Shown: positions 1 through 64,000 of the stretch, one piece after another
How positions within the stretch are numbered: position 1 is the stretch's first letter
Layout of the letters: every line of letters begins with the position of its first letter
Assembly (NCBI GenBank): GCA_963793265.1
Contig: CAWBZI010000002.1
Coordinates: 96,001 to 160,000 of the forward strand
Reading direction: 5' to 3'
From: an uncultured cyanobacterium
Lineage (GTDB): Bacteria > Cyanobacteriota > Cyanobacteriia > Phormidesmidales > Phormidesmidaceae
Length of the DNA stretch: 64,000 bases
Program-made: the position numbers and the translations under genes
The notes under the pieces: model-generated
What the model was told of the DNA's origin: nothing
The model's input: only the letters and a program-made list of their open reading frames with translations
Database searches by the model: none

Positions 1-1583
1 TTGATAGCATTCAGGCAGGTCTAAGCTCAGGGGCTACGACCTGCTCGGGTATTGCTCAGCAGTATCTAGACCGCATTGATGCCTACGACGACCAAGGCCC
101 GTCACTCAATGCGATCATCGCCACGAATCCTAATGCGCTTGGTATTGCCGCCGAGTTAGACGCAGCCTATGCGGCATCTGGCCCGATAGGTTCACTGCAC
201 TGTGTCCCTGTCGTTTTAAAAGACAACTACGACACCTTTGATATTCCTACAACAGCAGGCGCGCTGGCGTTAGAAGGCTTTCAGCCTGATGCCGATGCTT
301 TCCAGGTCGCTAAGCTCAAAGAAGAAGGCGCGCTAATCCTAGCAAAATCCAATCTCTCCGAGTTTGCGTTCTCCTTTACTAGCACCAGCTCTCTTGGTGG
401 CACGACCCTTAACCCCTATGACACCTCTCGCAACGCAGGTGGCTCTAGTGGTGGCACGGGCGCAGCGATCGCGGCCAACTTTGGTGTTCTAGGGTTCGGC
501 ACTGATACAGGCGGCTCCATTCGAGTGCCCGCTTCATTCAATAGCTTAGTAGGCGTTCGTCCTACGATTGGCCTGTCTAGTCGTTCAGGCATCATCCCGC
601 TGGCGCTTTCTCAAGACGTTGGCGGGCCAATGACTCGTACGGTTAAAGATGCCGCTTTAGCACTCAACGCCACCGTTGGCTTCGACCCAGACGATCCGGT
701 CACCGCAGGCAGCGTCGGCAACGTTCCAGAAGACTATACTGATTTTCTCAAGGTCGATGGGTTATCTAATGCCAAAATCGGTCTAGTCAGCGAGCTGTTT
801 GGCTCGGATGACAATGCTGAAAGTGCCAAAACAACCTCGGTCATCAACAAAGCCGTTGATGCCCTTGTAGCGCTAGGGGCAACGGTAAAAGAGGTCACAA
901 TTCCAAATCTAGAGGAAATTATCTCTTTTCCTAGTCTTAGCTCATTTGAGTTCAAAAGAGATCTCAACAACTATCTAGCCGAAAGGCCCGTACCGCCTTC
1001 AGGTGTCAGAACCTTAGAAGATATCATCGAAAGTGGCCTCTTCTTAGAAGATTTTGAAGCCGCTTATATCTCTCGTAATGAGCGCCCTAATCCAGAAGAT
1101 GACCCCGACTATATTCGCATTCTCTCCGAGCGCCCAGCGCTAACGCAGTCCTCACTGCTTACCGCATTAACTGGACTTGATGCGCTTATCTATCCGTCAG
1201 TGGCAAGCCCACCTAACATCTTTGGCGAACCTTTAGCGTCAGGTTCTGGTAACCGCCTAAGCCCGTTCTCAGGATTTCCTGCTATCACAGTTCCTGCTGG
1301 CTTTACAGACGACGGTTTACCCGTAGGGCTAGAGTTTCTAGGCCGGGCCTACGACGAATCAACCCTGTTAGGGCTCACCTATGCCTTCGAGCAGGGTACG
1401 CTCTTTCGCCGCCCGCCTGGGAGTACGCCGCCGCTGGATGGCGAGTCGATACCTGAGCCTAGCATCGCCATTGCTTTGATAGTCTTTGCGTCGGGTGCAC
1501 TGTTGATGCTCCGAAAGCAGCCTTTTACAGCATCAGGCGACACTGTAATCGTCAGCGTCAGTGAAGTATCGATATTCCCATAA
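1..1583 (+). CDS. Amidase-signature family protein with C-terminal PEP-CTERM sorting signal (5'-truncated by window)
   Basis: The frame is open from base 3, upstream of the ORF-track start at 525. It encodes VVLKDN, RNAGGSSGGTG and GTDTGGSIRVP (Lys/Ser/Ser amidase triad). The C-terminus is IPEPS + hydrophobic stretch + RK. Confidence 0.9.
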   Translation, partial: DSIQAGLSSGATTCSGIAQQYLDRIDAYDDQGPSLNAIIATNPNALGIAAELDAAYAASGPIGSLHCVPVVLKDNYDTFDIPTTAGALALEGFQPDADAFQVAKLKEEGALILAKSNLSEFAFSFTSTSSLGGTTLNPYDTSRNAGGSSGGTGAAIAANFGVLGFGTDTGGSIRVPASFNSLVGVRPTIGLSSRSGIIPLALSQDVGGPMTRTVKDAALALNATVGFDPDDPVTAGSVGNVPEDYTDFLKVDGLSNAKIGLVSELFGSDDNAESAKTTSVINKAVDALVALGATVKEVTIPNLEEIISFPSLSSFEFKRDLNNYLAERPVPPSGVRTLEDIIESGLFLEDFEAAYISRNERPNPEDDPDYIRILSERPALTQSSLLTALTGLDALIYPSVASPPNIFGEPLASGSGNRLSPFSGFPAITVPAGFTDDGLPVGLEFLGRAYDESTLLGLTYAFEQGTLFRRPPGSTPPLDGESIPEPSIAIALIVFASGALLMLRKQPFTASGDTVIVSVSEVSIFP

Positions 1584-1615
1584 GTCACTAGATCTATTTT
1601 GAAGTGCGCGAGCGT

Positions 1616-1646
1616 AGCTTTGGCATATCTGTTTTGCCAAAGCTAT
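1616..1646. terminator. Inverted repeat downstream of amidase, probable terminator
   Basis: tagctttggca-N9-tgccaaagcta. Confidence 0.5.
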
Positions 1647-2362
1647 AGCGGTCGTGCGATCAGGATGTAGTAGCAACTGAAATTCCATACGTAGAGAGAT
1701 CGTTGATCTTGTCTAAGATTTCTCTGTGCAAAAGATAAGAGCAACAACTGACACCACTCAACGACTCGATGTTGTTGCAGCGATTGTTCTAATTATCTTT
1801 GTCATTGTCGCCAAAATCGCGCGTACCGTTATCTGACGAACGTGCCTGCTTTAGACAACATGGCGAGGTTTTTAGCTGTAAAACGCCCAATGCTGACGTG
1901 TTGGGCCGAGTTGTTTCGAGAATCACCCGTCAGTCGGTAGCGCAACTGCTTTCTGAGAGAGTTTGGAGTTATATTGGGATGGAGCAAGACGACTACTATC
2001 AGATAGACGGCTTAGGAATTCCTTTTGCTGGTGGGGGCTTAAGCGCTTCGCTAAGTAGGAATAAGCAGTATGAACACTTTCGTCAAGCGCGTTGGCGGTC
2101 GGGGTTCTTGGCTAGCAGTACCTTTGTTTCTGCTAGTCTCTATGCTGGCCGTAGATAGGCCCAACAAAAAGAAACCAACAGTGACGCTCATCTCTCCCAT
2201 GAGAAGGTTTCATAATAATATTTTACATTTAAGAAGGCTATACCTAAAGAAAGATGTTTTTAAAAATCGTAAAAAATAGAAGTTTCTCGCTTGCTATTTC
2301 GTGGATGTCTCCTATAATCGGTAGCGTACTATACAGAAATCATTTCAAAACAGGAGTCTTGC

Positions 2363-2878
2363 ATGTTGAATAAAATTCTAGTCGCTATAGACGAGTCAGC
2401 TTCTAGTGAATGGGCTTTCGATGAGGCTTTAACATTGGCTAAAGCTCTCGAAGCTGAATTGCTTTTGGTTCATGTACTAGAGGCATTTGCATCCGACAGT
2501 CCAAAGCAGCCCCTGGTTTCTGCCGCCATTTTTTCAAGAGGTGTAGATAGCCCTGCCCAAAAGGAGTACGAACAGGAGTGGCAACAGTTTGAAAACCGCT
2601 ATGTTACCTTGCTCAAACAGAGACAAGCACAGGCGGAAGCTACTGGCATTACCGCCAACTATTTACAGGCTCAAGGCGCACCAGAACGGCAGATTCGCGA
2701 AATTGCGAAGACGCATGACATCGACTTGATTGTGCTCGGCAATCGCGATCGCACAAATCCTAACAGCATTAGCAACTATCTAGTTCATCATGCACCCTGT
2801 TCGGTCACCGTCGTCCATCCCAAAGCTAACGACCGGGAATCTTCAAGAACAAACCTTTCAGAGGTAGTTGCTGTATAG
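2363..2878 (+). CDS. Universal stress protein (UspA family)
   Basis: KILVAIDES start, DLIVLG...SISNYLVHHAPCSVTVV end, and a GGAG RBS. The ATP-binding loop looks shortened. Confidence 0.85.
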   Translation: MLNKILVAIDESASSEWAFDEALTLAKALEAELLLVHVLEAFASDSPKQPLVSAAIFSRGVDSPAQKEYEQEWQQFENRYVTLLKQRQAQAEATGITANYLQAQGAPERQIREIAKTHDIDLIVLGNRDRTNPNSISNYLVHHAPCSVTVVHPKANDRESSRTNLSEVVAV

Positions 2879-3015
2879 CAGCAGCGAACGGCTTTTTGAG
2901 CAGTAACGAGGTATCTCTTGGAAAAGCTGCTCGAAGCCGTAGGCGCGATGAGCAATAGGGTAGGTAGCAAAGTAAGTAGCTTGCTCTACTTAATTACCAA
3001 AAACTTCAAGGCTTT

Positions 3016-3126
3016 TCAAAGGTTCTGTTGCAAAGTTTCGCTATAGACCACTCTCTTGCGAGTTGCCCAAATAAGCTTGCCGTCGCGCTTCAGTAAATTT
3101 AGCAAACGAGTAGCTGTCATCCTCAT
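3016..3126 (-). pseudogene. C-terminal remnant of a Crp/Fnr-type HTH regulator
   Basis: Translates as MRMTATRLLNLLKRDGKLIW..., resembling the Crp recognition helix (R-v-T-v-T-R-l-L). No upstream domain is present. Confidence 0.45.
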
Positions 3127-3259
3127 GGAGATAATAGACATTGAACAAATCGAGGCATCGCTATAATGAGGAACCGTAAGACCTTTGGCAGATGAAGCTA
3201 AAAAGTTTGTTCGATGAGTTCGGTGAGAATTAAGAATTCAATTCGTCTTTAACTTTTAT

Positions 3260-3365
3260 CAAACCGAAGAACAGAAAGCACTAGCAAAGCAAATTGCTCA
3301 GCAGACCGCCCCGAATGTTCCTATTGTTAATCAGATCACCTATTGTTAATCAGATCAAAGTTTAA
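3260..3365 (+). pseudogene. BON-domain-like C-terminal remnant disrupted by a 19-bp tandem duplication
   Basis: QTEEQKALAKQIAQQTAPNVPIVNQI(KV*); cctattgttaatcagatca is duplicated at 3320-3338 and 3339-3357. Confidence 0.4.
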
Positions 3366-3467
3366 TCATTATTCTCCATCTTCTGAGATATAGGCGACCC
3401 GTTCCCTCCTCCAGCTAAAAAGCAGCCGCATCTGCTAACTGCCGACGAAATATCCCCTCCCCCCGGA

Positions 3468-4269
3468 TTGTTATTAAACCCCCAAGCCACTAAGCTGCTC
3501 CAAAAGAGACAATTATTGCTTATGTGGTTTCAAGGTCTTTTTGGGTTTACCAGCGCTTCTTCAGTCTCGCTTCAGCCTATTTTGGGCCTGCATATTCCCG
3601 ATGGCTTCTTAAGTTTGCCGGTTAGCCTGTTTGGCTGGATCGTGGCTATCGGGTTAACTGCGGTTTCACTCAAGCGGGTAGAGTCCGTTTATGGCGATCG
3701 CACCGTCTCTCTTATGGGTGAAGGAAGGATCACTAAACTTATGGCGAATTTTCGCTTCGATATTGACAGCCAAAAATCGACCTTTTGGCATTCTCTAGCG
3801 CCGCGTACGCGGGTGCTATGCGTGTGTTTGTGGGTATTGGCGATCGCCTTTACGCCCAACGCTCACTGGTGGAGCTGGGCCACTTATGGAGCAACCATCT
3901 TTGGTTTGGGCCTCATCAGCCGAGTCACCTGGAGCGCGCTCCTAAAGCGACTAGCCGTAGAATTCTCTTTTATCGGCACGGTTTTAGTTGGAACTTTGTT
4001 TCAAGGGGGTGGCGACGTTGCACCATAATCCGATCTCTATTGCCAATTTGAGCTATACCTATGAAGACGGCACTCAGGCGCTCAACAGCATCAACTTCAA
4101 CGTGAAGCCTACCGAGCAGGTGCTAGGCGACCCTGATTTTTTGCACCGCCATGCGCTAGAGCCACCTCTTTGCTACAGTCGCCCGTACTGTCAGATCGAC
4201 CATGCGCCTACACCGCTGCATAAAGTCTCTTTTGGTACACTGTCCCCTCAACTGGCCGAGGTGACATGA
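3468..4269 (+). pseudogene. cbiMQO: Deletion-collapsed cbiM/cbiQ/cbiO (Ni/Co ECF transporter) operon remnant
   Basis: HIPDGFLS (CbiM/NikM N-terminus) is fused in frame to a CbiQ-like N-terminus (FWHSLAPRTR...LLKRLAVEF). From 4018 a CbiO N-terminus (LSYTYEDGTQAL) is joined directly to its C-terminus (LGDPDFLHRHALEPP), with no Walker motifs. Confidence 0.75.
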
Positions 4270-4399
4270 CTGTCCTCATTCAGCTTTACTGAACGGTTGT
4301 TCTCACAAATTTCACTACCATATCTCTTTAAAATGACACTAAAGACCTTACGTTTATTAGCTGACACAGCAGCCTTCTACCTTCATCTCAAGTGATTCA

Positions 4400-4750
4400 A
4401 TGAAACCTCCCTCAGCAGATCATCGAGCTGCACCAGCAGGTAACCATCCGCACGAGCACGATCATAGCCAAAGCGCAGCCCACGTTCATAGCGAGGCTTC
4501 TAAAAAGCAGCTAATCAACCGTCTCTCTCGGATCGAAGGGCATCTGCGCGGTATTAAATCTATGGTTGAAAGCGATCGCGCCTGCCCCGATGTTTTAATC
4601 CAGATTGCGGCTGTTCGAGGCGGATTAGACCGGGTTGCTCGGCTTATCTTAGACGAGCATTTGAGTGAATGTATCACCAGGGCCGTCGATGACGGCAATA
4701 TTGAAGTAGAAGTAGAGGCCCTAAAAGCCGCTCTTGACCGATTTATCTAG
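4400..4750 (+). CDS. CsoR/RcnR-family metal-sensing repressor (InrS-like, His-rich N-terminus)
   Basis: HPHEHDH..HVHS, LINRLSRIEGH, C-PDVLIQIAAV, EHLSEC. Confidence 0.9.
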   Translation: MKPPSADHRAAPAGNHPHEHDHSQSAAHVHSEASKKQLINRLSRIEGHLRGIKSMVESDRACPDVLIQIAAVRGGLDRVARLILDEHLSECITRAVDDGNIEVEVEALKAALDRFI

Positions 4751-4784
4751 ATCCTAAGTAAAACCTCTTGCAGTTTCGGCCTAG

Positions 4785-4810
4785 AACGCTGCCAGTGAAG
4801 GCGGCGTTTT
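4785..4810 (+). terminator. Intrinsic terminator after csoR-like gene
   Basis: aacgctgcc-agtgaa-ggcggcgtttt. Confidence 0.55.
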
Positions 4811-4825
4811 AAACCCTTCAAATAA

Positions 4826-4987
4826 GGGAGCTGCGCTCAAATAAAGTACCGGCAAATCGACAAATATTGCCCTGGGCATAGCGTGCTATGCCCCTACGTT
4901 ACCGTCAATTTCTGTAGGGGCTTAGCACTGCTATGCCCGAGGCAATGAACAGCGCTATCAGCGGTACTTTATTTAAACGCATGTCCC
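4826..4987. mobile_element. MITE-like element with terminal inverted repeats and two internal REP-like palindromes (copy 1)
   Basis: Imperfect ~26-bp TIRs (GGGAGCTGCGCTCAAATAAAGTACCG / CGGTACTTTATTTAAACGCATGTCCC), TAA on both flanks, and a near-identical inverted copy at 17079-17231. Confidence 0.8.
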
Positions 4988-5100
4988 TAAAGTCTTAATA
5001 GAACTGGTGATGGGCACCGCTACAATTAAGCCCAGAACGCCAGCAATTTTAGTCGCTACAGGCCAATCTGCATGTCAACGTAATTCTAGAGGTAATTTAC

Positions 5101-6279
5101 TTACAGCGATCGCTTCGGCCAGGTAAAGCAGAACTTACTGCCAGCTGTCGTTTTTTCGTCTAGCCACAGCTTACCCCCTTCAGCTTCGACAATCTTTTTA
5201 ACCAAAGCTAGGCCAAGACCTGTATTCGCCCCGTCCTCGCTATCTTTGATCGTTCGGAACATCTCAAATATCTGATGACGGTAGCTCATTGGAATGCCTG
5301 GGCCATCATCAATGATGGCAAACTCGTACTGATGTCCACAACTAGAAGCGGTAACTTCTATCTTTCCACGAGCTTTGTCGTGGTGTTTTATAGCATTGCT
5401 AATGAGGTTTGACATCACCTGATTTAGCAGCACGCGCTTAGCTAAAAGTTTGGGAAGCGGTGTAGAGGGTGAGATTGTGAACCCTGCAGGCGGTGAAATT
5501 AAATCAATAACTTCACTGAGTAGCTCAGCGGTATCAACTTCTTCTGCGGATAGGTCTTCTCTACCGACCTTTGAAACTTGCAGCAGACCTTCTACAAGCA
5601 AATGCATTCTAGCGACTCGCTGCTGTAGAAGCGCAAGATGTGACTTCGTTTCCTCTGGAGCTTTGTCCTCTAAGTCTTCTCCAATCCATCTTGCTAAGTT
5701 AGAAATACCGCGCAGCGGCGCTTTAAGATCGTGTGATACAACGCTAGCAAAATCATCTAGCTCTTGGTTGCGCTGTTCAAGGTCTATCTGCGCCTTCTTC
5801 CGCTTCGTTATGTCGCGCGAGACGGATAAGATCTCGCGAATATGGTTGTCATCATCAAAAATAGGTGTGACCACAACTTCCCACCATCGAGGGTTGCCCT
5901 TAGCCGTTGCGCAGTAGCCATCGAAGCGGCCTGTCTCGCCGCAACAAGCCCGCTCAAAAGCAGCTTTTGCAGCATCCTTATCCGCACCACACCAAAAAGA
6001 CAGCCAGCGCTGATGCCGCACCTGCTGGGCGAAGTTGTCTACTTCCATAATGCGCTGCCCTTCATGGTTCATATAAAGCAGCCTGCCGTGCAGATCGAGC
6101 ACCTTAACACAGTCCTGACTGCTCTCAAGCAAACGCTGCAAGAATTTAGCATCTTGACAGCGATAGTCATCTTCTCGTTTTTCATTCAGTGAACTAGCTG
6201 AAGGTGGCATAGCTGCATAGCTTGGCAGACCAGATTCTGTATGTGTGCGGCTTTGATTATCAATAGAGTTCTCTGGCAT
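5101..6279 (-). CDS. PAS-domain sensor histidine kinase
   Basis: PAS (SQDCVKVLDLHG...SVSRDIT), H-box SHDLKAPL, N-box NLISNAIKH, DDGPGI, GLGL. The start is placed at ATG 6279 (the ORF track extends to 6387). Confidence 0.9.
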   Translation of the reverse strand: MPENSIDNQSRTHTESGLPSYAAMPPSASSLNEKREDDYRCQDAKFLQRLLESSQDCVKVLDLHGRLLYMNHEGQRIMEVDNFAQQVRHQRWLSFWCGADKDAAKAAFERACCGETGRFDGYCATAKGNPRWWEVVVTPIFDDDNHIREILSVSRDITKRKKAQIDLEQRNQELDDFASVVSHDLKAPLRGISNLARWIGEDLEDKAPEETKSHLALLQQRVARMHLLVEGLLQVSKVGREDLSAEEVDTAELLSEVIDLISPPAGFTISPSTPLPKLLAKRVLLNQVMSNLISNAIKHHDKARGKIEVTASSCGHQYEFAIIDDGPGIPMSYRHQIFEMFRTIKDSEDGANTGLGLALVKKIVEAEGGKLWLDEKTTAGSKFCFTWPKRSL

Positions 6280-6561
6280 TGGAGTCGCTGTAGCAGATGT
6301 AAGCAATGTGACAGGGGTAAATATCGCTTCTCCTAAAGACGTATGCTTATTGTATAGTTTTTTATACCGAAGGTATAGGTTACACAAACGATGATACCGC
6401 TTATGTCTATCTAAAGGCGGAGCATATGGAATAGACCATCTTCAAGTTTCGTTTAAATGAATTAAAGTCAAAGAGCACTCTACTTTCACGCGGCACCTTC
6501 TACGGCCTGCACCCGATGCGATCGCAAAAGCAGTGAAAAGCTAAAAAGCGTAAGAATTACC

Positions 6562-7215
6562 TCAACCAAGCACAAAATCAAAGTAAGCCTGCTTGCCCTC
6601 AGCAGTATCTTGAACCGCCATCAGTAGCGCTCTCTGGAAGAGAAAGTCTTGTTCGTTCAGCGGCTCATCAGGAAGATAGATCTGGGTAGTCAGCGCTAGG
6701 CGATCTGAAGCCTGCACCTTGATATGTAGGTGACGAGTACGCCCCGGATATAGTCCAGGGACAATCGTTTCAATCCGGTAGCGGCCTTCAGCATCTGTGA
6801 ACTGGTGCCCGCGCAGATTGTTCCCTTCGTTGTCATACGCCCCTTGCGCGTCTGTTTGCCAAACGTCGATCAGGCTGTTAGCAAGCGGCACGCACGCTGT
6901 TGTAAGGACTTGCCCGGTTACGACAAGCCGAGTGCCTGTTGTTTCTGGCGTTAGTAGCGACTGCCGCTGAGGCGAATTAGGAGAATAGAACGGGCCTGGC
7001 GTCTGGCTAGGCGTGAGCGTGTAGTCTCCGCAAGCGGGCGTCGGCGGCAGTTGCAGGGGTGAGCCTTGGGCTTGAGCCTTACCTGGGCTTGAGCGCTGAG
7101 CAGCTTGACCACAGGCACTGAGGCTCACGGCGGCAAAGAAATAGGGCGATCGCCTCAGAAAGCGGCGACGACTGGTGCGAGCTATCCAAGATCTTTTTGT
7201 TAAATCAGTACTCAT
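6562..7215 (-). CDS. Intradiol ring-cleavage dioxygenase-like protein with Tat/lipoprotein-type signal
   Basis: SRRRFL...LSAC; GPFY, DVWQTDAQGAY, LRGHQFTD, PGLYPGRTRHLH. Confidence 0.85.
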   Translation of the reverse strand: MSTDLTKRSWIARTSRRRFLRRSPYFFAAVSLSACGQAAQRSSPGKAQAQGSPLQLPPTPACGDYTLTPSQTPGPFYSPNSPQRQSLLTPETTGTRLVVTGQVLTTACVPLANSLIDVWQTDAQGAYDNEGNNLRGHQFTDAEGRYRIETIVPGLYPGRTRHLHIKVQASDRLALTTQIYLPDEPLNEQDFLFQRALLMAVQDTAEGKQAYFDFVLG

Positions 7216-7424
7216 AGCGCAGTGAAAAAGGGCCGTCTCTATTGTGTCTCAACAGCCAGCCGAATTGCTTGATTCCTCTAGAACAAACCGGATGCTGCTG
7301 TGCCAGTAGACGATATGTTGACGAAGGCACTGAAGCGTTACGAACCAACATTTGTACCAGTTAGAGCCTAAGGATAATAGTGCTCAAGGCGATGTACAAC
7401 TAAAGTGAAGACAGCCTGAATGCG

Positions 7425-7895
7425 CTAAGCAGGCGAATCGATCAATCCAGGATGATCGTCTGGTCTATCTCCAGGCGCAGACCAGTAGAAGCGGCGGTCT
7501 TCTGGTTTAATCGGCATGTCGTTGATACTGGCCTCACGCCTTCGCATTAAGCCTTCGTCATCAAACTCCCAATTTTCGTTGCCATAAGCGCGATACCACT
7601 GCCCAGAATCATCATGCCACTCATACTGAAACCGCACGGCAATCCTATTATCTCCAAATGTCCACATCTCTTTTGTTAGGCGATAGTCTAATTCTTTATC
7701 CCACTTGCGCTGTAAGAATTCTCGAATGTTGTCTCTGCCTTGAAACACTTCGGATCTGTTTCGCCAGTGGCTATCTTCAGAGTAGGCCATCGAAACGCGT
7801 CGGGCATCTCTGCTGTTCCAGGCATTTTCAGCCATGCGCACTTTTTGCATGGCCGTCTCATAGGTAAAAGGTGGCACAAGCTTTGCAGGTGGCAT
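7425..7895 (-). CDS. DUF1348 / NTF2-like (SnoaL-like) protein
   Basis: [51 protein letters not shown]. Confidence 0.85.
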
Positions 7896-7929
7896 ATAGC
7901 GATAACTCCAATAGTAGATAGGTGTTCAC

Positions 7930-7990
7930 ATTTAATCAGATCGACCACGGTCGATATTAGGACATTTTTTCTAAGAAATAGGATTTTTGC
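7930..7990 (-). promoter_or_regulatory. Putative activator-dependent promoter with TCCTA direct repeats (shared with cyn promoter)
   Basis: Minus strand: CAAAAATCCTA-N14-TGTCCTA-N22-TTAAAT. Confidence 0.55.
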
Positions 7991-8007
7991 AAGGAGCCTT
8001 GAGCCTA

Positions 8008-9195
8008 TTAGCTTCGGTACGATAGCGGCAGCATGATCCGAAAGGTGGTGCCTATACCCAGTTCACTCTCTACTTTGATGTCTCCCTGCTGTAGTTCTAC
8101 AAACTGCTTCACAATGCTCAAACCTAGCCCTGTGCCCGGAATGTTACTGACATTCTTACCGCGATGAAAGGGCTCAAACAGGTAGGGGTAATCTTCTGGC
8201 AAGATGCCGATGCCCTGATCTTTTACCTGAAAGACTGCCTGGTGCTTGCGCTGAGAGAGCGATAGCTGCACCTTACTGCTTTCTGGACTGTAGCGAATCG
8301 CATTCGACAAAATGTTGATAAGAATAGAGCGCAGCAGCGTTTGATCGCTTTGAGCCATCAGCGCTTTGAACCTGCCCGTGAACTCTATACGCCTTTCGTG
8401 CGGCTGCATTTCTTGCAATAGCTTACGACAAAAATCGACCAGATCAATGGGCTCTAGGGTCAATACAAGGCGCTTGGCCTCAATCTTCCCGAGTACTAAA
8501 ATGTCGTCGATCATGTGCGTCATTCGATCAACGTTGGCAGCAATGCCCTGAAGATACTGATGTTTTTGGCCTGCAGAAAGCTGTTTGTCGTAGCGTTCTA
8601 ACGAGGATACAGACAGGGCGATGTTGTTGAGCGGATTGCGAAACTCGTGGCAGACCATAGAGACGAAGCGAGACTTTAGGGCGCTCAGCTCTTTGAGGTG
8701 TTCGTTGGCGGTATATAGTTCAGCCGCGCGCGATCGCACTTTCTCTTCTAAGTCCTCATTGGTCTGATGCAGCACGCTCTCGGCCCACTTTTGCTGCGTG
8801 ATATCTCGAAACGTCACCACCGCTCCAATCACGCTGCCTCGTTCATCTCGCATTGGCGTACTGATATATTCCACCGGAAAGCTCGTGCCATTTTTTCGCC
8901 AAAACACTTCATCGGTGACCCGATGCGTGCTGCCATCTTGGAGAGCCGCGTAAATAGGACAGCGATCGCGCTGGTAGTGCGTGCCATCACGATGAGAATG
9001 GTGCAGCACCTTATGCATTGACTGGCCAACTAGCTCACCGACTTCCCAGTCGATCATTTTTGCAGCAGCTGGATTGGCAAAAGTCACCTGTCCCTGCAAG
9101 TCCAGGCCATACACACCTTCGCCTACAGCTTGGAGAATAAGCTGATGCTGGCGTTGAAGCGCCTCTAGCTCTTTTTGATTAGACTGGTTACTCAA
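8008..9195 (-). CDS. Cytoplasmic PAS sensor histidine kinase
   Basis: PAS (GEGVYGLD...FPVEY...VVTFRDIT), H-box CHEFRNPL, NILSNAIRYS, GTGLGL; TTG start with AGGAG RBS. Confidence 0.9.
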   Translation of the reverse strand: MSNQSNQKELEALQRQHQLILQAVGEGVYGLDLQGQVTFANPAAAKMIDWEVGELVGQSMHKVLHHSHRDGTHYQRDRCPIYAALQDGSTHRVTDEVFWRKNGTSFPVEYISTPMRDERGSVIGAVVTFRDITQQKWAESVLHQTNEDLEEKVRSRAAELYTANEHLKELSALKSRFVSMVCHEFRNPLNNIALSVSSLERYDKQLSAGQKHQYLQGIAANVDRMTHMIDDILVLGKIEAKRLVLTLEPIDLVDFCRKLLQEMQPHERRIEFTGRFKALMAQSDQTLLRSILINILSNAIRYSPESSKVQLSLSQRKHQAVFQVKDQGIGILPEDYPYLFEPFHRGKNVSNIPGTGLGLSIVKQFVELQQGDIKVESELGIGTTFRIMLPLSYRS

Positions 9196-9352
9196 GTGGC
9201 TCTGCTCCTTGAATAGGATCGATACTGTAATGAATTACACCACAAGCTACGGAGTAAACCCGATAGGTATAGAAAGGTGAGCCGTTTGAGCATCGCGGCG
9301 CATAGCTCGAGATATGAGCGTACCTGAAAACAGTAAAGAGGTGGTGTAAGCG

Positions 9353-10159
9353 ATGGTGACTAAAATTCTTGTCATTGAAGATGAGGCTGAAACAAGAGGT
9401 ATTTTTCTTCGCTGCCTGGCCTTTGAGAACTTTAGCGCAATTGGGGCAAGCGATGGTGAAACGGGAGTTAGGCTAGCCGCTCAGCATCAGCCTGATTTGA
9501 TCGTTTGCGATATTATGATGCCGCAGATGGATGGCTACGGCGTGCTGACGGCGCTTAGAGCACAAGAAACCATGCGGGCTATTCCGTTTATCTTTTTGAC
9601 AGCAAAGGTGACGATGGAAGACTTGCGGCGAGGGATGGGATTAGGCGCAGATGACTATTTGACTAAGCCCTGTACCGTCGAGCAGTTTTTGAAGGCGATC
9701 GCAACTCGCCTCAAGCGCCATAAAGAAATTCAAAGCAGCCATCCGCTCAGCATAGACGCTGCTTCAAACAGCATCTTTCCTCACTGCCCTAAGCTTGAAT
9801 CTGCCTTTCAATTTATCGACAACCACTACCGCCAAGCCATATATCTCAACGACATAGCGCAGGCCGTAGGCTATTCGCCCGCCTACTTGACCAATCTCTC
9901 ACAAAGCCACACCGGACGCACGGTGAAACAGTGGATTACCGAACGACGCATGGCCCAGGCCCATCATTTGCTAAAAAATACGGCTTATTCTGTTCGGAAG
10001 ATTGCTGAAGAGATCGGCTACACCGACGCTGGCTATTTTACTCGTCAGTTTCGTAAGCTGTACGGCACGACCCCTAGAGCGTGGCGAAATCAGCTCACGC
10101 CCCAATCGGTAACAATTACAACAAAACAAACAAGCTCTGTAGCAACCGTAACTAAATAA
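9353..10159 (+). CDS. Response regulator with AraC-type DNA-binding domain
   Basis: REC domain (ILVIEDE, IVCDIMMP, YLTKP) plus AraC HTH (YSPAYL, GYTDAGYFTRQFRKLYGTTP). Confidence 0.9.
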   Translation: MVTKILVIEDEAETRGIFLRCLAFENFSAIGASDGETGVRLAAQHQPDLIVCDIMMPQMDGYGVLTALRAQETMRAIPFIFLTAKVTMEDLRRGMGLGADDYLTKPCTVEQFLKAIATRLKRHKEIQSSHPLSIDAASNSIFPHCPKLESAFQFIDNHYRQAIYLNDIAQAVGYSPAYLTNLSQSHTGRTVKQWITERRMAQAHHLLKNTAYSVRKIAEEIGYTDAGYFTRQFRKLYGTTPRAWRNQLTPQSVTITTKQTSSVATVTK

Positions 10160-10182
10160 CTACAGCGTTCTTAAGAGATCGT

Positions 10183-10244
10183 CAAAAAGTCCTAGTTTAT
10201 TGTAGATATTGTCCTATCTGGCTATCTCTGCGTACCTGTATAAG
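10183..10244 (+). promoter_or_regulatory. Putative cyn operon promoter with TCCTA direct repeats
   Basis: CAAAAAGTCCTA-N15-TGTCCTA-N22-TATAAG. Confidence 0.55.
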
Positions 10245-10299
10245 TGTGATAGCAACAGCGGTAAAGGTGTTTTTTGTACGCCTGTAGGAGAATTATTTT

Positions 10300-11934
10300 A
10301 TGGCTTCAGCATACCGTCAGCCCGCAAGTCTCGATCGCGGCGGCAGCCTTTTAACCAGCCCTCAAGCAACCTGCACTCAGGCTAACTGCGGCTGTGGGGG
10401 AACCCACTTCGCCCGCGACCATTGGGAATTTATGCAAACGATGCCTACCGATCCGCTGGATATGGTGGGCGATCTGTCCAGGATGGGCCTTTATAAAGAT
10501 CAACAGTTTCAGGCCGCCGATAAAGTGAATGCGTATGAGCTGCGTAAGGCGCTATTGCTCAAGGTCGCTGGCAAAGGCGACCCCAAAAGAGAGAAGCTTG
10601 TGCTGGCACTATCTAAGCAGGCAGGCGGTATTGAAAACGCATTTGCTGCGGCCTTTGGCCCTGAATCGGGGTTGTTTTTTGCAGATACAATTCGCGGCAG
10701 CGGCGCAACCCGCCGGGAGTTTTTGAGAAACTTGGCAATTGGCGCGGCGATGGTTGCACTCACCAACTGCGCGAAAAGCGAAGAGCCAGTTGCCGGTGAT
10801 AGCGCAGCGTCAGTGGATGTTTCCAGCTTAGAAAAAACAGATCTGAAAATTGGATTTATTCCAATCACCTGTGCGACACCCATTATTATGTCTGAGCCTT
10901 TGGGCTTTTATAAAAAGTATGGGTTTAACGCAGAAGTGGTGAAAATGCCAAGCTGGGGCGCGGTCAGAGATAGTGCGATCGCAGGAGAACTCGACGCCTA
11001 TCATATGCTCGCCCCTATGCCTATCGCCATGACACTTGGCTTGGGTTCAGGTGCCTTTGGCGTTAAGCTCGCCAGCGTTGAAAATATCAACGGCCAGGCG
11101 ATCACCATCGCCAACAAGCACCAGGGCAATGTCAATGGCCCCGGCGACTTTAAAGGTTTCACCATCGGCGTACCCTTCCCGTATTCGATGCACAACCTGC
11201 TGCTGCGCTACTACCTAGCTACCGGTGGAATTGACCCAGACGTAGACGTAAAAATTCGGCCTGTTCCGCCCCCAGACAGTATCGCTCAGCTCATCGCAGG
11301 AGACATCGACGCCTACCTCATGCCCGATCCGTTCAACCAAAGAGCAGTGTACGAAGACGCGGGCTTTATCTTCAAGCTTACTAAAGACATCTGGCCGGGT
11401 CATCCCTGCTGCGCCTTTGCCGCTAGCGACCAGTGGATAGACGCCAATCCCAACACGTTTAGAGCCCTCAACAAATCTATTATTGAAGCCGCAGGCTATG
11501 CCAGCGACCCTGCCAATCGCCCCGAAATTGCCAAAGCGATTTCCGAGCGAGCCTTCCTTAATCAGCCAGTAGAAGTCGTGGAGGCTGTTTTGACAGGCAA
11601 GTTTGATGACGGCTTGGGCAACACGTTAGATGTTCCCGACCGGATCGATTTTGACCCCTATCCCTGGCAGAGCTTTGCCAACTGGATTTCTTCTCAGCTC
11701 GTGAGATGGGATTTGCAGGGTGATGGTAAAGCCGCCCAAGAAATCACAGATGATAGCTACAACGAAGTCGGAGAAACCGTTTTTCTTACCGACCTGGCCA
11801 GAGAGCTTTCTGAAGAAGTCGGCTTAAACCCGCCTACAGACATTTATCGCACCGAAAAGCTTGAGTTTGATACATTCGATCCAGCAGCACCCGGCGCTTA
11901 CGTCAAAGAACAGATTGATAAGTACGGCGTTTAG
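10300..11934 (+). CDS. cynA: Cyanate ABC transporter substrate-binding protein (NrtA/CmpA family)
   Basis: GFIPITCATP, ENINGQAI, FPYSMHN, GHPCC; internal TRREFL...LTNC signal; in an operon with cyanase. Confidence 0.85.
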   Translation: MASAYRQPASLDRGGSLLTSPQATCTQANCGCGGTHFARDHWEFMQTMPTDPLDMVGDLSRMGLYKDQQFQAADKVNAYELRKALLLKVAGKGDPKREKLVLALSKQAGGIENAFAAAFGPESGLFFADTIRGSGATRREFLRNLAIGAAMVALTNCAKSEEPVAGDSAASVDVSSLEKTDLKIGFIPITCATPIIMSEPLGFYKKYGFNAEVVKMPSWGAVRDSAIAGELDAYHMLAPMPIAMTLGLGSGAFGVKLASVENINGQAITIANKHQGNVNGPGDFKGFTIGVPFPYSMHNLLLRYYLATGGIDPDVDVKIRPVPPPDSIAQLIAGDIDAYLMPDPFNQRAVYEDAGFIFKLTKDIWPGHPCCAFAASDQWIDANPNTFRALNKSIIEAAGYASDPANRPEIAKAISERAFLNQPVEVVEAVLTGKFDDGLGNTLDVPDRIDFDPYPWQSFANWISSQLVRWDLQGDGKAAQEITDDSYNEVGETVFLTDLARELSEEVGLNPPTDIYRTEKLEFDTFDPAAPGAYVKEQIDKYGV

Positions 11935-11948
11935 GAGACTATCCATTC

Positions 11949-12788
11949 ATGACGACCAGCAATTCAACAATTGATAAGCTAAAAACCACAGACAGCGAGT
12001 CTCCGTGGCTAAATGAAAACGTCAAAGCGATAGGTCTTTTCCTCCTGTCCCTAGCGCTGTTCTTAGCCTTTTGGGAGATGGGGGCAAGCATGAAGTGGTT
12101 TGCCAAAGGAATGCCTACAGCCTCTAAGACCCTTCAGGAATTATGGTGGTGGTCAACCCATCCCTTCTTCGACAACGGGCCAAACGACCTCGGCATTGGC
12201 TGGAACTTGCTTATTAGCCTGCGTCGCGTCGCGATTGGCTACACCCTAGCCTCTATTATTGCCGTGCCATTAGGCATCCTGATCGGTATTTCTCCAATTG
12301 CGTACAAGGCGTTTAATCCCTACGTACAGTTGCTCAAACCAGTTTCTCCGCTAGCCTGGCTACCGCTAGGTCTGTACATTTTTAGAGACTCTGAGATTAC
12401 AGGAATATTCATTATTCTTATCTCTAGCATCTGGCCAACGCTGACAAATACAGCCTTTGGCGTCGCGAATGTCAGCCCCGAGTATCTGGATGTTTCAAAG
12501 ACGCTGGGCGCATCTAAGCTGCGCACCATTTTCAAAATCATCATCCCAGCAGCGCTGCCTAACATTGTTTCGGGCCTGCGCATTAGCATGGGTATTTCAT
12601 GGCTGGTTATTGTCGCGGCTGAAATGCTCTTAGGCACGGGATTAGGCTACTTTATTTGGAACGAATGGAACAATCTCTATATTCCGAATATATTAGTCGC
12701 TATCTTTATTATTGGGCTAGTTGGGCTAATTTTAGACAGCATTTTTGCAGCGCTTGAGAAGTTTGTTGAGTTTGGGCGTAAAACATGA
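11949..12788 (+). CDS. cynB: Cyanate ABC transporter permease (NrtB family)
   Basis: [35 protein letters not shown]. Confidence 0.88.
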
Positions 12789-13711
12789 AAATCACCTCTG
12801 TTGATTCTACCTATCAACCCACTCGTCGTACTGTGTCACCAGAACCTATCGCCTCACCAACGCCTTCACCAGAGATTCCTTCGGCTCAGCTTTCTATTCG
12901 GAATGTCACCAAGGTATTTAAAGGCAAAAAAGATCTCTTTAGCAAGCTATCGCGTAAAACAACTCGCAATTTTACAGCCATTGAAAACATCAGCCTAGAC
13001 ATTGAGCCCAATACCTTTGTCTCTATCATTGGCCCGTCCGGCTGCGGTAAATCTACCCTGCTCAATATGATTGCGGGCCTTTCTGATATTACGAGCGGAG
13101 AGATTCTGCTCAATAACAATCCGATTCAGGGGCCAGGGCCAGATCGGGGTATGGTGTTTCAAAACTATGCGCTGATGCCCTGGATGAGCGTAGAAGAGAA
13201 CATTCGCTTTGCCGTTGAGACGGTTTATCCTAAGCTGCCGCCAAAGCAGATGGCCCGACGCATTAAAGAGAACATTCATCTTGTCGGGCTTGAGGGTGCC
13301 GAAAAAAAGCATCCTCATGAGCTTTCAGGGGGTATGCGCCAGAGGGTAGGCATTGCTCGAGCGCTGGCGATTGATCCTCAAATTTTGCTGATGGATGAGC
13401 CTTTTGGCGCGTTAGACGCGCTAACGCGGGGCTTTTTGCAAAGCGAAGTTGAGCGCATCTGGGAGCAGCAGCGAAAGACGGTGATTATGATTACGCACAG
13501 CATTGAAGAGGCGCTGCTGCTGTCTGATCGAATTGTGATGATGACGCGGGGGCCAGCCGCTCAAGTCAATGAGATTTTAGAGGTGCCGTTTCCCAGACCC
13601 CGCAATCGCGAAACAATCGATCAGCATCCGGCTTACCACCGGCTCAAAACTGAAATGGAGCGTCATTTATTTCGTGAGACACAGGCAGTAGAAGCCTCTC
13701 GCATTCGCTAG
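12785..13711 (+). CDS. cynD: Cyanate ABC transporter ATP-binding protein
   Basis: [28 protein letters not shown]. Confidence 0.88.
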
Positions 13712-13759
13712 CTTTTTCAGATCGCTTTCAACATTTACTTACTTTAAGAGGTATTGATA

Positions 13760-14203
13760 ATGACCGTGCCAGAAATCACCGCAAAACTCTTGGCTGCGAA
13801 AAAAGAGAAAGGTATCAGCTTTGCAGATTTAGAAGAGAAGCTAGGCTTTGATGAAGTGTGGATTGCCTCTGTTTTTTACCGCCAGGCGAGTGCTTCTCAA
13901 GAAGAAGCTAATAAGATGGTTGAGATTCTGGGTCTGGGGCCAGAAGTTGCCGATGCGCTCACCGATTGTCCAATGAAAGGCAGCTTAGATCCGGTGATTC
14001 CAACCGATCCGCTAATCTATCGCTTTTACGAAATTATGCAGGTGTATGGCGCGCCGATTAAGGCGGTGGTGCACGAGAAGTTTGGCGATGGCATTATGAG
14101 CGCAATTGACTTTTCGGTGGACGTAGAAAGAGAAGAAGATCCAAAAGGCGATCGCGTTAAGATCATCATGTGTGGCAAATTTTTGCCCTATAAGAAGTGG
14201 TAG
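13760..14203 (+). CDS. cynS: Cyanase (cyanate hydratase)
   Basis: [37 protein letters not shown] before ATG 13760. Confidence 0.96.
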
Positions 14204-14239
14204 CACCTTAGCCGTTCAGCTATGCTTCTTTGGCTCTCC

Positions 14240-14270
14240 AGCTCAGGCAAATCGTCTGAGCTTTATTTAT
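14240..14270 (+). terminator. Intrinsic terminator of cyn operon
   Basis: agctcaggc-aaatc-gtctgagct-ttatttat. Confidence 0.6.
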
Positions 14271-14472
14271 GAAATGGGTGAAATAAGCAAGCTTCAAGTA
14301 TAAAGCTTTAGCGACGGTACTCAACGCGTGAAAATATAGTGATCTTTGGAGATAATTTGCTTTAGGGCCTGCGTGAAGTAGAAGCAAAACAAAAGATCTA
14401 ATCCTATCGCGTTTTAGTGTTCTACTATGCAGAGGCTACGGATTGTAAAAGCCACTTAGTTGAGGTGTTCTT

Positions 14473-15951
14473 ATGAGCGCGATCGCCCAATCACCCGCCC
14501 TGACCGTTCCAGGCCCGGCCCCTACCCCGATTTTGGGGGCCGTGCCTAACACGCTTCAGTTTGCGAAAGATCCGATTGCCTACACGCGCCAGCTTTTCAA
14601 CGACTATGGCAATCTAGTTGCCTTAGCACAGGGCGGTGGCACCCGGCTTTACTCACCGTATCCTGAGTGTCCTGGTACGGTTTTTGCCTGTGGCCCAGAG
14701 ATTATCCGTCAGGTGGCGACTCAGCCAGAGGTGTATTACAAGTGTCCGTTGACGGGGCCGATCTATCGCTTTCGTGACGAGTCGGCGCGGGCAAAGCCGC
14801 TGAATCATTTTTTGGTGGGTATTTTTGGCGACAATGAGGCGGCGCATAAAAAACAGCGCAAGCTGATGATGCCAGCTTTTCACCATCAGCGGCTGGGTAG
14901 CTATGCCCAGGACATGATTGCGATTACTGAAGATGAGCTGAACCAGCTAGCGGTAGGGCAGGTGCATAACCTGTCGGCTGTGATGCAACAGGTGACGCTG
15001 CGAATTGCGGCAAAGTCTCTTTTTGGTGAAGATATTGGCCCGGCGGGGGCGAGTACGGGAGAGATTTTGCATGAGGCTTTGGCCTTGCAGGGAAGCCTGG
15101 CGATGAAGCTGATGCGATATGATTTGCCGGGGCTACCGTGGCGGCGTTATTTGAACTTAGTGGCGCAGTATGAGCAGGCGATGAAGGGGCTACTGGCGGC
15201 GAAAAGAGAACGCGGCTGTGATGAGGCTGACGTGCTTTCTATGCTGATGCAGGTGCAAGATGAGGAGACTCAGGAAAAGCTGAGTGAGGAGGAGCTGTTG
15301 GGGCATGTCGGCGTGATCTTTATTGCGGGTCATGAGACGAGTGCGAATGCGCTGACCTGGACGTTGTTTTTGCTGTCGCAGCATCCGCAGGTGATGGCTG
15401 ATTTGCTAGATGAGTTAGACGGCGTTTTGCAGGGAGATGCGCCGACTTTAGAACAGCTCAAAAGTCTGCCGCTGTTGGAGCGGGTGGTGAAGGAGAGTAT
15501 GCGGGTGCTTGCGCCTGTGCCCTGGAATGGGCGGGTGACGGCTAAGGAAACGGAGCTGGGCGGCTACAGTTTGCCGAAGGGGACGGAGGTATTTGTGAGT
15601 ATTTCTCAAACGCATCATATGAGCGATTTGTTCCCTAATCCTGAAGCGTTTGATCCGAGCCGGTGGGAGACGATTACACCAACTGCTTACGAATATAATC
15701 CGTTTAGTGCGGGGCCTCGAATTTGCATTGGTGCGGGTTTTGCGATGATGGAGATTAAGATAATTTTAGCGATGTTGTTGCAGCGATACCGGCTAGAGTT
15801 TGTGCCTGAAAATCCGATTGACCGGGCGGGGACGATCGTGATGAGGCCCAAGCATGGGATGACGATGAGAGTGCATAAGCAGGATCGTCAGTTTGATGCG
15901 GGGGTGGGCTCGGTTACGGGTAATATTCGCGATATGGTTAATTTGCCTTGA
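14473..15951 (+). CDS. Cytochrome P450
   Basis: AGHETS (I-helix), ESMR (ExxR), FDPSRW, FSAGPRICIG heme motif. Confidence 0.95.
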   Translation: MSAIAQSPALTVPGPAPTPILGAVPNTLQFAKDPIAYTRQLFNDYGNLVALAQGGGTRLYSPYPECPGTVFACGPEIIRQVATQPEVYYKCPLTGPIYRFRDESARAKPLNHFLVGIFGDNEAAHKKQRKLMMPAFHHQRLGSYAQDMIAITEDELNQLAVGQVHNLSAVMQQVTLRIAAKSLFGEDIGPAGASTGEILHEALALQGSLAMKLMRYDLPGLPWRRYLNLVAQYEQAMKGLLAAKRERGCDEADVLSMLMQVQDEETQEKLSEEELLGHVGVIFIAGHETSANALTWTLFLLSQHPQVMADLLDELDGVLQGDAPTLEQLKSLPLLERVVKESMRVLAPVPWNGRVTAKETELGGYSLPKGTEVFVSISQTHHMSDLFPNPEAFDPSRWETITPTAYEYNPFSAGPRICIGAGFAMMEIKIILAMLLQRYRLEFVPENPIDRAGTIVMRPKHGMTMRVHKQDRQFDAGVGSVTGNIRDMVNLP

Positions 15952-16032
15952 GCTGTATAGAATTTAGCAAGTAAGTTTTCTGCTTTTACGCGATTGCTTC
16001 TATTAGCTGTAAATACAAATAGATTCAAAACT

Positions 16033-16434
16033 ATGAGCGAAACAGTCACCCTTCAACTTCCTGAACGATTGCACCAGCGACTGGTTAAAACGGCTGAGGC
16101 AACGCAGCGAACTCTAGAGTCTGTCATTATTCATGCGCTCACGGTGGGTAGTCCACCAGATTGGGATGACGCCCCCGAAGAATTCCAGGCTACCTTAGCA
16201 GCGTTGGATCGATTAGAAGATAGTGCATTGTGGGAGATTGCTCGGAGCCGAAAACCTGTCGCTGATATGGAGCGCTACGACAAATTGCTAGAGCTTAATC
16301 AGGCGAACACTATAACTGACTCTGAACGCTTAAAGCTGTTTGACTTAAGAGAAGAGTCTGAACATTTTATGTTGAAAAAAGCCCATGCAGCAGCGATTTT
16401 AAAATGGCGGAGGCATCAAATAGCTGCGGCCTAA
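16033..16434 (+). CDS. Small conserved hypothetical protein with RHH/antitoxin-like N-terminus
   Basis: MSETVTLQLPERLHQRL...; C-terminus MLKKAHAAAILKWR. Confidence 0.65.
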   Translation: MSETVTLQLPERLHQRLVKTAEATQRTLESVIIHALTVGSPPDWDDAPEEFQATLAALDRLEDSALWEIARSRKPVADMERYDKLLELNQANTITDSERLKLFDLREESEHFMLKKAHAAAILKWRRHQIAAA

Positions 16435-16483
16435 TCAGGCGTAGACTGTGGAGAAAGATATGTGAGGATATCTTGTCAAAAAA

Positions 16484-16513
16484 TTGACACGATTAAAAGA
16501 ATACTGATACGCT
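16484..16513 (+). promoter_or_regulatory. Sigma70-type promoter
   Basis: TTGACA-N18-TACGCT with TG extended -10. Confidence 0.6.
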
Positions 16514-16519
16514 AATACA

Positions 16520-16734
16520 CAGTGCTGTTGTTCTCACGTAGAACTTGCAGCCAAACGCCCCGAAAAATTTAGCCACTGACGATGACTGCTCCAACAGTCA
16601 CCGCCAGCTAGCCCCTAAACTGCGTTAACCAGTTCAGAGGTTGTGTCCATGATGACACAGCCACCCTGACCTTTGGCAAGTTAGGGCGGGCTTCCTTTTT
16701 CGCGGGTTTTCTTCCACCCTCATCGGAGAAACCC
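16520..16734 (+). ncRNA. Candidate structured leader / cis-antisense RNA locus
   Basis: Five successive hairpins between the promoter and the ATG at 16735; the last pairs with the GGAG RBS. Confidence 0.45.
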
Positions 16735-17037
16735 ATGAAAACGACCAGCTTCACCACTGATCGGCCTTTGCCCGGTCAGCCTCTCTCGCCTACGCTCTTA
16801 CTGCCAACTACACCCAATCCGCTGCCTCAGCTCACCCCAGTCGGTGCCAGGCCCAAAGAACATATCCGTCATATTCTTTTAGGCTCGCCCGCCGCCGTCC
16901 GCCAAACGATTCACCTCTTCCATACGCTTCACTATGCTGAAACAGTTCTGTGGAGCCCCATACTCATGATTGAGGAGCCGCTGATAATTACGCCAGCGCA
17001 AGGGGAGGCGATGAGTTTGTTGCGTAAGTCGCTTTAG
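16735..17037 (+). CDS. Small cyanobacterial hypothetical protein
   Basis: GGAG RBS; the core EHIRHILLGSPAAVRQTIHLFHTLHYAE...WSP is a pattern I recognise from small cyanobacterial hypotheticals. Confidence 0.65.
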   Translation: MKTTSFTTDRPLPGQPLSPTLLLPTTPNPLPQLTPVGARPKEHIRHILLGSPAAVRQTIHLFHTLHYAETVLWSPILMIEEPLIITPAQGEAMSLLRKSL

Positions 17038-17078
17038 TGCTTGCCTGCAATCCAGTAGCGCTGCTCAAACCATCCTAA

Positions 17079-17231
17079 GGGACATGCGTCTAAATAAAGT
17101 ACCGCTGATAGCGCTGTTCATTGCCTCGGGCATAGCAGTGCTAAGCCCCTACAGAAATTGACGGTGACGTAGGGGCATAGCGTGCTATGCCCAGGGCAAT
17201 ATTTGTCGGTTTGCCGGTACTTTATTTGAGC
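17079..17231. mobile_element. MITE-like element (copy 2, inverted, one end eroded)
   Basis: Reverse complement of 4835-4987 with few mismatches; preceded by TAA. Confidence 0.8.
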
Positions 17232-17460
17232 CCATAGGAGAAAGCTATTAGCGCTGCCATGTAGGGTTAAAAAGAAGACCATCTGTCGCCATGCGTAGGC
17301 TGAGTTTTTGAGGTGAATAAGAGAAGCGTGCCAGGTGGGCGTGTTCATTTGCATCCGCTGAACAATCCACACAAAGCAGTCTTGGGCGAGCTGCTGATAG
17401 CTGCCGTCAAAGGCTTCGAAGATTTGGGCTGCGATCGCCTCAGAAGTATAGAGAATGAGT
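17232..17460 (-). pseudogene. Fragment of a conserved hypothetical gene ending at the MITE
   Basis: The open frame ...LAQDCFVWIVQRMQM...LIHLKNSAYAWRQMVFFLTL... is protein-like, lacks a clear start and reads into the MITE. Confidence 0.5.
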
Positions 17461-17500
17461 TCCTATAGAGAAGAGGTACTACCAGCGACTTTCTAGCTTT

Positions 17501-18463
17501 TTAACCGCCACCGCCACCGCCACCGCCGCCACCGCCACCGTCAGAGATTTTAGGAATAACAAATTGCTTTTCAGCATGATAAGAACAGCTTCCGCAGTGG
17601 CTGACCGTCGCCCCTAGCCCTCTTCTATAGCGGGTTGCACTTTGTATGTCTCTACGCGATCGCTTCAATTTATACTCGCTGCAGTTAGGACAGCGAGCGC
17701 TTCTCACCTTTGCAACAATAATAAGCGTCACGATTGCAACTGCGCCCACTGCCCAGCCATTCAAAGCGCTAACAAACTTCGAGGTTTTTTCTCCAAAAGA
17801 CAGCTCGGGTAAATTGAGGATACCAGTTGGGAAGGCAACTCGAATCTCTAACTCTCGCTGCGGATGGATGGGCCTGGAAGCAACGAACTCGAAGGTTCTA
17901 GGATCTACCTGACGAGAGGTTGCTGCTGTGTCAAAGCTAGTGAAATTGGTCGCTTTGCCAGATAAAGCCTCTGGCAGAGTAACTAGCACCTTCGCGTTTT
18001 GAATGGGTGCTTTACGATCAGCAAAGATAGCTTTCCAGTAAACCTGCGTGTTCTGGCTACGTTTTTGTAATCCCCCCACGACTCGGTACTTCAAAACAAA
18101 TGTATGCGTTTCTGGTGGATTCAGTTCGTGCTGCCAGCGAATCCAAAGCTGATTATTCTCAATTCCAGTTACACTCTCAACAACCTGGCCGTTTTCCTCG
18201 ACCGCGACATCTCTAATGTCATCTACTTTGGCCAGGGGAATATAGCGATACCTTTGATTAGTATGCTCTCGGTTAAATACATATTCTTGCTCTTCTGTGA
18301 TCAGCATATCGCCGTTCGACTGAACGTCTATATTGACGTCAATACGCTCCCAGTAGAACGGGCTCGACTGAGCTGAAGAGGCGATCACAACCGTCTTAGC
18401 AGAAAAGACAAAAAGTAAAGCAATCAATGCGAGGATAGTTCACGTGATCCATTTTTTGGTCAT
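17501..18463 (-). pseudogene. DUF2207-like membrane protein with Zn-ribbon and poly-Gly tail; in-frame TGA at codon 8
   Basis: ATG at 18463 gives MTKKWIT*TILALIALLFVF...; the rest is intact (FYWERIDVNIDV, CPNC/CGSC, G-rich tail). It could still be expressed from TTG 18427. Confidence 0.6.
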
Positions 18464-18706
18464 GTAATGTCCCTATAGGGCGTCTTTGTGTTTATCTCAT
18501 CAATGAGCTATGGCGTTCTGGAAACAGAAACAACAAAGCTGTAACATTCCTTAACCTTTCTGCTTTTCCGCAATAGGCACACCTTTTCTGTATGTAAGAA
18601 TGCTCCGGGTGAAATGAGCGTAATTCAGGAAATTCTCAGGAAAGCTTGCCATAATAAAAAAGCTAAACAACAACTTTTCAAGCACGTCTGGAAGCCCCCT
18701 TCAGCT

Positions 18707-19786
18707 ATGCCTAATTTTCCGTTTCTTCCCGCTCGCCGCAAGCTACTAAAACGACTCGGCCTGCTCGGCGGTGCGGCCATGCTACCCCCTATCTTTCGTG
18801 CTCTGGGCTCCTCATCTCCAGTGGCTACGTCTGCCATGCCATTACGTGCGATCGCTCAGTCCGCACCGTTGGCCGCTGACGGGCTCAATCCTCATCGGGT
18901 TGTTTTAGTCAGCACAACTGACCGCGCCGCGGGCGTACGCAGAGCCCTGGAACTTTTACAGCCGCCTAGCTTTCAAGGCCAGCGAGTTTTTATCAAGCCA
19001 AATTACAACACGGGCGATCCGGCTCCTGCGGCGACTGATCCTGCGGTACTTGAGGCTTTGGTGCAGGTGATACAAAGCGACGGGGCGAGCCAGATTACGG
19101 TGGGCGATCGCTCAGGTATGGTCGAGACTCGCAGCGCCATGCAGCAGATGAAAGTGTTTGACTTAGCAGAGCGCTATGGCTTCACGCCCATGGTATTCGA
19201 TGAGCTAGGCCGTGATGACTGGCAGTATTTCGATAGCGAGGGCACGAACTGGTCAAGAGGGTTTGCCGTGGCGCGTCCTGTTTTAGACGCCGATGCGGTT
19301 GTCAACGTTTGCTGCTTAAAAACGCATCGCTTTGGTGGCCACTTTACCCTCTCGCTGAAGAACACGATTGGCATGGTGGCTCGCCGCGTGCCTGGCGACG
19401 GGCACGACTACATGCAGGAGCTACACCGCTCTAATAACCAGCGGCTCATGATTGCTGAGGTTAACCGGGCCTATCGCCCGACGCTTAATTTGATTGATGG
19501 GGTGGATGCTTTTGTTGGCGGTGGCCCTGAGCAGGGAGAACGGGTAAGGGCAGGGGTGATGCTGGCGAGTAGCGATCGCATTGCCATTGATGCGGTTGGC
19601 ATTGCCATACTCCGAATGCTGGGTACGACCTCAGAAGTGTCTACCGGATCAATTTGGCAGCAGGCTCAGATTCGCCGCGCCGCTGATTTGGGCCTGGGTG
19701 CTATTAACAGTGAGCAAATAGAGCTATTAGCGGCTGATAGTGAAAGCGCTCAGATGATTGATAAGCTGCGGCCCTTTCTGAGCTAG
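18707..19786 (+). CDS. DUF362 family protein with Tat-like signal
   Basis: RRKLLKRLG + hydrophobic segment; IKPNYN, VGDRSG, LKTH, TLSLKNTIG, DRIAIDAV. Confidence 0.85.
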   Translation: MPNFPFLPARRKLLKRLGLLGGAAMLPPIFRALGSSSPVATSAMPLRAIAQSAPLAADGLNPHRVVLVSTTDRAAGVRRALELLQPPSFQGQRVFIKPNYNTGDPAPAATDPAVLEALVQVIQSDGASQITVGDRSGMVETRSAMQQMKVFDLAERYGFTPMVFDELGRDDWQYFDSEGTNWSRGFAVARPVLDADAVVNVCCLKTHRFGGHFTLSLKNTIGMVARRVPGDGHDYMQELHRSNNQRLMIAEVNRAYRPTLNLIDGVDAFVGGGPEQGERVRAGVMLASSDRIAIDAVGIAILRMLGTTSEVSTGSIWQQAQIRRAADLGLGAINSEQIELLAADSESAQMIDKLRPFLS

Positions 19787-20781
19787 CGCAGCGAAAAATC
19801 AACGACAATCGGGAGGTGATCTGATCCAACGTCATCGCCTGTGTGCATTCCAACGACATCAAGCGAAGGACTTGCCAGGCACTGATCAATCGGAATTTGG
19901 AACAGTTTAGTAAAGACGCCTAGCTTAGGTGTGAAAAAATACGACGTGTTCGCAGGCCAGGTAGGAAAGGTGCCGAGCCCTTTTCGTGTGTTCTTTAGAC
20001 CCGTTTCATCAGCGAGGATTCGGTAAAAAGGCGACCACATGGTCGTGTTGAAGTCACCAATTAATACAACCGGATCGGTTTGCTGCTGTACATAGTCGCT
20101 GACGGCCCTGAACACTCTGTTTCGGCTATCAAGAAACGATCTCTTAAGGGGCGGTAGCGGATGGATAGCAACAATTGATAGCTGCTGATTTTGAGTTTGA
20201 ACGCGCGCGGTTAGATTGACCGCGTTGTTGGTATCGAACTTTCTGATTTCAAAGTCTGTCAGTGGGTTTTTGCTGTAGAGGACAGCGCCGGGCTGATATG
20301 GCGTTAGTTGGTTAGAGTTGTAGGGTAAAAATGCTTTTAAGACTTCTAGCTGTTCTGCCATAGCGTCGTTGACTTCTATGAATATAGCCAGGTCAGGTTG
20401 TTCCTGTTCAGTGAGCTTTATAATCTCGGCAGCGTTGTTGTTGGCAACGTTTAGATTCGTGCTCATCACCCGGTAGTTTGAGACTGTGTTGCTTTGAAAA
20501 GACGGAAAGTACCAGGGAATAATTTGAGCTGAGAGGAGTGCTGTGCAGAAAAGTGTGAGCAGGATGAGAGGCGATCGCTTCAGACAGATAGCGATCGCAC
20601 TTACAAGAAGCATTGCTCCAAAATACTGCATTTGAAAGTGGCACAGAATCTCAAACAGCAGTGGGCCACGAATACGGCTGCTGAGTATTGCTATGGTCGT
20701 GACACCCAGCGCTAGCAAAGCGCATCCGATAGACACAAAGGCAGAGAATCGTTTGAGAGCAGTGCCTTCTTTCATAATCAT
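19783..20781 (-). CDS. Endonuclease/exonuclease/phosphatase family protein with N-terminal TM helices
   Basis: STNLN, FIEV, IHPLPP, IGDFN, IDQ, GSDHLP. Confidence 0.88.
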   Translation of the reverse strand: MIMKEGTALKRFSAFVSIGCALLALGVTTIAILSSRIRGPLLFEILCHFQMQYFGAMLLVSAIAICLKRSPLILLTLFCTALLSAQIIPWYFPSFQSNTVSNYRVMSTNLNVANNNAAEIIKLTEQEQPDLAIFIEVNDAMAEQLEVLKAFLPYNSNQLTPYQPGAVLYSKNPLTDFEIRKFDTNNAVNLTARVQTQNQQLSIVAIHPLPPLKRSFLDSRNRVFRAVSDYVQQQTDPVVLIGDFNTTMWSPFYRILADETGLKNTRKGLGTFPTWPANTSYFFTPKLGVFTKLFQIPIDQCLASPSLDVVGMHTGDDVGSDHLPIVVDFSLR

Positions 20782-20796
20782 GCAGACCTCTACGGG

Positions 20797-21720
20797 TTAG
20801 TGACTTTCCTTACCGTAGGGTATTCCTAGCGCAGCCGGGGGGGTTGATCTACCAGTAAAACCTGCTAGTGCAAAGAGGGCGCTCAGGTAGGGCAGCATGG
20901 CCAATAGCTGATAGGGAATATCCAGGTCAAAGGCTTGAACGCGAAGCTGTATGGCTTCTGTTGCGCCAAATAGTAAGCAGGCTAGAGTGGTGAATACCGG
21001 ATGCCAGCGGCCAAAGATGAGCGCGGCTAGCGCGATGAACCCTTTGCCAGCGCTCATGTTTTCGGTGAAGAAGCCGACGTGGACAAGTGCGAGGTAGGCT
21101 CCTGCAAGGCCGCAAAGCCCGCCGCACACAACAACGCTTAAATAGCGCACTTGGGTGACTGAAACACCGGCTGTATCGGCAGCTTTAGGCGCATTGCCGA
21201 CTGCGCGTAGGGATAGGCCCCACTGGGTATAGAACAGTCCATAGGTACTCACGGCAACCAGTACCAACAACAGATAAAAAAGTGGATCTTGCTGAAAGAG
21301 AACGCCAACAATGGGGAGCGCTTGCAGGCCCGGAATCTTCAGCGGCTCAATGCCGGGTAGGGCGACGGTGCCCGTTTCAAAGAGCAGTCTTGCGCCGTAG
21401 GTGGTGAGTCCGGCGGCGGTGAGATTGATAGCAAGGCCGGAGACGAGCTGATTGACTGATAGGCTAACGCAGAGGTAAGCGTGGAGTAAGCCGACTAGGG
21501 CGCTTGCTATGAAGGCCGCGCCGACAGCTAGCCAGGCTTGATCTGATGCGATCGCTACGCCTGCACTCACAAACGCCCCGGTGAGAATCATTCCTTCGAG
21601 CCCAATGTTTAACACGCCCGAGCGCTCAGAGATTAATCCGCCTAGTGCGGCAAAAGCTAACGGTACCGTCAGCCGGAGGCACGCGGCGAGAAAATCGGAG
21701 AGGAAATTAACAGGTGGCAT
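20797..21720 (-). CDS. Nucleoside/purine ABC transporter permease
   Basis: SERSGVLNIGLEG, GKGFIALAALIFGRWHP. Confidence 0.9.
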   Translation of the reverse strand: MPPVNFLSDFLAACLRLTVPLAFAALGGLISERSGVLNIGLEGMILTGAFVSAGVAIASDQAWLAVGAAFIASALVGLLHAYLCVSLSVNQLVSGLAINLTAAGLTTYGARLLFETGTVALPGIEPLKIPGLQALPIVGVLFQQDPLFYLLLVLVAVSTYGLFYTQWGLSLRAVGNAPKAADTAGVSVTQVRYLSVVVCGGLCGLAGAYLALVHVGFFTENMSAGKGFIALAALIFGRWHPVFTTLACLLFGATEAIQLRVQAFDLDIPYQLLAMLPYLSALFALAGFTGRSTPPAALGIPYGKESH

Positions 21721-21740
21721 AGGCTTTTCTATTCAACGGC

Positions 21741-22799
21741 TTATATTGTGGGATCTACGGACTTTTGAGCACGATTTTCCAAGGTCAGGCTAATTGCAAC
21801 AAACAGTACGATGAGCCCTTGAATGGCATAGATAATGGAGACAGGAACAGCGGCACTGCGCTGCATGACATTCGCGCCGCTGCGCAGGGCTCCGAAGAAG
21901 AAGGCGGTGAGAATAACAACCGCAGGATTGCCACGACTAAGCAGCGCGATCGCCAGCGCATCAAACCCATATCCGGGCGAAAAGTTCTCAAAGAGGCGGC
22001 GCTTTAGACCCAGAACTTCACTGCTGCCCGCTAAGCCCGCAAGTCCGCCGGAAAGAGCCATGACGCTAAGCACTGTACGATTGACGGAAATGCCTGCATA
22101 GCGAGCGGCGATTGAGTTTTGGCCCACCGTATCGATGCGGTAGCCCCAGGCGGTGACGGCAAAGGCGAGCGTGAGGATGAGGGCAATCGTCAGTCCCACA
22201 AAGATACCGGCGTGGGCCTGCGTCTTCGGCAGAATGGTCGGTAGATAGGCAGAGGCCGCCACCAGTTCAGAAAAGGGGCTAGGCGCACCGGCTGCTTTGA
22301 GCGGGCCGTTGACTAAGTAGCTAATCAGGTTTTGCGCGACGTAGTTTAGTAGTAGCGTGGTCAGCACTTCATTCAGGCCACGGGCAACTTTTAGATAGCC
22401 AGCGATCGCACCCCAAGCCGCACCAAAGCCAAAGCCGCCCAACAGCGCCAGCGGCAAATGGATCACCATCGGCAAAGCCGGGAAGGCTAGCCCCACCAGC
22501 AAACTGCCCAGTCCGCCCATATAGATTTGCCCTTCTGCGCCCAGATTAAACTGTCCGGCCCTGAGCGCAACGAGAACGCCTAAGCTAGCAAGCAGCAAAG
22601 GCGTTGTTTTTGTCAGGGTGTCGGCAAAGCCAAAGTAGGTGGTTAGCGACTGACGAAATAGGGCACCGTAGGCGGCAATTGGACTGGCCCCAGCGATCAG
22701 CATTAGCAGGGCACCGACCAGTAGCGCGGCAAGAACGGCAAGAACAGGCGGCAGGGCGCTGCGCAGTGAAGTTTGGAAGTCGCGCTGGGAAACGTTCAC
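21741..22799 (-). CDS. Nucleoside/purine ABC transporter permease
   Basis: FNLGAEGQ, NEVLTTLLLNY, GYGFDALAIALL. Confidence 0.9.
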   Translation of the reverse strand: MNVSQRDFQTSLRSALPPVLAVLAALLVGALLMLIAGASPIAAYGALFRQSLTTYFGFADTLTKTTPLLLASLGVLVALRAGQFNLGAEGQIYMGGLGSLLVGLAFPALPMVIHLPLALLGGFGFGAAWGAIAGYLKVARGLNEVLTTLLLNYVAQNLISYLVNGPLKAAGAPSPFSELVAASAYLPTILPKTQAHAGIFVGLTIALILTLAFAVTAWGYRIDTVGQNSIAARYAGISVNRTVLSVMALSGGLAGLAGSSEVLGLKRRLFENFSPGYGFDALAIALLSRGNPAVVILTAFFFGALRSGANVMQRSAAVPVSIIYAIQGLIVLFVAISLTLENRAQKSVDPTI

Positions 22800-24277
22800 T
22801 CGACTTCCCCTACCGGATGACCTGCCATCAGCAGGCTAATTTGCTCTGGGGTAGCGTCTTTGACACTTGGAACTTCGACGAGCTGCCCGCGGTAGAGGAC
22901 GGTGAGGCGATCGCTCATTGCCATTACTTCTTCTAGCTCGGTGGAAATATACAAGACTGCTGCGCCACGTGATCGCTGTGCCAACAAACTCTGCTGTACC
23001 GCCGCTGTCGCCCCAATATCTAGCCCTCTAGTCGGCTGCATAGCCACGATCAAATCCGGTTCGCCCGCCAGTTCTCGCGCCAAGATTACCTTTTGCTGGT
23101 TGCCACCGGAGAGTTGATCGGCCTGTAAGCGGTGGTCTGTTGCTCGAATGTCAAAGGACTGGATAGCGTGAGTGGCGTTGGTTGCGATCGCGTCTTGCTG
23201 CAACACCCACCGCCGACAGAAAGGCAGCTTAGAAAACGCCTTAAGAATGAGATTACGAGCGATTGAAAAGCTCAGCACTAATCCCTGCTGCTGTCGGTCT
23301 TCAGGAATGTAGGCAATCTGTTTAGAAGATTTGGCAGAGACTATTTCAATAGAACCTTGCTGAATCGGTAACAGGCGCGAAATCGCATCCGCTAATTCTC
23401 TTTGTCCGTTCCCATCTACACCTGCAATTCCCAAAATCTCACCTGCGCGCACCTGCAAAGACAGCCCTTGTACAGCAGCTACCCGACGATTTTTCACCCA
23501 TAAATCTTGAACATCAAGAACAACATCTCCTGCTGTCTGCGGCGACCAGCGAGCGTTAGTCTCTACAGCTTTATCGACCATCAGCCGGGCGAGAGCGGTA
23601 GGATTTGTCTGCTCAGCAGGCAGTGAGGCTACCACTTGGCCACGCCGTAGAACCGTAATGCGATCGCACACAGCCATAATCTCATTCAGCTTATGACTAA
23701 TAAAGACAATCGTATGATTGCGAGCGGCAAGCTGTCGCAAAATCTCTAAAAAGGACTTGATTTCAACTGGCGTTAGCACAGCCGTTGGCTCATCTAAAAT
23801 CAAAATGCGAGCCTGACGATACAGCACCTTCAAGATTTCAACCCGCTGCTGAATACCTACCGGGAGATCTTCTACGCGGGCCATCGGCGGCACAATTAAG
23901 CCGTAGTCTTCACCAAGCTGCGCGATCTCTGCTGCCTTAGCCTTCAAATTCAATCGCAGCCCACCCGCTTGCCCCAAAACGACATTCTCTACAACCGTAA
24001 GCTGCGGCACCAGCATAAAGTGCTGATGAATCATGCCGATGCCACAGCGAATCGCATCCGCAGGCGAATTGATCTGCACCGGCTGTTCATCCAGCCAAAT
24101 TTGTCCTGCATCCGGCTGATACAGCCCTGAGAGAATATTCATCAGCGTCGACTTACCGGCTCCATTCTCTCCTAAAAGCCCGTGAATAGATCCGCTGCCA
24201 ATCTCCAGGCTGATATTGTCATTGGCTGCAAACGTACCGAACCGCTTGGTCATACCTGCCAGGCGCAAATTGCTCAT
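22796..24277 (-). CDS. CUT2-type ABC transporter ATP-binding protein (two ABC domains)
   Basis: GENGAGKST, ILDEPT, LSGGNQQK, QPTRGLD. Confidence 0.92.
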   Translation of the reverse strand: MSNLRLAGMTKRFGTFAANDNISLEIGSGSIHGLLGENGAGKSTLMNILSGLYQPDAGQIWLDEQPVQINSPADAIRCGIGMIHQHFMLVPQLTVVENVVLGQAGGLRLNLKAKAAEIAQLGEDYGLIVPPMARVEDLPVGIQQRVEILKVLYRQARILILDEPTAVLTPVEIKSFLEILRQLAARNHTIVFISHKLNEIMAVCDRITVLRRGQVVASLPAEQTNPTALARLMVDKAVETNARWSPQTAGDVVLDVQDLWVKNRRVAAVQGLSLQVRAGEILGIAGVDGNGQRELADAISRLLPIQQGSIEIVSAKSSKQIAYIPEDRQQQGLVLSFSIARNLILKAFSKLPFCRRWVLQQDAIATNATHAIQSFDIRATDHRLQADQLSGGNQQKVILARELAGEPDLIVAMQPTRGLDIGATAAVQQSLLAQRSRGAAVLYISTELEEVMAMSDRLTVLYRGQLVEVPSVKDATPEQISLLMAGHPVGEVE

Positions 24278-25332
24278 GAAGTAACAACTTTGACCGACGC
24301 CTTACCGTTTTCTTCGGCATCTTCAAACACCAGCTTATTGGCCACCATATCAGCAGCCACCTGATCCACTTTCGCTCGTAAATCTGCCGGTACCGCCTCA
24401 TTAAAAGTGCCAAACCTCACCAGCTCAGGCGTCTCTAGCCCAATCACGTATCTCTTTCCTTCAATCTCATCAGTTGCCGCTAGCGCTGCTACCATCGTTA
24501 TTGCCCCGCCAATATCTTGAATGGCACTGGTCAAAATTGCTTTCGGCGCTAGCTCAAACTGATCGACATTGTTGCCAAACGCATAAATACCGGCTTCTTC
24601 ACAAGCCTGCAACACTGCCGGAGCCGAATTGTCCAAGTTATGAAAAATCACATCAACCCCGCTGGCAATCAGCGCTAGCGCCGACTCCTTAGCCTTGGCA
24701 ATATCGTTAAAATCTCCCACAAAGCTCGACACTACCTCAGCACTTGGATCCATCGCTTTTGCCCCCAAATCCATCGCCGCCCCCTGCTGCTGAGTTGATT
24801 TAAACTCCATCCCGGCTAAGTAAGCCAGCTTCTTTGTCTTACTCATTGCCGCACCCATCATCCCACTGAGATACAGCATTTGGTTGTAGTTTGTACGCAC
24901 GCAGGCATAGTTATCTCCTGCAATGTCTCCATTCACACCCAAGAAAAAGGTTTCTGGAAACTCAGCCGCCACCTGCTCAATGGCCGCATCAAACTGGCCG
25001 CCGTGTCCAACCACTAAACCATATCCCTCTCTCGCAAACCCAGCCAAAGATTCTGTCTGGTCGGCATTATCGACCTGTTCTACATAGGCTACTTCTACGC
25101 CCAGCTCATCGCCCGCTTGCTTTACGCCCTCGTAGCCAAGCTGATTCCAGCCGCCGTCAGTAATCGTGCCCGGTAGCGCGATCGCTAGCCTAGTCTCTAG
25201 CGGCGTTTCACTGGCCGCATCGTCCGCGCCACCCTCTGCTGTTGGCGACGCGCAAGCCTTGAGCAAAACGCTGCTGAGCGCCGTTGCCATACCATAGCCA
25301 AGAAATTGACGACGATTGAAAGGATTCGCCAT
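24274..25332 (-). CDS. BMP/PnrA-family nucleoside-binding lipoprotein
   Basis: Tat/lipobox NRRQFL...LKAC; ITDGGWNQ, GHGGQF, GDFND. Confidence 0.88.
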   Translation of the reverse strand: MANPFNRRQFLGYGMATALSSVLLKACASPTAEGGADDAASETPLETRLAIALPGTITDGGWNQLGYEGVKQAGDELGVEVAYVEQVDNADQTESLAGFAREGYGLVVGHGGQFDAAIEQVAAEFPETFFLGVNGDIAGDNYACVRTNYNQMLYLSGMMGAAMSKTKKLAYLAGMEFKSTQQQGAAMDLGAKAMDPSAEVVSSFVGDFNDIAKAKESALALIASGVDVIFHNLDNSAPAVLQACEEAGIYAFGNNVDQFELAPKAILTSAIQDIGGAITMVAALAATDEIEGKRYVIGLETPELVRFGTFNEAVPADLRAKVDQVAADMVANKLVFEDAEENGKASVKVVTS

Positions 25333-25442
25333 GAGTTACATCCTGAGTCAAACTCTCTAATATTATTTCTAATTTAGAGGGTAAGTGAATTTGGTCACGT
25401 CATTCGGTGATTAAATTTACTAAACCTTTTGCTTTCGCACCT

Positions 25443-25925
25443 ATGTCTGCATCGCCTCAAACCATCCGCCATCTTCAGTACGCCAATCAAATCGCCCTGC
25501 GCGCGCAATCCTTTGGCCATCACCCCTTTGGCGCAATCCTGGTCGCCCCAGATCGTGAAACGGTGCTGCTCACACAGGGCAATGTCGATACGGTTAATCA
25601 CGCCGAATCTGTACTCATTCGGACGGCGGTGACTAACTTTAGCGCTGACTATCTTTGGGACTGTACGCTCTACACAACCGTCGAGCCCTGCGCGATGTGT
25701 GCGGCCACCCAGTACTGGGCCAATATCGGGCGGCTGGTGTATGGCCTTTCTGAATTACAGTTGCTAGCGCTTACGGGCGATCATCCCGAGAATCCTACGC
25801 TGAATCTGCCTTGCCGGGAAGTGTTTAGTCGGGGGCAAAAGGCGATCGCTATTCAAGGGCCCATTCTTGAAGTAGAAGCTGAAATTGCTGCTGTTCATCA
25901 GCGCTTCTGGCAACAAAAACTATAA
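25443..25925 (+). CDS. Zn-dependent nucleoside/nucleobase deaminase (CDA superfamily)
   Basis: HHPFGAIL, NHAE, EPCAMC; divergent from the nucleoside ABC operon. Confidence 0.9.
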   Translation: MSASPQTIRHLQYANQIALRAQSFGHHPFGAILVAPDRETVLLTQGNVDTVNHAESVLIRTAVTNFSADYLWDCTLYTTVEPCAMCAATQYWANIGRLVYGLSELQLLALTGDHPENPTLNLPCREVFSRGQKAIAIQGPILEVEAEIAAVHQRFWQQKL

Positions 25926-26013
25926 GACAACTATAAGACGGCTATCTACACGCAACGCCTTTGCTCGTCCATTATAGAGACACTAGCTTGCAGGTTTTGC
26001 AAGAATGGCAACG

Positions 26014-27237
26014 CTATACGTCCAGCTTTCTGTATTCTCTAGCAATTTGCCACTCTTCTTGAGTGTGAATAACCATCACAGCAACGTTAGAGGATGGGGC
26101 CGATACGTTTTTGTCTTGGCCCTCCTCAATCTCAGCGTTTTTCTCTTTAGAAATATCAACGCCCAAAAAAGCAAGCCCCTCACAGGTGCGATCGCGCAAA
26201 GCCGCCGTATGCGACCCGGCCCCACCCGAAAATACCAGCACATCAAGCCCGCCCAAACTAGCCGTCATCGCCGCAATGCTAGCGCGCAGGCGGTAAATAT
26301 ACATCTCGAGAGCGAGTTTGGCTTGAGCATTGCCAGCAGCAATCGCCCGCATTAATTCTCTCATATCACCTGAAATCTCCGAGATCCCCTTCAAACCAGA
26401 CTGCTTATTCAGCATCTCATCCAACTGCTGATGGCCGTAGCCTTTCTCTCGCATTAAATAGATCAAAATACCTGGATCGACGCTGCCGGACCGCGTGCCC
26501 ATCATCACCCCATCCATAGGCGTAAAGCCCATGGTCGTATCAATGCTATGGCCCGATTTAATCGCGGCTAAAGAACAGCCATTGCCTAGATGACAGGTCA
26601 CCAGGCGCAAATCTTCTAGTGGCTGATCCAACAGCTCGGCAGCGCGATGAGCGCAGTACTGATGGCTAATGCCATGAAAACCGTAGCGGCGAATGCCCTG
26701 ATCTATCCAATCTTGCGGCACGGGATAAAGCGCAGCGACTTCGGGCATTTGGCTATGAAATGCCGTATCGAAAACCGCGTACTGGGGCATGTCATGCCAT
26801 ATCTCTTCTATGAGCTGAATGCCCGCTAGGCTAGCAGGATTGTGGGCAGGTGCAAGTGGGATTAAGTTAGCGATCGCAAGCTTCACCACGTCATCTATCC
26901 GCACACTCTGCCGATAATCTTGGCCTCCATGCACCACCCGATGCCCCACCGCCGCAATCTCTTCTACACCCGAGATGACAGCAGTTTTACCCTCATAGAG
27001 AGTTTTTAGCATTTGAGCAATGTCTTGGGAGCGGTCACGTTCAGGCAAATCAACTTTTACCGTCTGCCCCGCTCCGGTCGCTATTAGCAACGGCGGCGAC
27101 TGCTGCTGGTCAATTTGCGCTTGCCATAGCGGTGCTGGCGGTGCCACCGAATCGGATCGGCCCAGTTCATACAAACCGCTTTTATGCCCGCTCGATCCGG
27201 CGTTGAGCACCAGTATTTTATCGCCCATAGTCTTCAC
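26014..27237 (-). CDS. ackA: Acetate kinase
   Basis: LNAGSS, GHRVVHGG, PLAPAHN, FDTAFH, GFHGISH, CHLGNG, TMGFTP. Confidence 0.95.
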   Translation of the reverse strand: MKTMGDKILVLNAGSSGHKSGLYELGRSDSVAPPAPLWQAQIDQQQSPPLLIATGAGQTVKVDLPERDRSQDIAQMLKTLYEGKTAVISGVEEIAAVGHRVVHGGQDYRQSVRIDDVVKLAIANLIPLAPAHNPASLAGIQLIEEIWHDMPQYAVFDTAFHSQMPEVAALYPVPQDWIDQGIRRYGFHGISHQYCAHRAAELLDQPLEDLRLVTCHLGNGCSLAAIKSGHSIDTTMGFTPMDGVMMGTRSGSVDPGILIYLMREKGYGHQQLDEMLNKQSGLKGISEISGDMRELMRAIAAGNAQAKLALEMYIYRLRASIAAMTASLGGLDVLVFSGGAGSHTAALRDRTCEGLAFLGVDISKEKNAEIEEGQDKNVSAPSSNVAVMVIHTQEEWQIAREYRKLDV

Positions 27238-27255
27238 CTTACCTAATTGCGATCG

Positions 27256-29673
27256 CTAATAAGGCCATACCCAGTTAGTAATCTCCGACTTATCTTCTCC
27301 ATGCAGGTGAGCATAGTTCACATTATCAATAATCGCATTCTCCATTCTCTCTTTTACATAAGCCGCCGCCGAGCCCAATGTCGGCACCCGATTAATCACT
27401 TCAATCACCAGATGAAACCGATCGATTTCATTGTTAATAGCCAGCTCCAAAGGCGTATTGATATTGCCTTTCTCCTTATAGCCGCGAACGTGAATCCGAC
27501 TCTGATTCGAGCGACTATAGACCAGCTTATGAATCAGCCAGGGATAGCCATGGAAGTTGAAGATAACCGGCTGATCGGTCGTAAAAAGAGTATCAAAATC
27601 TTTATCCGAAAGGCCATGCGGATGATCCTTCGGGTGAATGAGCTTGTACAAATCTACAACGTTAATAAAGCGAACGCGCAGGTCGGGAAGTTCCTCTCGC
27701 AAAATGGCCGTAGCGGCCAGCGCTTCCATAGTAGGAATATCACCACAGCAGGCGATCACCACATCTGGCTTATCTGGCGCTTTGCCCTGGTCGTCATTAC
27801 TCGCCCAGTCCCAAATGCCAATGCCCTTTGTGCAGTGCCGCACCGCCTCATCCATCGTCAAAAATTGCAGATGCTTCTGCTTATCAGAGACAATCACGTT
27901 GATGTAGTCCGTGCTTTTCAAGCAGTGATCGACCACTGAGAGCAGGCAGTTCGCATCGGGCGGCAGGTAAATGCGCGTGACATCCGGGCTTTTGTTCGTT
28001 ACCAGATCAATAAAGCCAGGATCTTGATGGCTAAAGCCGTTGTGGTCTTGTCGCCACACCACCGAAGAGAGCAAAATGTTGAGCGAGGCGACAGGCGCAC
28101 GCCAGGGCACTTCTTTTTTGCACACTTCTAGCCACTTGGCATGTTGATTAAACATCGAGTCGATGACGTGGGCAAAGGCTTCGTAGGTATGAAAAAATCC
28201 ATGCCGACCCGTAAGCAAATAGCCCTCTAGCCAGCCTTGCAGCGTGTGCTCGCTCAGCATTTCCATCACCCGGCCCGTTTGCGACAAATAGCCGCCGTCT
28301 TCATCTTCAGGCAAATAGTCGGCCATCCAAGCGCGCTCGGTCACTTCAAAAACTTCTCCTAGCCGATTAGAAAGCGTTTCGTCTGGGCCGAACAGCCGAA
28401 AGTTTGTTGGATTTTTCGCAATCACGTCTTTGAGAAAGCGGCCCATTAGCCGAGTGTTTTCTACCTGAGTTTTACCCGGTGCGTCTATGGGTACCTCGTA
28501 GTCTCTAAAATGGGGCAGCTTTAGCTGTTTGCGCAGTCTTCCACCATTGGCCATCGGGTTAGCGCTCAAGCGGCGATCGCCCTCAGGCGGCAAATCTCTC
28601 AGTTCTTCAATCAGCCGACCGCTCTCGTCAAACAGTTCCTCGGGCCGGTAGCTGCGCAGCCAGTCTTCTAGCAGCCGAATGTGTTCTGGATCATTTTTTA
28701 GACCGGATAGAGGTACCTGGTGCGATCGCCAAAAATCTGACACCTTATGCCCATCTACTGACTCAGGCCCTGTCCAGCCTTTGGGTGATCGCAGCACAAT
28801 CATCGGCCAGCGCGGACGCTCCAATCTGCCATCACCATCTTTACTACGAGCCCGCGCCTGAATAGCGCGAATCTGACTCACGCACTCTTCCATCACCGCC
28901 GCCATCTTTTGATGCATCGGCATGGGGTCATCGCCTTCTACAAAGTAAGGCGTATAGCCATAGCCCTTGAACAAACACTCCAATTCCTCGTGCGAAATGC
29001 GAGAGAGAATCGTGGGGTTAGCAATTTTGTAGCCATTCAGGTGCAAAATCGGCAGCACGGCCCCGTCCTGCGCCGGGTTCAAAAACTTATTAGAATGCCA
29101 GGATGTCGCCAGCGGCCCAGTCTCCGCCTCACCATCACCAATTGCAACTAGCGTAATGAGATCGGGATTATCAAACACCGACCCATACGCATGAGAAAGG
29201 CTGTAGCCCAGCTCGCCGCCCTCATGAATCGATCCAGGCAGTTCCGGCGTGCAGTGGCTACCAATGTGTCCTGGAAAAGAAAAATGCTTGAAAAACTTCC
29301 GCAGTCCTTCTACATCCTGGCTTTTCTCAGGATAAACCTCCGAGTACGTTCCCTCCAGATAAGTAGGCGCTAATATACCCGGTGCCCCGTGCCCCGGCCC
29401 CGCCATAAAAATCGCGTTGAGGTCGTATTTTTTAATCAGCCGACTAAAGTGCACATACATAAAGCTGAGCCCTGGGCTCGTGCCCCAGTGCCCCAGCAGG
29501 CGAGGCTTAATATGCTCTAGGGTCAGCGGCTCGCGCAGCAGCGGATTATCCTTAAGATAAATCATGCCGATAGCCAGATAGTTACAGGCTCGCCAGAAGG
29601 CGTTTATTTTACGCAGCTCTTCTTCAGAAAGCGACGCGTCGGTGACGTTGAGCTGAGGAATAGAGGCAGTCAT
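27256..29673 (-). CDS. xfp: Phosphoketolase (XFP family)
   Basis: [40 protein letters not shown]; start placed at ATG 29673. Confidence 0.95.
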
Positions 29674-29856
29674 AGTTATCTGTGGCAATTGGTAACAATT
29701 GAAACATGTCAGCAAAAGACGATGAGTAATGTTAGACGCGATCGCCTAAAAATTCAAAACCTATTTGATAGACCGACTTGTCTTGCCTGTGTTCAATACC
29801 CTCGTAGAACTTAACTTAAATTTAGAGAAAAGAGCTTTGCGCTATCAAAGCCTCTA

Positions 29857-31521
29857 TCACAGTGTAGTCATCGCTTCGCTCGGATCTCTAATCTCTGCGA
29901 CCATCGCTTGAATCTCAGCCGGTGGCGGCGGCGTCAGTCTCGATACAGCCAAGACGACGACAAAGTTAATCAGCATTCCAAGGGTGCCAATACCCTCTGC
30001 TGAGACGCCAAAGAACCAGGGGCTCATGCCGTAGAACTTGACGCCTACAATGTAAAAAATGGTGAAGCTGAGCCCAGCGATCATGCCCGCGATCGCCCCT
30101 TCCTTATTCGCGCGCTGATCAAAAATGCCTAAAACAAGAACAGGGAAAAAGCTCGCTGCCGCTAGTCCAAAGGCAAAGGCAACCACCTCAGCAACAAACC
30201 CTGGCGGATTGATACCAAAATATCCAGCGACCACAATCGCAAAACCCACCATCACTCGGCCGATCGCTAATCGCTGCGACTCAGTGGCCGCAGGGTTAAT
30301 CATTCGATAGTACAGGTCGTGAGCGATCGCACTAGACACCACCAGCAGCAGACCCGAGGCCGTCGAAAGCGCAGCGGCCAGTCCACCCACCGCGACCAGT
30401 GCCACAATAAAGGGAGAAAGACTCGCCACCTCTGGGGTTGCCAGCACAATAATATCGCGGTCTACCGTAATTTCGTTCGTGGCCTCATCGGGCGTAAACT
30501 GTAGCCTGCCATCTCCACTCTTATCTTCAAAGCTCAGCAGTCCGGTATTTTCCCACTTAGTCGCCCAGTTTAGCTGCTGAACCTCAGCAGGCGTTTTATC
30601 TTGCAAACTCTCGACTAGGTTATAGCGAGCAAAGCCTGCAAGGGCAGGGGCAGTCGTGTACAAAATTGCAATAAATAATAGCGCCCAGCCCGCTGAATAC
30701 CTGGCAGCGCGTACGTTTGGCACCGTATAGAATCGGACAATTACATGAGGAAGCCCAGCAGTGCCGACCATGAGCGCGATGGTGATAAACAGTACATCGA
30801 GCATAGACTTGCTGGCAAAAGGCTGAGTGTAAGCCGCAAACCCCAGATCAAGCTGTAGGCCGTCTAGTCGCCCGACAATATCGCTAAAGGTAAAGCCCAA
30901 CTGAGGGACTAAGGTATTGGTGAGTAGCAGTGAGATTGCAAACGCGGGAATGAGGTAGGCCACAATTAGCACGCAGTACTGAGCGACCTGAGTCCAGGTG
31001 ATGCCTTTCATGCCACCGATAATGGCGAAGAAGGCTACAATCACCATGCCAATCGCCACGCCAGTGCCAACGTCCACCTGCAAAAAGCGGCTAAACACAA
31101 TGCCAACCCCGCGCATTTGCCCGGCGACATAGGTCATCGAGACAAAAATAGCAGCCACCACGGCCACCCCGCGCGCAGCGTTAGAGTAATATCTATCGCC
31201 TACAAAGTCAGGAACGGTGTATTTGCCAAACTTACGCAGGTAGGGCGATAGCAGCAGCGCTAAGAGCACGTAGCCGCCCGTCCATCCCATTAAGTAAATA
31301 GAGCCGTCGTAGCCCAAAAAAGAGATCAGGCCAGCCATGGAAATAAACGAGGCGGCTGACATCCAATCGGCAGCAGTCGCCGCGCCGTTGGCAATCGAGG
31401 GCACGTCTTGATCGGCGACGAAAAAGCCTTTGGTGTCTTTTACGCGCGATCGCCACCCGATGTAGGTGTAGGCGACAAAAGACAAAATTGCTAGCGTAAT
31501 TGTCCAAGATTCGATAGACAT
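29857..31521 (-). CDS. actP: Sodium:solute symporter, ActP-like (acetate/monocarboxylate)
   Basis: AADWMSAASF, GGMKGITWTQV, GTAGLPHVIVRFYT; paired with a DUF4212 small subunit. Confidence 0.85.
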   Translation of the reverse strand: MSIESWTITLAILSFVAYTYIGWRSRVKDTKGFFVADQDVPSIANGAATAADWMSAASFISMAGLISFLGYDGSIYLMGWTGGYVLLALLLSPYLRKFGKYTVPDFVGDRYYSNAARGVAVVAAIFVSMTYVAGQMRGVGIVFSRFLQVDVGTGVAIGMVIVAFFAIIGGMKGITWTQVAQYCVLIVAYLIPAFAISLLLTNTLVPQLGFTFSDIVGRLDGLQLDLGFAAYTQPFASKSMLDVLFITIALMVGTAGLPHVIVRFYTVPNVRAARYSAGWALLFIAILYTTAPALAGFARYNLVESLQDKTPAEVQQLNWATKWENTGLLSFEDKSGDGRLQFTPDEATNEITVDRDIIVLATPEVASLSPFIVALVAVGGLAAALSTASGLLLVVSSAIAHDLYYRMINPAATESQRLAIGRVMVGFAIVVAGYFGINPPGFVAEVVAFAFGLAAASFFPVLVLGIFDQRANKEGAIAGMIAGLSFTIFYIVGVKFYGMSPWFFGVSAEGIGTLGMLINFVVVLAVSRLTPPPPAEIQAMVAEIRDPSEAMTTL

Positions 31522-31557
31522 AAGCCTGTAGGAGAATTTTACATAAGAGAAGTGATG

Positions 31558-31899
31558 CTATTTTTGTTCGCTGCTATCGATGACGGCTGCTGGGTTAGCT
31601 TGAGAGAATGCACTGTCTTTTTGGACGCGATCGCTTTGAATGCGATCGCGTTGTGCATACTTACGATCTAACCTATCCATCTGAACAGCGTAGGCAAAAA
31701 TCAGAACGACAAACACATAGATCGACCCTTGCTGAGCCATCCAAAATCCAAAGGGCACATCGCCCAGTTGAAAGTTGTTTAAGGGCTCTACCAGTAAAAT
31801 ACTCATCACGAGAGAAACCAAAGCCCAAATGATTAGTAAACTGCGAATCAGGGCTTTGTTCGCTCGCCAGTAAGCGCTGCGAGACTCTAGATTGTTCAT
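31558..31899 (-). CDS. DUF4212 small membrane subunit of solute symporter
   Basis: YWRAN, PFGFWMAQQGSIYVF, MDRLD. Confidence 0.85.
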   Translation of the reverse strand: MNNLESRSAYWRANKALIRSLLIIWALVSLVMSILLVEPLNNFQLGDVPFGFWMAQQGSIYVFVVLIFAYAVQMDRLDRKYAQRDRIQSDRVQKDSAFSQANPAAVIDSSEQK

Positions 31900-32080
31900 T
31901 AGTATTAGCTGCTTATTGTTTCTACTCTCTTCTCACCATTAATCAAGCAATATTATGCAGCCTCTTATGAAAAGGTATAAAATCCAACAGGCTAATGAAA
32001 AGGTGGCTAGCTTTTCTTGTTCAATCATCTGTAATAATTTACGAGGAAGGTATTGAATAACGCTTGCTGCTAGCCAGTCA

Positions 32081-32390
32081 CTATTCATAAAATGCTAGCC
32101 CAGCCTATTGTGAATAGCACAGCGAGATTAGCTAGCCAAAAATAGAAGATCAGCTATAGTACGCCAGTTAACAGCTTGTTCTTTAGCAGCGGTCTTCGAG
32201 CGGATTTTATGAGCTGTAGCCCCTGCCAAAGCTGCCAAACTCGAAAGGCTGTGTAGAGCGTGCCAATAGGAACCACCAGGCTAGGCATCCAATTCGTACT
32301 AATGACTTGTTCAGTCACTATTTGAACGATCACAAGCAATAGGTAGAAGCCAAAGATTTTTCGCTTGTTGATATTGTTATGTATTTGCAT
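32081..32390 (-). pseudogene. Membrane-protein fragment with internal TAG
   Basis: The frame continues past the stop at 32154-32156 as LIFYFWLANLAVLFTIGW (hydrophobic and protein-like); the 5' part is missing. Confidence 0.5.
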
Positions 32391-32532
32391 AGTTATATGG
32401 AAAACGTGCGTATAGAGACTCTTCTCCTAGAGGGCAGTGGCATTTTAACAATTCGCTTATTACTCATTTATTGGCTACTCGTCTGGCTACTCATCTATGG
32501 GTCGTCGAAATTATGCGGCACTTTGAATAAAG

Positions 32533-32591
32533 GTATAAATTTAATGATTGAAGTCAGTATTATTGACTATTTGTTTCTTCTCTGATTAAGT
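32533..32591 (+). promoter_or_regulatory. Promoter duplicated upstream of the FHA-like gene
   Basis: 47/59 ungapped identity to 61852-61910; TTGACT-N17-TTAAGT. Confidence 0.7.
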
Positions 32592-32638
32592 TGATCCCAA
32601 GCATCACACTTAGCCTCATAACCTTTCTCTCTCGCAAT

Positions 32639-35362
32639 ATGTCGATGCCTCAAAAAAATCTGCGATTGCGCCTTCTTAAGTTTTGCTCGCTAGCCTGCGC
32701 CACTTGGCTGAGCGTATGCCTGTTTCACGGCTCAGCCGCTCGTGCCAATCCGCCCGCCACCTTGGCAGCTAGCCCAGCCATTTCACAACAAACCATTTCA
32801 CAACAAACCATTTCACAAGCAGATCCAGCCTCGCTAGAGCAGCGGGGAAAAGCACGCTACGAAGCCGGTTACTTTACAGAAGCCGTTGAGCTTTTACAGC
32901 AGGCCATTCAGACTTATCGGCAGCAGGGAGAAACGCTGCATCAGGCGATCGCACTTAGCAACCTAGCGCTTACCTACCAGCAGCTAGGCAACTGGCCGCA
33001 GGCCAACAACACCATTCAACAAAGCCTTATCCTCTTAGCTGATGCCGCTGGTCAGCCTGCAAATCGCTCGTCAGCGATCGCTCAAGCGCTAGACATTCAA
33101 GGTCAGCTGCAAATAAATCAGGGCCAGGCTGAACAAGCGTTGACGAGCTGGCAGCAGGCCGCTGACTATTACAAACAGATCAATGCCACCAGTCGCCTGA
33201 CCAAAAATCAAATAAACCAGAGCCGCGCGCTGCAAACCCTGGGGTTCTACCACCAGGCGCTGAGCTTGCTGAGTGAGCGATCGCAAGCATTAGCCGCTCA
33301 GCCAGGCTCTTTGAACAAAGCCGCAGAACTCCGCAGCTTAGGAGAAGGGTTGCAGGCCGTTGGAAACTTACAAGAAGCGGAGGCTCGGCTGCTAGAGAGC
33401 TTAGCGATTACTCAGCGACTAACTCACCTATCCGACCCCGGTCAGGCAGTCGAGGCGATCGCCCTGACGCAGCTTAGCTTAGGCAATACAGCACGCGCAC
33501 AGCAAAACACAGCCGCCGCACTTGACTGGTATCAGCAGGCAGCAGCGATCGCAAACTCAACGGCAACGCGGCTACAGTCCAACCTAAATCGTCTGAGCCT
33601 GCTCGTCGAGGCTGCTCAACCTGCTCAGGCTCAATCTGCTCAGGCCCAGTCTCTGATCCCTGAGGTTCAACAGCAGCTAGCAGCCCTCCCGCTTAGCCGA
33701 ACCGCCGTCTATGCGCGCATAAACTTAGCCAGCAGCCTCAGCAAAACAACAGATGTCTCGTCTTCTTTAGAAGCTGCCACACTGCTTTCTACCGCCGCTA
33801 AGCAAAGCGAACAGCTCGGCGACAGGCGGACTCAATCCTATGCAATAGGGCTGCTAGGGGGGCTTTACGAATCCACTCAGCAGTGGTCTGAAGCTGAAGA
33901 TTTAACGCGGCAAGCCCTACAGATAGCGACATCGGCTAACGCTGCTGATGTGACCTATTTATGGCAGTGGCAGCTAGGCCGTATTCTCAAGGCTCGCGCT
34001 GAGCCAGGTAGCGCTCAATCAGGAGATTTAGTAGAGAATAGAAAGGAGGCGATCGCTCTTTATACGCAGGCTATCAAAACGCTGCAATCTCTACGATTAG
34101 ACGTGGCCTCTATTAATTCAGATCAGAAGTTCTCCTTCAAAGAGAGCGTAGAACCTGCCTATAGAGAACAGATCGGGCTACTGCTTCATCCGATAGAAGG
34201 TGCGCCCAATCAAGCAGATTTGAGGGCCGCGCGAGATGCACTAGAGTCTTTGCAAACGGTTGAACTACAAAACTTCTTTCGCGAAGCCTGTCTGGACGTT
34301 CCTATCGCCATTGATCGCGTTGTAGAGCAAACCGAGGCGCTTTCTAAAAGCTCAAATAGCGCCCTTGCCGCCGTTGTTTATCCCATTGTTCTAGCCGACA
34401 GCTTTGAGGTTGTGCTGAAGCTGCCGAACCAAGATAAACTGCTTCACTACTCAACACCTATAGGGCAAAAAAGCGTAGAGAAAACGCTGCTTAAGCTGCG
34501 CGATCAAATCACTCAGCCTGATAGTCAACTGTCTGTTGAAGTGCTTTCTGAGCAGGTTTATGACTGGTTAGTTCGTCCTGCTGAACTAACCTTGCAGGAG
34601 AGTCATATTAGTACATTGGTCTTTGTCTTGGACGGTTTTTTAAAGAACATTCCTATGGCTGCGCTGTATGACGGCGATCGCTATCTGGTTGAAACCTACG
34701 GCATCGCGCTAACGCCCGGACTAGAGCTTGTCGATCCTAAACCGATGGAGCGAGAAAACATACAAATGCTGTTTGCCGGACTCAGTGAAGCCGTTGAAAA
34801 CTTTACGCCGCTCGTGGCTGTAGAACAAGAGCAAGCAGGGATTGCTGAAGAGATTTCAAAGACGACTGTTTTATTAAACGATTCGTTTACAGCTAAAGCC
34901 TTAGAGACTCAGGTTGAGCAAACGGCCTTTCAGGTTGTTCATTTAGCGACCCACGGCGAATTTAGCTCCGATCGCCAAAAAACCTTTATCCGCCTGCGCG
35001 ATCGCCGCATGACCACAGACGAACTCAGCCGCATTCTCAAAACCCGACAAACGCAGCCAAACCCGATTGAGCTATTAACGCTAAGCACCTGCGCAACCGC
35101 CGAAGGTGACGAAAGAGCCGCGCTTGGCTTAGCGGGCGTTGCCGTTCAGTCTGGGGCGCGCAGCACGCTTGCTTCTCTGTGGAGCATTGACGATCGCGCT
35201 AACGCTTTTTTGATGGTTGAGTTTTATCATCAGCTCATGCAAAACCCATCTTTCTCCAAATCCCAAGCCTTACGTCAGGCGCAGCTCAAGCTCGTCAACC
35301 ATCCCAACTACGCCCATCCTTCCTACTGGGCTCCTTACGTACTGCTAGGAAACTGGCTCTAA
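32639..35362 (+). CDS. Signal-peptide TPR + CHAT (caspase HetF-associated) protease
   Basis: Sec-like signal ending ARA, TPR repeats, VVHLATHG (His), LTLSTCATA (Cys), LASLWSI, HPSYWAPYVLLGNWL. Confidence 0.92.
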   Translation: MSMPQKNLRLRLLKFCSLACATWLSVCLFHGSAARANPPATLAASPAISQQTISQQTISQADPASLEQRGKARYEAGYFTEAVELLQQAIQTYRQQGETLHQAIALSNLALTYQQLGNWPQANNTIQQSLILLADAAGQPANRSSAIAQALDIQGQLQINQGQAEQALTSWQQAADYYKQINATSRLTKNQINQSRALQTLGFYHQALSLLSERSQALAAQPGSLNKAAELRSLGEGLQAVGNLQEAEARLLESLAITQRLTHLSDPGQAVEAIALTQLSLGNTARAQQNTAAALDWYQQAAAIANSTATRLQSNLNRLSLLVEAAQPAQAQSAQAQSLIPEVQQQLAALPLSRTAVYARINLASSLSKTTDVSSSLEAATLLSTAAKQSEQLGDRRTQSYAIGLLGGLYESTQQWSEAEDLTRQALQIATSANAADVTYLWQWQLGRILKARAEPGSAQSGDLVENRKEAIALYTQAIKTLQSLRLDVASINSDQKFSFKESVEPAYREQIGLLLHPIEGAPNQADLRAARDALESLQTVELQNFFREACLDVPIAIDRVVEQTEALSKSSNSALAAVVYPIVLADSFEVVLKLPNQDKLLHYSTPIGQKSVEKTLLKLRDQITQPDSQLSVEVLSEQVYDWLVRPAELTLQESHISTLVFVLDGFLKNIPMAALYDGDRYLVETYGIALTPGLELVDPKPMERENIQMLFAGLSEAVENFTPLVAVEQEQAGIAEEISKTTVLLNDSFTAKALETQVEQTAFQVVHLATHGEFSSDRQKTFIRLRDRRMTTDELSRILKTRQTQPNPIELLTLSTCATAEGDERAALGLAGVAVQSGARSTLASLWSIDDRANAFLMVEFYHQLMQNPSFSKSQALRQAQLKLVNHPNYAHPSYWAPYVLLGNWL

Positions 35363-35399
35363 TAGTCAGCTTTCTGATGGTGTCGCGGCTAACCCATGA

Positions 35400-35439
35400 C
35401 AAATGTCATAGCTTCAATGCGAGTCATCTATGACATTTG
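35400..35439. promoter_or_regulatory. Inverted repeat upstream of caspase-lipase gene
   Basis: caaatgtcatag-N16-ctatgacatttg, overlapping the palindrome ATGACAAATGTCAT. Confidence 0.5.
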
Positions 35440-35634
35440 CGATGAATAAATGAGTGTTTGTCAAAATGCGGTTGCCAGTCAGTTTTTGTGCTTTATATTG
35501 AAAAGAGAACAGATTTCAAAAAGAGAATATTGCACCAGCAGAGAAAACACCGTAACTGCATCAGGGCTCATTCTCTTCACCTATACAGCATTGGAACCTA
35601 TCTGGGACTTATTCAAGTTCTTTAAGCATTCACC

Positions 35635-36222
35635 ATGACCCATCATCTCTATGCTCTACTGGTTGGTATTAATGAGTACGATAGGCGATCTGGCATCTCT
35701 TCACTACAGGGATGCACCAATGACGCCAACGCAATGAAAGCCTATCTGGAAGCTCGGGTTGCTAGCGACAAAACGCAGCTACATACCAAAATGCTGCTCA
35801 ATGAGCAGGCCACCCGGCAGGCAATTATTAATGGCTTTAGAGAGCATTTACAGCAGGCAAAAGCGGGCGATACCGTTCTCTTTTACTATGCAGGACACGG
35901 CTCTCAAGACAAAACACCAGAAGAGTTTTGGCCAACCACGCCTAGCAGACTTAATGAGACATTAGTATGCCACGATAGCCGCACGCCTGACGTTTGGGAT
36001 TTGGCAGATAAGGAACTCTCTAAGCTGATTGCAGAAGTGAGCCAGCAAAATCCTCATATTGCAATCGTGCTGGACTGTTGCCATTCAGGATCGGGGACTC
36101 GCAGTGATGAAAGAGCGGTGTTTAAAAGAGAACGACACCAATGGATCAGCGCGATCGCCCAGCTAGCAGCTTTTTGGTATCGGTTCAAGAATTGGAACAA
36201 ACGGAAAGAGAAAAATCCCTAA
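35635..36222 (+). CDS. Caspase-like (peptidase C14) p20 domain; N-terminal part of a frameshifted/split gene
   Basis: ALLVGINEY, LQGCTND, YYAGHGS, VLDCCHSGSGTR. Confidence 0.88.
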   Translation: MTHHLYALLVGINEYDRRSGISSLQGCTNDANAMKAYLEARVASDKTQLHTKMLLNEQATRQAIINGFREHLQQAKAGDTVLFYYAGHGSQDKTPEEFWPTTPSRLNETLVCHDSRTPDVWDLADKELSKLIAEVSQQNPHIAIVLDCCHSGSGTRSDERAVFKRERHQWISAIAQLAAFWYRFKNWNKRKEKNP

Positions 36223-39200
36223 CCTCTACACGCGCTCGTAGCCTCGATTTTTCAACAACAGGATGGCATTTGCCACAGGGGCGTCATGTGTTGATGGCAG
36301 CCTGTCGCGATGTTGAAGAGGCCAGTGAGTATCGTGCTCATGGAGAGCCCTGCGGCGCATTCTCCCACTTTTTGCTAGACACACTGCAAAGAACAGATAG
36401 CACACTGACTTACCGAGATCTTTTTAACGCAACCGCTGCTAAAACGCGAGCCAACGTATCAGCTCAGGCACCTCAGCTAGAAGCGCCCTATCTCGAAGAC
36501 CTTGAACAGCTTTTTTTAGGCGGACTGGTTGAGCCTTTCCCGCCTTACTTTACGCTCGCGTATTTGCCTGAACTCGGCTGGTGTGTTAACGGCGGCGCGC
36601 TGCATGGTGTTCAGCCACCGCTTAATAATGAAGCAACACAGCTAGCGCTGTTCTCTATCGAAGCTCAGCCAGAGAATCTCCATCGGTTAGAAGGTGCGAT
36701 CGCCAACGCTACCGTCACCGACGTACAGCCACACCTCAGCCAAATTACAACAGAGGCTGAGCTAGATACTGGCTTAACGTACAAAGCGATCATTACCTAC
36801 TTACCGGTGCCGCCGCTGAACGTTGTTTTAAAAGGAGATACCGAGCGCCTCGAAATACTTCGTCAGGCCATGCAAACGCCAACTGCCGCCTCTTCGAGCT
36901 ATCTCAAAGAAGTAACAGAGATTGCAGCAGCAAACATTTGCGTCACTGCTCATTCGTCGGGATATGTGATTGAACAATCGCAAGCGCAGTCAAGAGCGAT
37001 CGCAGTCGTTGAAGCGGCTGTTGAAAATGGGGCTCGGATCCTAGATAGTGCTGATAGTGTCGTTCGTTTGCTAGCGCATATTGCTCGATGGACAGGCGTT
37101 GCTGAGCTAGCGCCACCGCTAGGCAATCAGCTACCGGCTAACGCGGTAGAGCTTCAGATTTATGATGAAGATTGGCTTGTACAAGGCGAGCAGATACAGC
37201 TTGAATACGAACAGCACGCACAGCAGTCGCGTCCGCCAAGCTTTAGAGCCAAGCTGATTAATCATAGCGATCGCCCGCTCTACTGCGCGCTGCTCAACCT
37301 AACCGAAGAGTACTCAGTCAGCGCCCCTTTCTTTGGCAGTGGCGGCACCTGGTTGAACGCACATAGCGAAGTTTGGGTCACCGTTGCAGGCGCAACTCAG
37401 CTCAGCGACCTAATTCCGACCACGGTTCCTCAACGGCTATGGGAGCAGGGTGTAAGTGAATATCAAGATCGGCTGAAGCTGATTGCTAGCACAGCAGAGT
37501 TTGATCCCACTGTTCTGTTGCAAAACAAAATTGGTCAGGCTGAGGCGATCGCACAAAGAAGCATCGCTGTATCGAAAGACAATCTGTTTCGCCAGTTTGC
37601 CAGTCAGACAGCCAGTCAGACAGCCTCTCGTGATATTGGCATGGCCGAAGCGGTTGAGACTGTAGATCAGTGGATGACCAGTCAGCGGCTCATCACAACC
37701 AGACGACCGCAGCCGGACGTGCAAATATCGGCAGAAAATACTGTTTCTTTGGCAACAGCAGATGCGAGTAGAAGCATAGAACGGATCGCCATTCGCCCTC
37801 ATGCTCAGCTCAAAGCAAAAGCGAGACTTGTGAGTGCTGCTCAGACCACGCGAAATGCAAATGTTCCAGGCTTACCACCACTGCTTAGAGAACAGACTCA
37901 GCCTCTGGTGTTCGCCGCGCGTCGTAGCGTGTCATCTGCTCTAGACGCATTAGAACTCAGTGAAATCGATAGTGCAGATTCAGTAACGCCCAGCAATCCG
38001 CTGACGTTAATCATAGATGCACCGCTGGCACCAGGAGAATCTGTTCTGCCGGTTACCTACGATGGTGAATTCTTCGTGCCGCTAGGATATGGTCACCGCC
38101 GGGGCGACCAGCAAACTGAAGTTGTACTTCATCACCTTCCTGAACACGCTGCGCCAGCCGATTCTGACGAAAGCGGCAAGAGAGGGATTAGCAGCGCGCT
38201 CCAGATTGTTTTCAGAAAGATAGCGAGTCAGACGTTGGGTACAACGCTCAGTCAGAAGCTAGGCATTTTTTTTGAATATCCCATTCTGGCCTCTGTAGAA
38301 AAAGAGCATGGGCAAAATGATTTGCTTTATACCACTGATACTGATGCGATCGCAACGCTTGTCGCCAAAGCCGAGAACATCGCCATTTACATCCACGGCA
38401 TTACAGGTAATACAGAATATATGATGCCAAGCATTCAGACAGCTTGCATTGAGATGTCAGGCCAAGCTCGCCCCGTCAGTGACCTGTACGATCTGGTATT
38501 AACCTACAACTATGAGAGTCTCAATACCTCTATTGCTCAGAGTGCTGTTCAGCTCAAGCAAAAGCTAGCCGCTGTTGGCATTCTGCCTGGGCACAACAAA
38601 ACAGTTCACATCGTAGCGCACTCTATGGGCGGTCTTATTAGCCGCTGGTTTGTTGAACAAGAAGGCGGTAAAGAGATTGTTCAGCATCTGATAATGCTGG
38701 GCACACCCAACGCCGGATCGCCCTGGCCAGTTGTGCAAGCCGGACTCTTTAAGTCGCTTAGCTTTGCCCTCAATGGCCTGGCTACGGTGGCCTGGCCGCT
38801 GTCTCTTATTGGCGGCGTCCTAACAGCGCTCGAAGCAATCGATATTGCGCTAGATGAAATGGATCCTGGATCGGAGCTGCTAGCGCACTTGGCCGAAAGT
38901 GAACCGCCGATTCCCTACAGCATCGTAGCGGGTAATACTAGCCTGATACCAGTAGATGAAAAGGCCAAACTAAGAGATCGGCTCGCGCAAAAGCTGAACA
39001 AGCTCGCTGAGCTTCCTTTTTTGAAAGAAGACAATGACGTGGCAGTCTCTGTCAGCAGTATTCGACATGTGCCTGCGGGCAGACTCCACGCGCCCCAAGT
39101 TCGCGAGGTGGCCTGTAATCACATGGTTTACTTTATCGATCCGGCGGGGCTATCTGGGCTCAGTTGGGCCATCAATAGAGCCTTTGCGATGACCAAAAAA

Positions 39201-39224
39201 CAGCTTCAGAGTGCGACTCACTGA
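36141..39224 (+). CDS. Continuation of caspase gene: p10-like region, linker domains and C-terminal alpha/beta hydrolase (lipase-like)
   Basis: HVLMAACRDVEEASE...GAFSHFL...QAPQLE (p10-like); IHGITG, AHSMGG, LGTPNAGS, NDVAV, CNH. Overlaps the upstream ORF in the -1 frame. Confidence 0.85.
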   Translation: MDQRDRPASSFLVSVQELEQTEREKSLTSTRARSLDFSTTGWHLPQGRHVLMAACRDVEEASEYRAHGEPCGAFSHFLLDTLQRTDSTLTYRDLFNATAAKTRANVSAQAPQLEAPYLEDLEQLFLGGLVEPFPPYFTLAYLPELGWCVNGGALHGVQPPLNNEATQLALFSIEAQPENLHRLEGAIANATVTDVQPHLSQITTEAELDTGLTYKAIITYLPVPPLNVVLKGDTERLEILRQAMQTPTAASSSYLKEVTEIAAANICVTAHSSGYVIEQSQAQSRAIAVVEAAVENGARILDSADSVVRLLAHIARWTGVAELAPPLGNQLPANAVELQIYDEDWLVQGEQIQLEYEQHAQQSRPPSFRAKLINHSDRPLYCALLNLTEEYSVSAPFFGSGGTWLNAHSEVWVTVAGATQLSDLIPTTVPQRLWEQGVSEYQDRLKLIASTAEFDPTVLLQNKIGQAEAIAQRSIAVSKDNLFRQFASQTASQTASRDIGMAEAVETVDQWMTSQRLITTRRPQPDVQISAENTVSLATADASRSIERIAIRPHAQLKAKARLVSAAQTTRNANVPGLPPLLREQTQPLVFAARRSVSSALDALELSEIDSADSVTPSNPLTLIIDAPLAPGESVLPVTYDGEFFVPLGYGHRRGDQQTEVVLHHLPEHAAPADSDESGKRGISSALQIVFRKIASQTLGTTLSQKLGIFFEYPILASVEKEHGQNDLLYTTDTDAIATLVAKAENIAIYIHGITGNTEYMMPSIQTACIEMSGQARPVSDLYDLVLTYNYESLNTSIAQSAVQLKQKLAAVGILPGHNKTVHIVAHSMGGLISRWFVEQEGGKEIVQHLIMLGTPNAGSPWPVVQAGLFKSLSFALNGLATVAWPLSLIGGVLTALEAIDIALDEMDPGSELLAHLAESEPPIPYSIVAGNTSLIPVDEKAKLRDRLAQKLNKLAELPFLKEDNDVAVSVSSIRHVPAGRLHAPQVREVACNHMVYFIDPAGLSGLSWAINRAFAMTKKQLQSATH

Positions 39225-39295
39225 GCAGCGCTCAGATACAATCAGATACAACCTTTCCAACACACACGTTCAAACACACCAACACTCAAAACATC

Positions 39296-40042
39296 ATGAA
39301 ACTCATCACCACAGCCGACACCTATCTCAAAGCACAGCCTGCTGAGACTAACCAGCTTCAGTCTCAAAACAAACCAGAACTTCTTATTCCTATCAAGAAA
39401 GGAACAGCGTTAGAAGTTGCTGAACATTTCTTCTACGAAGGTAGCAGCGATACTCAAGCAGACAATCATATTTTCGTTCAGCTAGCTCAGCCATTTGCAG
39501 ATCAACAAAACCTGAGTTGGTTTGTAGAAAATCCTCATATCAGGATAGAAAGCTCCGAATTAAAAGACGAGCCCGCGCCAAAGCTAACTAGAGGCGTTGA
39601 CTACGGAAGCGATATTCATTTGCCCGGCATTAGCCGCCCGGTTGGCGTTAACGAGCCTATCTACCACGAGCCCAACCCTTCTCACTTTACCTGGAGTGAA
39701 CTGACAAAAGGCGGTACGCGAATTCCTGAAAACGATGCTATCACGCAGCGCATTGTCAGACTTTGCAAGTATATGGACGGGGTTCGAGAATTCTTGGGTA
39801 ACAAGCCGATTACGATAAATTCAGGCTATCGAGATCCTGATTCTAACTGGGCTGTACATGGAGCCTCTGATTCTCGGCACTTATATGGCGATGCCGTTGA
39901 CTTTTGGGTAGAAGGAATGGACGTAGAAGAGACTTTTCAACGGCTAAAAAGCTACCATCGCACAGGCGGGCTGGCTGTTGGCAACGGGTTTGTTCATTTA
40001 GACATGCGCCCTAGCGATAGATTGATAACGTGGAATTACTAG
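39296..40042 (+). CDS. Peptidase M15A family (D-Ala-D-Ala / peptidoglycan metallopeptidase)
   Basis: INSGYR, SRHLYGDAVD, FVHLDMR; no signal peptide. Confidence 0.88.
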   Translation: MKLITTADTYLKAQPAETNQLQSQNKPELLIPIKKGTALEVAEHFFYEGSSDTQADNHIFVQLAQPFADQQNLSWFVENPHIRIESSELKDEPAPKLTRGVDYGSDIHLPGISRPVGVNEPIYHEPNPSHFTWSELTKGGTRIPENDAITQRIVRLCKYMDGVREFLGNKPITINSGYRDPDSNWAVHGASDSRHLYGDAVDFWVEGMDVEETFQRLKSYHRTGGLAVGNGFVHLDMRPSDRLITWNY

Positions 40043-40100
40043 AAACCTTAATTCTGCTAAATACTGACGGAAAATACAACATTTTTTGAAGGATAAAGAC

Positions 40101-41168
40101 ATGACGACAACACAAGTGCAACCAAGGGGTCTGCTAGAGGCTAAAAGCTGCTGGTTTGTGCCGTGGGCAGAACTTAGCGATCTAGACAATGCAGCTAGCC
40201 CAGATCATGGAAAGCTAAGAAAAGTTGATTCGGAACTCTCTGAAGCGGGTACTTTTCTTGAGGCGGGTAGCCCGTTTACGATTTCTCTAGAAGCCTTTGC
40301 CGTGCAGAACGCTCACGACAGTGATGGCACAAACGATCTTCTGGTCAGAACGTTTGTGCGCTATGGAGATGAGCCAAAAACAGAAACTATAAATTATTTC
40401 GGCACTGACATCGCTGCGGCATCCTTTGTAGACAATCTGGAATATGAGCATGTCTTCTCCAGGCGTGATTTTTCTGAAAATGTTCGGATATGGCTCTCGC
40501 TAGAAATTGCAGAAATCGATAAGGGACTAGCAAAAGACGACGTTGCTTCTGGCCTAGAAAAAATGCGCGCTCAGTTTGGGGCTGTTTTTTCCTCATTCAT
40601 TCCGTTTGCGACAGTCGCTGGGGTTGCGATGGATACAGTTTCAGGGCTCAAGAAGATTAGAGAATCTGCTAGCCAGAACAAAAAAATTCTCTCTAGTCAG
40701 ATAGATCTTTATGCAATGACTTTTAGCGGCGGAGATGCGCCGCTGCGCTGCGGTGCATACGTTTTCTTTAATGAGGACGTGCCAGGCGTTCAGTACCGTT
40801 TAGGCTCAGGATTTAAGCTCAAACGCGCTGCTATAAAGGATAAAGACGTGCCGATTCTGCATGACTACGCGGTGGTAAAAATTACGCCCGGCTTTATTGA
40901 CTCAGGCAAGAATCCTGAGGAGATACTGAAGAATCAGGAGCTGGCCAAAGTGCTAAGTTCCGAAGATGACGGTGCCAGCGCAGAGCAACGTTCCGATCAC
41001 TTTGACTTTTTGTCTGGGCTGATTGATAGCGCCAATAAGCTCAAAGATATTGATTACTACCGCGAAGTAACAACAGCCGCTAACACGTTCAACCGTCCGC
41101 TTACGCCCGCCCAAGAAAATAGGCTCGTTGAGATTAAAACGAGACTAGGCCAGTATCTTTCTGACTAA
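40101..41168 (+). CDS. Hypothetical protein with central amphipathic/hydrophobic segment
   Basis: Long ORF in an operon context; contains FGAVFSSFIPFATVAGVAM; family not recognised. Confidence 0.75.
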   Translation: MTTTQVQPRGLLEAKSCWFVPWAELSDLDNAASPDHGKLRKVDSELSEAGTFLEAGSPFTISLEAFAVQNAHDSDGTNDLLVRTFVRYGDEPKTETINYFGTDIAAASFVDNLEYEHVFSRRDFSENVRIWLSLEIAEIDKGLAKDDVASGLEKMRAQFGAVFSSFIPFATVAGVAMDTVSGLKKIRESASQNKKILSSQIDLYAMTFSGGDAPLRCGAYVFFNEDVPGVQYRLGSGFKLKRAAIKDKDVPILHDYAVVKITPGFIDSGKNPEEILKNQELAKVLSSEDDGASAEQRSDHFDFLSGLIDSANKLKDIDYYREVTTAANTFNRPLTPAQENRLVEIKTRLGQYLSD

Positions 41169-41205
41169 AAAGTTTCAGCAACAAAACTCTCTAGAGGTAA
41201 TTAAA

Positions 41206-42105
41206 GTGATTTCAAGCGACAAGTTAAGAGACGGTGCACAGGTAGGAAAAGTTGGAAATCAATCGTTTGAGCTAATGAGACAAAATATAGCGCAAGTGAA
41301 AAGCGGGTTGTCTAGGGGCGATCGCGCACCCTCTTTCTCAGATACGCTCAAGCTAACAACACCTTTTATGCAGGGTGAAACGGTAAAGGCGCTGCAGTAC
41401 AATCTGTCAGACCTGAGCTTTGCAGCCCATGCAGACGGTACGTTTGGGCCATCGACCGAGGCCGCCGTTAAAGCTTTTCAACAGTCTCACGGACTGACGG
41501 CTGATGGCGTTGCAGGCCAGATCACCCTGACAAAAATTCGCGAGGTGAAGCGACAGGCCGTGACCAGTTCGGCCATGCCCGCTCACATGATGGATAGCGG
41601 CATGGTGTCTGACTGGGCAGGCGGCGATAAGCTTGCTGCGGTTGAGGCGATTAAACGAGAGGCCAGACGACAGAAGATTTCGGAGCGATCGCACATAGCC
41701 TACATCTTAGCCACTGTCGATCACGAAACAAACGGATCGTTTCAGCCAGTAGAGGAGGGCTACTATCTAGGAGCCAATGCAGAGGCTCATCGTCAAACGC
41801 TGGACTATTATCCTTACTACGGTCGAGGCTATGTGCAGATTACCTGGGCCGAGAACTATCACAAATACTCGAAGCTAACAGGTTTAGACTTGCTCAATCA
41901 GCCAGAGTGGATGCTGCGGCCAGACGTTTCTCTCTTTGTTTTGATAGATGGGATGAAGCGAGGCGTGTTCACAGGCAGGCGGCTGGATGACTTTACTACG
42001 GGTAGCCGTTTTGATTTTGTCGAAGCTCGTAGGATCATTAACGGTAAAGACAGGGCCGAAGAGATAGCGAGCCTGGCCGATAGCTGGCTGTCTGGAACTG
42101 CCTGA
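41206..42105 (+). CDS. Peptidoglycan-binding domain + GH19 (chitinase/lysozyme-like) hydrolase
   Basis: DGTFGPSTEAAVKAFQ..GLTADGVAG; AYILATVDHET, YYGRGYVQITWAENY, ARRIING; GAGG RBS before GTG. Confidence 0.88.
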   Translation: MISSDKLRDGAQVGKVGNQSFELMRQNIAQVKSGLSRGDRAPSFSDTLKLTTPFMQGETVKALQYNLSDLSFAAHADGTFGPSTEAAVKAFQQSHGLTADGVAGQITLTKIREVKRQAVTSSAMPAHMMDSGMVSDWAGGDKLAAVEAIKREARRQKISERSHIAYILATVDHETNGSFQPVEEGYYLGANAEAHRQTLDYYPYYGRGYVQITWAENYHKYSKLTGLDLLNQPEWMLRPDVSLFVLIDGMKRGVFTGRRLDDFTTGSRFDFVEARRIINGKDRAEEIASLADSWLSGTA

Positions 42106-42128
42106 GCTGCTGCTGTACGCTATTGAAT

Positions 42129-42159
42129 AGTCGCTGTTGTTAAACGGCAGCGACTTTAT
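42129..42159 (+). terminator. Intrinsic terminator closing the caspase-lipase to GH19 unit
   Basis: agtcgctgttg-ttaaa-cggcagcgact-ttat. Confidence 0.65.
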
Positions 42160-42186
42160 GCATTTACCTTCTGCGTATCTACTACT

Positions 42187-44430
42187 ATGCCTGTTCTTCG
42201 AGTCTGTAAAATTCTAGTTTTAGCTGCCAACCCTCAAGACACGTCAGGGCTGCGGCTAGATGAGGAGGTGCGCGGCATTCAGCGCAGTATTCAGATGGCA
42301 AAAGAGCGCGATCGCTTCCAAATCATCTCTGAATGGGCCGTAAGAACAGAAGACCTGATCCAAATACTGATGACCCATCAGCCGCAGATTGTTCATTTTA
42401 TTGGGCACGGCAGCGGTCAACAGGGCTTAGTGCTAGATGACGGCAGGGGGCGTAGCCAAACGGTGCCCACGCGGGCGCTGGCGAGACTGTTTCAGCAGGT
42501 GAGCAGCGTGGAGTGCGTACTGCTAAACGCCTGCTATTCTGACACGCAGGCGAAAGCGATTGTTCAGTTTGTTTCCTGCGTGGTGGGAATGAATCAGCAG
42601 ATTGGCGATCCGGCAGCGACCAGCTTTTCGCGGGGTTTTTATACCGCGCTAGGGCACGGCAGCGCCTATGAAGCCGCTTATGAAATGGGGCGTACGGCAA
42701 TTGACTTAGAAGGGATTACAGAAGTGGAAACGCCTGTGCTGAGAACCCGTACGGGCCGAGTAATCAATGAGCGGTCTGCGCTAGATACTCAGCAAGACAG
42801 GCAGGCGAGGGCTCAGCGCGGCGAACAGGTGAGGGCTCAGCATGTATTTATCAGCTATCGAGATCAGTCGCCAGATAAAGATCTTGCTCAAGTGTTTTAC
42901 GATGCTTTTATCGACGCTGGGCATAGCGCTTTTATGGCGGCGGAGAGTATTAGATTAGGGGAAGACTGGCGCGATCGCATTGCGCTAGAGCTACGCCAGT
43001 GCGACTACTTTTTGCTTTTACTCTCGCCGCTATCAGCGATGAGCGAGATGGTGACAGAAGAGGTAAAAAGAGCGCGATCGTTTAGAGATCGGCGCGAAGA
43101 CGGCAGGCCCACCATCTTACCGATTCGGGTCAAGTTTCCAATAGACGATCCGCTAAACTACGAGCTACGAGGATATTTGCAGAAGATTCAGCAGCGAGAA
43201 TGGCAGTCTGAGGCCGACACGCCCGCGCTATTGCTAGAGCTAATAGCATTGCTGCAAGATGAGGTAGCGCTGCCGATTAGTCAGCCTGTCAGCACAAGAG
43301 ATATCGGCCTTGACCTTAGCCTTGAACAGGACGAAAGGCCGCTGCTGCCGCGTTCTGTTGTAGAAAGCATTGACCAGCCGCCGCTGCCAGTCGCAGAGCC
43401 GGAGCTGAAAAGAGAGCCGGGTGGGTCGGTGCCGCTGAAGTCGGGGCTGTATGTAAATAGGTCACCGATTGAAGCGGACTGTTTTGCTGAGATTGAACAA
43501 CCCGGTGCGTTGATTCGGATAAAAGCGCCGCGTCAGATGGGCAAAACATCGCTGATGGCACGCATTCTCAATCATTCTAGAGAGCTGGGCTATCAGACGG
43601 TGCCGATTAGCTTTCAGCGGGCAGATAGCTGTTTGTTTAACGATTTAGACCTGCTGCTGAAGTGGTTTTGCTCGCAGGTGGGGCGCAGGCTCAAAAAGCT
43701 GGCTGCGCTGGAAGATTACTGGACTGGCTTTGGCAGTAAGGACAAGTGCAATGCTTATTTTGAAGAATGCCTGCTGGCAGATTTGGAAGCGCCGCTGGTG
43801 CTAGCGCTTGATGAGGTAGACATGGTGTTTCCACATCCGGCGGTAGCGGACGACTTTTTTGCGCTGGTGCGCTCCTGGTATGAGTCGGCGCGCTATGGAG
43901 ACTTTGGTAGCGAGCTGTGGGAAAACCTGCGGCTGGTGATTGTTCATTCTACCGAAGTCTATGTGCCGCTGAACATCAACCAGTCTCCTTTTAACGTGGG
44001 CAAAAATGTAGAGCTGATGGAGTTTACCGCCGAGCAGGTGCAAGATCTAGCTGAGCGCTACGATCCGTCTGCTCGGATGAGTCAGACGCAGGCGCTGATG
44101 GCTTTGGTGAACGGGCATCCCTATCTAATTCGCAAAGCGCTGTACCACCTGCGGCGAGAAGATTTAACGCTGAATGAATTGGCTGAAACGGCGGCGACTG
44201 AAGCAGGCATCTATAGCGATCATCTGCGGCGGCATCTATACGTATTGCAAGACTATCCGCGGCTAGCAGAGGCATTTCGGCAGGTGGTGACCAAGCGTCA
44301 GGGCGTAGATATCGATGCGGAGTCGTCGTTTAAGTTGGAGAGTATGGGGCTGGTGAGACTGTCGGGTAATGAGGCAGCGCCGCGCTGCGAGGTGTACCGC
44401 GAGTATTTTTGCGAGCATCTAGAAGGCTAA
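42187..44430 (+). CDS. CHAT + TIR + AAA_35-like ATPase protein
   Basis: [12 protein letters not shown] / LLNACYS; TIR VFISY...[36 protein letters not shown]. Confidence 0.9.
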
Positions 44431-44468
44431 AGGAAGGTCAAAAGGAAACTCTAAAAAGGAGGTCGGCG

Positions 44469-47400
44469 GTGAGAACAGCAACGGCAATTCAGTATACAGT
44501 TGGCGGAGCGCTGCGGCAGGATGCGCCTACTTATGTGGTTAGACAGGCAGATAGCGAACTTTACGAGGCGCTGATGGCCCGAGAGTATTGCTATGTGTTC
44601 AACTCTCGGCAAATGGGAAAGTCTAGCCTGCGGGTGCAGGTAATGCAGCGGCTGCTGAGTGAGGGCATGGCCTGCGGAGTTGTTGAGGTGACCAGTATTG
44701 TTGAATCAGGGACGACTTCAGAGCAGTGGTATCTGGGACTGATTCGGCGGCTGGCTCGGAGCTTGCGGCTCAAGGTGAAGGTATTGGAATGGTGGCGCGA
44801 TCGCACGGGCCTTTCGCCTATTCAATGCTTCAGCGAGTTTGTTGAAGACGTGCTGCTGCCCGCAATTGATCGCCCTGTTGTCATTTTCATAGACGAAATT
44901 GACAGTTTGTTTAATTTCGACTTCAACGACGATTTTTTCGCGCTGATTCGCGCTTTTTATCAGGAGCGTGCGGAAAATGAGGCGTATCGGTACTTGAGCT
45001 TTGTGCTATTAGGCGTAGCAACACCAGGCGATTTGATTCGTAACAAGCAGCGAACATCGTTTAATATTGGCGGCCAGTTTATCAACTTGAAGGGGTTTCA
45101 ACCGACTGAAACCAAACCTTTAGAGGCTGGCATTATCCGGCAAGCAGACAATCCGACAGCGGTGCTAGCGGCAATTCTAGACTGGACAAAGGGACAGCCG
45201 TTTTTAACACAACGGCTGTGTCAGCTTATTGCTGAAATGGATTTTAAGATTGTTGCAGGTGAGGAGCAGGCGCAGGTTGATCAGATAGTGCGATCGCGCC
45301 TTATAGAAGACTGGGAAGCCCAAGACGTATCGGTGCATTTGAAAACGATTCGCGATCGCATCCTCATTGATGAAACGCAAGCGGGCCGACTGCTGGGCCT
45401 ATACGAGCGCATTCTAATAGCTCAGAAAGTGCCTGCAACGGGCAGCGATGAACAAATTCAGCTACGGCTATCAGGGCTAATCCGTGAAGAGAATGGCTGC
45501 TTGCGGGTAGCCAATCCCATCTACCGGGCCGTATTTAATCAAGCCTGGATTGATGCGAGATTGTTGAGGCTGCGACCCTATGGCAGAGAGATTGCCGCCT
45601 GGTTGGCTTCAGCGAAAAAAGATGAGTCCCGGCTGTTAGAAGGAAAGGCTTTACAGAATGCGAGAGATTGGGCAGCCGGAAAGCTACTGAGCGACGACGA
45701 TCGGCTCTTTTTAGATGCCAGCCAGGAGCTAAGTCAGCGAGAGTTGCGTAAAGTGCTCTCTGCTGAGCAGCAGGCCAAAGAGATTTTGGCAGCGGCGAAC
45801 CGAAAGGCCGAGTCTCGGCTGCGGATAGGACGACTGGCTTTGGGCGGCACGGTTTTGGGTGCGATCGCTGCGGCCAGTGTAGCTGGATACGGGCTTTGGA
45901 ATGTAAGGCACCAAAAAGCAAACCTGGCACTTGAAATATCAGGAACTAACGCACTGCAAAAGTTTCAAAACAGGCCCATAGAAAGCTTGGTGGATGCGAT
46001 GAAAGCTGGGCAGCAGCTTCAGCAGCAGTCTAGACGCTCAGTAGACACTGATAGCTATCAGCACGCTGTTTATAGTCCATTAGTGGCGCTAGATAAGATT
46101 CTTCGAGAGATAACAGAAGTTAATCAAATTGAAATTTACAGCCGGGTTAGCAGTGCTAGCTTTAGCCCTGACGGACGGCGGATTGTAACCGCCAGCGAGA
46201 ATAGCGGCGCGCAGATATGGGATGCTGAGTCAGGCAAGGAACTACAGCAGTTCGAAGGCCATTCGGACGAGGTGACCAGCGCTAGCTTTAGCAGTGATGG
46301 ACAAAGAATCGTAACGACCAGTTACGACAATACCGTGCGGATATGGGATGCCGACTCAGGTGAGGAGCTACAGCAGCTCGACAGCGACTGGGAGAGGGTG
46401 AACAGCGCTAGCTTTAGTAATGACGGACGACGGATTGTAACGGCTAGTTATGACAACACCGTGCGGATATGGGACGCTGCGTCGGGCGCAGAACTACAAC
46501 AGCTTAAAGGCTATCCATCCACAGTCATCATTGCAAGCTTCAGCCCTGATGGGCAACAGATTGTAACGATCAGTGAGGCCACCGTGCGGATATGGGATGC
46601 CGAGTCGGGTGCACAACTACAAAAAGTTGAAGGTCATTCATCCATCGTGCACAGTGCCAGCTTCAGCCCTAATGGGAAGCAGATTGTAACAGCCAGTGCC
46701 GACAACACCGTGCGGATATGGGACGCTGCGTCGGGCGCAGAACTACAAAAGTTTGAAGGTCATTCGTCCATCGTGCACAGTGCTAGCTTTAGTGAGGATG
46801 GGCAGCGGATCTTAACAGCTAGTAATGATAACACCGTGCGGATATGGGACGCTGCGTCGGGCGCAGAACTACAAAAGTTTGAAGGTCATTCGTCCATCGT
46901 GCACAGTGCTAGCTTTAGCAAAGATGGGCAGCGGATTGTAACGGCCAGTTACGACAACACTGTGCGGATATGGGATACCGAGTCGGACAAGAAGATACAA
47001 CAGCTTGAAGGTCATTCATCCATACTGAACAGTGCTAGCTTTAGCGAAGATGGGCAGCGAATTGTAACGGCCAGTGGCGACACCACCGCACGGGTATGGA
47101 ATGCCAATTCAGGCGCAGAACTACAACAGCTCAAAGGCTATGAATACGGAGTCAACAGCGCCAGCTTTAGCCCTGATGGGCAGCGGATTGTAACGGCTAG
47201 TTGGGACAACACCGTGCGGGTATGGAATGCCGAATCGGGCAAAGAACTACAACAGCTCAAGGGACATTCATCTGCGGCGTATAGCGCCAGCTTTAGCCCT
47301 GATGGGCAGCGGATTGTAACGGCTAGTTGGGACAACACCGCGCGGGTATGGGATGCCGAATCAGGCGCAGAACTGCTACAGCTTGGCGGTCATTCATCGT

Positions 47401-48533
47401 CAATGAACAGTGCTAGCTTTAGCAAGGATGGGCGACGGATTGTAACGGCTAGTTGGGACAACACCGCGCGGGTATGGGATGCCGAATCAGGCGCAGAACT
47501 GCTACAGCTTGACGGTCATTCGTCTATAGTGAACAGTGCTAGCTTCAGCCGCGATGGGCAGCGGATTGTGACGGCGAGTAATGATAACACCACGCGGGTA
47601 TGGGATGCCGAATCAGGCGCAGAACTACTACAGCTTGACGGTCATTCATCGTCGGTGCGTAGTGCCAGCTTCAGCCGCGATGGGCAGCGGATTGTGACGG
47701 CGAGTGATGACTACACCGCACGGGTATGGGACGCCGAGTCGGGGGCGCTACTACAAAAGCTTGAAGGCCACACAGCGCCGGTTCGGGGTGCTAACTTCAG
47801 CCGCGACGGGCAGTGGATTGTAACGGCCAGCGTTGACAACACGGCTCGGATTTGGCCAGCACACAACCTGACTCAGCTACTCGAACAGGGCTGTGACTAC
47901 CTCAATGCTTATTTTGTGACGCATCCATATGATTTGGAGACACTGACAAGCTGTCAGACTGACGCTCGCAAGATAGCGGCTGCTCCCGCTTTTATCAAAG
48001 CAGGCGATCGCAATGCTGCCAATCATCAAATTGAACAAGCCATTGCCAGCTACCAAGACGCACTCCGGTGGAATCCGAGCGTCAGTATACAGCCTGAGCA
48101 ACGTGCCCAAGTTCAGTCTGCCCCTTTTTGGATTGGGCAGGGTAAAAACGCCATGAGCAAAGATGATACTTTAAAAGCAATAGAAGATATTGAAACAGCC
48201 TTTCAATTAGATCCCTCTGTTAGGGTTTCTGCCGTAGTTTTGAGCAGCCTCTGCTGGGTAGGAAGCCTTGAGGACTATGCAAAAGAGGCGATTTCCATCT
48301 GTGATGAGGCTGTAGAACGCCTGCCAACCGCTAATGTCTATGACAGTAGAGGAGTTGCTAGAGCTTTGATAGGAGACTATAGCGGCGCTGTTGCCGATTT
48401 GGAGAAAGCAATAGCGCTAGGTCTTGACGAGGAGTATGAGGTGAAAAGAAAAGCCTGGGTTACAGCGCTCAAGGCGGGCAGAAATCCATTGACGCCTAGT
48501 GAGCTAGAAGCTTTAAAGGCTGGCGAAACGTGA
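44469..48533 (+). CDS. AAA_35-like ATPase + TM + 14 WD40 repeats + TPR
   Basis: GTG start with [57 protein letters not shown] repeats; C-terminal [12 protein letters not shown]. Confidence 0.92.
46140..47860 (+). repeat. Array of 14 highly similar ~126-bp WD40-coding repeats
   Basis: An identical stretch of ~85 bp recurs at ~46705 and ~46831; 126-bp period. Confidence 0.9.
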
Positions 48534-48565
48534 TAAATGTCACGGCCTGACAATGACATTTATCA
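48531..48565. promoter_or_regulatory. Inverted repeat upstream of caspase-STAND-WD40 gene
   Basis: tgataaatgtca-N11-tgacatttatca. Confidence 0.5.
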
Positions 48566-48641
48566 GATGTTTTTGAAGCGGCTGGTCTTGTAGGTTGAGG
48601 TTATCTTTCTAGCGAGTAACCCTTTGTAGCGGTAGCCTGTC

Positions 48642-51600
48642 ATGTCTGAATTCTCTCACAATCTAGCCGTTGTTGTTGGCATCGATCGCTACACCAACGG
48701 CATTGCACCCCTTCAGACGGCGGTGAGCGATGTGAGGGCGATCGCACATCAGCTACAGCAGGCCCATCACTACCAAGTTCTCTCATACATCAACGAGCAG
48801 GCCACATTAGCCAACTTGCAGCACTTGCTAACGGTCATTTTGCCGCAGCAGGTCAAGCCCGATAGCCGCCTGCTCCTTTACTTTGCGGGGCACGGCATTG
48901 CCCTCAACGGTGACGAGCAGCCGGAAGGCTACCTAATTCCGCAAGATGCTACGACTGGAAACACCAGCGGCTACCTCTCGATGCCGATGCTACAAGCGGC
49001 GCTGAGCAAGCTGCCCTGTCGGCACTTTTTAGGCATTTTAGACTGCTGCTTTGCAGGCATGTTTCGCTGGTCTAGCACGCGCGATATCAGCTACGTTCCA
49101 GACGTAATTTACAAAGAGCGCTACGACCGCTTTATTCAAGATGCGGCCTGGCAAATTATCACGTCTGCCGCCTACGACCAGCGGGCCTTAGATTCTCTAT
49201 CTATCGAGACTGACCGGGGACAGGTTGGCAATCACTCTCCTTTCGCCACGGCGCTACTAGAAGCCCTTTCTGGCGAAGCAGATCTCTATCCTGCTGCAAA
49301 GAAAAGTATATCTGCTGGCGACGGTGTGATTACAGCAACAGAGCTGTATTTATATATACGAGATCGGGTTGAGCCGATAGCAGCAGCCAGAGAGCAGCGG
49401 CAAACACCGGGTTTGTGGCCGCTGCGAAGACACGACAAAGGAGAATATATCTTTCTGTCGCCGGAGCATCCGCTCAACCTGCCGCCTGCCCCAGTGCTGA
49501 GTCCATCGAAGAATCCCTATCGTGGACTGAAAGCATTTGAGCCCGCTGATAGCGATCTGTTTTTTGGCAGACAGAGATTGAGCCAGCAGCTTTTTAAGGC
49601 AGTGAGCCAGCAGCCTTTAACGGTCGTGCTAGGCGCTTCGGGCAGCGGTAAGTCTAGCCTGGCAAAGGCCGGGCTGGTTGCCAAGCTGATGCAGCAAGCG
49701 CGTAGCGAGGCGGTTAGCGGAGTCGTTGACCACTGGCAGGTTTTGCCGGTTCTGCGTTTAGGTGATGACCCATTTTCAGCTTTGCAACAGATGTTGAGTG
49801 AGGAAGGAGAAGGACAGGAGACGCTAACTGACTATGTGAACGATTGGCGTCGGCGCGTGCCTGGCTGTCGGGTGGTGCTGGTGATAGATCAGTTTGAAGA
49901 ATTGATTACGCTTGGGGCAAGTGAGCCTGAAAGAGAGTCTTTTTTGGAGATGCTGAATCGCACGATCGCTACTCACCCAAACCAGCTACGCCTTGTCCTC
50001 ACACTGCGCTCTGATTTTGAACCTCAGCTTCAAAGCACTGCCCTCAAGCCCTATTGGCACGACGCTCGCTTTATCGTTACACCGATGAGCAGAGCCGACC
50101 TGCGCGCTGCCATTGTTCAACCTGCTGCCGCACGCGTTATTCATTTCCAATCAGACGACGCTGAGCATTCGCTTGTCGATCGGCTCATTGACGAGGTAGC
50201 AGAGATGCCAGGTGCGCTGCCGCTGCTCTCTTTTACGCTTAGCGAGCTATATCTGAAATATCTAGAGCGACAGAATGAGGCAAAGCGTAAAGGGCAGATC
50301 ATTGAGCGAACGATTACAGAGGCCGACTATAGAGAATTAGGAGGAGTTGCCCGTAGTCTGACTCAGCGAGCCGACGAGGAGTATGAGACGTTAGTTGCTC
50401 GCGATCCAAAGTACGCGCTGACCATCCGCAATATGATGCTGCGCCTGGTGGCCGTGAACGGCGCGCAAATTGCTCGCAGAAGCGTTTTATTAGAAGAGTT
50501 TGACTATCCAACGATAGAGAATCAAAGGGTGCAGACGGTGATTCAACAGTTTACGGCGGCGCGTTTGCTTGTGAAGGGCGAGGGCGCTGACGGGCGGATC
50601 TATGTAGAACCAGCTCACGATGCTCTGGTGCTGGGCTGGCAGCGATTGTTGGCCTGGCAGCAGATAGAAAAGGCCGATTTGATATTGCAGCGGCGGCTAA
50701 CATCAGCGGCACAGGAGTGGCGATCGCGTCCCGCCAAAGAGGCACCCAAGTTCCTTTGGCACGCGAACCCCTATCTCGATGTTTTCCAGCAAATGCTAAA
50801 GATAAATAGCCACCGATTAAACAAACTCGAAACCACCTTTGTTCAAAAAAGCTTACTGCGCAGGCGTCAAAATGCAAGCTGGCGATGGCGAATTGCGATC
50901 GCGACTATTCTAGGGCTTAGCGGCCTGTCAATTGCCGCCATTGCCGGACGTAGAGATGCCCTAGTCGGCCAAATTAGCACCGCTCAAAATGCGGCAGACG
51001 TCAATTTTCGCGCAGGCCAATCGCTCGACGCCCTGCGCGATAGTCTGGTAGCTGCGCAGATTTTTGAGCAGCCGCTGCTACAGATTTTTAGACCTGATCA
51101 ACAATTGCGATCGCGGGTCACCGGAATGCTGCAAACCATGGTCTATGCCACCCCAGAGCGCAACCGCCTAATCGCACATCAGGGCACTGTTCGCAGCGAT
51201 ACGAGCCCAAATGGTGAGTTTGTTGTCAGCGCTGGGGAGGATGACAGGGTTGTTGTTTGGAACCAGCAAGGACAAAAACAGGCCCAGTGGACAGCTCAGC
51301 AGGAGCAGATATACAGCGTTCGCATTAGCCTCGATAGCCAGACGATTGCAACTGGCGGGGCAGACGGCAGCGTTCGTTTGTGGAACGCTCAAGGGCAGCT
51401 ACTTACAGAATTAAAAGGACATCGCGATATTGTCAGAGGGATTAGCTTTAGTCCTGATGGGCGATCGCTGGCGACCGCTGGCCAAGACAAAGCAATTCGA
51501 CTTTGGGATTTACAACAGCAGCAGATACGCGCGACCTTGGCAGGCCATAAAGCAGCCGTTTGGAGCATTGCCTTTAGTCCCAACGGCCAGCAGCTAGCCA

Positions 51601-52613
51601 GCGCCTCTGACGACGGCACGTTTCGACTTTGGAGCGCGCAGGGCAGGCCGATACAGACCTTTGAAGCGCAGCAGGGAAACCTTCACGCTATTCGGTTTAG
51701 CCCCCAGGGCAATCGCCTGGCAACAGCCGGTGAAGACGGTCGAATTCTCCTGTGGAACTTAAAGGGTGAGCCCTTGGCAATTTTGACAGGGCATCAGGGA
51801 CGAATATGGAGCCTGAACTTTAACGCGCAGGGGCAGCTTGGCAGCGCTTCAGGAGATGGGACGATACGTCTGTGGTCAGAAGTGGGGCAAACGTTAGAAG
51901 TGTTGCAGAGTCATCAGGGGCCGGTGAGAACGGTTAGTTTCGCCTCTAATTCTCAACAGTTAGTAACCAGTGGTGATGACAGTACAGTCCGCCTGTGGGA
52001 TTTCCAAAGGCAGCAGGCGGCGGTGCCGGATTATATTAAAGATGAGATGGACGGAAGTTTGGTTGCGATCAGTCCTGATGGGCAGCAGACGGCTACCGCC
52101 GGAGACGATGGAACTGTAAGATTGTGGAGCTTTGAAGGTGAGCTGCTAGGCCAGTTTGGAGGACACTTGGGAGCGGTGAAAAGCGTTGCTTTTAGCCCTG
52201 ATGGCGAGCAGCTTGCCAGTGGTGGAGAAGATGGTACCGTCCGTCTGTGGAACACGCAGGAGAATAGTCAAGACTTTCAGAGCGCCGTCTTCCAGGTTCA
52301 GAGTGCAGCGGTGAATTCAGTTTCGTTTCAGCCTACCGGAGGGCTTCTCGCTTCTGGCGACAGCGCGGGTAACGTGCAGCTATGGGATCTCAATGCTAAA
52401 GAATTGTTTGCTAGCTGGCAGGCGCATCCGGGCTCAGCCATTCGCGATATTAGAATAGGCGATAGAGAGATTGTGACTGCAGCAGAAGGGGATGCCTATG
52501 TGTGGCCTTTAGAAGATTTTGGCCAGCTTCAGGAAAGAGGATGCGGGCTGATAGAGAACTATCTGAGCCATGCAGAAGGTAGAAGTGGAGGCGATCGCAA
52601 CCTTTGCTCGTAA
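48642..52613 (+). CDS. Caspase (C14) + nSTAND1-type NTPase + TM + WD40 repeats
   Basis: LYFAGHG, ILDCCFAG; NPYRGLKAF, GASGSGKSS, VIDQFEE, GALPLL; TM IAIATILGLSGLSIAAIAG; WD repeats. Confidence 0.92.
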   Translation: MSEFSHNLAVVVGIDRYTNGIAPLQTAVSDVRAIAHQLQQAHHYQVLSYINEQATLANLQHLLTVILPQQVKPDSRLLLYFAGHGIALNGDEQPEGYLIPQDATTGNTSGYLSMPMLQAALSKLPCRHFLGILDCCFAGMFRWSSTRDISYVPDVIYKERYDRFIQDAAWQIITSAAYDQRALDSLSIETDRGQVGNHSPFATALLEALSGEADLYPAAKKSISAGDGVITATELYLYIRDRVEPIAAAREQRQTPGLWPLRRHDKGEYIFLSPEHPLNLPPAPVLSPSKNPYRGLKAFEPADSDLFFGRQRLSQQLFKAVSQQPLTVVLGASGSGKSSLAKAGLVAKLMQQARSEAVSGVVDHWQVLPVLRLGDDPFSALQQMLSEEGEGQETLTDYVNDWRRRVPGCRVVLVIDQFEELITLGASEPERESFLEMLNRTIATHPNQLRLVLTLRSDFEPQLQSTALKPYWHDARFIVTPMSRADLRAAIVQPAAARVIHFQSDDAEHSLVDRLIDEVAEMPGALPLLSFTLSELYLKYLERQNEAKRKGQIIERTITEADYRELGGVARSLTQRADEEYETLVARDPKYALTIRNMMLRLVAVNGAQIARRSVLLEEFDYPTIENQRVQTVIQQFTAARLLVKGEGADGRIYVEPAHDALVLGWQRLLAWQQIEKADLILQRRLTSAAQEWRSRPAKEAPKFLWHANPYLDVFQQMLKINSHRLNKLETTFVQKSLLRRRQNASWRWRIAIATILGLSGLSIAAIAGRRDALVGQISTAQNAADVNFRAGQSLDALRDSLVAAQIFEQPLLQIFRPDQQLRSRVTGMLQTMVYATPERNRLIAHQGTVRSDTSPNGEFVVSAGEDDRVVVWNQQGQKQAQWTAQQEQIYSVRISLDSQTIATGGADGSVRLWNAQGQLLTELKGHRDIVRGISFSPDGRSLATAGQDKAIRLWDLQQQQIRATLAGHKAAVWSIAFSPNGQQLASASDDGTFRLWSAQGRPIQTFEAQQGNLHAIRFSPQGNRLATAGEDGRILLWNLKGEPLAILTGHQGRIWSLNFNAQGQLGSASGDGTIRLWSEVGQTLEVLQSHQGPVRTVSFASNSQQLVTSGDDSTVRLWDFQRQQAAVPDYIKDEMDGSLVAISPDGQQTATAGDDGTVRLWSFEGELLGQFGGHLGAVKSVAFSPDGEQLASGGEDGTVRLWNTQENSQDFQSAVFQVQSAAVNSVSFQPTGGLLASGDSAGNVQLWDLNAKELFASWQAHPGSAIRDIRIGDREIVTAAEGDAYVWPLEDFGQLQERGCGLIENYLSHAEGRSGGDRNLCS

Positions 52614-52705
52614 AAGCTGCATAAGTTTATGCGCCCCTATCCTAGTTATAGCTAACCCCTAATAAATATCTAATGGCCGCAAGCGGCTACAGAGGTGCCT
52701 ACTTT

Positions 52706-54169
52706 ATGAACGCTCTATCTAAATACTGGTCTAAATATTGGACGATGTGGCGTATTAGCCCTAGCGACGATCGGTATCGATATCAGCCTAAGGGCATCGC
52801 ACCCGCCAAAGCCTTCTGTAGCCAACAGGTAAATAGAAGTGAAATAGAGGCTAAGCCACTGACTATCAGCGTGCAAAAGATCTTGCTTTCTCAGTTTCAA
52901 GAAAATGGTAAATTTTCAACTGATGATTCTTCTGACCTACTAAAGCAAGCCTACGCGGGACTTTGCTTACGCTGCTACGTATCTGCGCCGATTCTCAAAG
53001 CCTGTCAGAAAATAGACGCCTTGTTTTCGAGCAACAAGTCTTTTAGCTATCAAGACCTGCTGCCCTTTGTGCTCAATGATGACGGGCGATCGCTGATCGT
53101 AGTCGATGACAAGCAGACTCAACAAACGGTGAGTGAAGCTGGTGAGCTAAAACCTTCTGCTTTTAAGGTGTTTTCCGTTGAGGTGCTGAAAACTTATAGG
53201 GGCGATCGCGCCAATAGCATGAGCCTGGACAACTGGACTTTTTTGCGAACCAAGCAGCAGCCAGACCTGAAGCGTTTTCTAACCGAGTTTGGCTTTCAGC
53301 CCTTCAGCGATTGGACGCTTTTGAACCGCATACAGGTCAATCAGCTAGAGCGACTTTCAAAAAGAGAGCAGGCGATTGTAGCCGCGTTTCATCAGGTGTA
53401 TCGGCGTGATCGCAGAGCCCGCAAGCAAGTGAGCCGCTGCAAAGATCCCACGCCCGCGCAGCTAGCCGAAATGAACCAGCAGCTCCAGCGAAAGGTTATG
53501 GCTTTTGATAAAAACACCGAACTGCTAAAAGCACTCAAGCAGATAGCAGAGCAGCTCAGGACGTTCGACATTTGGCAGGCCCGAGAGCCGCTAGAAGTGA
53601 GGGATACAGAGACAGGCGACTACACAATCAGAGCAGATCTACCTGCAAATACTATCGATGAATCGACGGTAGAAGAGCAGGAATTTATAGCCTATTTACA
53701 GCAGCAGCTCATGATTGCGCTCACCCATGCCGTTGAACAAGCCGTTCAAAGCAAGATTGCAAAATTAAGGAAAAGTAAAAGATACTCGCCCTTTGCAGAC
53801 GCTTACCTGATCGGCCTTCAGCGCTATTATCAAAAAGGGCTATCGCTCAAAGATATTGGGCCGCAGCTAGGGATGAACAATTGGGATCAAACCCGGCGCA
53901 TCCTCAACCCAGGAGAACTGCTTACTCAGGTGCGGCAGCTTACCGTACAACAGCTATTAGCAGCTATTCTAAAAGCCGCTCAGGACAAAGGACTAGCTGC
54001 TACGCCTGCCGAACCTACCTATCTACGCACCTTAATGGAACAGATAGAGACATTTGTTGACAGCAAACTCTTTATTGAAGCCGCCTCCGAAATCAAAGCT
54101 GGGAAGAGTCGCTCTTTAGACAGTGATTATGCAAAGGCTCTGATTTGCTATATCGAACAGTTCAGTTAA
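52706..54169 (+). CDS. Hypothetical protein, divergent sigma-70-like/HTH
   Basis: GAGGT RBS; region-2-like VLKTYRGDRANSMSLDNW; C-terminal HTH-like YYQKGLSLKDIGPQLGM; directly upstream of DUF1822. Confidence 0.6.
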   Translation: MNALSKYWSKYWTMWRISPSDDRYRYQPKGIAPAKAFCSQQVNRSEIEAKPLTISVQKILLSQFQENGKFSTDDSSDLLKQAYAGLCLRCYVSAPILKACQKIDALFSSNKSFSYQDLLPFVLNDDGRSLIVVDDKQTQQTVSEAGELKPSAFKVFSVEVLKTYRGDRANSMSLDNWTFLRTKQQPDLKRFLTEFGFQPFSDWTLLNRIQVNQLERLSKREQAIVAAFHQVYRRDRRARKQVSRCKDPTPAQLAEMNQQLQRKVMAFDKNTELLKALKQIAEQLRTFDIWQAREPLEVRDTETGDYTIRADLPANTIDESTVEEQEFIAYLQQQLMIALTHAVEQAVQSKIAKLRKSKRYSPFADAYLIGLQRYYQKGLSLKDIGPQLGMNNWDQTRRILNPGELLTQVRQLTVQQLLAAILKAAQDKGLAATPAEPTYLRTLMEQIETFVDSKLFIEAASEIKAGKSRSLDSDYAKALICYIEQFS

Positions 54170-54201
54170 ACAACGCGCCAGCTTTAACAGAATTTGACGC
54201 T

Positions 54202-54230
54202 CGAAAACGCCCGAAAACGCCCGAAAACGC
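54202..54230 (+). repeat. 10-bp tandem repeat (cgaaaacgcc x ~3)
   Basis: Seen directly in the intergenic sequence. Confidence 0.8.
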
Positions 54231-54241
54231 TTAGTGCAATC

Positions 54242-55297
54242 ATGGCAATCTCTCTTATAAACACTTCTCACTTACGCCTCTCTTTACCTGAACCCCTCTG
54301 GCTAGAGCCGGAATATTTTGAGCAAGCAAACGCAGACAGTGAACATCTGCGAAGCGAGCCTGATAGGTGGAAAGCCTACCTTAACAGCTTGAGCCTGTCT
54401 GCCTTTGAAGCTTGGGCTAAAGAGAATCTTCCGGCTGCGACTATCCGAGCGATCGCACCCCAAACAGCAGCGACCAGACATTTCAATAGGCATCTCAACA
54501 TAGAAGGCTTTAAAACATGCTTGATAACAACTGAGCACGTTCTAGACGAGACGATAAGATTCCCCGAGAGCATTATCCAACAGCCTGAGCTAGCAGCGCA
54601 TCTCTATGTTGTCATCGAAGTTTTAGAAGAACAGCAGGAAGCCGTCATAAGAGGCTTCTTACGCTATGACGAACTCATACAGCAGCTTAGCCGGGTTACC
54701 CAGCCGTCTGCCTCCCAAGCGTCTGACCAACGACTGCTGCCCCTGTCGCTTTGGGATCAGGAGATCAATCACCTTCTAGGCTACGTTCAGTATTCTCATC
54801 CGAGCACCGTTCAGCTACCAGAAGCAGCCGTCCAGCCAGCCGCCGCTGCTACCAAAGAGAGCATTTTCACTCGATTAAGCCAGTGGTTAGACAACGCCTT
54901 AACGGGAGAATGGCAGTCGATCAATCGACTGATTAATCCACAGGCAAGTTTAGCTTGGAACGCTCGCCAAAACACACTGGGTACGAAAGGTGGCAAACTG
55001 CTTAACTTAGGAATGCAGATAGATCAGCACCCAGTTGCGCTAATTATTACAGTGGTTCCTGAAGAGGAGAGGATTGGGGTTAATGTTCAGGTTTTGCCGA
55101 CAGGAGAAGACTTGGTTTTGCCAATGGGCCTAACGGTGACGCTGCGATCTAGTGCAGACGTGGTTTTGCAGACGGTGACGGCTAGAGCGCAGGATAATTA
55201 CATTCAGCTCAGGCCGTTTAGAGGTAACCCTGGCATTCGCTTTGTCGTGGAAGTTGTGCTGAATGGCGTTACAGTAAGCGAAGCGTTTGAGCTGTAG
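54242..55297 (+). CDS. DUF1822 family protein
   Basis: RWKAYLNSL, AHLYVVIEVLEE, LSQWL...WQ, KLLNLGMQ, ARAQDNYIQL, EAFEL end. Confidence 0.85.
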   Translation: MAISLINTSHLRLSLPEPLWLEPEYFEQANADSEHLRSEPDRWKAYLNSLSLSAFEAWAKENLPAATIRAIAPQTAATRHFNRHLNIEGFKTCLITTEHVLDETIRFPESIIQQPELAAHLYVVIEVLEEQQEAVIRGFLRYDELIQQLSRVTQPSASQASDQRLLPLSLWDQEINHLLGYVQYSHPSTVQLPEAAVQPAAAATKESIFTRLSQWLDNALTGEWQSINRLINPQASLAWNARQNTLGTKGGKLLNLGMQIDQHPVALIITVVPEEERIGVNVQVLPTGEDLVLPMGLTVTLRSSADVVLQTVTARAQDNYIQLRPFRGNPGIRFVVEVVLNGVTVSEAFEL

Positions 55298-55298
55298 G

Positions 55299-58200
55299 GT
55301 GGATAAAACAGTTGTTATTAACTTAGGAAAGGGTTCTCTTAAGCAAGGCTTTCCTCATATCACGGCTCGCCTATCTGTGGGCAAGCGATCGCAGACCGAA
55401 CAGAGAGTGGGTAGCCTGCCACCTGCACCTGCACTTATAGAAATCTACCGTATTTGGCAGTCTACTTATCGAGCGCTGTCTAACCGATTGAAGCTGCGAT
55501 CGCCTTCTAAAAACCAAGCTCAAAAGCCATCAGAAGACGAGCTGGAAATAGACCCAGTTGGCATCACCCAAGTATCCCAGCAGAGCTTTGAAGCGCTGAG
55601 CGGGCAGCTTAAGCAGGCCGTGAATGACTGGCTTGATGCCGATGGACTGCGGGTGTTAGAACAAGGGTTGCGATCGCAGCTAAACCCCACCGACACCATT
55701 CGAGTCATCTTTGAAACCGACAATGACTTACTTAGGCGTTTGCCCTGGCACTGCTGGGATTTCTTTCAAGACTACCCTCATGCCGAAATGGCGCTAAGCC
55801 AGCTTACGTACCAGCGAGCAGAGCCCATCCACGCTCAGCGACAGCAGGAACAAGTTAGAATTCTAGCTATTGTTGGCGACCGTCGAGGCATTGATATAGA
55901 GCCAGAGCGCCTGGCCCTTCAATCCCTACCAGATGCTGATATCACCTTTTTAGCGAGCCCTTCTCGTCAGCTATTTGACAGGCACCTGTGGGATAAACGC
56001 GGCTGGGATATTCTCTTTTTTGCAGGCCATAGCCAAACAGAGGGCCAAACCGGGCGGCTGTATATTAACGAGGATGATGTTCATAACAGCTTGACGGTTG
56101 AACAGTTAGAGGAAGGATTGAAGGGGGCGATCGCTCGTGGCCTACAGCTTGCTATTTTCAATTCCTGTGATGGGGTGGGCCTAGCTCAAGCGATCGCCCA
56201 GCTACAGATTCCTCAAGTCATTGTAATGCGAGAGCCCGTGCCCAACCGGGTAGCGCAGACCTTCTTACAGTATTTTTTGACGGCTTTTGCAACTGAGAGT
56301 CTTACTTTATATTCAGCCGTACGGCAGGCCAGAAGACAGCTACAAGGATTAGAGAACGAATTTCCAGGAGCCTCTTGGCTGCCAGTACTGTGTCAAAATC
56401 CTGCTGCTGAGCCGTTTTCATGGCTTCAACTGGGCGGCGCTTCAGCGTGTCCTTACCGAGGACTATCCACTTTTAAAGAAGCAGACGCTCATCTTTTTTT
56501 TGGGAGAGAAAAGGTAAAAGAAGATCTTTTGCTAGCGGTCACGCAGCAGCCGTTTGTTGCAATCGCCGGGCCTTCTGGCAGCGGTAAATCTTCTGTTGTG
56601 TTTGCAGGGCTGCTACCCCGATTAGAACAAACTCGTAAAGACTGGCAGATCGTTTCTACTCGCCCCGGCAGCGATCCTTTTCAAAGCTTAGCCGAGGCTT
56701 TAGGCTCAACAGGCAGTGAAGGAAACGCTGCCGAACAGTCACGGTTAAAGGTACTAAAATTAGCCGTTAGCTTTCAACAAGATGAACAGGCGTTGCAGAA
56801 TGCGATCGCTGATCAAAATCAACAGAAGAAAGGCCGATTGCTGTTAATCATCGATCAGTTTGAAGAACTCTATACGCTTTGCCCCTTTGAAGAGCGACAG
56901 CCTTTTGTAAATTTGTTATTGAATGCCGTGCAGTTCGCGCCCGCTTTCACCCTGCTCATAACTTTGCGCGCAGACTTCTATGGTGAAGCCCTGAGCGATC
57001 GCCGCTTAAGTGATGCCTTGCAAGCTGGTGGATACAACCTGGGGCCGATGAATAAGGCAGAGTTGGAATGTGCGATCACCCAGCCCGCTGCTAAAAAGCG
57101 AGTGACCCTAGAGCCTGGCCTTACCGATCAGCTTATTCAGGCAACCGCTAGTCAGACCGGACGCCTGCCACTGCTAGAATTTACGCTCACCGAGCTGTGG
57201 AAGCAACAGCAAAATAGTTGTTTAACCCATCAGGCTTATCAGGCAATCGGTGGCATAGAAAAAGCGCTGGCCAATCATGCCGAGGCCGTTTATGAAAAGC
57301 TGCCTTCAGGCGATCAGCAGCGCGTACAGCAGATTTTTGTGCAGCTCGTCGAACCTGGTCATAACAACCAGGCCACTCGCCGCATTGCTAGCCGGGATGA
57401 GGTCGGTGATAGCAACTGGAATTTAGTCTCAGAGCTAGCATCCGCTCGGCTAGTGGTTACCAATCGCAATCCGCTGACTGAGAAAGAGAGCGTTGAGATT
57501 ATTCATGAGGCTTTGATTTTAAGCTGGGGTCGCCTGCGCTATTGGATGCAGGTAGACGGAGATTTTCGGCGCTGGCAGGAAGCGCTGCGGCAGGCTAGAA
57601 GACAGTGGGAGAAAAGCGAAAGAGAAGAAGCCGGACTGTTGAGGGGTAGATCGCTTGAGACTGCAAAAGATTGGTACGAGCGTCGCTCAGACGAGCTGAG
57701 TACAGCAGATAGGGCGTTCATCGAAAGCAGTTTAGCGGCTCAGCAAAAGCTAAAGGTGCAACAAAAGCGTCGTCGGAGCCTAACGTTAAGTGCGCTATGT
57801 GCAGGACTAGCCATCACCTCCGCCCTGGCGGCTGTTGCCTGGTGGGGAAGCCGACGCGCTCAAATCAGTGAAGTAAGCGCTATTACAGCTTCATCGAACG
57901 CTCTTTTTGCGTCGGATCAGCGCTTAGACTCGCTTGTTTTGGCCCTGCAAGCTGCGCAAAAGCTGGACAATTTAAGGTGGGTAGGGCGTGAGACTCGCCG
58001 AGACGTTGAAACAGTTCTTCGCCAGGCCATCTCTCAAGCTGACGAGAGAAATCGCTTGATCTCTCATCAGGCGGGGGCTACTGCAGTTGTTTTTAGTCCA
58101 AACGGACAGCTCATCGCTTCAGCAAGCCAGGAGGGCACGATAAAGCTGTGGCAATCAGACGGCACCTTGTTAGCAACCCTGGAAGGCCATAGCTCAGAAA

Positions 58201-59870
58201 TTTGGGGATTGGCAATTAGCCCGGATGGTCAAACGCTCGCTTCTGCTAGCGATGATAGAACGGTCAAGCTATGGAAGACGGACGGTACTCTAATGGAGAC
58301 GCTTACGGGTCATACCGCAGCAGTCAACGCGATCGCCTTCAGTCCAAACGGAAAGCTAATGGCGGCTGCGAGCCAGGATGGGTTTGTTCAACTTTGGCAG
58401 CGCAACGGTAAATTGATTAGGCGGTTTGAGGCGCATAAGCAGGTGAAAATAGATGCGATCGCCTTTAGCCCTGATGGTCAAAGTCTCGTAACTGGCGGCG
58501 GTGACGGACTTATCAAGCTGTGGAATCCTATGGGTGCGCTACAAAAGGTGCTTGAAGGTCATACCGATAGCGTTCGAGATCTTGCATTTAGCCCGGATGG
58601 TGAAACGCTTGCTTCTGCTGCAGCAGACGGGCTTGCGCAGCTTTGGAATATAAAGGATGGTTCCAGGCAGGTTTTAGAGGAACACTACAATACGGTGTAT
58701 GCGATCGCCTTTAGCCCAAACGGCCAGCGCATTATCTCTGCTAGCGACGATACAACCCTGCGCCTCTGGAAACGCGATGGCACTTTGCTATCTATTTTTA
58801 GGGGTCACAGCAACGGCGTTACCGACAGTGCCTTTAGTCCCGATGGGCAAACGGTAGCCTCAGCCAGCTTCGATGGCACCGTTAGACTTTGGCAGTGGCA
58901 CAATCCCCTACTCACCGTTTTAGACAGTCACAAAGATACGGTCTTAGACGTCGCCTTTAGTCCTAACAATCAGCTAGTTGCTTCCGGCAGCGCAGACAGT
59001 ACGGTTAAGCTATGGAACCCCAACGGCATGCTAATTCAAACGCTGAGAGGCCATACGGACACAGTATACGGCCTCACTTTCAGTCCAAACGGCCAGTTTA
59101 TCGCTTCCGCCAGCAAAGACAAAAGCGTTCGGCTTTGGCAGTCAGACGGCACGCCAATCTCCACGCTTACAGGCCATACGGACTGGGTTACCGACGTTGC
59201 CATAAGCCCTAATAGCCAAACAATTGCCTCGGCTAGTGACGATGGCACTGTCAAACTATGGCAGCGTAACGGTGAGCTAATCACCATATTAAACGGACAT
59301 ACCGAAGGCGTAAACGCGGTTGCGTTTAGCCCAGACGGCCAGATCATTGCTTCAACCAGTGATGATAGAACTATTCGCCTCTGGCGGTCTGACGGCACTA
59401 GCATTGCAACACTAGAAGGACACACCGCAGGCGTCAACGGCATTGCTTTCAGCCCAAATGGTCAGATCATCGCCTCGGCCAGTGATGATAGAACCATTCG
59501 GCTCTGGCAACCAGACGGTACTTTTATCACCGCTCTAGAGGAGCATCAGAATGCTGTTATTGACGTTGCCTTCAGCCCAGACAATAAGCGAATCGCTTCG
59601 AGTAGTGCAGACGAAACCGTTCGGCTATGGGAGCCAGACGGATCTTTGCTAACGACTTTTACCGGCTACCGGAGCGGTATAAACGGTCTTGCCTTCAGCC
59701 CCAATGGTGAGAAACTAGCAACGACTACTGTAGATACAACAGTTTCAATATGGGCGTTAGAACCTGGAATGCGCTCAAGTGCCCTGTTGGAAATAGGCTG
59801 TCAGCAGGTAGCGGATTATCTAAAGAGCAATCGCGCGCTAGCGCACGCTGAGATAACTGTTTGCGACTAG
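55299..59870 (+). CDS. CHAT + nSTAND1-type NTPase + TM + WD40 repeats
   Basis: LFFAGHS, IFNSCDG; CPYRGLSTF, GPSGSGKSS, IIDQFEE, LPLLEF; TM after KRRR; ~14 WD repeats. The GTG start is 1 bp after the DUF1822 stop. Confidence 0.92.
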   Translation: MDKTVVINLGKGSLKQGFPHITARLSVGKRSQTEQRVGSLPPAPALIEIYRIWQSTYRALSNRLKLRSPSKNQAQKPSEDELEIDPVGITQVSQQSFEALSGQLKQAVNDWLDADGLRVLEQGLRSQLNPTDTIRVIFETDNDLLRRLPWHCWDFFQDYPHAEMALSQLTYQRAEPIHAQRQQEQVRILAIVGDRRGIDIEPERLALQSLPDADITFLASPSRQLFDRHLWDKRGWDILFFAGHSQTEGQTGRLYINEDDVHNSLTVEQLEEGLKGAIARGLQLAIFNSCDGVGLAQAIAQLQIPQVIVMREPVPNRVAQTFLQYFLTAFATESLTLYSAVRQARRQLQGLENEFPGASWLPVLCQNPAAEPFSWLQLGGASACPYRGLSTFKEADAHLFFGREKVKEDLLLAVTQQPFVAIAGPSGSGKSSVVFAGLLPRLEQTRKDWQIVSTRPGSDPFQSLAEALGSTGSEGNAAEQSRLKVLKLAVSFQQDEQALQNAIADQNQQKKGRLLLIIDQFEELYTLCPFEERQPFVNLLLNAVQFAPAFTLLITLRADFYGEALSDRRLSDALQAGGYNLGPMNKAELECAITQPAAKKRVTLEPGLTDQLIQATASQTGRLPLLEFTLTELWKQQQNSCLTHQAYQAIGGIEKALANHAEAVYEKLPSGDQQRVQQIFVQLVEPGHNNQATRRIASRDEVGDSNWNLVSELASARLVVTNRNPLTEKESVEIIHEALILSWGRLRYWMQVDGDFRRWQEALRQARRQWEKSEREEAGLLRGRSLETAKDWYERRSDELSTADRAFIESSLAAQQKLKVQQKRRRSLTLSALCAGLAITSALAAVAWWGSRRAQISEVSAITASSNALFASDQRLDSLVLALQAAQKLDNLRWVGRETRRDVETVLRQAISQADERNRLISHQAGATAVVFSPNGQLIASASQEGTIKLWQSDGTLLATLEGHSSEIWGLAISPDGQTLASASDDRTVKLWKTDGTLMETLTGHTAAVNAIAFSPNGKLMAAASQDGFVQLWQRNGKLIRRFEAHKQVKIDAIAFSPDGQSLVTGGGDGLIKLWNPMGALQKVLEGHTDSVRDLAFSPDGETLASAAADGLAQLWNIKDGSRQVLEEHYNTVYAIAFSPNGQRIISASDDTTLRLWKRDGTLLSIFRGHSNGVTDSAFSPDGQTVASASFDGTVRLWQWHNPLLTVLDSHKDTVLDVAFSPNNQLVASGSADSTVKLWNPNGMLIQTLRGHTDTVYGLTFSPNGQFIASASKDKSVRLWQSDGTPISTLTGHTDWVTDVAISPNSQTIASASDDGTVKLWQRNGELITILNGHTEGVNAVAFSPDGQIIASTSDDRTIRLWRSDGTSIATLEGHTAGVNGIAFSPNGQIIASASDDRTIRLWQPDGTFITALEEHQNAVIDVAFSPDNKRIASSSADETVRLWEPDGSLLTTFTGYRSGINGLAFSPNGEKLATTTVDTTVSIWALEPGMRSSALLEIGCQQVADYLKSNRALAHAEITVCD

Positions 59871-59949
59871 CCCACAGGTGTAACTTGCGATCGCTGCATA
59901 ATTTCTGCTACGCATAGCTGAGTAGTTAATAACGCTTACTAAAAAAACG

Positions 59950-60705
59950 ATGAAAATACTTGGACTGATGGGATTACTCCTCGGCAGCCTCACCGTAGCA
60001 CCTGCGGCACAAGCTGCACGCTTAACGCTGGATTTCGACGCTTTTATTCCCACTGAGCGAGTCGCAAATCCGGCAGTAGACCTGCTGCCACCTTTCTTTA
60101 CAGAATTTGTAGGAGACAATAGAGGCTTCAGCCTAGAAGCTACTCGAAACGGTCAATCTCGTCTGTTTTCACAGGTTGTAATAGACACACAGAGCCCAGA
60201 TCTTATTGTCAGCAGCTTTGCAGAAGCTGGCACAAGCGTTGGATTTTTAGAACAAAATGGAGTAGAAGTTTCGCAGTCTGATAAGACAACGCCAGTTAGT
60301 AGCTTCGAGGCGACGAGAGTAGGCGAGAATAGTATCAAGCTTAAAGTCGCTGCGCAGGCTACCAATCCGCTGATTGAAAAATTCCTACCCCCAGATATAG
60401 AAACCACACCCGCTGAGTTCATTTACGATATCGATCTAACGCTATCTGACGACGGCATTATCTACGATTTAACGGGCACAAACCGGGCGTATCCAAACTA
60501 CTCTGTTTTCTTGAATGGAGAGCCTATTTTACTAAACCCAACTGACGATGTTAACAATCCTGAACTGCTAAACGTTATCGAGTCGGTTCAAGCTAGTGGA
60601 AAGGTTTCTGTAGCTGCTGTAAATGAGCCCAGTAGTTTACTCGGGTTAGGACTAATCGCTATAGCCGTTTTGCTATGGAACTTAAGGTCAGTGGCGGCAG
60701 CATAA
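59950..60705 (+). CDS. Exported hypothetical protein with PEP-CTERM-like tail
   Basis: Signal peptide ending AQA; C-terminal VNEPSSLLGLGLIAIAVLLWNLR. Confidence 0.8.
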   Translation: MKILGLMGLLLGSLTVAPAAQAARLTLDFDAFIPTERVANPAVDLLPPFFTEFVGDNRGFSLEATRNGQSRLFSQVVIDTQSPDLIVSSFAEAGTSVGFLEQNGVEVSQSDKTTPVSSFEATRVGENSIKLKVAAQATNPLIEKFLPPDIETTPAEFIYDIDLTLSDDGIIYDLTGTNRAYPNYSVFLNGEPILLNPTDDVNNPELLNVIESVQASGKVSVAAVNEPSSLLGLGLIAIAVLLWNLRSVAAA

Positions 60706-60720
60706 CGGCGACGGCTTCTC

Positions 60721-61785
60721 TTATTTTTGTTTCTTCAGCATAAGCAAACCCAACAAACCGCCAAATATACCCGCTACCGAAAACGGCTCAGGCACAGATT
60801 GAGCACTCTCTGCTGCCAGTTGTCCTTCTACACGAATAACAACAGGATCTGTGCTCGCACCAGACTCAAACACATAATCAAGCGCTGCTTGATCGCCCTG
60901 AATCGTGCCGCTTAGAAATAGGCCGCTCCACCTCGCGACCGTCTCGATAGAAGCCTGCTGCGAAACTGTCTGTAGATTAGAATCTGGAATTGCTCCATCC
61001 GGCACATTGACGTCTGTGATGCCAAAATGGTTAACACCGTCAAGCTCAATCAGCGCCTTAGGTGGCGTTTGAATTTGCGCGAACGTGCGCTCAGCATTAG
61101 CCGGTAGCGCTCGCCCGTCTTGATTGCCTTGAATTAGTGCAACGCCGATACCCTCTTTGTCGATAGGAAAGAAAACATCGTTTCCATCGCGTAGGTTGGC
61201 ACCAAAAAAAGCGCCGCTTACCAGCGCGTCGGGCCGAACAAAAGGCGCTGAGCAAAGTCCGGGAGCACAAATCTCGCCAATCGTAGATAGACCAACCGCA
61301 CCGCCGAGAGAATGGCCTAAAAGTCCAAACTTCTCGGTATCGACTTTTCCACTCAAAGGTGAAGTAGGGCTGTTTGACTCAAAGATAAATTGGTCTAAAC
61401 CGGCTTGAACCTGAGATGTATCAGGCGCTAGAACATCGCCTAGCCCAGGAATAGATTGGACGTGGTTAGGCACAGAGACTGCGAAGCCGTATTGCGCAAC
61501 CTGGCTCGCGTAGTCAGCATAAAAGCCTTTATCAACCAGTGCACCTTGAAGAAGTAAAACAGCAGGCAAATCGTCTACAGCCCTACCGTCATCAAGCGTT
61601 GGGAAGTAGATATCTGTGGCGTTACCGCTGTTAGGGTTGGTGGCAGTGTAGCTGTCGAAGCTATTGTATGGGCGAGTTGGAGGGGAGGCGATCGCAGGTG
61701 CCGCGCCAGCTTGAACGACTGCAAGTGAGATACCCGCAATAAAAAGAGATGGTCGGTTGAGAAATCTTAGGTTTGAGGTCAGCAT
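60721..61785 (-). CDS. Alpha/beta hydrolase (chlorophyllase/cutinase-like) with PEP-CTERM
   Basis: Signal peptide, GHSLGG, GNQDG, VNHFGITD, VPEPFSVAGIFGGLLGLLMLKKQK. Confidence 0.85.
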   Translation of the reverse strand: MLTSNLRFLNRPSLFIAGISLAVVQAGAAPAIASPPTRPYNSFDSYTATNPNSGNATDIYFPTLDDGRAVDDLPAVLLLQGALVDKGFYADYASQVAQYGFAVSVPNHVQSIPGLGDVLAPDTSQVQAGLDQFIFESNSPTSPLSGKVDTEKFGLLGHSLGGAVGLSTIGEICAPGLCSAPFVRPDALVSGAFFGANLRDGNDVFFPIDKEGIGVALIQGNQDGRALPANAERTFAQIQTPPKALIELDGVNHFGITDVNVPDGAIPDSNLQTVSQQASIETVARWSGLFLSGTIQGDQAALDYVFESGASTDPVVIRVEGQLAAESAQSVPEPFSVAGIFGGLLGLLMLKKQK

Positions 61786-61851
61786 GGTTCGCGGGTGTTT
61801 GAATAAGTACTCAGCTAAATGCAATAGAAATTATGCACGACTCGAAAATAA

Positions 61852-61910
61852 GTATAAATATAACAACGAATGTCTGTGTAATTGACTATTTGTTTCTATT
61901 CTGATTAAGT
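61852..61910 (+). promoter_or_regulatory. Promoter shared with TPR-CHAT gene
   Basis: 47/59 identity to 32533-32591. Confidence 0.7.
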
Positions 61911-61973
61911 CTATACGTGCGTCATCACCATTTTCATTAGTTGCAAGATAAATTGCCGACAAGAGTAATTTTT

Positions 61974-64000
61974 ATGCGTCATATTCGGCGGAAAGCTAGG
62001 CTGGCAATAGTGATAGCTGGCATACTATTTCCTTGGATGGGTTCAGTCTCAGCACAGTTGATGCCAATTCCTGACGACACGTTAGGAGAGGAGTCTTCTA
62101 CGCTCAGACCTATCAGTCCCGACTATCCTGGTGATGTTATTGAAGGCGGATCGAGGCAGGGAAATACTTTGTTTCACAGCTTTGAAGCATTTCACGTTGA
62201 AGCAGGTCGGGCCATCTATTTTGACGATCCTGGCGTAGACAATATCTTAAGTAGGGTAACTGGCGGTGTTGAATCGCAGATTCTAGGATTGCTAGGCGTT
62301 TTTGGCGATGCCGATCTTTTCCTTATCAATCCGAACGGTATCATTTTTGGCAGAAGCGCCCGGTTAGATTTAAGGGGCGGCTCTCTTTTGGCAACCACTG
62401 CTGATGCTGTTGAACTTAATATCATCGACACTGGCCTTCCTAACGAACCGAGGCTGACGATTTGGCCCTCTGCATTTCTGTTCAATCAGGCGAATCCTGC
62501 GGCAATTGTTAATAATTCTCGAACGTTACCACCGACGGGCTTAGACAGTGCTCCTGGTGGCGGGCTGCGCGTGACAGATGGCGAGCGCATAACGCTGCTA
62601 GGCGGAAATGTCAGCCTGGATGGAGGCGGACTAAGTGCCTTGGGTGGACGCATGGAGATGGGTGGTATTAGCAAGCCGGGAGCAGTCACGTTTAATAGAA
62701 ATGGCGGCTTGGAATTTCCATCGGGTATTGCCCGAGCGGACGTATCAATCGCCAACGGCTCCCGTTTAGTTGCGTCAGATTTTACGATTAGCGGCGGTAG
62801 TGTGGCAGTGACGGCTCACACGCTAGAGATTCTGAACGGTAGCGGCGTATCAGCAGGAACAGTTGGCGAATCCGAACTCGTAGGAGGCCAATCTGGAGAT
62901 ATCACACTCGATGCTAGCCAGATTCGAGTGGTTGACTCTACTATTGATAACATTGTTCGGAGCCGTAGTGGAGATGGCGGCAATGTTTTAATTACAACAG
63001 ATGATTTTTTTGTGTCTGGTCGCGGTGGTAGTGGTGTGCAGTCAACGCTTTTGGGTGCGGGCAGTGCAGGCCGAGTTGAGATTAATGCGCGCGATCGCAT
63101 CACCATGGATGGCGGTATTGTCTTTAGTAATCTTGGCGGTAGTGATAGAACGCTGATTGCAACAGGCAGCGCTGGCAACATCGAGATAACAACGCTGGTA
63201 CTGCTACTAAAGAACGGTGCGCAGCTAGCGTCCGGCACCTTTGGTCGAGGTGACGCGGGCGATGTGATTATCAATGCCCCTGAGAGCGTTACGTTAGAGA
63301 ACAGTGCTGTTTTCAGCGGTGTGTTCACTAACCAGGCGGGTATTGCCGCTACTGGTGACGGTGGCAATATTCAAATTACAACCTCTGTGCTGTCGCTGAC
63401 CGATGTTGCTCAGCTCTCTTCTAGAACCGATGGCGTAGGAAACGCTGGCAATATCCAAATGACGACAACTTCTCTGTCACTCAATAACGATGCGCGTGTC
63501 TTTGCAGATACGAGAGGTAGAGGAGATGGTGGTGATATTACAATTGAGACTCAAGATCGTACTATTCTTGATCAAAGTGGCATCGTGAGCAGCCTCGGGC
63601 AACTGTCAGAAAGCACAATATTTTTAGGCAGTGCGGACGATGCTCGTAGTGCAGGCAACGTTCAAATTACAACAGGTTCGCTGGATATCGTTAATGGCGC
63701 GCAGCTCCAACTGACGACGAGCGGACGGGGTAATGCTGGTGATGTGGCTATTCGGGCTCGCGATTATATTTCTATAGACGGCGCATTATTAAATGACCCG
63801 CGATTCTCTAGCGCGATCCTCGCTTCTACCGATGCAGAGGCTCAGGGGCGTGGAGGAAATGTCAGCCTAATGGCTGATTCGGTTCGTCTATCTGATAACG
63901 GCGTTATTTCTACGACGACTTCTAATCGCTTTCCAGGTGGAAACGTCACGGTTGATGCCAACAGTCTTGAACTTGCAGGCGGTGGACAAATTGAGACTGG
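61974..64000 (+). CDS. Filamentous haemagglutinin N-terminal domain (TpsA-like) exoprotein, 3'-truncated by window
   Basis: Absent from the ORF track, consistent with no stop inside the window. My translation: MRHIRRKARLAIVIAGILFPWMGSVSAQLMPIPDDTLG...TLFHSF...NILSRVTGG...LFLINPNGIIFG, then GNAG/GDGG repeats. Confidence 0.92.
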   Translation, partial: MRHIRRKARLAIVIAGILFPWMGSVSAQLMPIPDDTLGEESSTLRPISPDYPGDVIEGGSRQGNTLFHSFEAFHVEAGRAIYFDDPGVDNILSRVTGGVESQILGLLGVFGDADLFLINPNGIIFGRSARLDLRGGSLLATTADAVELNIIDTGLPNEPRLTIWPSAFLFNQANPAAIVNNSRTLPPTGLDSAPGGGLRVTDGERITLLGGNVSLDGGGLSALGGRMEMGGISKPGAVTFNRNGGLEFPSGIARADVSIANGSRLVASDFTISGGSVAVTAHTLEILNGSGVSAGTVGESELVGGQSGDITLDASQIRVVDSTIDNIVRSRSGDGGNVLITTDDFFVSGRGGSGVQSTLLGAGSAGRVEINARDRITMDGGIVFSNLGGSDRTLIATGSAGNIEITTLVLLLKNGAQLASGTFGRGDAGDVIINAPESVTLENSAVFSGVFTNQAGIAATGDGGNIQITTSVLSLTDVAQLSSRTDGVGNAGNIQMTTTSLSLNNDARVFADTRGRGDGGDITIETQDRTILDQSGIVSSLGQLSESTIFLGSADDARSAGNVQITTGSLDIVNGAQLQLTTSGRGNAGDVAIRARDYISIDGALLNDPRFSSAILASTDAEAQGRGGNVSLMADSVRLSDNGVISTTTSNRFPGGNVTVDANSLELAGGGQIET

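Follow-up and report, generated by a model that had tools for sequence, protein, structure and literature searches.

The 27-kb island is a genus-level mosaic of known modules and not one fixed cascade, and across cyanobacteria only the pairing of the sigma-like gene g9 with the DUF1822 gene g10 is invariant. With modest confidence, we favour a modular receptor-protease hub that has grown at one site in the genus around a protease-gated sigma switch. Most parts of the island look like known types, and what appears to stand out is the nuclease-derived, PatU-like look of the candidate inhibitor g10. New here are the predicted nuclease-fold, linker and Ig-like model of DUF1822, the conserved linker Arg, and a candidate operator palindrome heading both sub-operons. 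Taken as a whole, the island holds less of a surprise, because earlier publications already report its kinds of module and how these are enriched in multicellular bacteria.

Gene content of the island

In the window (the whole stretch of 64,000 nt that was analysed), every long gene called between 32591 and 59870 lies on the + strand, to which all gene coordinates below refer, as the first-pass annotation had stated. Pfam places CHAT domains in g1, g6 and g11, C14 domains in g2 and g8, TIR_2 in g6, AAA_35 in g6 and g7 and nSTAND1 in g8 and g11; together with the dyad motifs given below, this bears out three CHAT and two C14 domains with His/Cys dyads and four STAND-like ATPases. The description of five apparently active proteases stands as regards the dyads, but g2 is frameshifted and only four of the five genes are whole as assembled. 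Five of the 35 CHAT/C14 domains of the genome lie within these 27.3 kb against 0.17 expected, and the second-best non-overlapping stretch holds three, which makes the island the densest protease cluster. Genome-wide, the module types of the island are represented by 23 CHAT and 12 C14 domains, seven DUF1822 loci and seven g6-type (AAA_35) genes, the last counted by BLASTP in its own genome. The GC content (48-54%) is like that of the flanks and the 64-kb window has no tRNA, so nothing suggests that the DNA was acquired recently from a foreign source. No Rfam match was found in 30000-64000, and single models of PADLOC 2.0 gave only partial domain-level matches (caspase, chat, ThsB-like TIR, TPR, and WD40 as part of HEAT-ARM). 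A sigma-70 promoter scan showed no excess (10 sites vs 13.9 after shuffling). Terminator-like sites outnumbered those of the shuffles (33 vs 17.4), most of them inside genes.

The first gene, g1 (32591..35362), encodes a TPR-CHAT protein placed in the TPR-CHAT clade by Pfam, dyad motif (HLATHG/LSTC, H788/C834) and tree. Its N-terminus is a signal-peptide-like segment, recognised in the sequence and not by a predictor, and g1 is probably exported to a different compartment from the other island proteases. No adjacent g1 was found in the same-genus stretches compared, and a g1-type CHAT lies within 10 kb of the sigma gene in 17 of 78 sigma loci. According to Pfam and its orthologues, g2 (35635..39224) is composed of a C14 domain (dyad motifs YAGHG/LDCC), a middle region and an alpha/beta hydrolase (DUF7379/PGAP1-like, AHSMG), with an open length of about 1196 aa. 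A one-base frameshift near 36123 splits it into frames of 195 and 1027 aa in this assembly. One extra base at this site, which gives the open form, was present in all four metagenome runs and the homologue is a single gene of 1194-1214 aa in G020, G023 and G157, so the break is an assembly error or a strain lesion. By Pfam, g3 (39296..40042) is a peptidase M15, a peptidoglycan peptidase family, and g5 (41206..42105) carries a peptidoglycan-binding domain and an endolysin-like glycoside hydrolase 19; both are without a hydrophobic leader. From their domains, g2, g3 and g5 are probably lipid- and wall-cutting outputs. The gene g4 (40086..41168, 355-360 aa) has no Pfam, NCBIfam or PADLOC family and no solved relative; a homologue search at near lengths found 37 proteins, all the named ones cyanobacterial, and g4 stands alone in three of nine genomes.

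The g6 gene (42187..44430; Pfam, orthologues) opens a paired-STAND module and encodes a CHAT domain (FIGHG/LNAC, H74/C116), a TIR domain and an AAA_35 STAND ATPase. The Glu at the catalytic position of the TIR domain, E292, is kept, as first read, and is present in both orthologues compared. What we take to be the usual Trp and Asp of the TIR consensus are replaced by Met and Ala, so NADase activity is not assured. The second gene of the pair, g7 (44409..48533; Pfam, hydropathy, repeats), encodes an AAA_35 STAND ATPase, a predicted TM helix (~45834-45890), WD40 repeats (126-bp unit x12.9, 79% matches, 46151-47767) and TPRs, and at least six such tandem pairs, an effector-ATPase followed by an ATPase-TM-repeat gene, are present in this genome. 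By Pfam and hydropathy, g8 (48642..52613) is a C14-nSTAND1-WD40 membrane receptor-protease with dyad motifs FAGHG/LDCC and a predicted TM helix (~50892-50948) after nSTAND1. An EACC2-like N-terminus, CHAT (FAGHS/FNSC, H248/C294), nSTAND1, a predicted TM helix (~57780-57836) and WD40 follow one another in g11 (55287..59870; Pfam, hydropathy, tree). The Walker motifs, described as intact, are canonical in nSTAND1 (Walker A/B GxSGSGKS; DQFEE), but in AAA_35 the Walker A motif is missing its initial Gly, likewise in orthologues.

In g7, g8 and g11 a hydrophobic helix follows a basic patch between the ATPase and the WD40 repeats, and all 13 full-architecture orthologues that were checked have it too (Kyte-Doolittle only). 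Judged from hydropathy, these three proteins are single-pass membrane receptors with WD40 sensors predicted beyond the membrane helix, not cytosolic NLRs. The label NLR-like thus fits the layout of effector, STAND NTPase and repeat sensor, seen in g8 and g11 and split over two genes in g6/g7, but not the position of the sensor, since by hydropathy none of g7, g8 and g11 has a cytosolic sensor sharing the compartment of the ATPase. Among orthologues the sensor ends are more variable than the effector ends, and in one g11 homologue everything C-terminal of CHAT has been swapped. The three island CHATs (g1, g6, g11) belong to three separate lineages in a quick tree, from which the CHAT at C7:224839, missed by the motif rule, was left out; HetF and the EACC2 clade form an open fork in this tree.

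The palindrome TGACAAATGTCA, a candidate operator, lies in the conserved leader upstream of g2 (35397..35408), and two one-mismatch copies lie upstream of g8 (48531-48542, 48554-48565). Picked out after the fact, it occurs three times in the window where chance would give 0.53 on average, always at the head of g2 or g8, and in relatives it also precedes g4, g11 or g3 homologues. Genus-wide it is hardly enriched (45 exact sites vs 33 for the reversed control), and several relatives' islands are without it. Because this upstream palindrome is common to both, the sub-operons g2-g7 and g8-g11 are probably co-induced by an external regulator, which may be of the NarL/LuxR type; candidates of this type lie at G000:C2:178592 and C7:460489.

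The sigma, DUF1822 and CHAT core

The g9 gene (52673..54169) encodes a long sigma-70-family protein of 487-498 aa, identified from its predicted fold and homologues. The 487-aa form has a sigma2-like region at aa ~20-196, an HTH at ~200-295 and a region-4-like part at ~365-410. The best structural matches of the model are sigma factors with Z 7.0-7.8, values below 8 being alone not decisive (4x8k: Z 7.5, rmsd 2.7, 104 aligned), and the top Foldseek matches are sigma subunits with E > 0.02. Sigma70_r4 was found in 28 of 72 aligned homologues, and g9 itself is without a Pfam match. On the predicted model, g9 folds as a divergent sigma-70 factor. DUF1822 lies just downstream of the sigma gene in 76 of 78 loci, the two misses being contig edges, and in this genome a CHAT gene comes directly next in six of seven DUF1822 loci. 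Of 75 loci, 34, some of them contig ends, have no same-strand gene in the 700 bp after DUF1822. In the 41 loci with such a gene it encodes a clan-CD protease 32 times (20 EACC2-CHAT, including a cut fragment that was identified by tblastn, 9 TPR-CHAT, 2 g6-type CHAT and 1 g2-type C14), and in the other nine the next gene is not clan-CD. The linker Arg described below is kept regardless, both in these nine and in the 34. The genes g9, g10 and g11 are an EACC2-caspase/sigma/DUF1822 system, the name EACC2 for g11 resting on the description in PMC8195603 and not on an EACC2 HMM. This identity and the sigma-70 fold support the transcription switch that had been proposed for the locus. The N-terminal 380 aa of g11 are common to proteins with nSTAND1-WD40, CHASE2, NB-ARC or other tails, and CHASE2 is used by other sigma/DUF1822/CHAT triads in this genome. 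Among the sigma partners of DUF1822, the long and mid (~400 aa) forms matched at 97% in profile comparison, and the long and short forms gave no significant profile match.

The candidate anti-sigma g10 (54194..55297) matches DUF1822 (PF08852, E 9e-51), a family of 3408 clusters at 50% identity. Its predicted model (pLDDT 83.8) has a PD-(D/E)XK-like nuclease fold joined by a linker to an Ig-like beta-sandwich, and structural matches to Ig-like domains were found beside those to nucleases. The closest structure is I-Ssp6803I (Z 8.2, rmsd 3.1, 118 aligned), followed by D212 (7.9), Hjc (7.2), DpnI (6.8) and NhoI (6.7); the six top structural matches are all PD-(D/E)XK, with Z near the background ceiling and unlisted by Foldseek. 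The model points to DUF1822 as a degenerate nuclease fold with an Ig-like domain, not TPRs. At the nuclease catalytic strands g10 reads RHLNI...FKTCL and the D...(D/E)xK residues are absent. Of the short-sigma partners, 13 of 17 have a D..ECR variant there; it is found in 0/24 long- or mid-sigma ones and in 30 of 150 DUF1822 representatives.

Arg258 of g10 (367-aa numbering; codon 54965..54967, + strand) is the predicted P1 residue of the CHAT cut, from conservation and alignment to PatU. Of 150 family representatives, 144 have the linker Arg, and the residue after it varies; among the DUF1822 partners of long sigma factors it is present in 72 of 73, the remaining one having Lys, and the PatU-like Arg is kept in 30/30. 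In a global profile alignment, itself a weak match, the DUF1822 and PatU Arg fall in one column. The C-terminal profile match of DUF1822 to PatU reached a score of 24.3 (E 0.0019), where 40 column shuffles gave 16.7 at most; the first control of 30 shuffles left a small margin (22.9 vs 21.4), and the profile probability was 2-15% with E 0.0019-0.026. When aa 235-405 of PatU were used in a blind search by features, the best named matches were DUF1822 clusters (0.84, 176/256 features; a score <0.9). Searching solved structures by sequence gave none for PatU and only spurious weak matches for DUF1822, and no literature linking DUF1822 to PatU or a nuclease fold was found among mostly open-access papers and their main texts. 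We conclude that g10 looks like a nuclease-derived relative of the HetF-cut PatU. The linker Arg could be structural, because it is kept also at loci where no clan-CD gene comes next.

Relatives, proposed mechanism and rival explanations

A close g9 orthologue is present in 10 of 45 genus genomes. G020 keeps g2-g7 and g9-g11 in order, with g1 and g8 missing; G023 is without g3-g7, G015 keeps only g4, and in G010, G017, G163 and G024 none of g2-g8 was found beside g9 in the stretches compared. In G163 the triad is interrupted by unrelated metabolic genes. Among the 50 loci for which 8 kb or more of upstream sequence was available, four have a g2-type C14, four a g8-type C14 and two a paired STAND, and three of the loci with upstream modules are the closest relatives. 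The same few modules recur together, in differing orders, also in some distant genera (L195, L207, L225, L232). Co-location in relatives, which the first-pass annotation had made a test of its reading, was thus seen within the genus, where six of the ten genomes keep some of g2-g8 near g9, but upstream modules are mostly missing outside it. Its idea of one linked cascade of all five proteases is not supported: the full set was found in no relative, the CHATs are of three lineages, paralogues of the modules lie elsewhere in the genome, and the upstream modules rarely extend beyond the genus.

In the hub that we favour, g11 would cross the membrane and expose its WD40 propeller on the non-cytoplasmic side, a topology suggested by its sequence. 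By analogy with STAND biology, ligand binding would let nSTAND1 oligomerise and make the g11 CHAT active. The target of the CHAT would be g10, cleaved after Arg258 within the loose linker that joins the nuclease-fold and Ig-like domains, and the cut g10 would release the sigma factor g9, as suggested by HetF cutting PatU3 after Arg117. The g8 protein and the g6/g7 pair would be parallel receptor-proteases, each with its own sensors, g2, g3 and g5 would serve as the outputs, and g1 would be a loosely attached exported TPR-CHAT. The trigger is likeliest biotic (phage, predator or competitor), and the role is probably in biotic defence; nothing was found pointing to such a role, the PADLOC matches to single models did not amount to a system, and the best-studied analogue, HetF/PatU3/HetZ, is developmental.

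The same mechanics might instead serve development or envelope remodelling, with receptors that sense contact or wall fragments, a sigma factor that drives differentiation (filament breakage, dispersal) and g3 and g5 as remodelling hydrolases. The predicted outward-facing sensors, the CHASE2 tails of other triads and the loss of nuclease-type residues in g10 and other long/mid-sigma partners would agree with this, and the only tested cyanobacterial CHAT/anti-sigma/sigma trio in the available parts of PMC9457339 and PMC13342950 controls division and differentiation. We regard it as unlikely, however, since the patchy spread of close g9 orthologues, module shuffling, repetitive WD40 sensors and the TIR fusion are typical of conflict genes, and housekeeping-like hetZ, patU and hetF are sited elsewhere in this genome.

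An ordered cascade is improbable. In it, an activated CHAT would process g8 and g2, as SAVED-CHAT does with PCaspase, and these two C14 proteases would in turn cut the sigma module and free the lytic enzymes, so that the cell dies. Activation of a C14 protease by a CHAT with sigma downstream is reported for Haliangium in the part of bioRxiv 2023.06.23.546230 available, all four island protease types occur directly after DUF1822 somewhere, and the conserved gene order in G020 and the shared palindrome would fit a cascade as well. Four of five g8 homologues keep the post-catalytic linker of g8, WSSTR-D, which is similar to the [FWL]STR site seen in long-sigma DUF1822s; both points were noticed after the fact. 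Orthocaspases have self-processing sites, however, and the g8 linker Arg may be one; moreover, no relative has all five proteases, few of the 50 loci have an upstream C14 or paired STAND, and g1 is probably in another compartment. An insertion hotspot of unrelated cassettes that work alone, without common signalling, is about as improbable in spite of the copies of every module type elsewhere, the solitary g4 and the interrupted triad of G163, since the same modules recur together in varied orders in 6/10 genus genomes and some distant genera, genes are tightly spaced or overlapping, and the sub-operons have their palindrome in common.

Returning to the hub, we tentatively raise a wider reading, though it is doubtful: DUF1822 may be a nuclease-derived anti-sigma cut after its conserved Arg by receptor-activated proteases, the islands may be fan-in networks, and HetF-PatU3-HetZ may be a domesticated, unlinked copy of such an immune-type module. 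If true, several interchangeable receptor-proteases would feed one sigma switch, and cleavage may in addition set a nuclease free in the D..ECR-keeping subfamily; DUF1822 clusters in their thousands would then each point to a proteolytic switch of transcription that is as yet uncharacterised. It would give a large DUF family a function and a corrected fold label, and would tie heterocyst commitment to immune-type signalling. Filamentous cyanobacteria have dozens of caspase-like proteases, for which almost no substrates are known, and this locus offers a defined pairing: the g11 CHAT, its candidate substrate g10, the bond after Arg258, and g9 transcription as the readout.

Comparison with known systems

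Kaur, Iyer, Burroughs and Aravind (2021; PMC8195603) described, in the part of the paper available, EACC2-caspase systems with an ECF sigma and DUF1822, so the novelty expected in the absence of a PADLOC match fails for the core. Their EACC2 proteins begin with a constant alpha+beta module, continue with a caspase-fold peptidase and end in variable tails, of which STAND and repeats are two kinds listed, and they occur in several copies per genome; DUF1822 is labelled a TPR protein and autoproteolysis is proposed. The island likewise has a sigma gene, a DUF1822 gene and then an N-terminus-caspase-variable-tail protein, in several copies per genome. It differs in the long sigma form without its own Pfam match, in a DUF1822 modelled as a nuclease fold with an Ig-like domain, in evidence that points to DUF1822 as the substrate, and in the extra modules upstream.

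The g6/g7 pair resembles known paired-STAND modules, an effector-ATPase gene followed by an ATPase-TM-repeat gene, and differs in its CHAT+TIR effector; no function test of such modules was found in the literature. Avs, the bacterial Apaf-1-like STAND receptors (PMC13581612), share the effector-STAND-repeat layout, the N-terminal caspase-like protease, the WD40 sensor and cyanobacterial hosts. Those tested in the available part of that source are cytosolic, whereas in g7, g8 and g11 a predicted membrane helix separates the ATPase from the sensor.

A CHAT or caspase-like protease that gates a sigma factor is also found in SAVED-CHAT/PCaspase/PCc-sigma and in Craspase (Csx29/Csx30/CASP-sigma; both in bioRxiv 2023.06.23.546230) and in DdvA/DdvS (PMC11506125), in a defence context as far as the parts available describe. 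In the first, SAVED-CHAT cuts and activates the C14 protease PCaspase, with PCc-sigma downstream. The island is without CRISPR, SAVED or cyclase genes, and its putative activator is a STAND-WD40 receptor. DdvA is anti-sigma and TPR-CHAT in one protein, unlike the separate g10 and g11.

In the available text on Anabaena PCC 7120, HetF cuts PatU3 after Arg117 (PMC9457339), and HetZ is described as a sigma factor with PatU3 as its inhibitor (PMC13342950). As an orthologue of HetZ, g9 was rejected (no NCBIfam HetZ match; profile E 0.15); the true hetZ of this genome is at G000:C1:964808, and patU and hetF also lie elsewhere. Homology of the EACC2 N-terminus to that of HetF found no support, the score of 13.3 being inside the shuffled range. 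The systems differ in that hetF is unlinked and HetF senses via TPRs, and PatU gave no sign of a nuclease-fold domain in the alignment. They are alike in a membrane-anchored CHAT of similar subtype (AGHS/A[IV]FNSC), in a sigma gene followed by an inhibitor gene, putative in the island, and more tentatively in a linker Arg before a C-terminal beta domain, the profile match of which is weak. A search with the HetF catalytic region returned its own paralogue first and next g11 and other DUF1822-linked CHATs.

Gene content and variability of the island

The island holds eleven genes (g1 to g11) within 32591-59870, and the first-pass annotation was right to place them all on the + strand. Pfam assigned TPR-CHAT to g1, a C14 domain, a middle part and an alpha/beta hydrolase to g2, peptidase M15 to g3, peptidoglycan-binding and GH19 domains to g5, CHAT-TIR-AAA_35 to g6, AAA_35-WD40-TPR to g7, C14-nSTAND1-WD40 to g8, DUF1822 to g10 and CHAT-nSTAND1-WD40 to g11; g4 and g9 matched no family. 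The TIR Glu and the Walker motifs were both found as claimed. Five clan-CD proteases had also been proposed, and the His/Cys dyads are present in all five protease domains, but in the assembly a single-base frameshift near 36123 interrupts g2. At this point one additional base was present in all four metagenome runs compared (two studies; four of the seven runs listed), and g2 is a single gene of 1194-1214 aa in three same-genus genomes; it is whole in nature. In-frame length variants of g2 also occurred among the runs, namely a 6-base gain at 36884 and a 12-base loss from a 12-bp tandem repeat at 37599-37625. The source genome (G000; 5.68 Mb, contigs C1-C7) has 23 CHAT and 12 C14 matches, and the 27.3-kb island, with five CHAT/C14 domains against 0.17 expected, is its densest stretch. 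Homologues bearing names are cyanobacterial, the nearest labelled Phormidesmis. The CHAT domains of g1, g6 and g11 formed three separate lineages in a quick tree, and g1 begins with a signal-like segment as judged by reading its sequence. Next to the island, g12 (59950-60705) has a hydrophobic C-terminal tail similar to that of g13 (60721-61824), which has a weak C-terminal PEP-CTERM match, and a 1016-aa two-partner-secretion (TPS) exoprotein starts at 61941-64000 (+) and continues past the window end.

Close g9 homologues occur in 10 of 45 other genomes of the genus (G numbers), and all ten neighbourhoods were compared. G020 carries g2-g7 and then g9-g11; g6-g7 lie near g9 in G003, g2 and g8 in G023, and g4 in G015. 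G155 has g5 and two g8 copies, with g2-g3-g4 on a separate short contig, and in G157 g2 and g4 are about 10-13 kb away and inverted. No upstream module stands beside g9 in G010, G017, G163 and G024 (whose contig stops within g10). For the synteny check proposed earlier, some island modules lie near g9 in six of the ten genomes, but the full set in none, and g1 was adjacent in none of the stretches compared. The g4 gene was found in 9 of 45 genus genomes, with island-type neighbours in six and alone in three. Of the 50 loci for which 8 kb of upstream sequence was at hand, four had a g2-type C14, four a g8-type C14 and two a STAND pair; distant genera include some striking examples, e.g. locus L195 with sigma, DUF1822, g2-type and g8-type genes. 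Because module sets differ among relatives and the upstream modules are uncommon beyond the closest ones, the island is a recurring but variable assembly. A gene pair for a TPP-dependent enzyme and a flavin amine oxidase lies inside or beside the g9-g11 triad in G163 (L136, 6805-10232; g11 inverted) and G017 (L022, 1992-5347), with the palindrome discussed below upstream. Between the g4 and g8 homologues of G016 (L128, 9082-12881) are an M74-PG-binding-GH19 fusion and a protein-arginine deiminase, the latter notable since its neighbours are proteases predicted to cut after Arg.

The sigma/DUF1822 unit and its protease slot

A first search with g9 gave 449 homologues, with no Pfam domain listed among the best 120. 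The g9 model (pLDDT 89.7, pTM 0.54, built from 72 sequences) had sigma factors as best matches in two structure searches, each weak alone (Foldseek E at least 0.02; Z at most 7.8), and contained sigma-2-like, HTH and region-4-like parts in order. Sigma70_r4 matched in 28 of 72 homologues, and a feature search led to sigma-70 clusters. DUF1822 was matched in 76 of 78 g9-type loci (the best 78 of 317 in species genomes). Where a DUF1822 ORF was present (75 loci), a gene followed on the same strand within 700 bp in 41 and none in 34; this next gene was a clan-CD protease in 32 of the 41 (20 EACC2-CHAT, 9 TPR-CHAT, 2 g6-type CHAT, 1 g2-type C14) and unrelated in nine. Across the class, 41 of 61 genomes carry DUF1822, and in the source genome a CHAT gene directly follows it at six of seven loci. 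The third gene varies beside a constant DUF1822; therefore sigma and DUF1822 form a fixed unit, whose protease slot holds the same four kinds as the island or is empty. At L184, L205 and L209 DUF1822 is followed by an S51 peptidase in place of a clan-CD protease. A 713-aa protein (G000:C7:321074-323215), HTH-like by eye at its N-terminus, ends in the DUF1822 C-terminal part immediately before an EACC2-CHAT gene. A second sigma/DUF1822/EACC2-CHAT-CHASE2/DUF928 unit (G000:C2:181576-188035, L164) begins with a TPR gene that is preceded by an exact copy of the palindrome, and its counterpart in G020 adjoins the island in divergent orientation.

The g10 model (pLDDT 83.8; 41 sequences) shows an alpha/beta domain joined to a beta-sandwich by a low-confidence linker. 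Its top six structural matches were all PD-(D/E)XK nucleases, namely I-Ssp6803I (Z 8.2, rmsd 3.1, 118 aligned), D212 (Z 7.9), Hjc (7.2 and 6.9), DpnI (6.8) and NhoI (6.7); after these came Ig-like domains, which matched the C-terminus. Foldseek found the Ig-like part only, weakly. As modelled, DUF1822 is not a TPR protein, contrary to its 2021 label (PMC8195603). The motif D..ECR, on the strands bearing the nuclease residues, is kept in 13 of 17 DUF1822 proteins with short-sigma partners and 0 of 24 with long- or mid-sigma partners (three rows unclassed, g10 entered twice); since g10 belongs to the latter group, it is probably inactive. Its linker Arg258, mostly preceded by F/L/T and followed by a variable residue, is kept in 144 of the 150 top family representatives, as well as in 72 of the 73 DUF1822 proteins paired with long sigmas.

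Receptors, shared palindrome and a predicted switch

In g7, g8 and g11 a hydrophobic helix preceded by an Arg/Lys run lies between ATPase and WD40, and it is kept in 13 of 13 full-architecture orthologues (14 compared; hydropathy only). Because of this helix, the WD40 propellers are probably outside the cytoplasm and the proteins membrane receptors. The g6/g7 genes are a STAND pair in tandem, and the genome has at least five further tandem copies.

The g2 leader, conserved in G020 and G023, contains TGACAAATGTCA, a 12-bp palindrome identified after the fact. Allowing one mismatch, the window has three sites, one before g2 (exact) and two ahead of g8, where 0.53 would be expected by chance on average (three attained in 1 of 100 shuffles). 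All four exact genome sites are intergenic, as are 20 of 39 with up to one mismatch (controls 7, 10, 11), of which six lie in 51 kb around the island and four in a second cluster adjoining a NarL-type two-component pair. In relatives it stands upstream of g2, g4, g11, a g3 homologue or island-inserted genes; genus-wide it is barely enriched (45 vs 33) and absent from several islands. The palindrome is probably a response-regulator operator and is modest evidence for co-regulation. An exact copy also precedes a 549-aa gene without Pfam family (G000:C2:162961-164607; L095 9962-11608, -), whose homologues border the island in both G015 and G016. Further on, 5-13 kb past the window (G000:C2:165000-172700; L095 11986-17184, L164 880-2658), a series of genes (GH64 and GH17 beta-1,3-glucanases, CAP protein, astacin-like protease, LysM-GH19 chitinase, haem peroxidase) recalls plant antifungal PR proteins, with a one-mismatch palindrome at C2:170688.

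On balance we lean towards a receptor-CHAT-DUF1822-sigma switch, in which an outside ligand would bind WD40, the STAND part would oligomerize and activate CHAT, and CHAT would cut DUF1822 after Arg258 and release sigma g9; g8 and g6/g7 would be parallel receptors, and g2, g3 and g5 lytic outputs of a biotic-defence response. That the locus serves development instead seems unlikely to us. One ordered cascade on the pattern of SAVED-CHAT/PCaspase, in which the proteases would act in series, is doubtful, and a neutral pile-up of modules is the least probable reading.

Comparison with known systems

HetF cleaves PatU3 after R117 (TNYR-S; PMC9457339), and PatU3 binds the sigma factor HetZ and blocks it (PMC13342950). 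The genome encodes hetZ, a patU-like gene, two more HetZ-related genes and one hetF-like gene (together at G000:C1:964787-967205, C4:207146-208666, C6:356817-358013 and C6:845832-848312). We take the gene after hetZ to be patU from its position and YRS motif; no family model matched it, and all 30 homologues compared retain its Arg. When aa 235-405 of its product were used in a feature search, DUF1822 ranked first among named clusters (0.84, 176/256; a lead-level score). Profile comparisons gave weak matches between the C-terminal beta domains, at E 0.026 (whole length), E 0.0053 (score 22.9, shuffles up to 21.4) and E 0.0019 (score 24.3, 40 shuffles up to 16.7), and the DUF1822 linker Arg and PatU Arg coincide in a global alignment. 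Profile comparison of g9 with HetZ gave no significant match, nor did the EACC2 and HetF N-termini, and in a quick tree the DUF1822-linked CHATs formed one clade (support 100) without resolved sisterhood to HetF; for these reasons we suggest that the triad works like HetF-PatU3-HetZ, with possible partial homology, and do not claim membership.

Orthocaspase surveys are reportedly in print. Cyanobacterial caspase-STAND-WD40 proteins and protease-gated sigmas in defence have been described (PMC13581612, PMC11506125, PMC10907252, PMC7159879), and g9-g10-g11 matches the neighbourhood of EACC2-caspase protein, ECF sigma and DUF1822 in section 9 of Kaur et al. 2021 (PMC8195603). New beyond these are the modelled DUF1822 fold with its putative Arg site, the variation in the protease slot and the palindrome that g2 and g8 share.

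Follow-up and report, generated by a model that had tools for sequence, protein, structure and literature searches.

The window analysed here, a 64,000-nt stretch of DNA from an uncultured filamentous cyanobacterium, carries in close succession a caspase joined to a lipase-like domain, two peptidoglycan hydrolases and an uncharacterised protein, which raises the question of whether these genes act together in the lysis of the cell that encodes them. The gene set looks like a built-in self-lysis kit. The reading favoured here, in which our confidence is about even, is that the region from 35.6 to 42.1 kb provides the lytic effectors of a cyanobacterial caspase/STAND system for programmed death or defence against phages, and is not a free-standing four-gene cassette. 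The features concerned are the following.

35395..35444, no strand: inverted repeat with 17-nt arms and palindrome ATGACAAATGTCAT, upstream of the caspase gene
35472..35499, plus strand: sigma-70-like promoter match TTGCCA-16-TATATT, 10 of 12 consensus positions (consensus match only)
35635..36222, plus strand: 5' ORF of the caspase-lipase gene, metacaspase p20 part with His (YYAGHG) and Cys (DCCHSG), Peptidase_C14
36124..36127, plus strand: A4 run with a reading-frame break, one A fewer than in relatives and metagenome contigs (frame comparison)
36141..39224, plus strand: 3' ORF of the caspase-lipase gene, remaining caspase, spacer and C-terminal Ser-Asp-His alpha/beta-hydrolase (Pfam)
39296..40042, plus strand: Peptidase_M15_3, LAS-type zinc peptidoglycan peptidase without signal peptide (Pfam, 1.5e-18)
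40086..41168, plus strand: uncharacterised protein of 355-360 aa, likely start ATG 40101 (AF2 model, C2-domain matches)
41206..42105, plus strand: PG_binding_1 and GH19-like muramidase without signal peptide (Pfam)
42129..42155, plus strand: hairpin 3' of the GH19 stop, 12-13 bp, then UUUAUGCAUUU; weak terminator candidate
42187..44430, plus strand: CHAT(partial)-TIR_2-AAA_35 STAND-type NTPase (Pfam: AAA_35 3.7e-135, TIR_2 1.4e-17, CHAT 1.6e-8)
44409..48533, plus strand: P-loop NTPase fused to WD40 repeats (Pfam WD40)
48642..52613, plus strand: caspase-nSTAND1-WD40, Apaf-1-like architecture (nSTAND1 9e-97, Pfam; PADLOC caspase 9.5e-15)

Organisation of the locus and its predicted products

As an earlier note on this DNA had described, the four genes are tightly spaced and co-oriented, all on the plus strand with gaps of 71, 43-58 and 37 nt. 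The same note proposed that an inverted repeat opens the cassette and a terminator closes it. The repeat is present (arms 35395-35411 and 35428-35444, 17 nt each, 88% complementary) and the 130 nt around it share 83% identity with the corresponding region of the orthologue in genome G020, but its fold is unexceptional (z -1.83; 10 of 200 shuffles fold equally well). The TATATT of the putative promoter is retained in G020. The terminator did not hold up, as the hairpin was not called by the terminator scan and is missing from the orthologous G020 locus; the fold of the 81-nt region that contains it has z -2.82, and the next co-oriented gene lies 81 nt behind the GH19 stop. The set recurs as a module, as shown below, but does not form a closed unit, since STAND, CHAT, TIR and WD40 genes run on in the same orientation, within a dense run of such genes from 32 to 60 kb.

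The 5' caspase ORF matches Peptidase_C14 (Pfam, 3.2e-17) over profile positions 3-139 of 233, the orthologue has a PADLOC caspase match, and the fold search with the caspase-lipase returned metacaspase folds (AF2 model of an orthologue, pLDDT 72). The 3' ORF continues through a spacer of ~560 aa with beta-rich domains to a DUF7379/PGAP1/LCAT alpha/beta-hydrolase (Pfam, 1.5e-10). Six of six orthologues share the caspase His and Cys as well as the Ser (AHSMGG), Asp and His of the hydrolase; across an alignment of 30 sequences the His, Cys, Asp and His do not vary and the Ser hardly does. The claim of a caspase joined to a Ser-Asp-His lipase-like domain is thereby confirmed at the level of sequence, by which the protein is an Arg/Lys-type metacaspase (orthocaspase) fused via the spacer to a catalytically intact Ser-Asp-His alpha/beta-hydrolase of lipase or esterase type. 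The label "lipase" is tentative, as it derives from weak PGAP1/LCAT/Palm_thioest matches, some of them under Pfam cut-offs. Orthologues from four other genera have a hydrophobic tail at the C-terminus, which would place the hydrolase at a membrane.

In assembly GCA_963793265.1 this gene is split into two ORFs because of a frame change inside the A4 run. G020 and G032 each encode the orthologue in one uninterrupted ORF (1206 and 1194 aa), and the contigs of all three public metagenome runs with coverage of the site (two studies, >=99% identity to the window) have an extra A behind position 36123, so that the break is either an assembly error or strain-specific. The caspase-lipase is thus one gene in relatives and metagenome contigs but two ORFs in the assembly of the window. 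It is very improbable that the system is dead in the source strain, with a real frameshift, a caspase-lipase pseudogene and relics downstream: the assembly does show A4 where the frame needs A5, but the three covering runs all show A5, the downstream ORFs are intact and conserved, and the best of these runs may be the very sample from which the genome came, in which case A4 would be an assembly error.

Both wall enzymes resemble phage endolysins. The M15 protein matches a PHROG endolysin family (3e-24) and PDB entry 1lbu (2.5e-9), while the GH19 protein contains PG_binding_1 (1.8e-17) and Glyco_hydro_19 (26.9 bits against a cut-off of 25.5, Pfam) and matches PHROG endolysin families, GH19 chitinases in the PDB and endolysin 7rum. 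The sequences SRHLYGDAVD ... VHLD (M15 Zn-site motif) and HET...VEE (GH19-like stretch) are present, which we take to be the catalytic motifs. A crude Kyte-Doolittle scan of the M15, GH19 and uncharacterised proteins detected no hydrophobic leader at any N-terminus; two peptidoglycan-hydrolase families without signal peptides are indeed encoded, and both enzymes are predicted to be cytoplasmic as encoded. Nor do phage structural genes appear in the window, as previously stated, with no phage structural or integrase family among the 43 ORFs scanned.

The uncharacterised protein has no match in Pfam, PADLOC or PHROGs, as expected from the earlier note, and neither a tblastn search of 50,697 phage records nor the phage proteins in BFVD yielded a phage relative. 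Its AF2 model (pLDDT 79.4, pTM 0.81) confidently predicts a beta-sandwich of C2-like type that contains a hydrophobic insert, together with a helical hairpin at the C-terminus. Nearly every match in the PDB fold searches was a lipid-binding C2 domain, with C2 matches at Z 5.4-7.0; these are middling values (Z <=7.0) which, as the tool warns, may reflect only a common arrangement. The description of this protein as amphipathic is not upheld: its helices have hydrophobic moments of 0.14-0.34, and its single hydrophobic stretch (residues 164-182, KD 1.72) is the only such segment among the cassette proteins. Of 23 homologues, 21 have R or K at residue 302, which is part of an acidic linker where the model becomes less confident (mean pLDDT 59 at residues 291-300).

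Recurrence of the gene set in cyanobacteria

G020 has all four genes in synteny; its caspase-lipase is an intact protein of 1206 aa, and the adjoining CHAT-TIR_2-AAA_35 gene is likewise conserved (83% identity). Equivalent functional sets occur at no fewer than nine (>=9) further loci of several genera in rearranged gene orders; they comprise the C2-like protein, signal-less peptidoglycan hydrolases from other families, and a caspase plus a lipase, either fused or as separate proteins. The family of the C2-like protein (181 representatives) gave 39 unique loci, 36 of them evaluable and three too short to score. A peptidoglycan hydrolase lies within three genes in 12 of the 36, a caspase is present in 11 and both in 10, so that the co-occurrence looked for in other genomes is found. 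The partner hydrolases belong to 10 Pfam families (M15_3, GH19, M74, VanY, Phage_lysozyme, C39_2, YkuD, Amidase_2, Glucosaminidase and M23), which amounts to non-orthologous replacement within a conserved context, and none of the 15 has a hydrophobic leader in the KD19 test. Hydrolase-linked loci fall into three deep clades of the family tree, on which the linkage label changes five times (at least four forced). The remaining 24 evaluable loci have no wall hydrolase within three genes; they include a well-supported clade whose neighbours are an Exo_endo_phos enzyme and RPE65, and a further clade next to a FAD-oxidoreductase-TPR gene. That the caspase-lipase, the wall hydrolases and the C2-like protein form a module is supported by these data.

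The caspase-lipase itself (323 clusters) is widespread in cyanobacteria. Its conserved partner is usually a caspase-nSTAND1-WD40 gene, found as the next gene in six of nine sampled loci and in five of six further ones. M74-PG_binding hydrolases occur in three of the nine sampled loci, and in genome G000 two of ~9 PG_binding_1 genes flank two of its caspase-lipase genes; no homologue of the C2-like protein was present in the nine randomly sampled loci. In the window, the NTPase of 44409-48533 resembles the NTPase region of the CHAT-TIR-AAA_35 protein (BLAST).

Proposed mechanism and alternative explanations

We infer cleavage, membrane damage and lysis by the cassette products, as follows. A trigger such as phage or damage would cause a STAND NTPase to oligomerise and thereby activate caspase domains, the presumed sensors or switches being the CHAT-TIR-AAA_35, NTPase-WD40 and caspase-nSTAND1-WD40 proteins encoded downstream on the same strand. 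The caspase may then license its own or a neighbouring alpha/beta-hydrolase, by analogy with another caspase/hydrolase pair, and perhaps also cut the C2-like protein ahead of its C-terminal helices, at the conserved basic position 302. Through the damage that the hydrolase and the C2-like protein would do to the cytoplasmic membrane, the two wall hydrolases, which have no signal peptide, would reach the murein, much as a phage endolysin does with the help of a holin. Lysis of the cell would follow and, in a filament, could remove a single infected or damaged cell.

It is rather unlikely that the C2-like protein and the wall hydrolases are instead an autonomous host module for autolysis, wall remodelling or protein release that merely adjoins the caspase/STAND genes, for instance a holin/endolysin-like pair for filament breakage or a non-lytic secretion system comparable to Serratia ChiW/ChiX. 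Host-encoded secretion systems with an M15 endopeptidase have been described (ChiX, PMC5778951), many loci of the C2-like family have no caspase at all, and two have hydrolases with no caspase within the scanned genes, namely L035, with three wall-hydrolase genes around the C2-like gene, and L032, with a lysozyme-PGB-YkuD gene only. The L032 contig (7.9 kb), however, starts at the C2-like gene, so that an upstream caspase could not be seen; moreover, a caspase accompanies 10 of the 12 hydrolase-linked loci, and M74-PGB hydrolases occur in caspase-lipase loci even without the C2-like protein, in three of nine. An improbable account is that defence and death genes independent of one another have accumulated in a variable "conflict island", the endolysin-like genes being remnants of a prophage lysis cassette and the four products uncoupled. 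The PHROG endolysin matches, the dense STAND/CHAT/TIR/WD40 run and the varying neighbours of the C2-like gene among close relatives would fit it, but the scanned ORFs hold no phage structural or integrase family, the C2-like protein has no phage relative in the collections searched, and the same functions come together in each of three deep clades, with hydrolases from different families.

Scarcely credible is a third proposal, in which the cytoplasmic PG_binding_1 proteins act as sensors: they would bind muropeptides set free when the wall is damaged or attacked by phage lysins, and would signal to the caspase/STAND machinery in the manner of NOD1/2 in animals. Evans et al. (2025) do list peptidoglycan-binding domains with the sensor domains that occur in fusion with proteases of defence systems, and the PG_binding_1 proteins here have no export signal. 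Yet the partners span ten catalytic hydrolase families, often several per protein, the M15 protein of the window has no PG_binding_1 domain, and the M15 and GH19-like motifs given above are present in sequence.

Relation to described systems

The favoured reading, that of an effector arm of a caspase/STAND system, has close parallels. A recent preprint describes modules in which cleavage by a caspase turns an alpha/beta-hydrolase zymogen, the one studied being from Lysobacter, into an effector of cell death (Evans et al., 2025, bioRxiv 10.1101/2025.11.14.688446). Those modules and this locus have in common a Cys protease of the caspase family with genetic links to an alpha/beta-fold hydrolase nearest to lipases and to STAND and beta-propeller sensors, and the modules are also present in cyanobacteria. 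Here, in contrast, protease and hydrolase are one polypeptide of 1196 aa with the ~560-aa beta-rich spacer between them, and wall hydrolases and a C2-like protein join in, which sections 4, 7, 8 and 9 of the preprint do not mention. Kaur, Burroughs, Iyer and Aravind (2020, PMC7159879) reported that one peptidase/STAND conflict system uses lysozyme and papain-like peptidoglycan peptidases as effectors, among NTP-dependent systems of multicellular prokaryotes enriched in filamentous cyanobacteria. STAND NTPases, caspase/CHAT/TIR domains and alpha/beta-hydrolase effectors are common to those systems and this locus. Their peptidoglycan effectors, as presented there, are tied to trypsin/NucA systems via the EAD1 adaptor, whereas neither an EAD nor another adaptor shared by the NTPases and the three small effectors was detected here (Pfam, BLAST); the terms "C2 domain" and "lipase" have no occurrence in the text under PMC7159879. 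Bacterial Apaf-1 orthologues with an N-terminal caspase, closest in cyanobacteria (Nature 2026, PMC13581612), share the caspase-nSTAND1-WD40 architecture with the product of 48642-52613 and with most genes next to a caspase-lipase; the passage on these orthologues concerns the sensor only and describes neither downstream targets nor a link to wall hydrolases. The earlier note knew of no description of this gene set, which holds for the combination and the C2-like protein but not for caspase/hydrolase modules and peptidoglycan effectors, both already described in these sources.

The locus also resembles phage holin-endolysin cassettes in its signal-less M15 and GH19 enzymes of endolysin type, which would need a membrane lesion for murein access. 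In mycobacteriophages the LysA/LysB pair consists of an endolysin and a lipid esterase, and the combination of endolysin-type enzymes with a putatively lipid-directed alpha/beta-hydrolase is comparable as far as that pair is described. Unlike such cassettes, the locus has no phage context and no small multi-TM holin, the candidate for that role being a soluble-looking C2-like protein of 360 aa without phage relatives, and protease and NTPase switches are proposed to replace holin timing.

In bacterial gasdermin systems, reportedly described by Johnson and co-workers in 2022, as in this locus, a caspase-like protease adjoins a non-enzymatic protein that cleavage could turn against the membrane. 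The C2-like protein differs from gasdermins in its predicted sandwich fold and greater length (360 aa), and no gasdermin is among the best 50 matches of either PDB fold search. Its best fold matches are eukaryotic C2 domains (cPLA2, synaptotagmin/E-Syt, ferlins and perforin C2), aligned to model residues ~59-270 at Z 6.2-7.0 over 108-139 residues. There is no sequence similarity to these domains (6-16% identity), and the protein adds a 50-residue helical hydrophobic insert and the C-terminal helical hairpin; the matched domains are lipid-binding sandwiches, several of them joined to phospholipases or pore formers.

Gene content and boundaries of the cassette

The cassette at 35.6–42.1 kb of the window encodes a caspase-lipase (a metacaspase fused to a Ser-Asp-His alpha/beta-hydrolase), an M15 peptidase, a protein referred to here as C2-like on the basis of its predicted structure, and an enzyme combining PG_binding_1 (PGB) and GH19 domains. 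These genes and their neighbors are listed below.

Features of the cassette and its surroundings (positions in the window)
32591–35362, + strand: TPR-CHAT gene with a signal peptide, before the cassette
35635–36222, + strand: 5' ORF of the caspase-lipase gene; Pfam Peptidase_C14
36141–39224, + strand: 3' ORF of the caspase-lipase gene; Pfam DUF7379/PGAP1/Palm_thioest/LCAT alpha/beta-hydrolase at the C-terminus
39296–40042, + strand: M15 peptidase; Pfam Peptidase_M15_3
40086–41168, + strand, likelier ATG start at 40101: C2-like protein; no Pfam match
41206–42105, + strand: PG_binding_1 and Glyco_hydro_19 enzyme (Pfam)
Start 81 nt past the GH19 stop, + strand: CHAT-TIR-AAA_35 gene
48642–52613, + strand: caspase-nSTAND1-WD40 gene
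52673–59870: triad of a 498-aa protein of no assigned function, a DUF1822 protein and an nSTAND1-WD40 protein
61941–63998, + strand, running off the window end: large protein with a TPS (two-partner secretion) domain (2.6e-40), unrelated to the cassette

An earlier note put forward a candidate caspase-activated lysis cassette at 35635..42159; its observations are partly confirmed by this analysis and its interpretation is partly supported. The close-set, co-oriented arrangement that it described is real, all ORFs being on the + strand with gaps of 71, 43–58 and 37 nt. The cassette was also held to be opened by an inverted repeat and closed by a terminator. The repeat exists (35395–35411/35428–35444, 17-nt arms, 88% complementary) with an unexceptional folding energy (z -1.83). 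It falls within a 130-nt upstream region (35380–35510) that is 83% identical, TATATT box included, to that of the related genome G020 (same genus) and is conserved at least as much as the cassette proteins (61–82% amino-acid identity). This region contains the palindrome ATGACAAATGTCAT and GAGTGTTTGTCAAAA and is therefore a candidate operator. A small ORF at 35450–35638, which overlaps the caspase start (ATGA), was rejected as a gene because it lacks protein-level conservation in G020 or G032 (another genome of the genus). The terminator is a weak candidate: the hairpin after the GH19 gene (42129–42155) folds well (z -2.82) but has a poor U-tract, was passed over by the scan for terminators and has no counterpart in G020. 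With the AAA_35 gene starting 81 nt further on and the same-strand gene run extending to about 59.9 kb, the unit is not closed at 42159.

The left part of the window carries housekeeping genes and the right part further STAND/WD40 genes. AAA_35 and nSTAND1 (twice), with CHAT or caspase N-termini, occur within 42187–59870, which makes this a STAND NTPase/peptidase neighborhood. Among the cassette proteins only the caspase is recognized by PADLOC, no EAD adaptor was matched by Pfam in the cassette and NTPase proteins, and BLAST of the M15, C2-like and GH19 proteins against the NTPases detected no common segment. Judged by eye, the N-terminal region of the nSTAND1-WD40 protein in the 52673–59870 triad resembles a CHAT/caspase dyad; a DUF1822 gene adjoining an nSTAND1-type or CHAT gene was seen again in two other loci (L013 and L074).

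The encoded proteins

The caspase domain matches PF00656 with 63 bits in the window fragment and 80 bits in the intact orthologue, its His96 and Cys157 are invariant among the aligned orthologues, and the metacaspases AtMC4/9, TbMCA2 and Yca1 lead its PDB matches in both sequence and fold searches, so that both fold and dyad are those of a metacaspase. As had been proposed, it is joined to a Ser-Asp-His hydrolase: both domains are encoded in one ORF in six of six aligned orthologues, with Ser999, Asp1137 and His1173 invariant, and an alignment of 30 sequences shows no variation at the catalytic His, Cys, Asp and His and almost none at the nucleophilic Ser. Caspase and hydrolase are encoded by separate adjoining genes in two other loci (L018 and L034). 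The full-length model (pLDDT 72, pTM 0.49) comprises the caspase, several beta-rich domains and the alpha/beta-hydrolase, the lid regions of which are of low confidence; its fold matches are metacaspases and MALT1. Caspase-lipases from other genera (L024, L029, L030, and L031) end in a low-complexity linker and a hydrophobic segment of about 20 residues resembling a tail anchor, which is absent from the Phormidesmis proteins, window copy included.

The earlier note treated the caspase-lipase as one gene, which is true of its aligned orthologues, whereas the assembly splits it into two ORFs. In the window the caspase domain ends at profile position 139 of 233 and continues in the -1 frame; G020 and G032 each encode the orthologue in one uninterrupted ORF (1206 and 1194 aa). 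To VFAKRKTATDERDRP of the G020 protein correspond, in the window, VFK in one frame and KRTTPMDQRDRP in the other, a mismatch that fits the loss of one A from a five-A run at 36124–36127. Contigs from four public metagenome runs were examined over 35700–36600; the three runs that span this position, two of them belonging to the same study and the third to a different one, each have an extra A behind 36123 (A5) and an intact frame. An intact gene thus exists in nature at an identity of at least 99%, and the window A4 reflects either a mistake in the assembly or a lesion peculiar to this strain. One of the covering runs may be the source of the genome itself, which limits how far they can count as evidence separate from the assembly. 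A programmed -1 frameshift was rejected because the site, GTG TTT AAA AGA, has by our own reading no in-register X XXY YYZ heptamer, and because relatives and environmental contigs carry one A more.

The two wall enzymes belong to different hydrolase families (M15_3, 67.4 bits; GH19, 26.9 bits, just over the Pfam cut-off of 25.5), and both fall into endolysin families of PHROGs. Sequence searches identified the Streptomyces zinc D-Ala-D-Ala carboxypeptidase (1lbu) as the nearest solved relative of the M15 protein, and GH19 chitinases and endolysins as those of the GH19 protein. The M15 protein contains SRHLYGDAVD...VHLD and the GH19 protein HET...VEE, which we take to be their catalytic motifs. 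That both lack signal peptides, as had been noted, agrees with a crude Kyte-Doolittle scan, in which no hydrophobic leader was detected in either protein.

The C2-like protein belongs to no recognized family, as the earlier reading had it, with nothing matched in Pfam, PADLOC or PHROGs. A profile search of 1.84 billion representatives recovered 181 relatives (131 at E ≤1e-10), those listed being mostly of 320–360 aa, and no credible Pfam family was found among the 80 members scanned, three of which have one marginal, unrelated match each (E 0.0016–0.0047). In a large protein collection 35 homologous clusters are labeled "hypothetical" throughout, and the nearest ESM-Atlas clusters, likewise "hypothetical," are mostly from Pseudomonadota and Cyanobacteriota. 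The family reaches other phyla, and one distant cluster includes a protein named from Archaeoglobus. Of two distant members, P0104 gave one weak match to metagenome contigs (36% over 77 residues) and P0061 no tblastn match to plasmids.

The AlphaFold model of this protein is confident (pLDDT 79.4, pTM 0.81) and predicts a beta-sandwich (residues about 59–270), a linker and two long C-terminal helices. A helical insert (150–197) holds the conserved hydrophobic motif FGA(I/V)F..(L/F)IPFATVAGVA. Foldseek matched isolated C2 domains at a probability of 0.92–1.00, and among the 50 best VIA rows roughly four in five are, by entry titles, C2 domains or C2-containing proteins; the VIA scores (Z 5.4–7.0, 108–139 residues aligned) are below the safe level of the tool and alone are no proof. 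C2 domains dominate the output of both Foldseek and VIA, an independent all-against-all aligner, and include those of cPLA2, E-Syt, ferlins, Munc13, PLC, PI3K, and the C2 domain of perforin. Gasdermins were absent from the 50 best rows of the Foldseek-PDB and VIA-wide searches and from the Pfam matches. The linker is acidic and modeled with reduced confidence (mean pLDDT 59 at residues 291–300), and its residue 302, which is basic (Arg or Lys) in all but 2 of 23 homologues, is a plausible candidate for cleavage by an Arg/Lys-specific metacaspase. Complex prediction with two G020 caspase domains (residues 1–320) and the G020 C2-like protein scored 0.00 and 0.00 and points neither way.

A phage origin of the C2-like protein was rejected: PHROGs and a tblastn search of 50,697 phage records yielded no match, and the significant BFVD matches include no phage protein. 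A single BFVD match is strong, namely A0A1V0SF49 of Hokovirus HKV1, an uncharacterized giant-virus protein of 323 aa that aligns with the model over its whole length (E 3.4e-12, TM 0.58/0.63).

Recurrence of the gene set

C2-like homologues are present in 9 of 60 related genomes (8/36 within the genus and 1/24 outside it), and a scan of one genome per species identified 35 loci, all cyanobacterial. Deduplication left 39 loci, 3 of which did not extend far enough to be scored; in the remaining 36, three genes on each side were annotated with tblastn and Pfam. A peptidoglycan hydrolase is encoded within three genes of the C2-like gene in 12 of these 36 loci; a caspase gene is present in the locus in 11, and both occur in 10. 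The partner hydrolases are non-orthologous between loci and display a variety of architectures.

Architectures of hydrolases encoded beside C2-like genes
M15_3 and PGB-GH19 (window and G020)
M74-PGB-PGB-GH19
PGB x3-GH19
VanY-PGB x3, with or without GH19
Phage_lysozyme-PGB, with or without YkuD
C39_2
VanY-PGB, Amidase_2-PGB, and Glucosaminidase-Amidase_2-LysM-M23 (one genome)

None of 15 partner hydrolases has a hydrophobic leader in the Kyte-Doolittle scan, which is crude and subject to uncertain start codons. Gene order varies as well: loci from Leptolyngbya and of the Spirulina type start with the hydrolase, followed by the C2-like gene, the caspase-lipase and CHAT or nSTAND1 genes. The hydrolase-linked loci fall in three deep, well-supported clades of a tree built from 37 homologues, on which the linkage label changes five times; supported branches force at least four of these changes. 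Examination of conserved neighborhoods, recommended by the earlier note, revealed a recurrent co-location (caspase and hydrolase together in 10/36 loci) which, however, is not universal: a 13-sequence clade lies in another conserved setting, ten of its members adjoining an Exo_endo_phos enzyme and/or RPE65, three close relatives adjoin an FAD-oxidoreductase-TPR gene, and several C2-like loci lie among housekeeping genes. A divergent subfamily (33–37% identity; L036, L037, L039, L043, L045, L047, L048, and L049, at about 8700–12500) occurs with a protein of about 170 aa of no assigned function, Exo_endo_phos (343 aa) and mostly an RPE65 carotenoid oxygenase, a set that sometimes adjoins CHAT-TIR-AAA_35.

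The ordinary part of the finding is the caspase-lipase, whose family many cyanobacteria possess and existing annotation covers. It comprises 323 clusters at E ≤1e-5, nearly all with PF00656 and PF24096, and most of the 120 clusters listed are of 1150–1350 aa; existing entries (Nostoc, Acaryochloris, Kamptonema, Moorena, and others) read "caspase family protein." Within the genus, 22 of the 36 genomes contain it, as do 10 of 251 genomes sampled from the whole phylum (E ≤1e-40). A caspase-nSTAND1-WD40 gene is the next gene in six of nine sampled caspase-lipase loci, is nearby in a seventh, and is a neighbor in 5/6 further loci of the genus. One of the nine loci (L076:2308-11481, - strand) encodes caspase-lipase and caspase-nSTAND1 in a single ORF of 3057 aa, a Rosetta-stone-like fusion that supports a functional link between the two. 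Among the same nine loci an M74-PG_binding hydrolase occurs in three and a C2-like homologue in none.

The genome from which the window comes has about nine PG_binding_1 genes, two of which adjoin two of its caspase-lipase genes. Outside the window (L069, contig C2, 424900–444400) it encodes a second caspase-DUF7379 paralogue of 1278 aa, with an M74-PG_binding_1 gene just upstream and contractile-injection-system genes (sheath, gp19 tube, T4_baseplate, and Pvc16_N) just downstream. A link to this eCIS was judged a coincidence, as its genes accompany the orthologue in none of six related genomes; a caspase-nSTAND1-WD40 gene follows the orthologue in five of the six.

A putative lytic effector set

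On the observed domain content, intact catalytic residues, lack of export signals (crude scan) and recurrent, shuffled co-location, the best fit, to which we give about even chances, is that these genes supply the lytic effectors of a caspase/STAND system. The caspase would license the hydrolase, as in a described module, the C2-like protein and the hydrolase would breach the cytoplasmic membrane, and the wall enzymes would then lyse the cell.

The kind of system is already known from several precedents. The available part of one preprint describes a caspase licensing an alpha/beta-hydrolase (Evans et al., 2025; bioRxiv 10.1101/2025.11.14.688446), and here a caspase-like protease is likewise genetically tied to an alpha/beta-hydrolase with an intact triad. 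The hydrolase characterized there is from Lysobacter, with cleavage at R-G sites. The same text presents Pepco (117 aa) and EACC1 (cleaved into 5.7- and 7.1-kDa fragments) as protease-activated pore formers; as counterparts of the C2-like protein they were rejected, since their size alone sets them apart from it. For a related class of systems, effectors of the lysozyme and papain-like peptidoglycan peptidase types are reported by Kaur et al. (2020; PMC7159879), whose conflict systems likewise unite STAND NTPase and peptidase domains in one neighborhood. Cyanobacterial Apaf-1 orthologues with N-terminal caspases are mentioned in the excerpt available of a further study (PMC13581612, 2026). The earlier note knew of no description of this gene set, which is thus too broad for the kind of system but stands for the combination and for the C2-like family as companion of signal-less wall hydrolases, neither of which was found among the papers listed by the literature search, supplements apart; the search also yielded no paper on DUF7379. 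The cassette resembles phage holin-endolysin cassettes in having endolysin-family enzymes devoid of a secretion signal (PHROG; crude leader scan). Unlike these, it has no small holin, for which intergenic gaps of at most 81 nt leave no room, and no phage context, and the 360-aa C2-like protein, with one moderately hydrophobic stretch, is unlike a holin.

Other, less probable explanations have to be weighed against a caspase-licensed lytic set. The genes might merely have clustered on an island or be prophage relics, which the phage-endolysin matches of the M15 and GH19 proteins would favor; on the other side are the three deep clades of hydrolase-linked loci and the absence, as the earlier note had observed, of phage structural families from the 43 window ORFs scanned. 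An autonomous autolysis or secretion module would not depend on the caspase; the caspases that accompany the hydrolases in most of the linked loci sit better with the lytic set. Muropeptide sensing would give PGB domains beside STAND NTPases a regulatory role, and the presumed catalytic motifs of the wall enzymes are to be set against it. Finally, the system may be dead in this strain, as the split caspase-lipase reading frame would have it if the A4 run were a lesion; the A5 run of the environmental contigs speaks for an intact gene.

A bolder and rather doubtful extension of the lytic reading is that the C2-like family represents a new, non-phage, holin-analogous partner that breaches the membrane for cytoplasmic peptidoglycan hydrolases under metacaspase license and that this partner, the caspase-lipase and a STAND sensor of Apaf-1-like type may jointly form the execution pathway of "autolytic" programmed cell death in filamentous cyanobacteria. 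The signs of this death are early murein loss, cell ghosts, and necridia. In the available part of PMC7475262, it is known morphologically, with early loss of the peptidoglycan layer; orthocaspases are suspected and executioner substrates are not named there. The locus provides a concrete gene set (sensor NTPases, a caspase-hydrolase, two wall enzymes unable to exit the cytoplasm unaided and a predicted membrane-type protein) that turns the open question of autolytic-death executioners into a testable one. If the lytic model holds, protease-gated defense would be able to end in true lysis by host-owned endolysins, beyond pores, nucleases, and NAD depletion, and a protein family without a Pfam entry would have its first function; if it failed, a well-conserved neighborhood would be left lacking an explanation.

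In one Phormidesmis MAG (L012:5582-7729, - strand) a protein-arginine deiminase gene (PAD and PAD_M, 9e-124) lies directly downstream of the C2-like gene, between M74-PGB-GH19 and caspase-nSTAND1-WD40 genes, and may represent a further effector or modifier in such cassettes.
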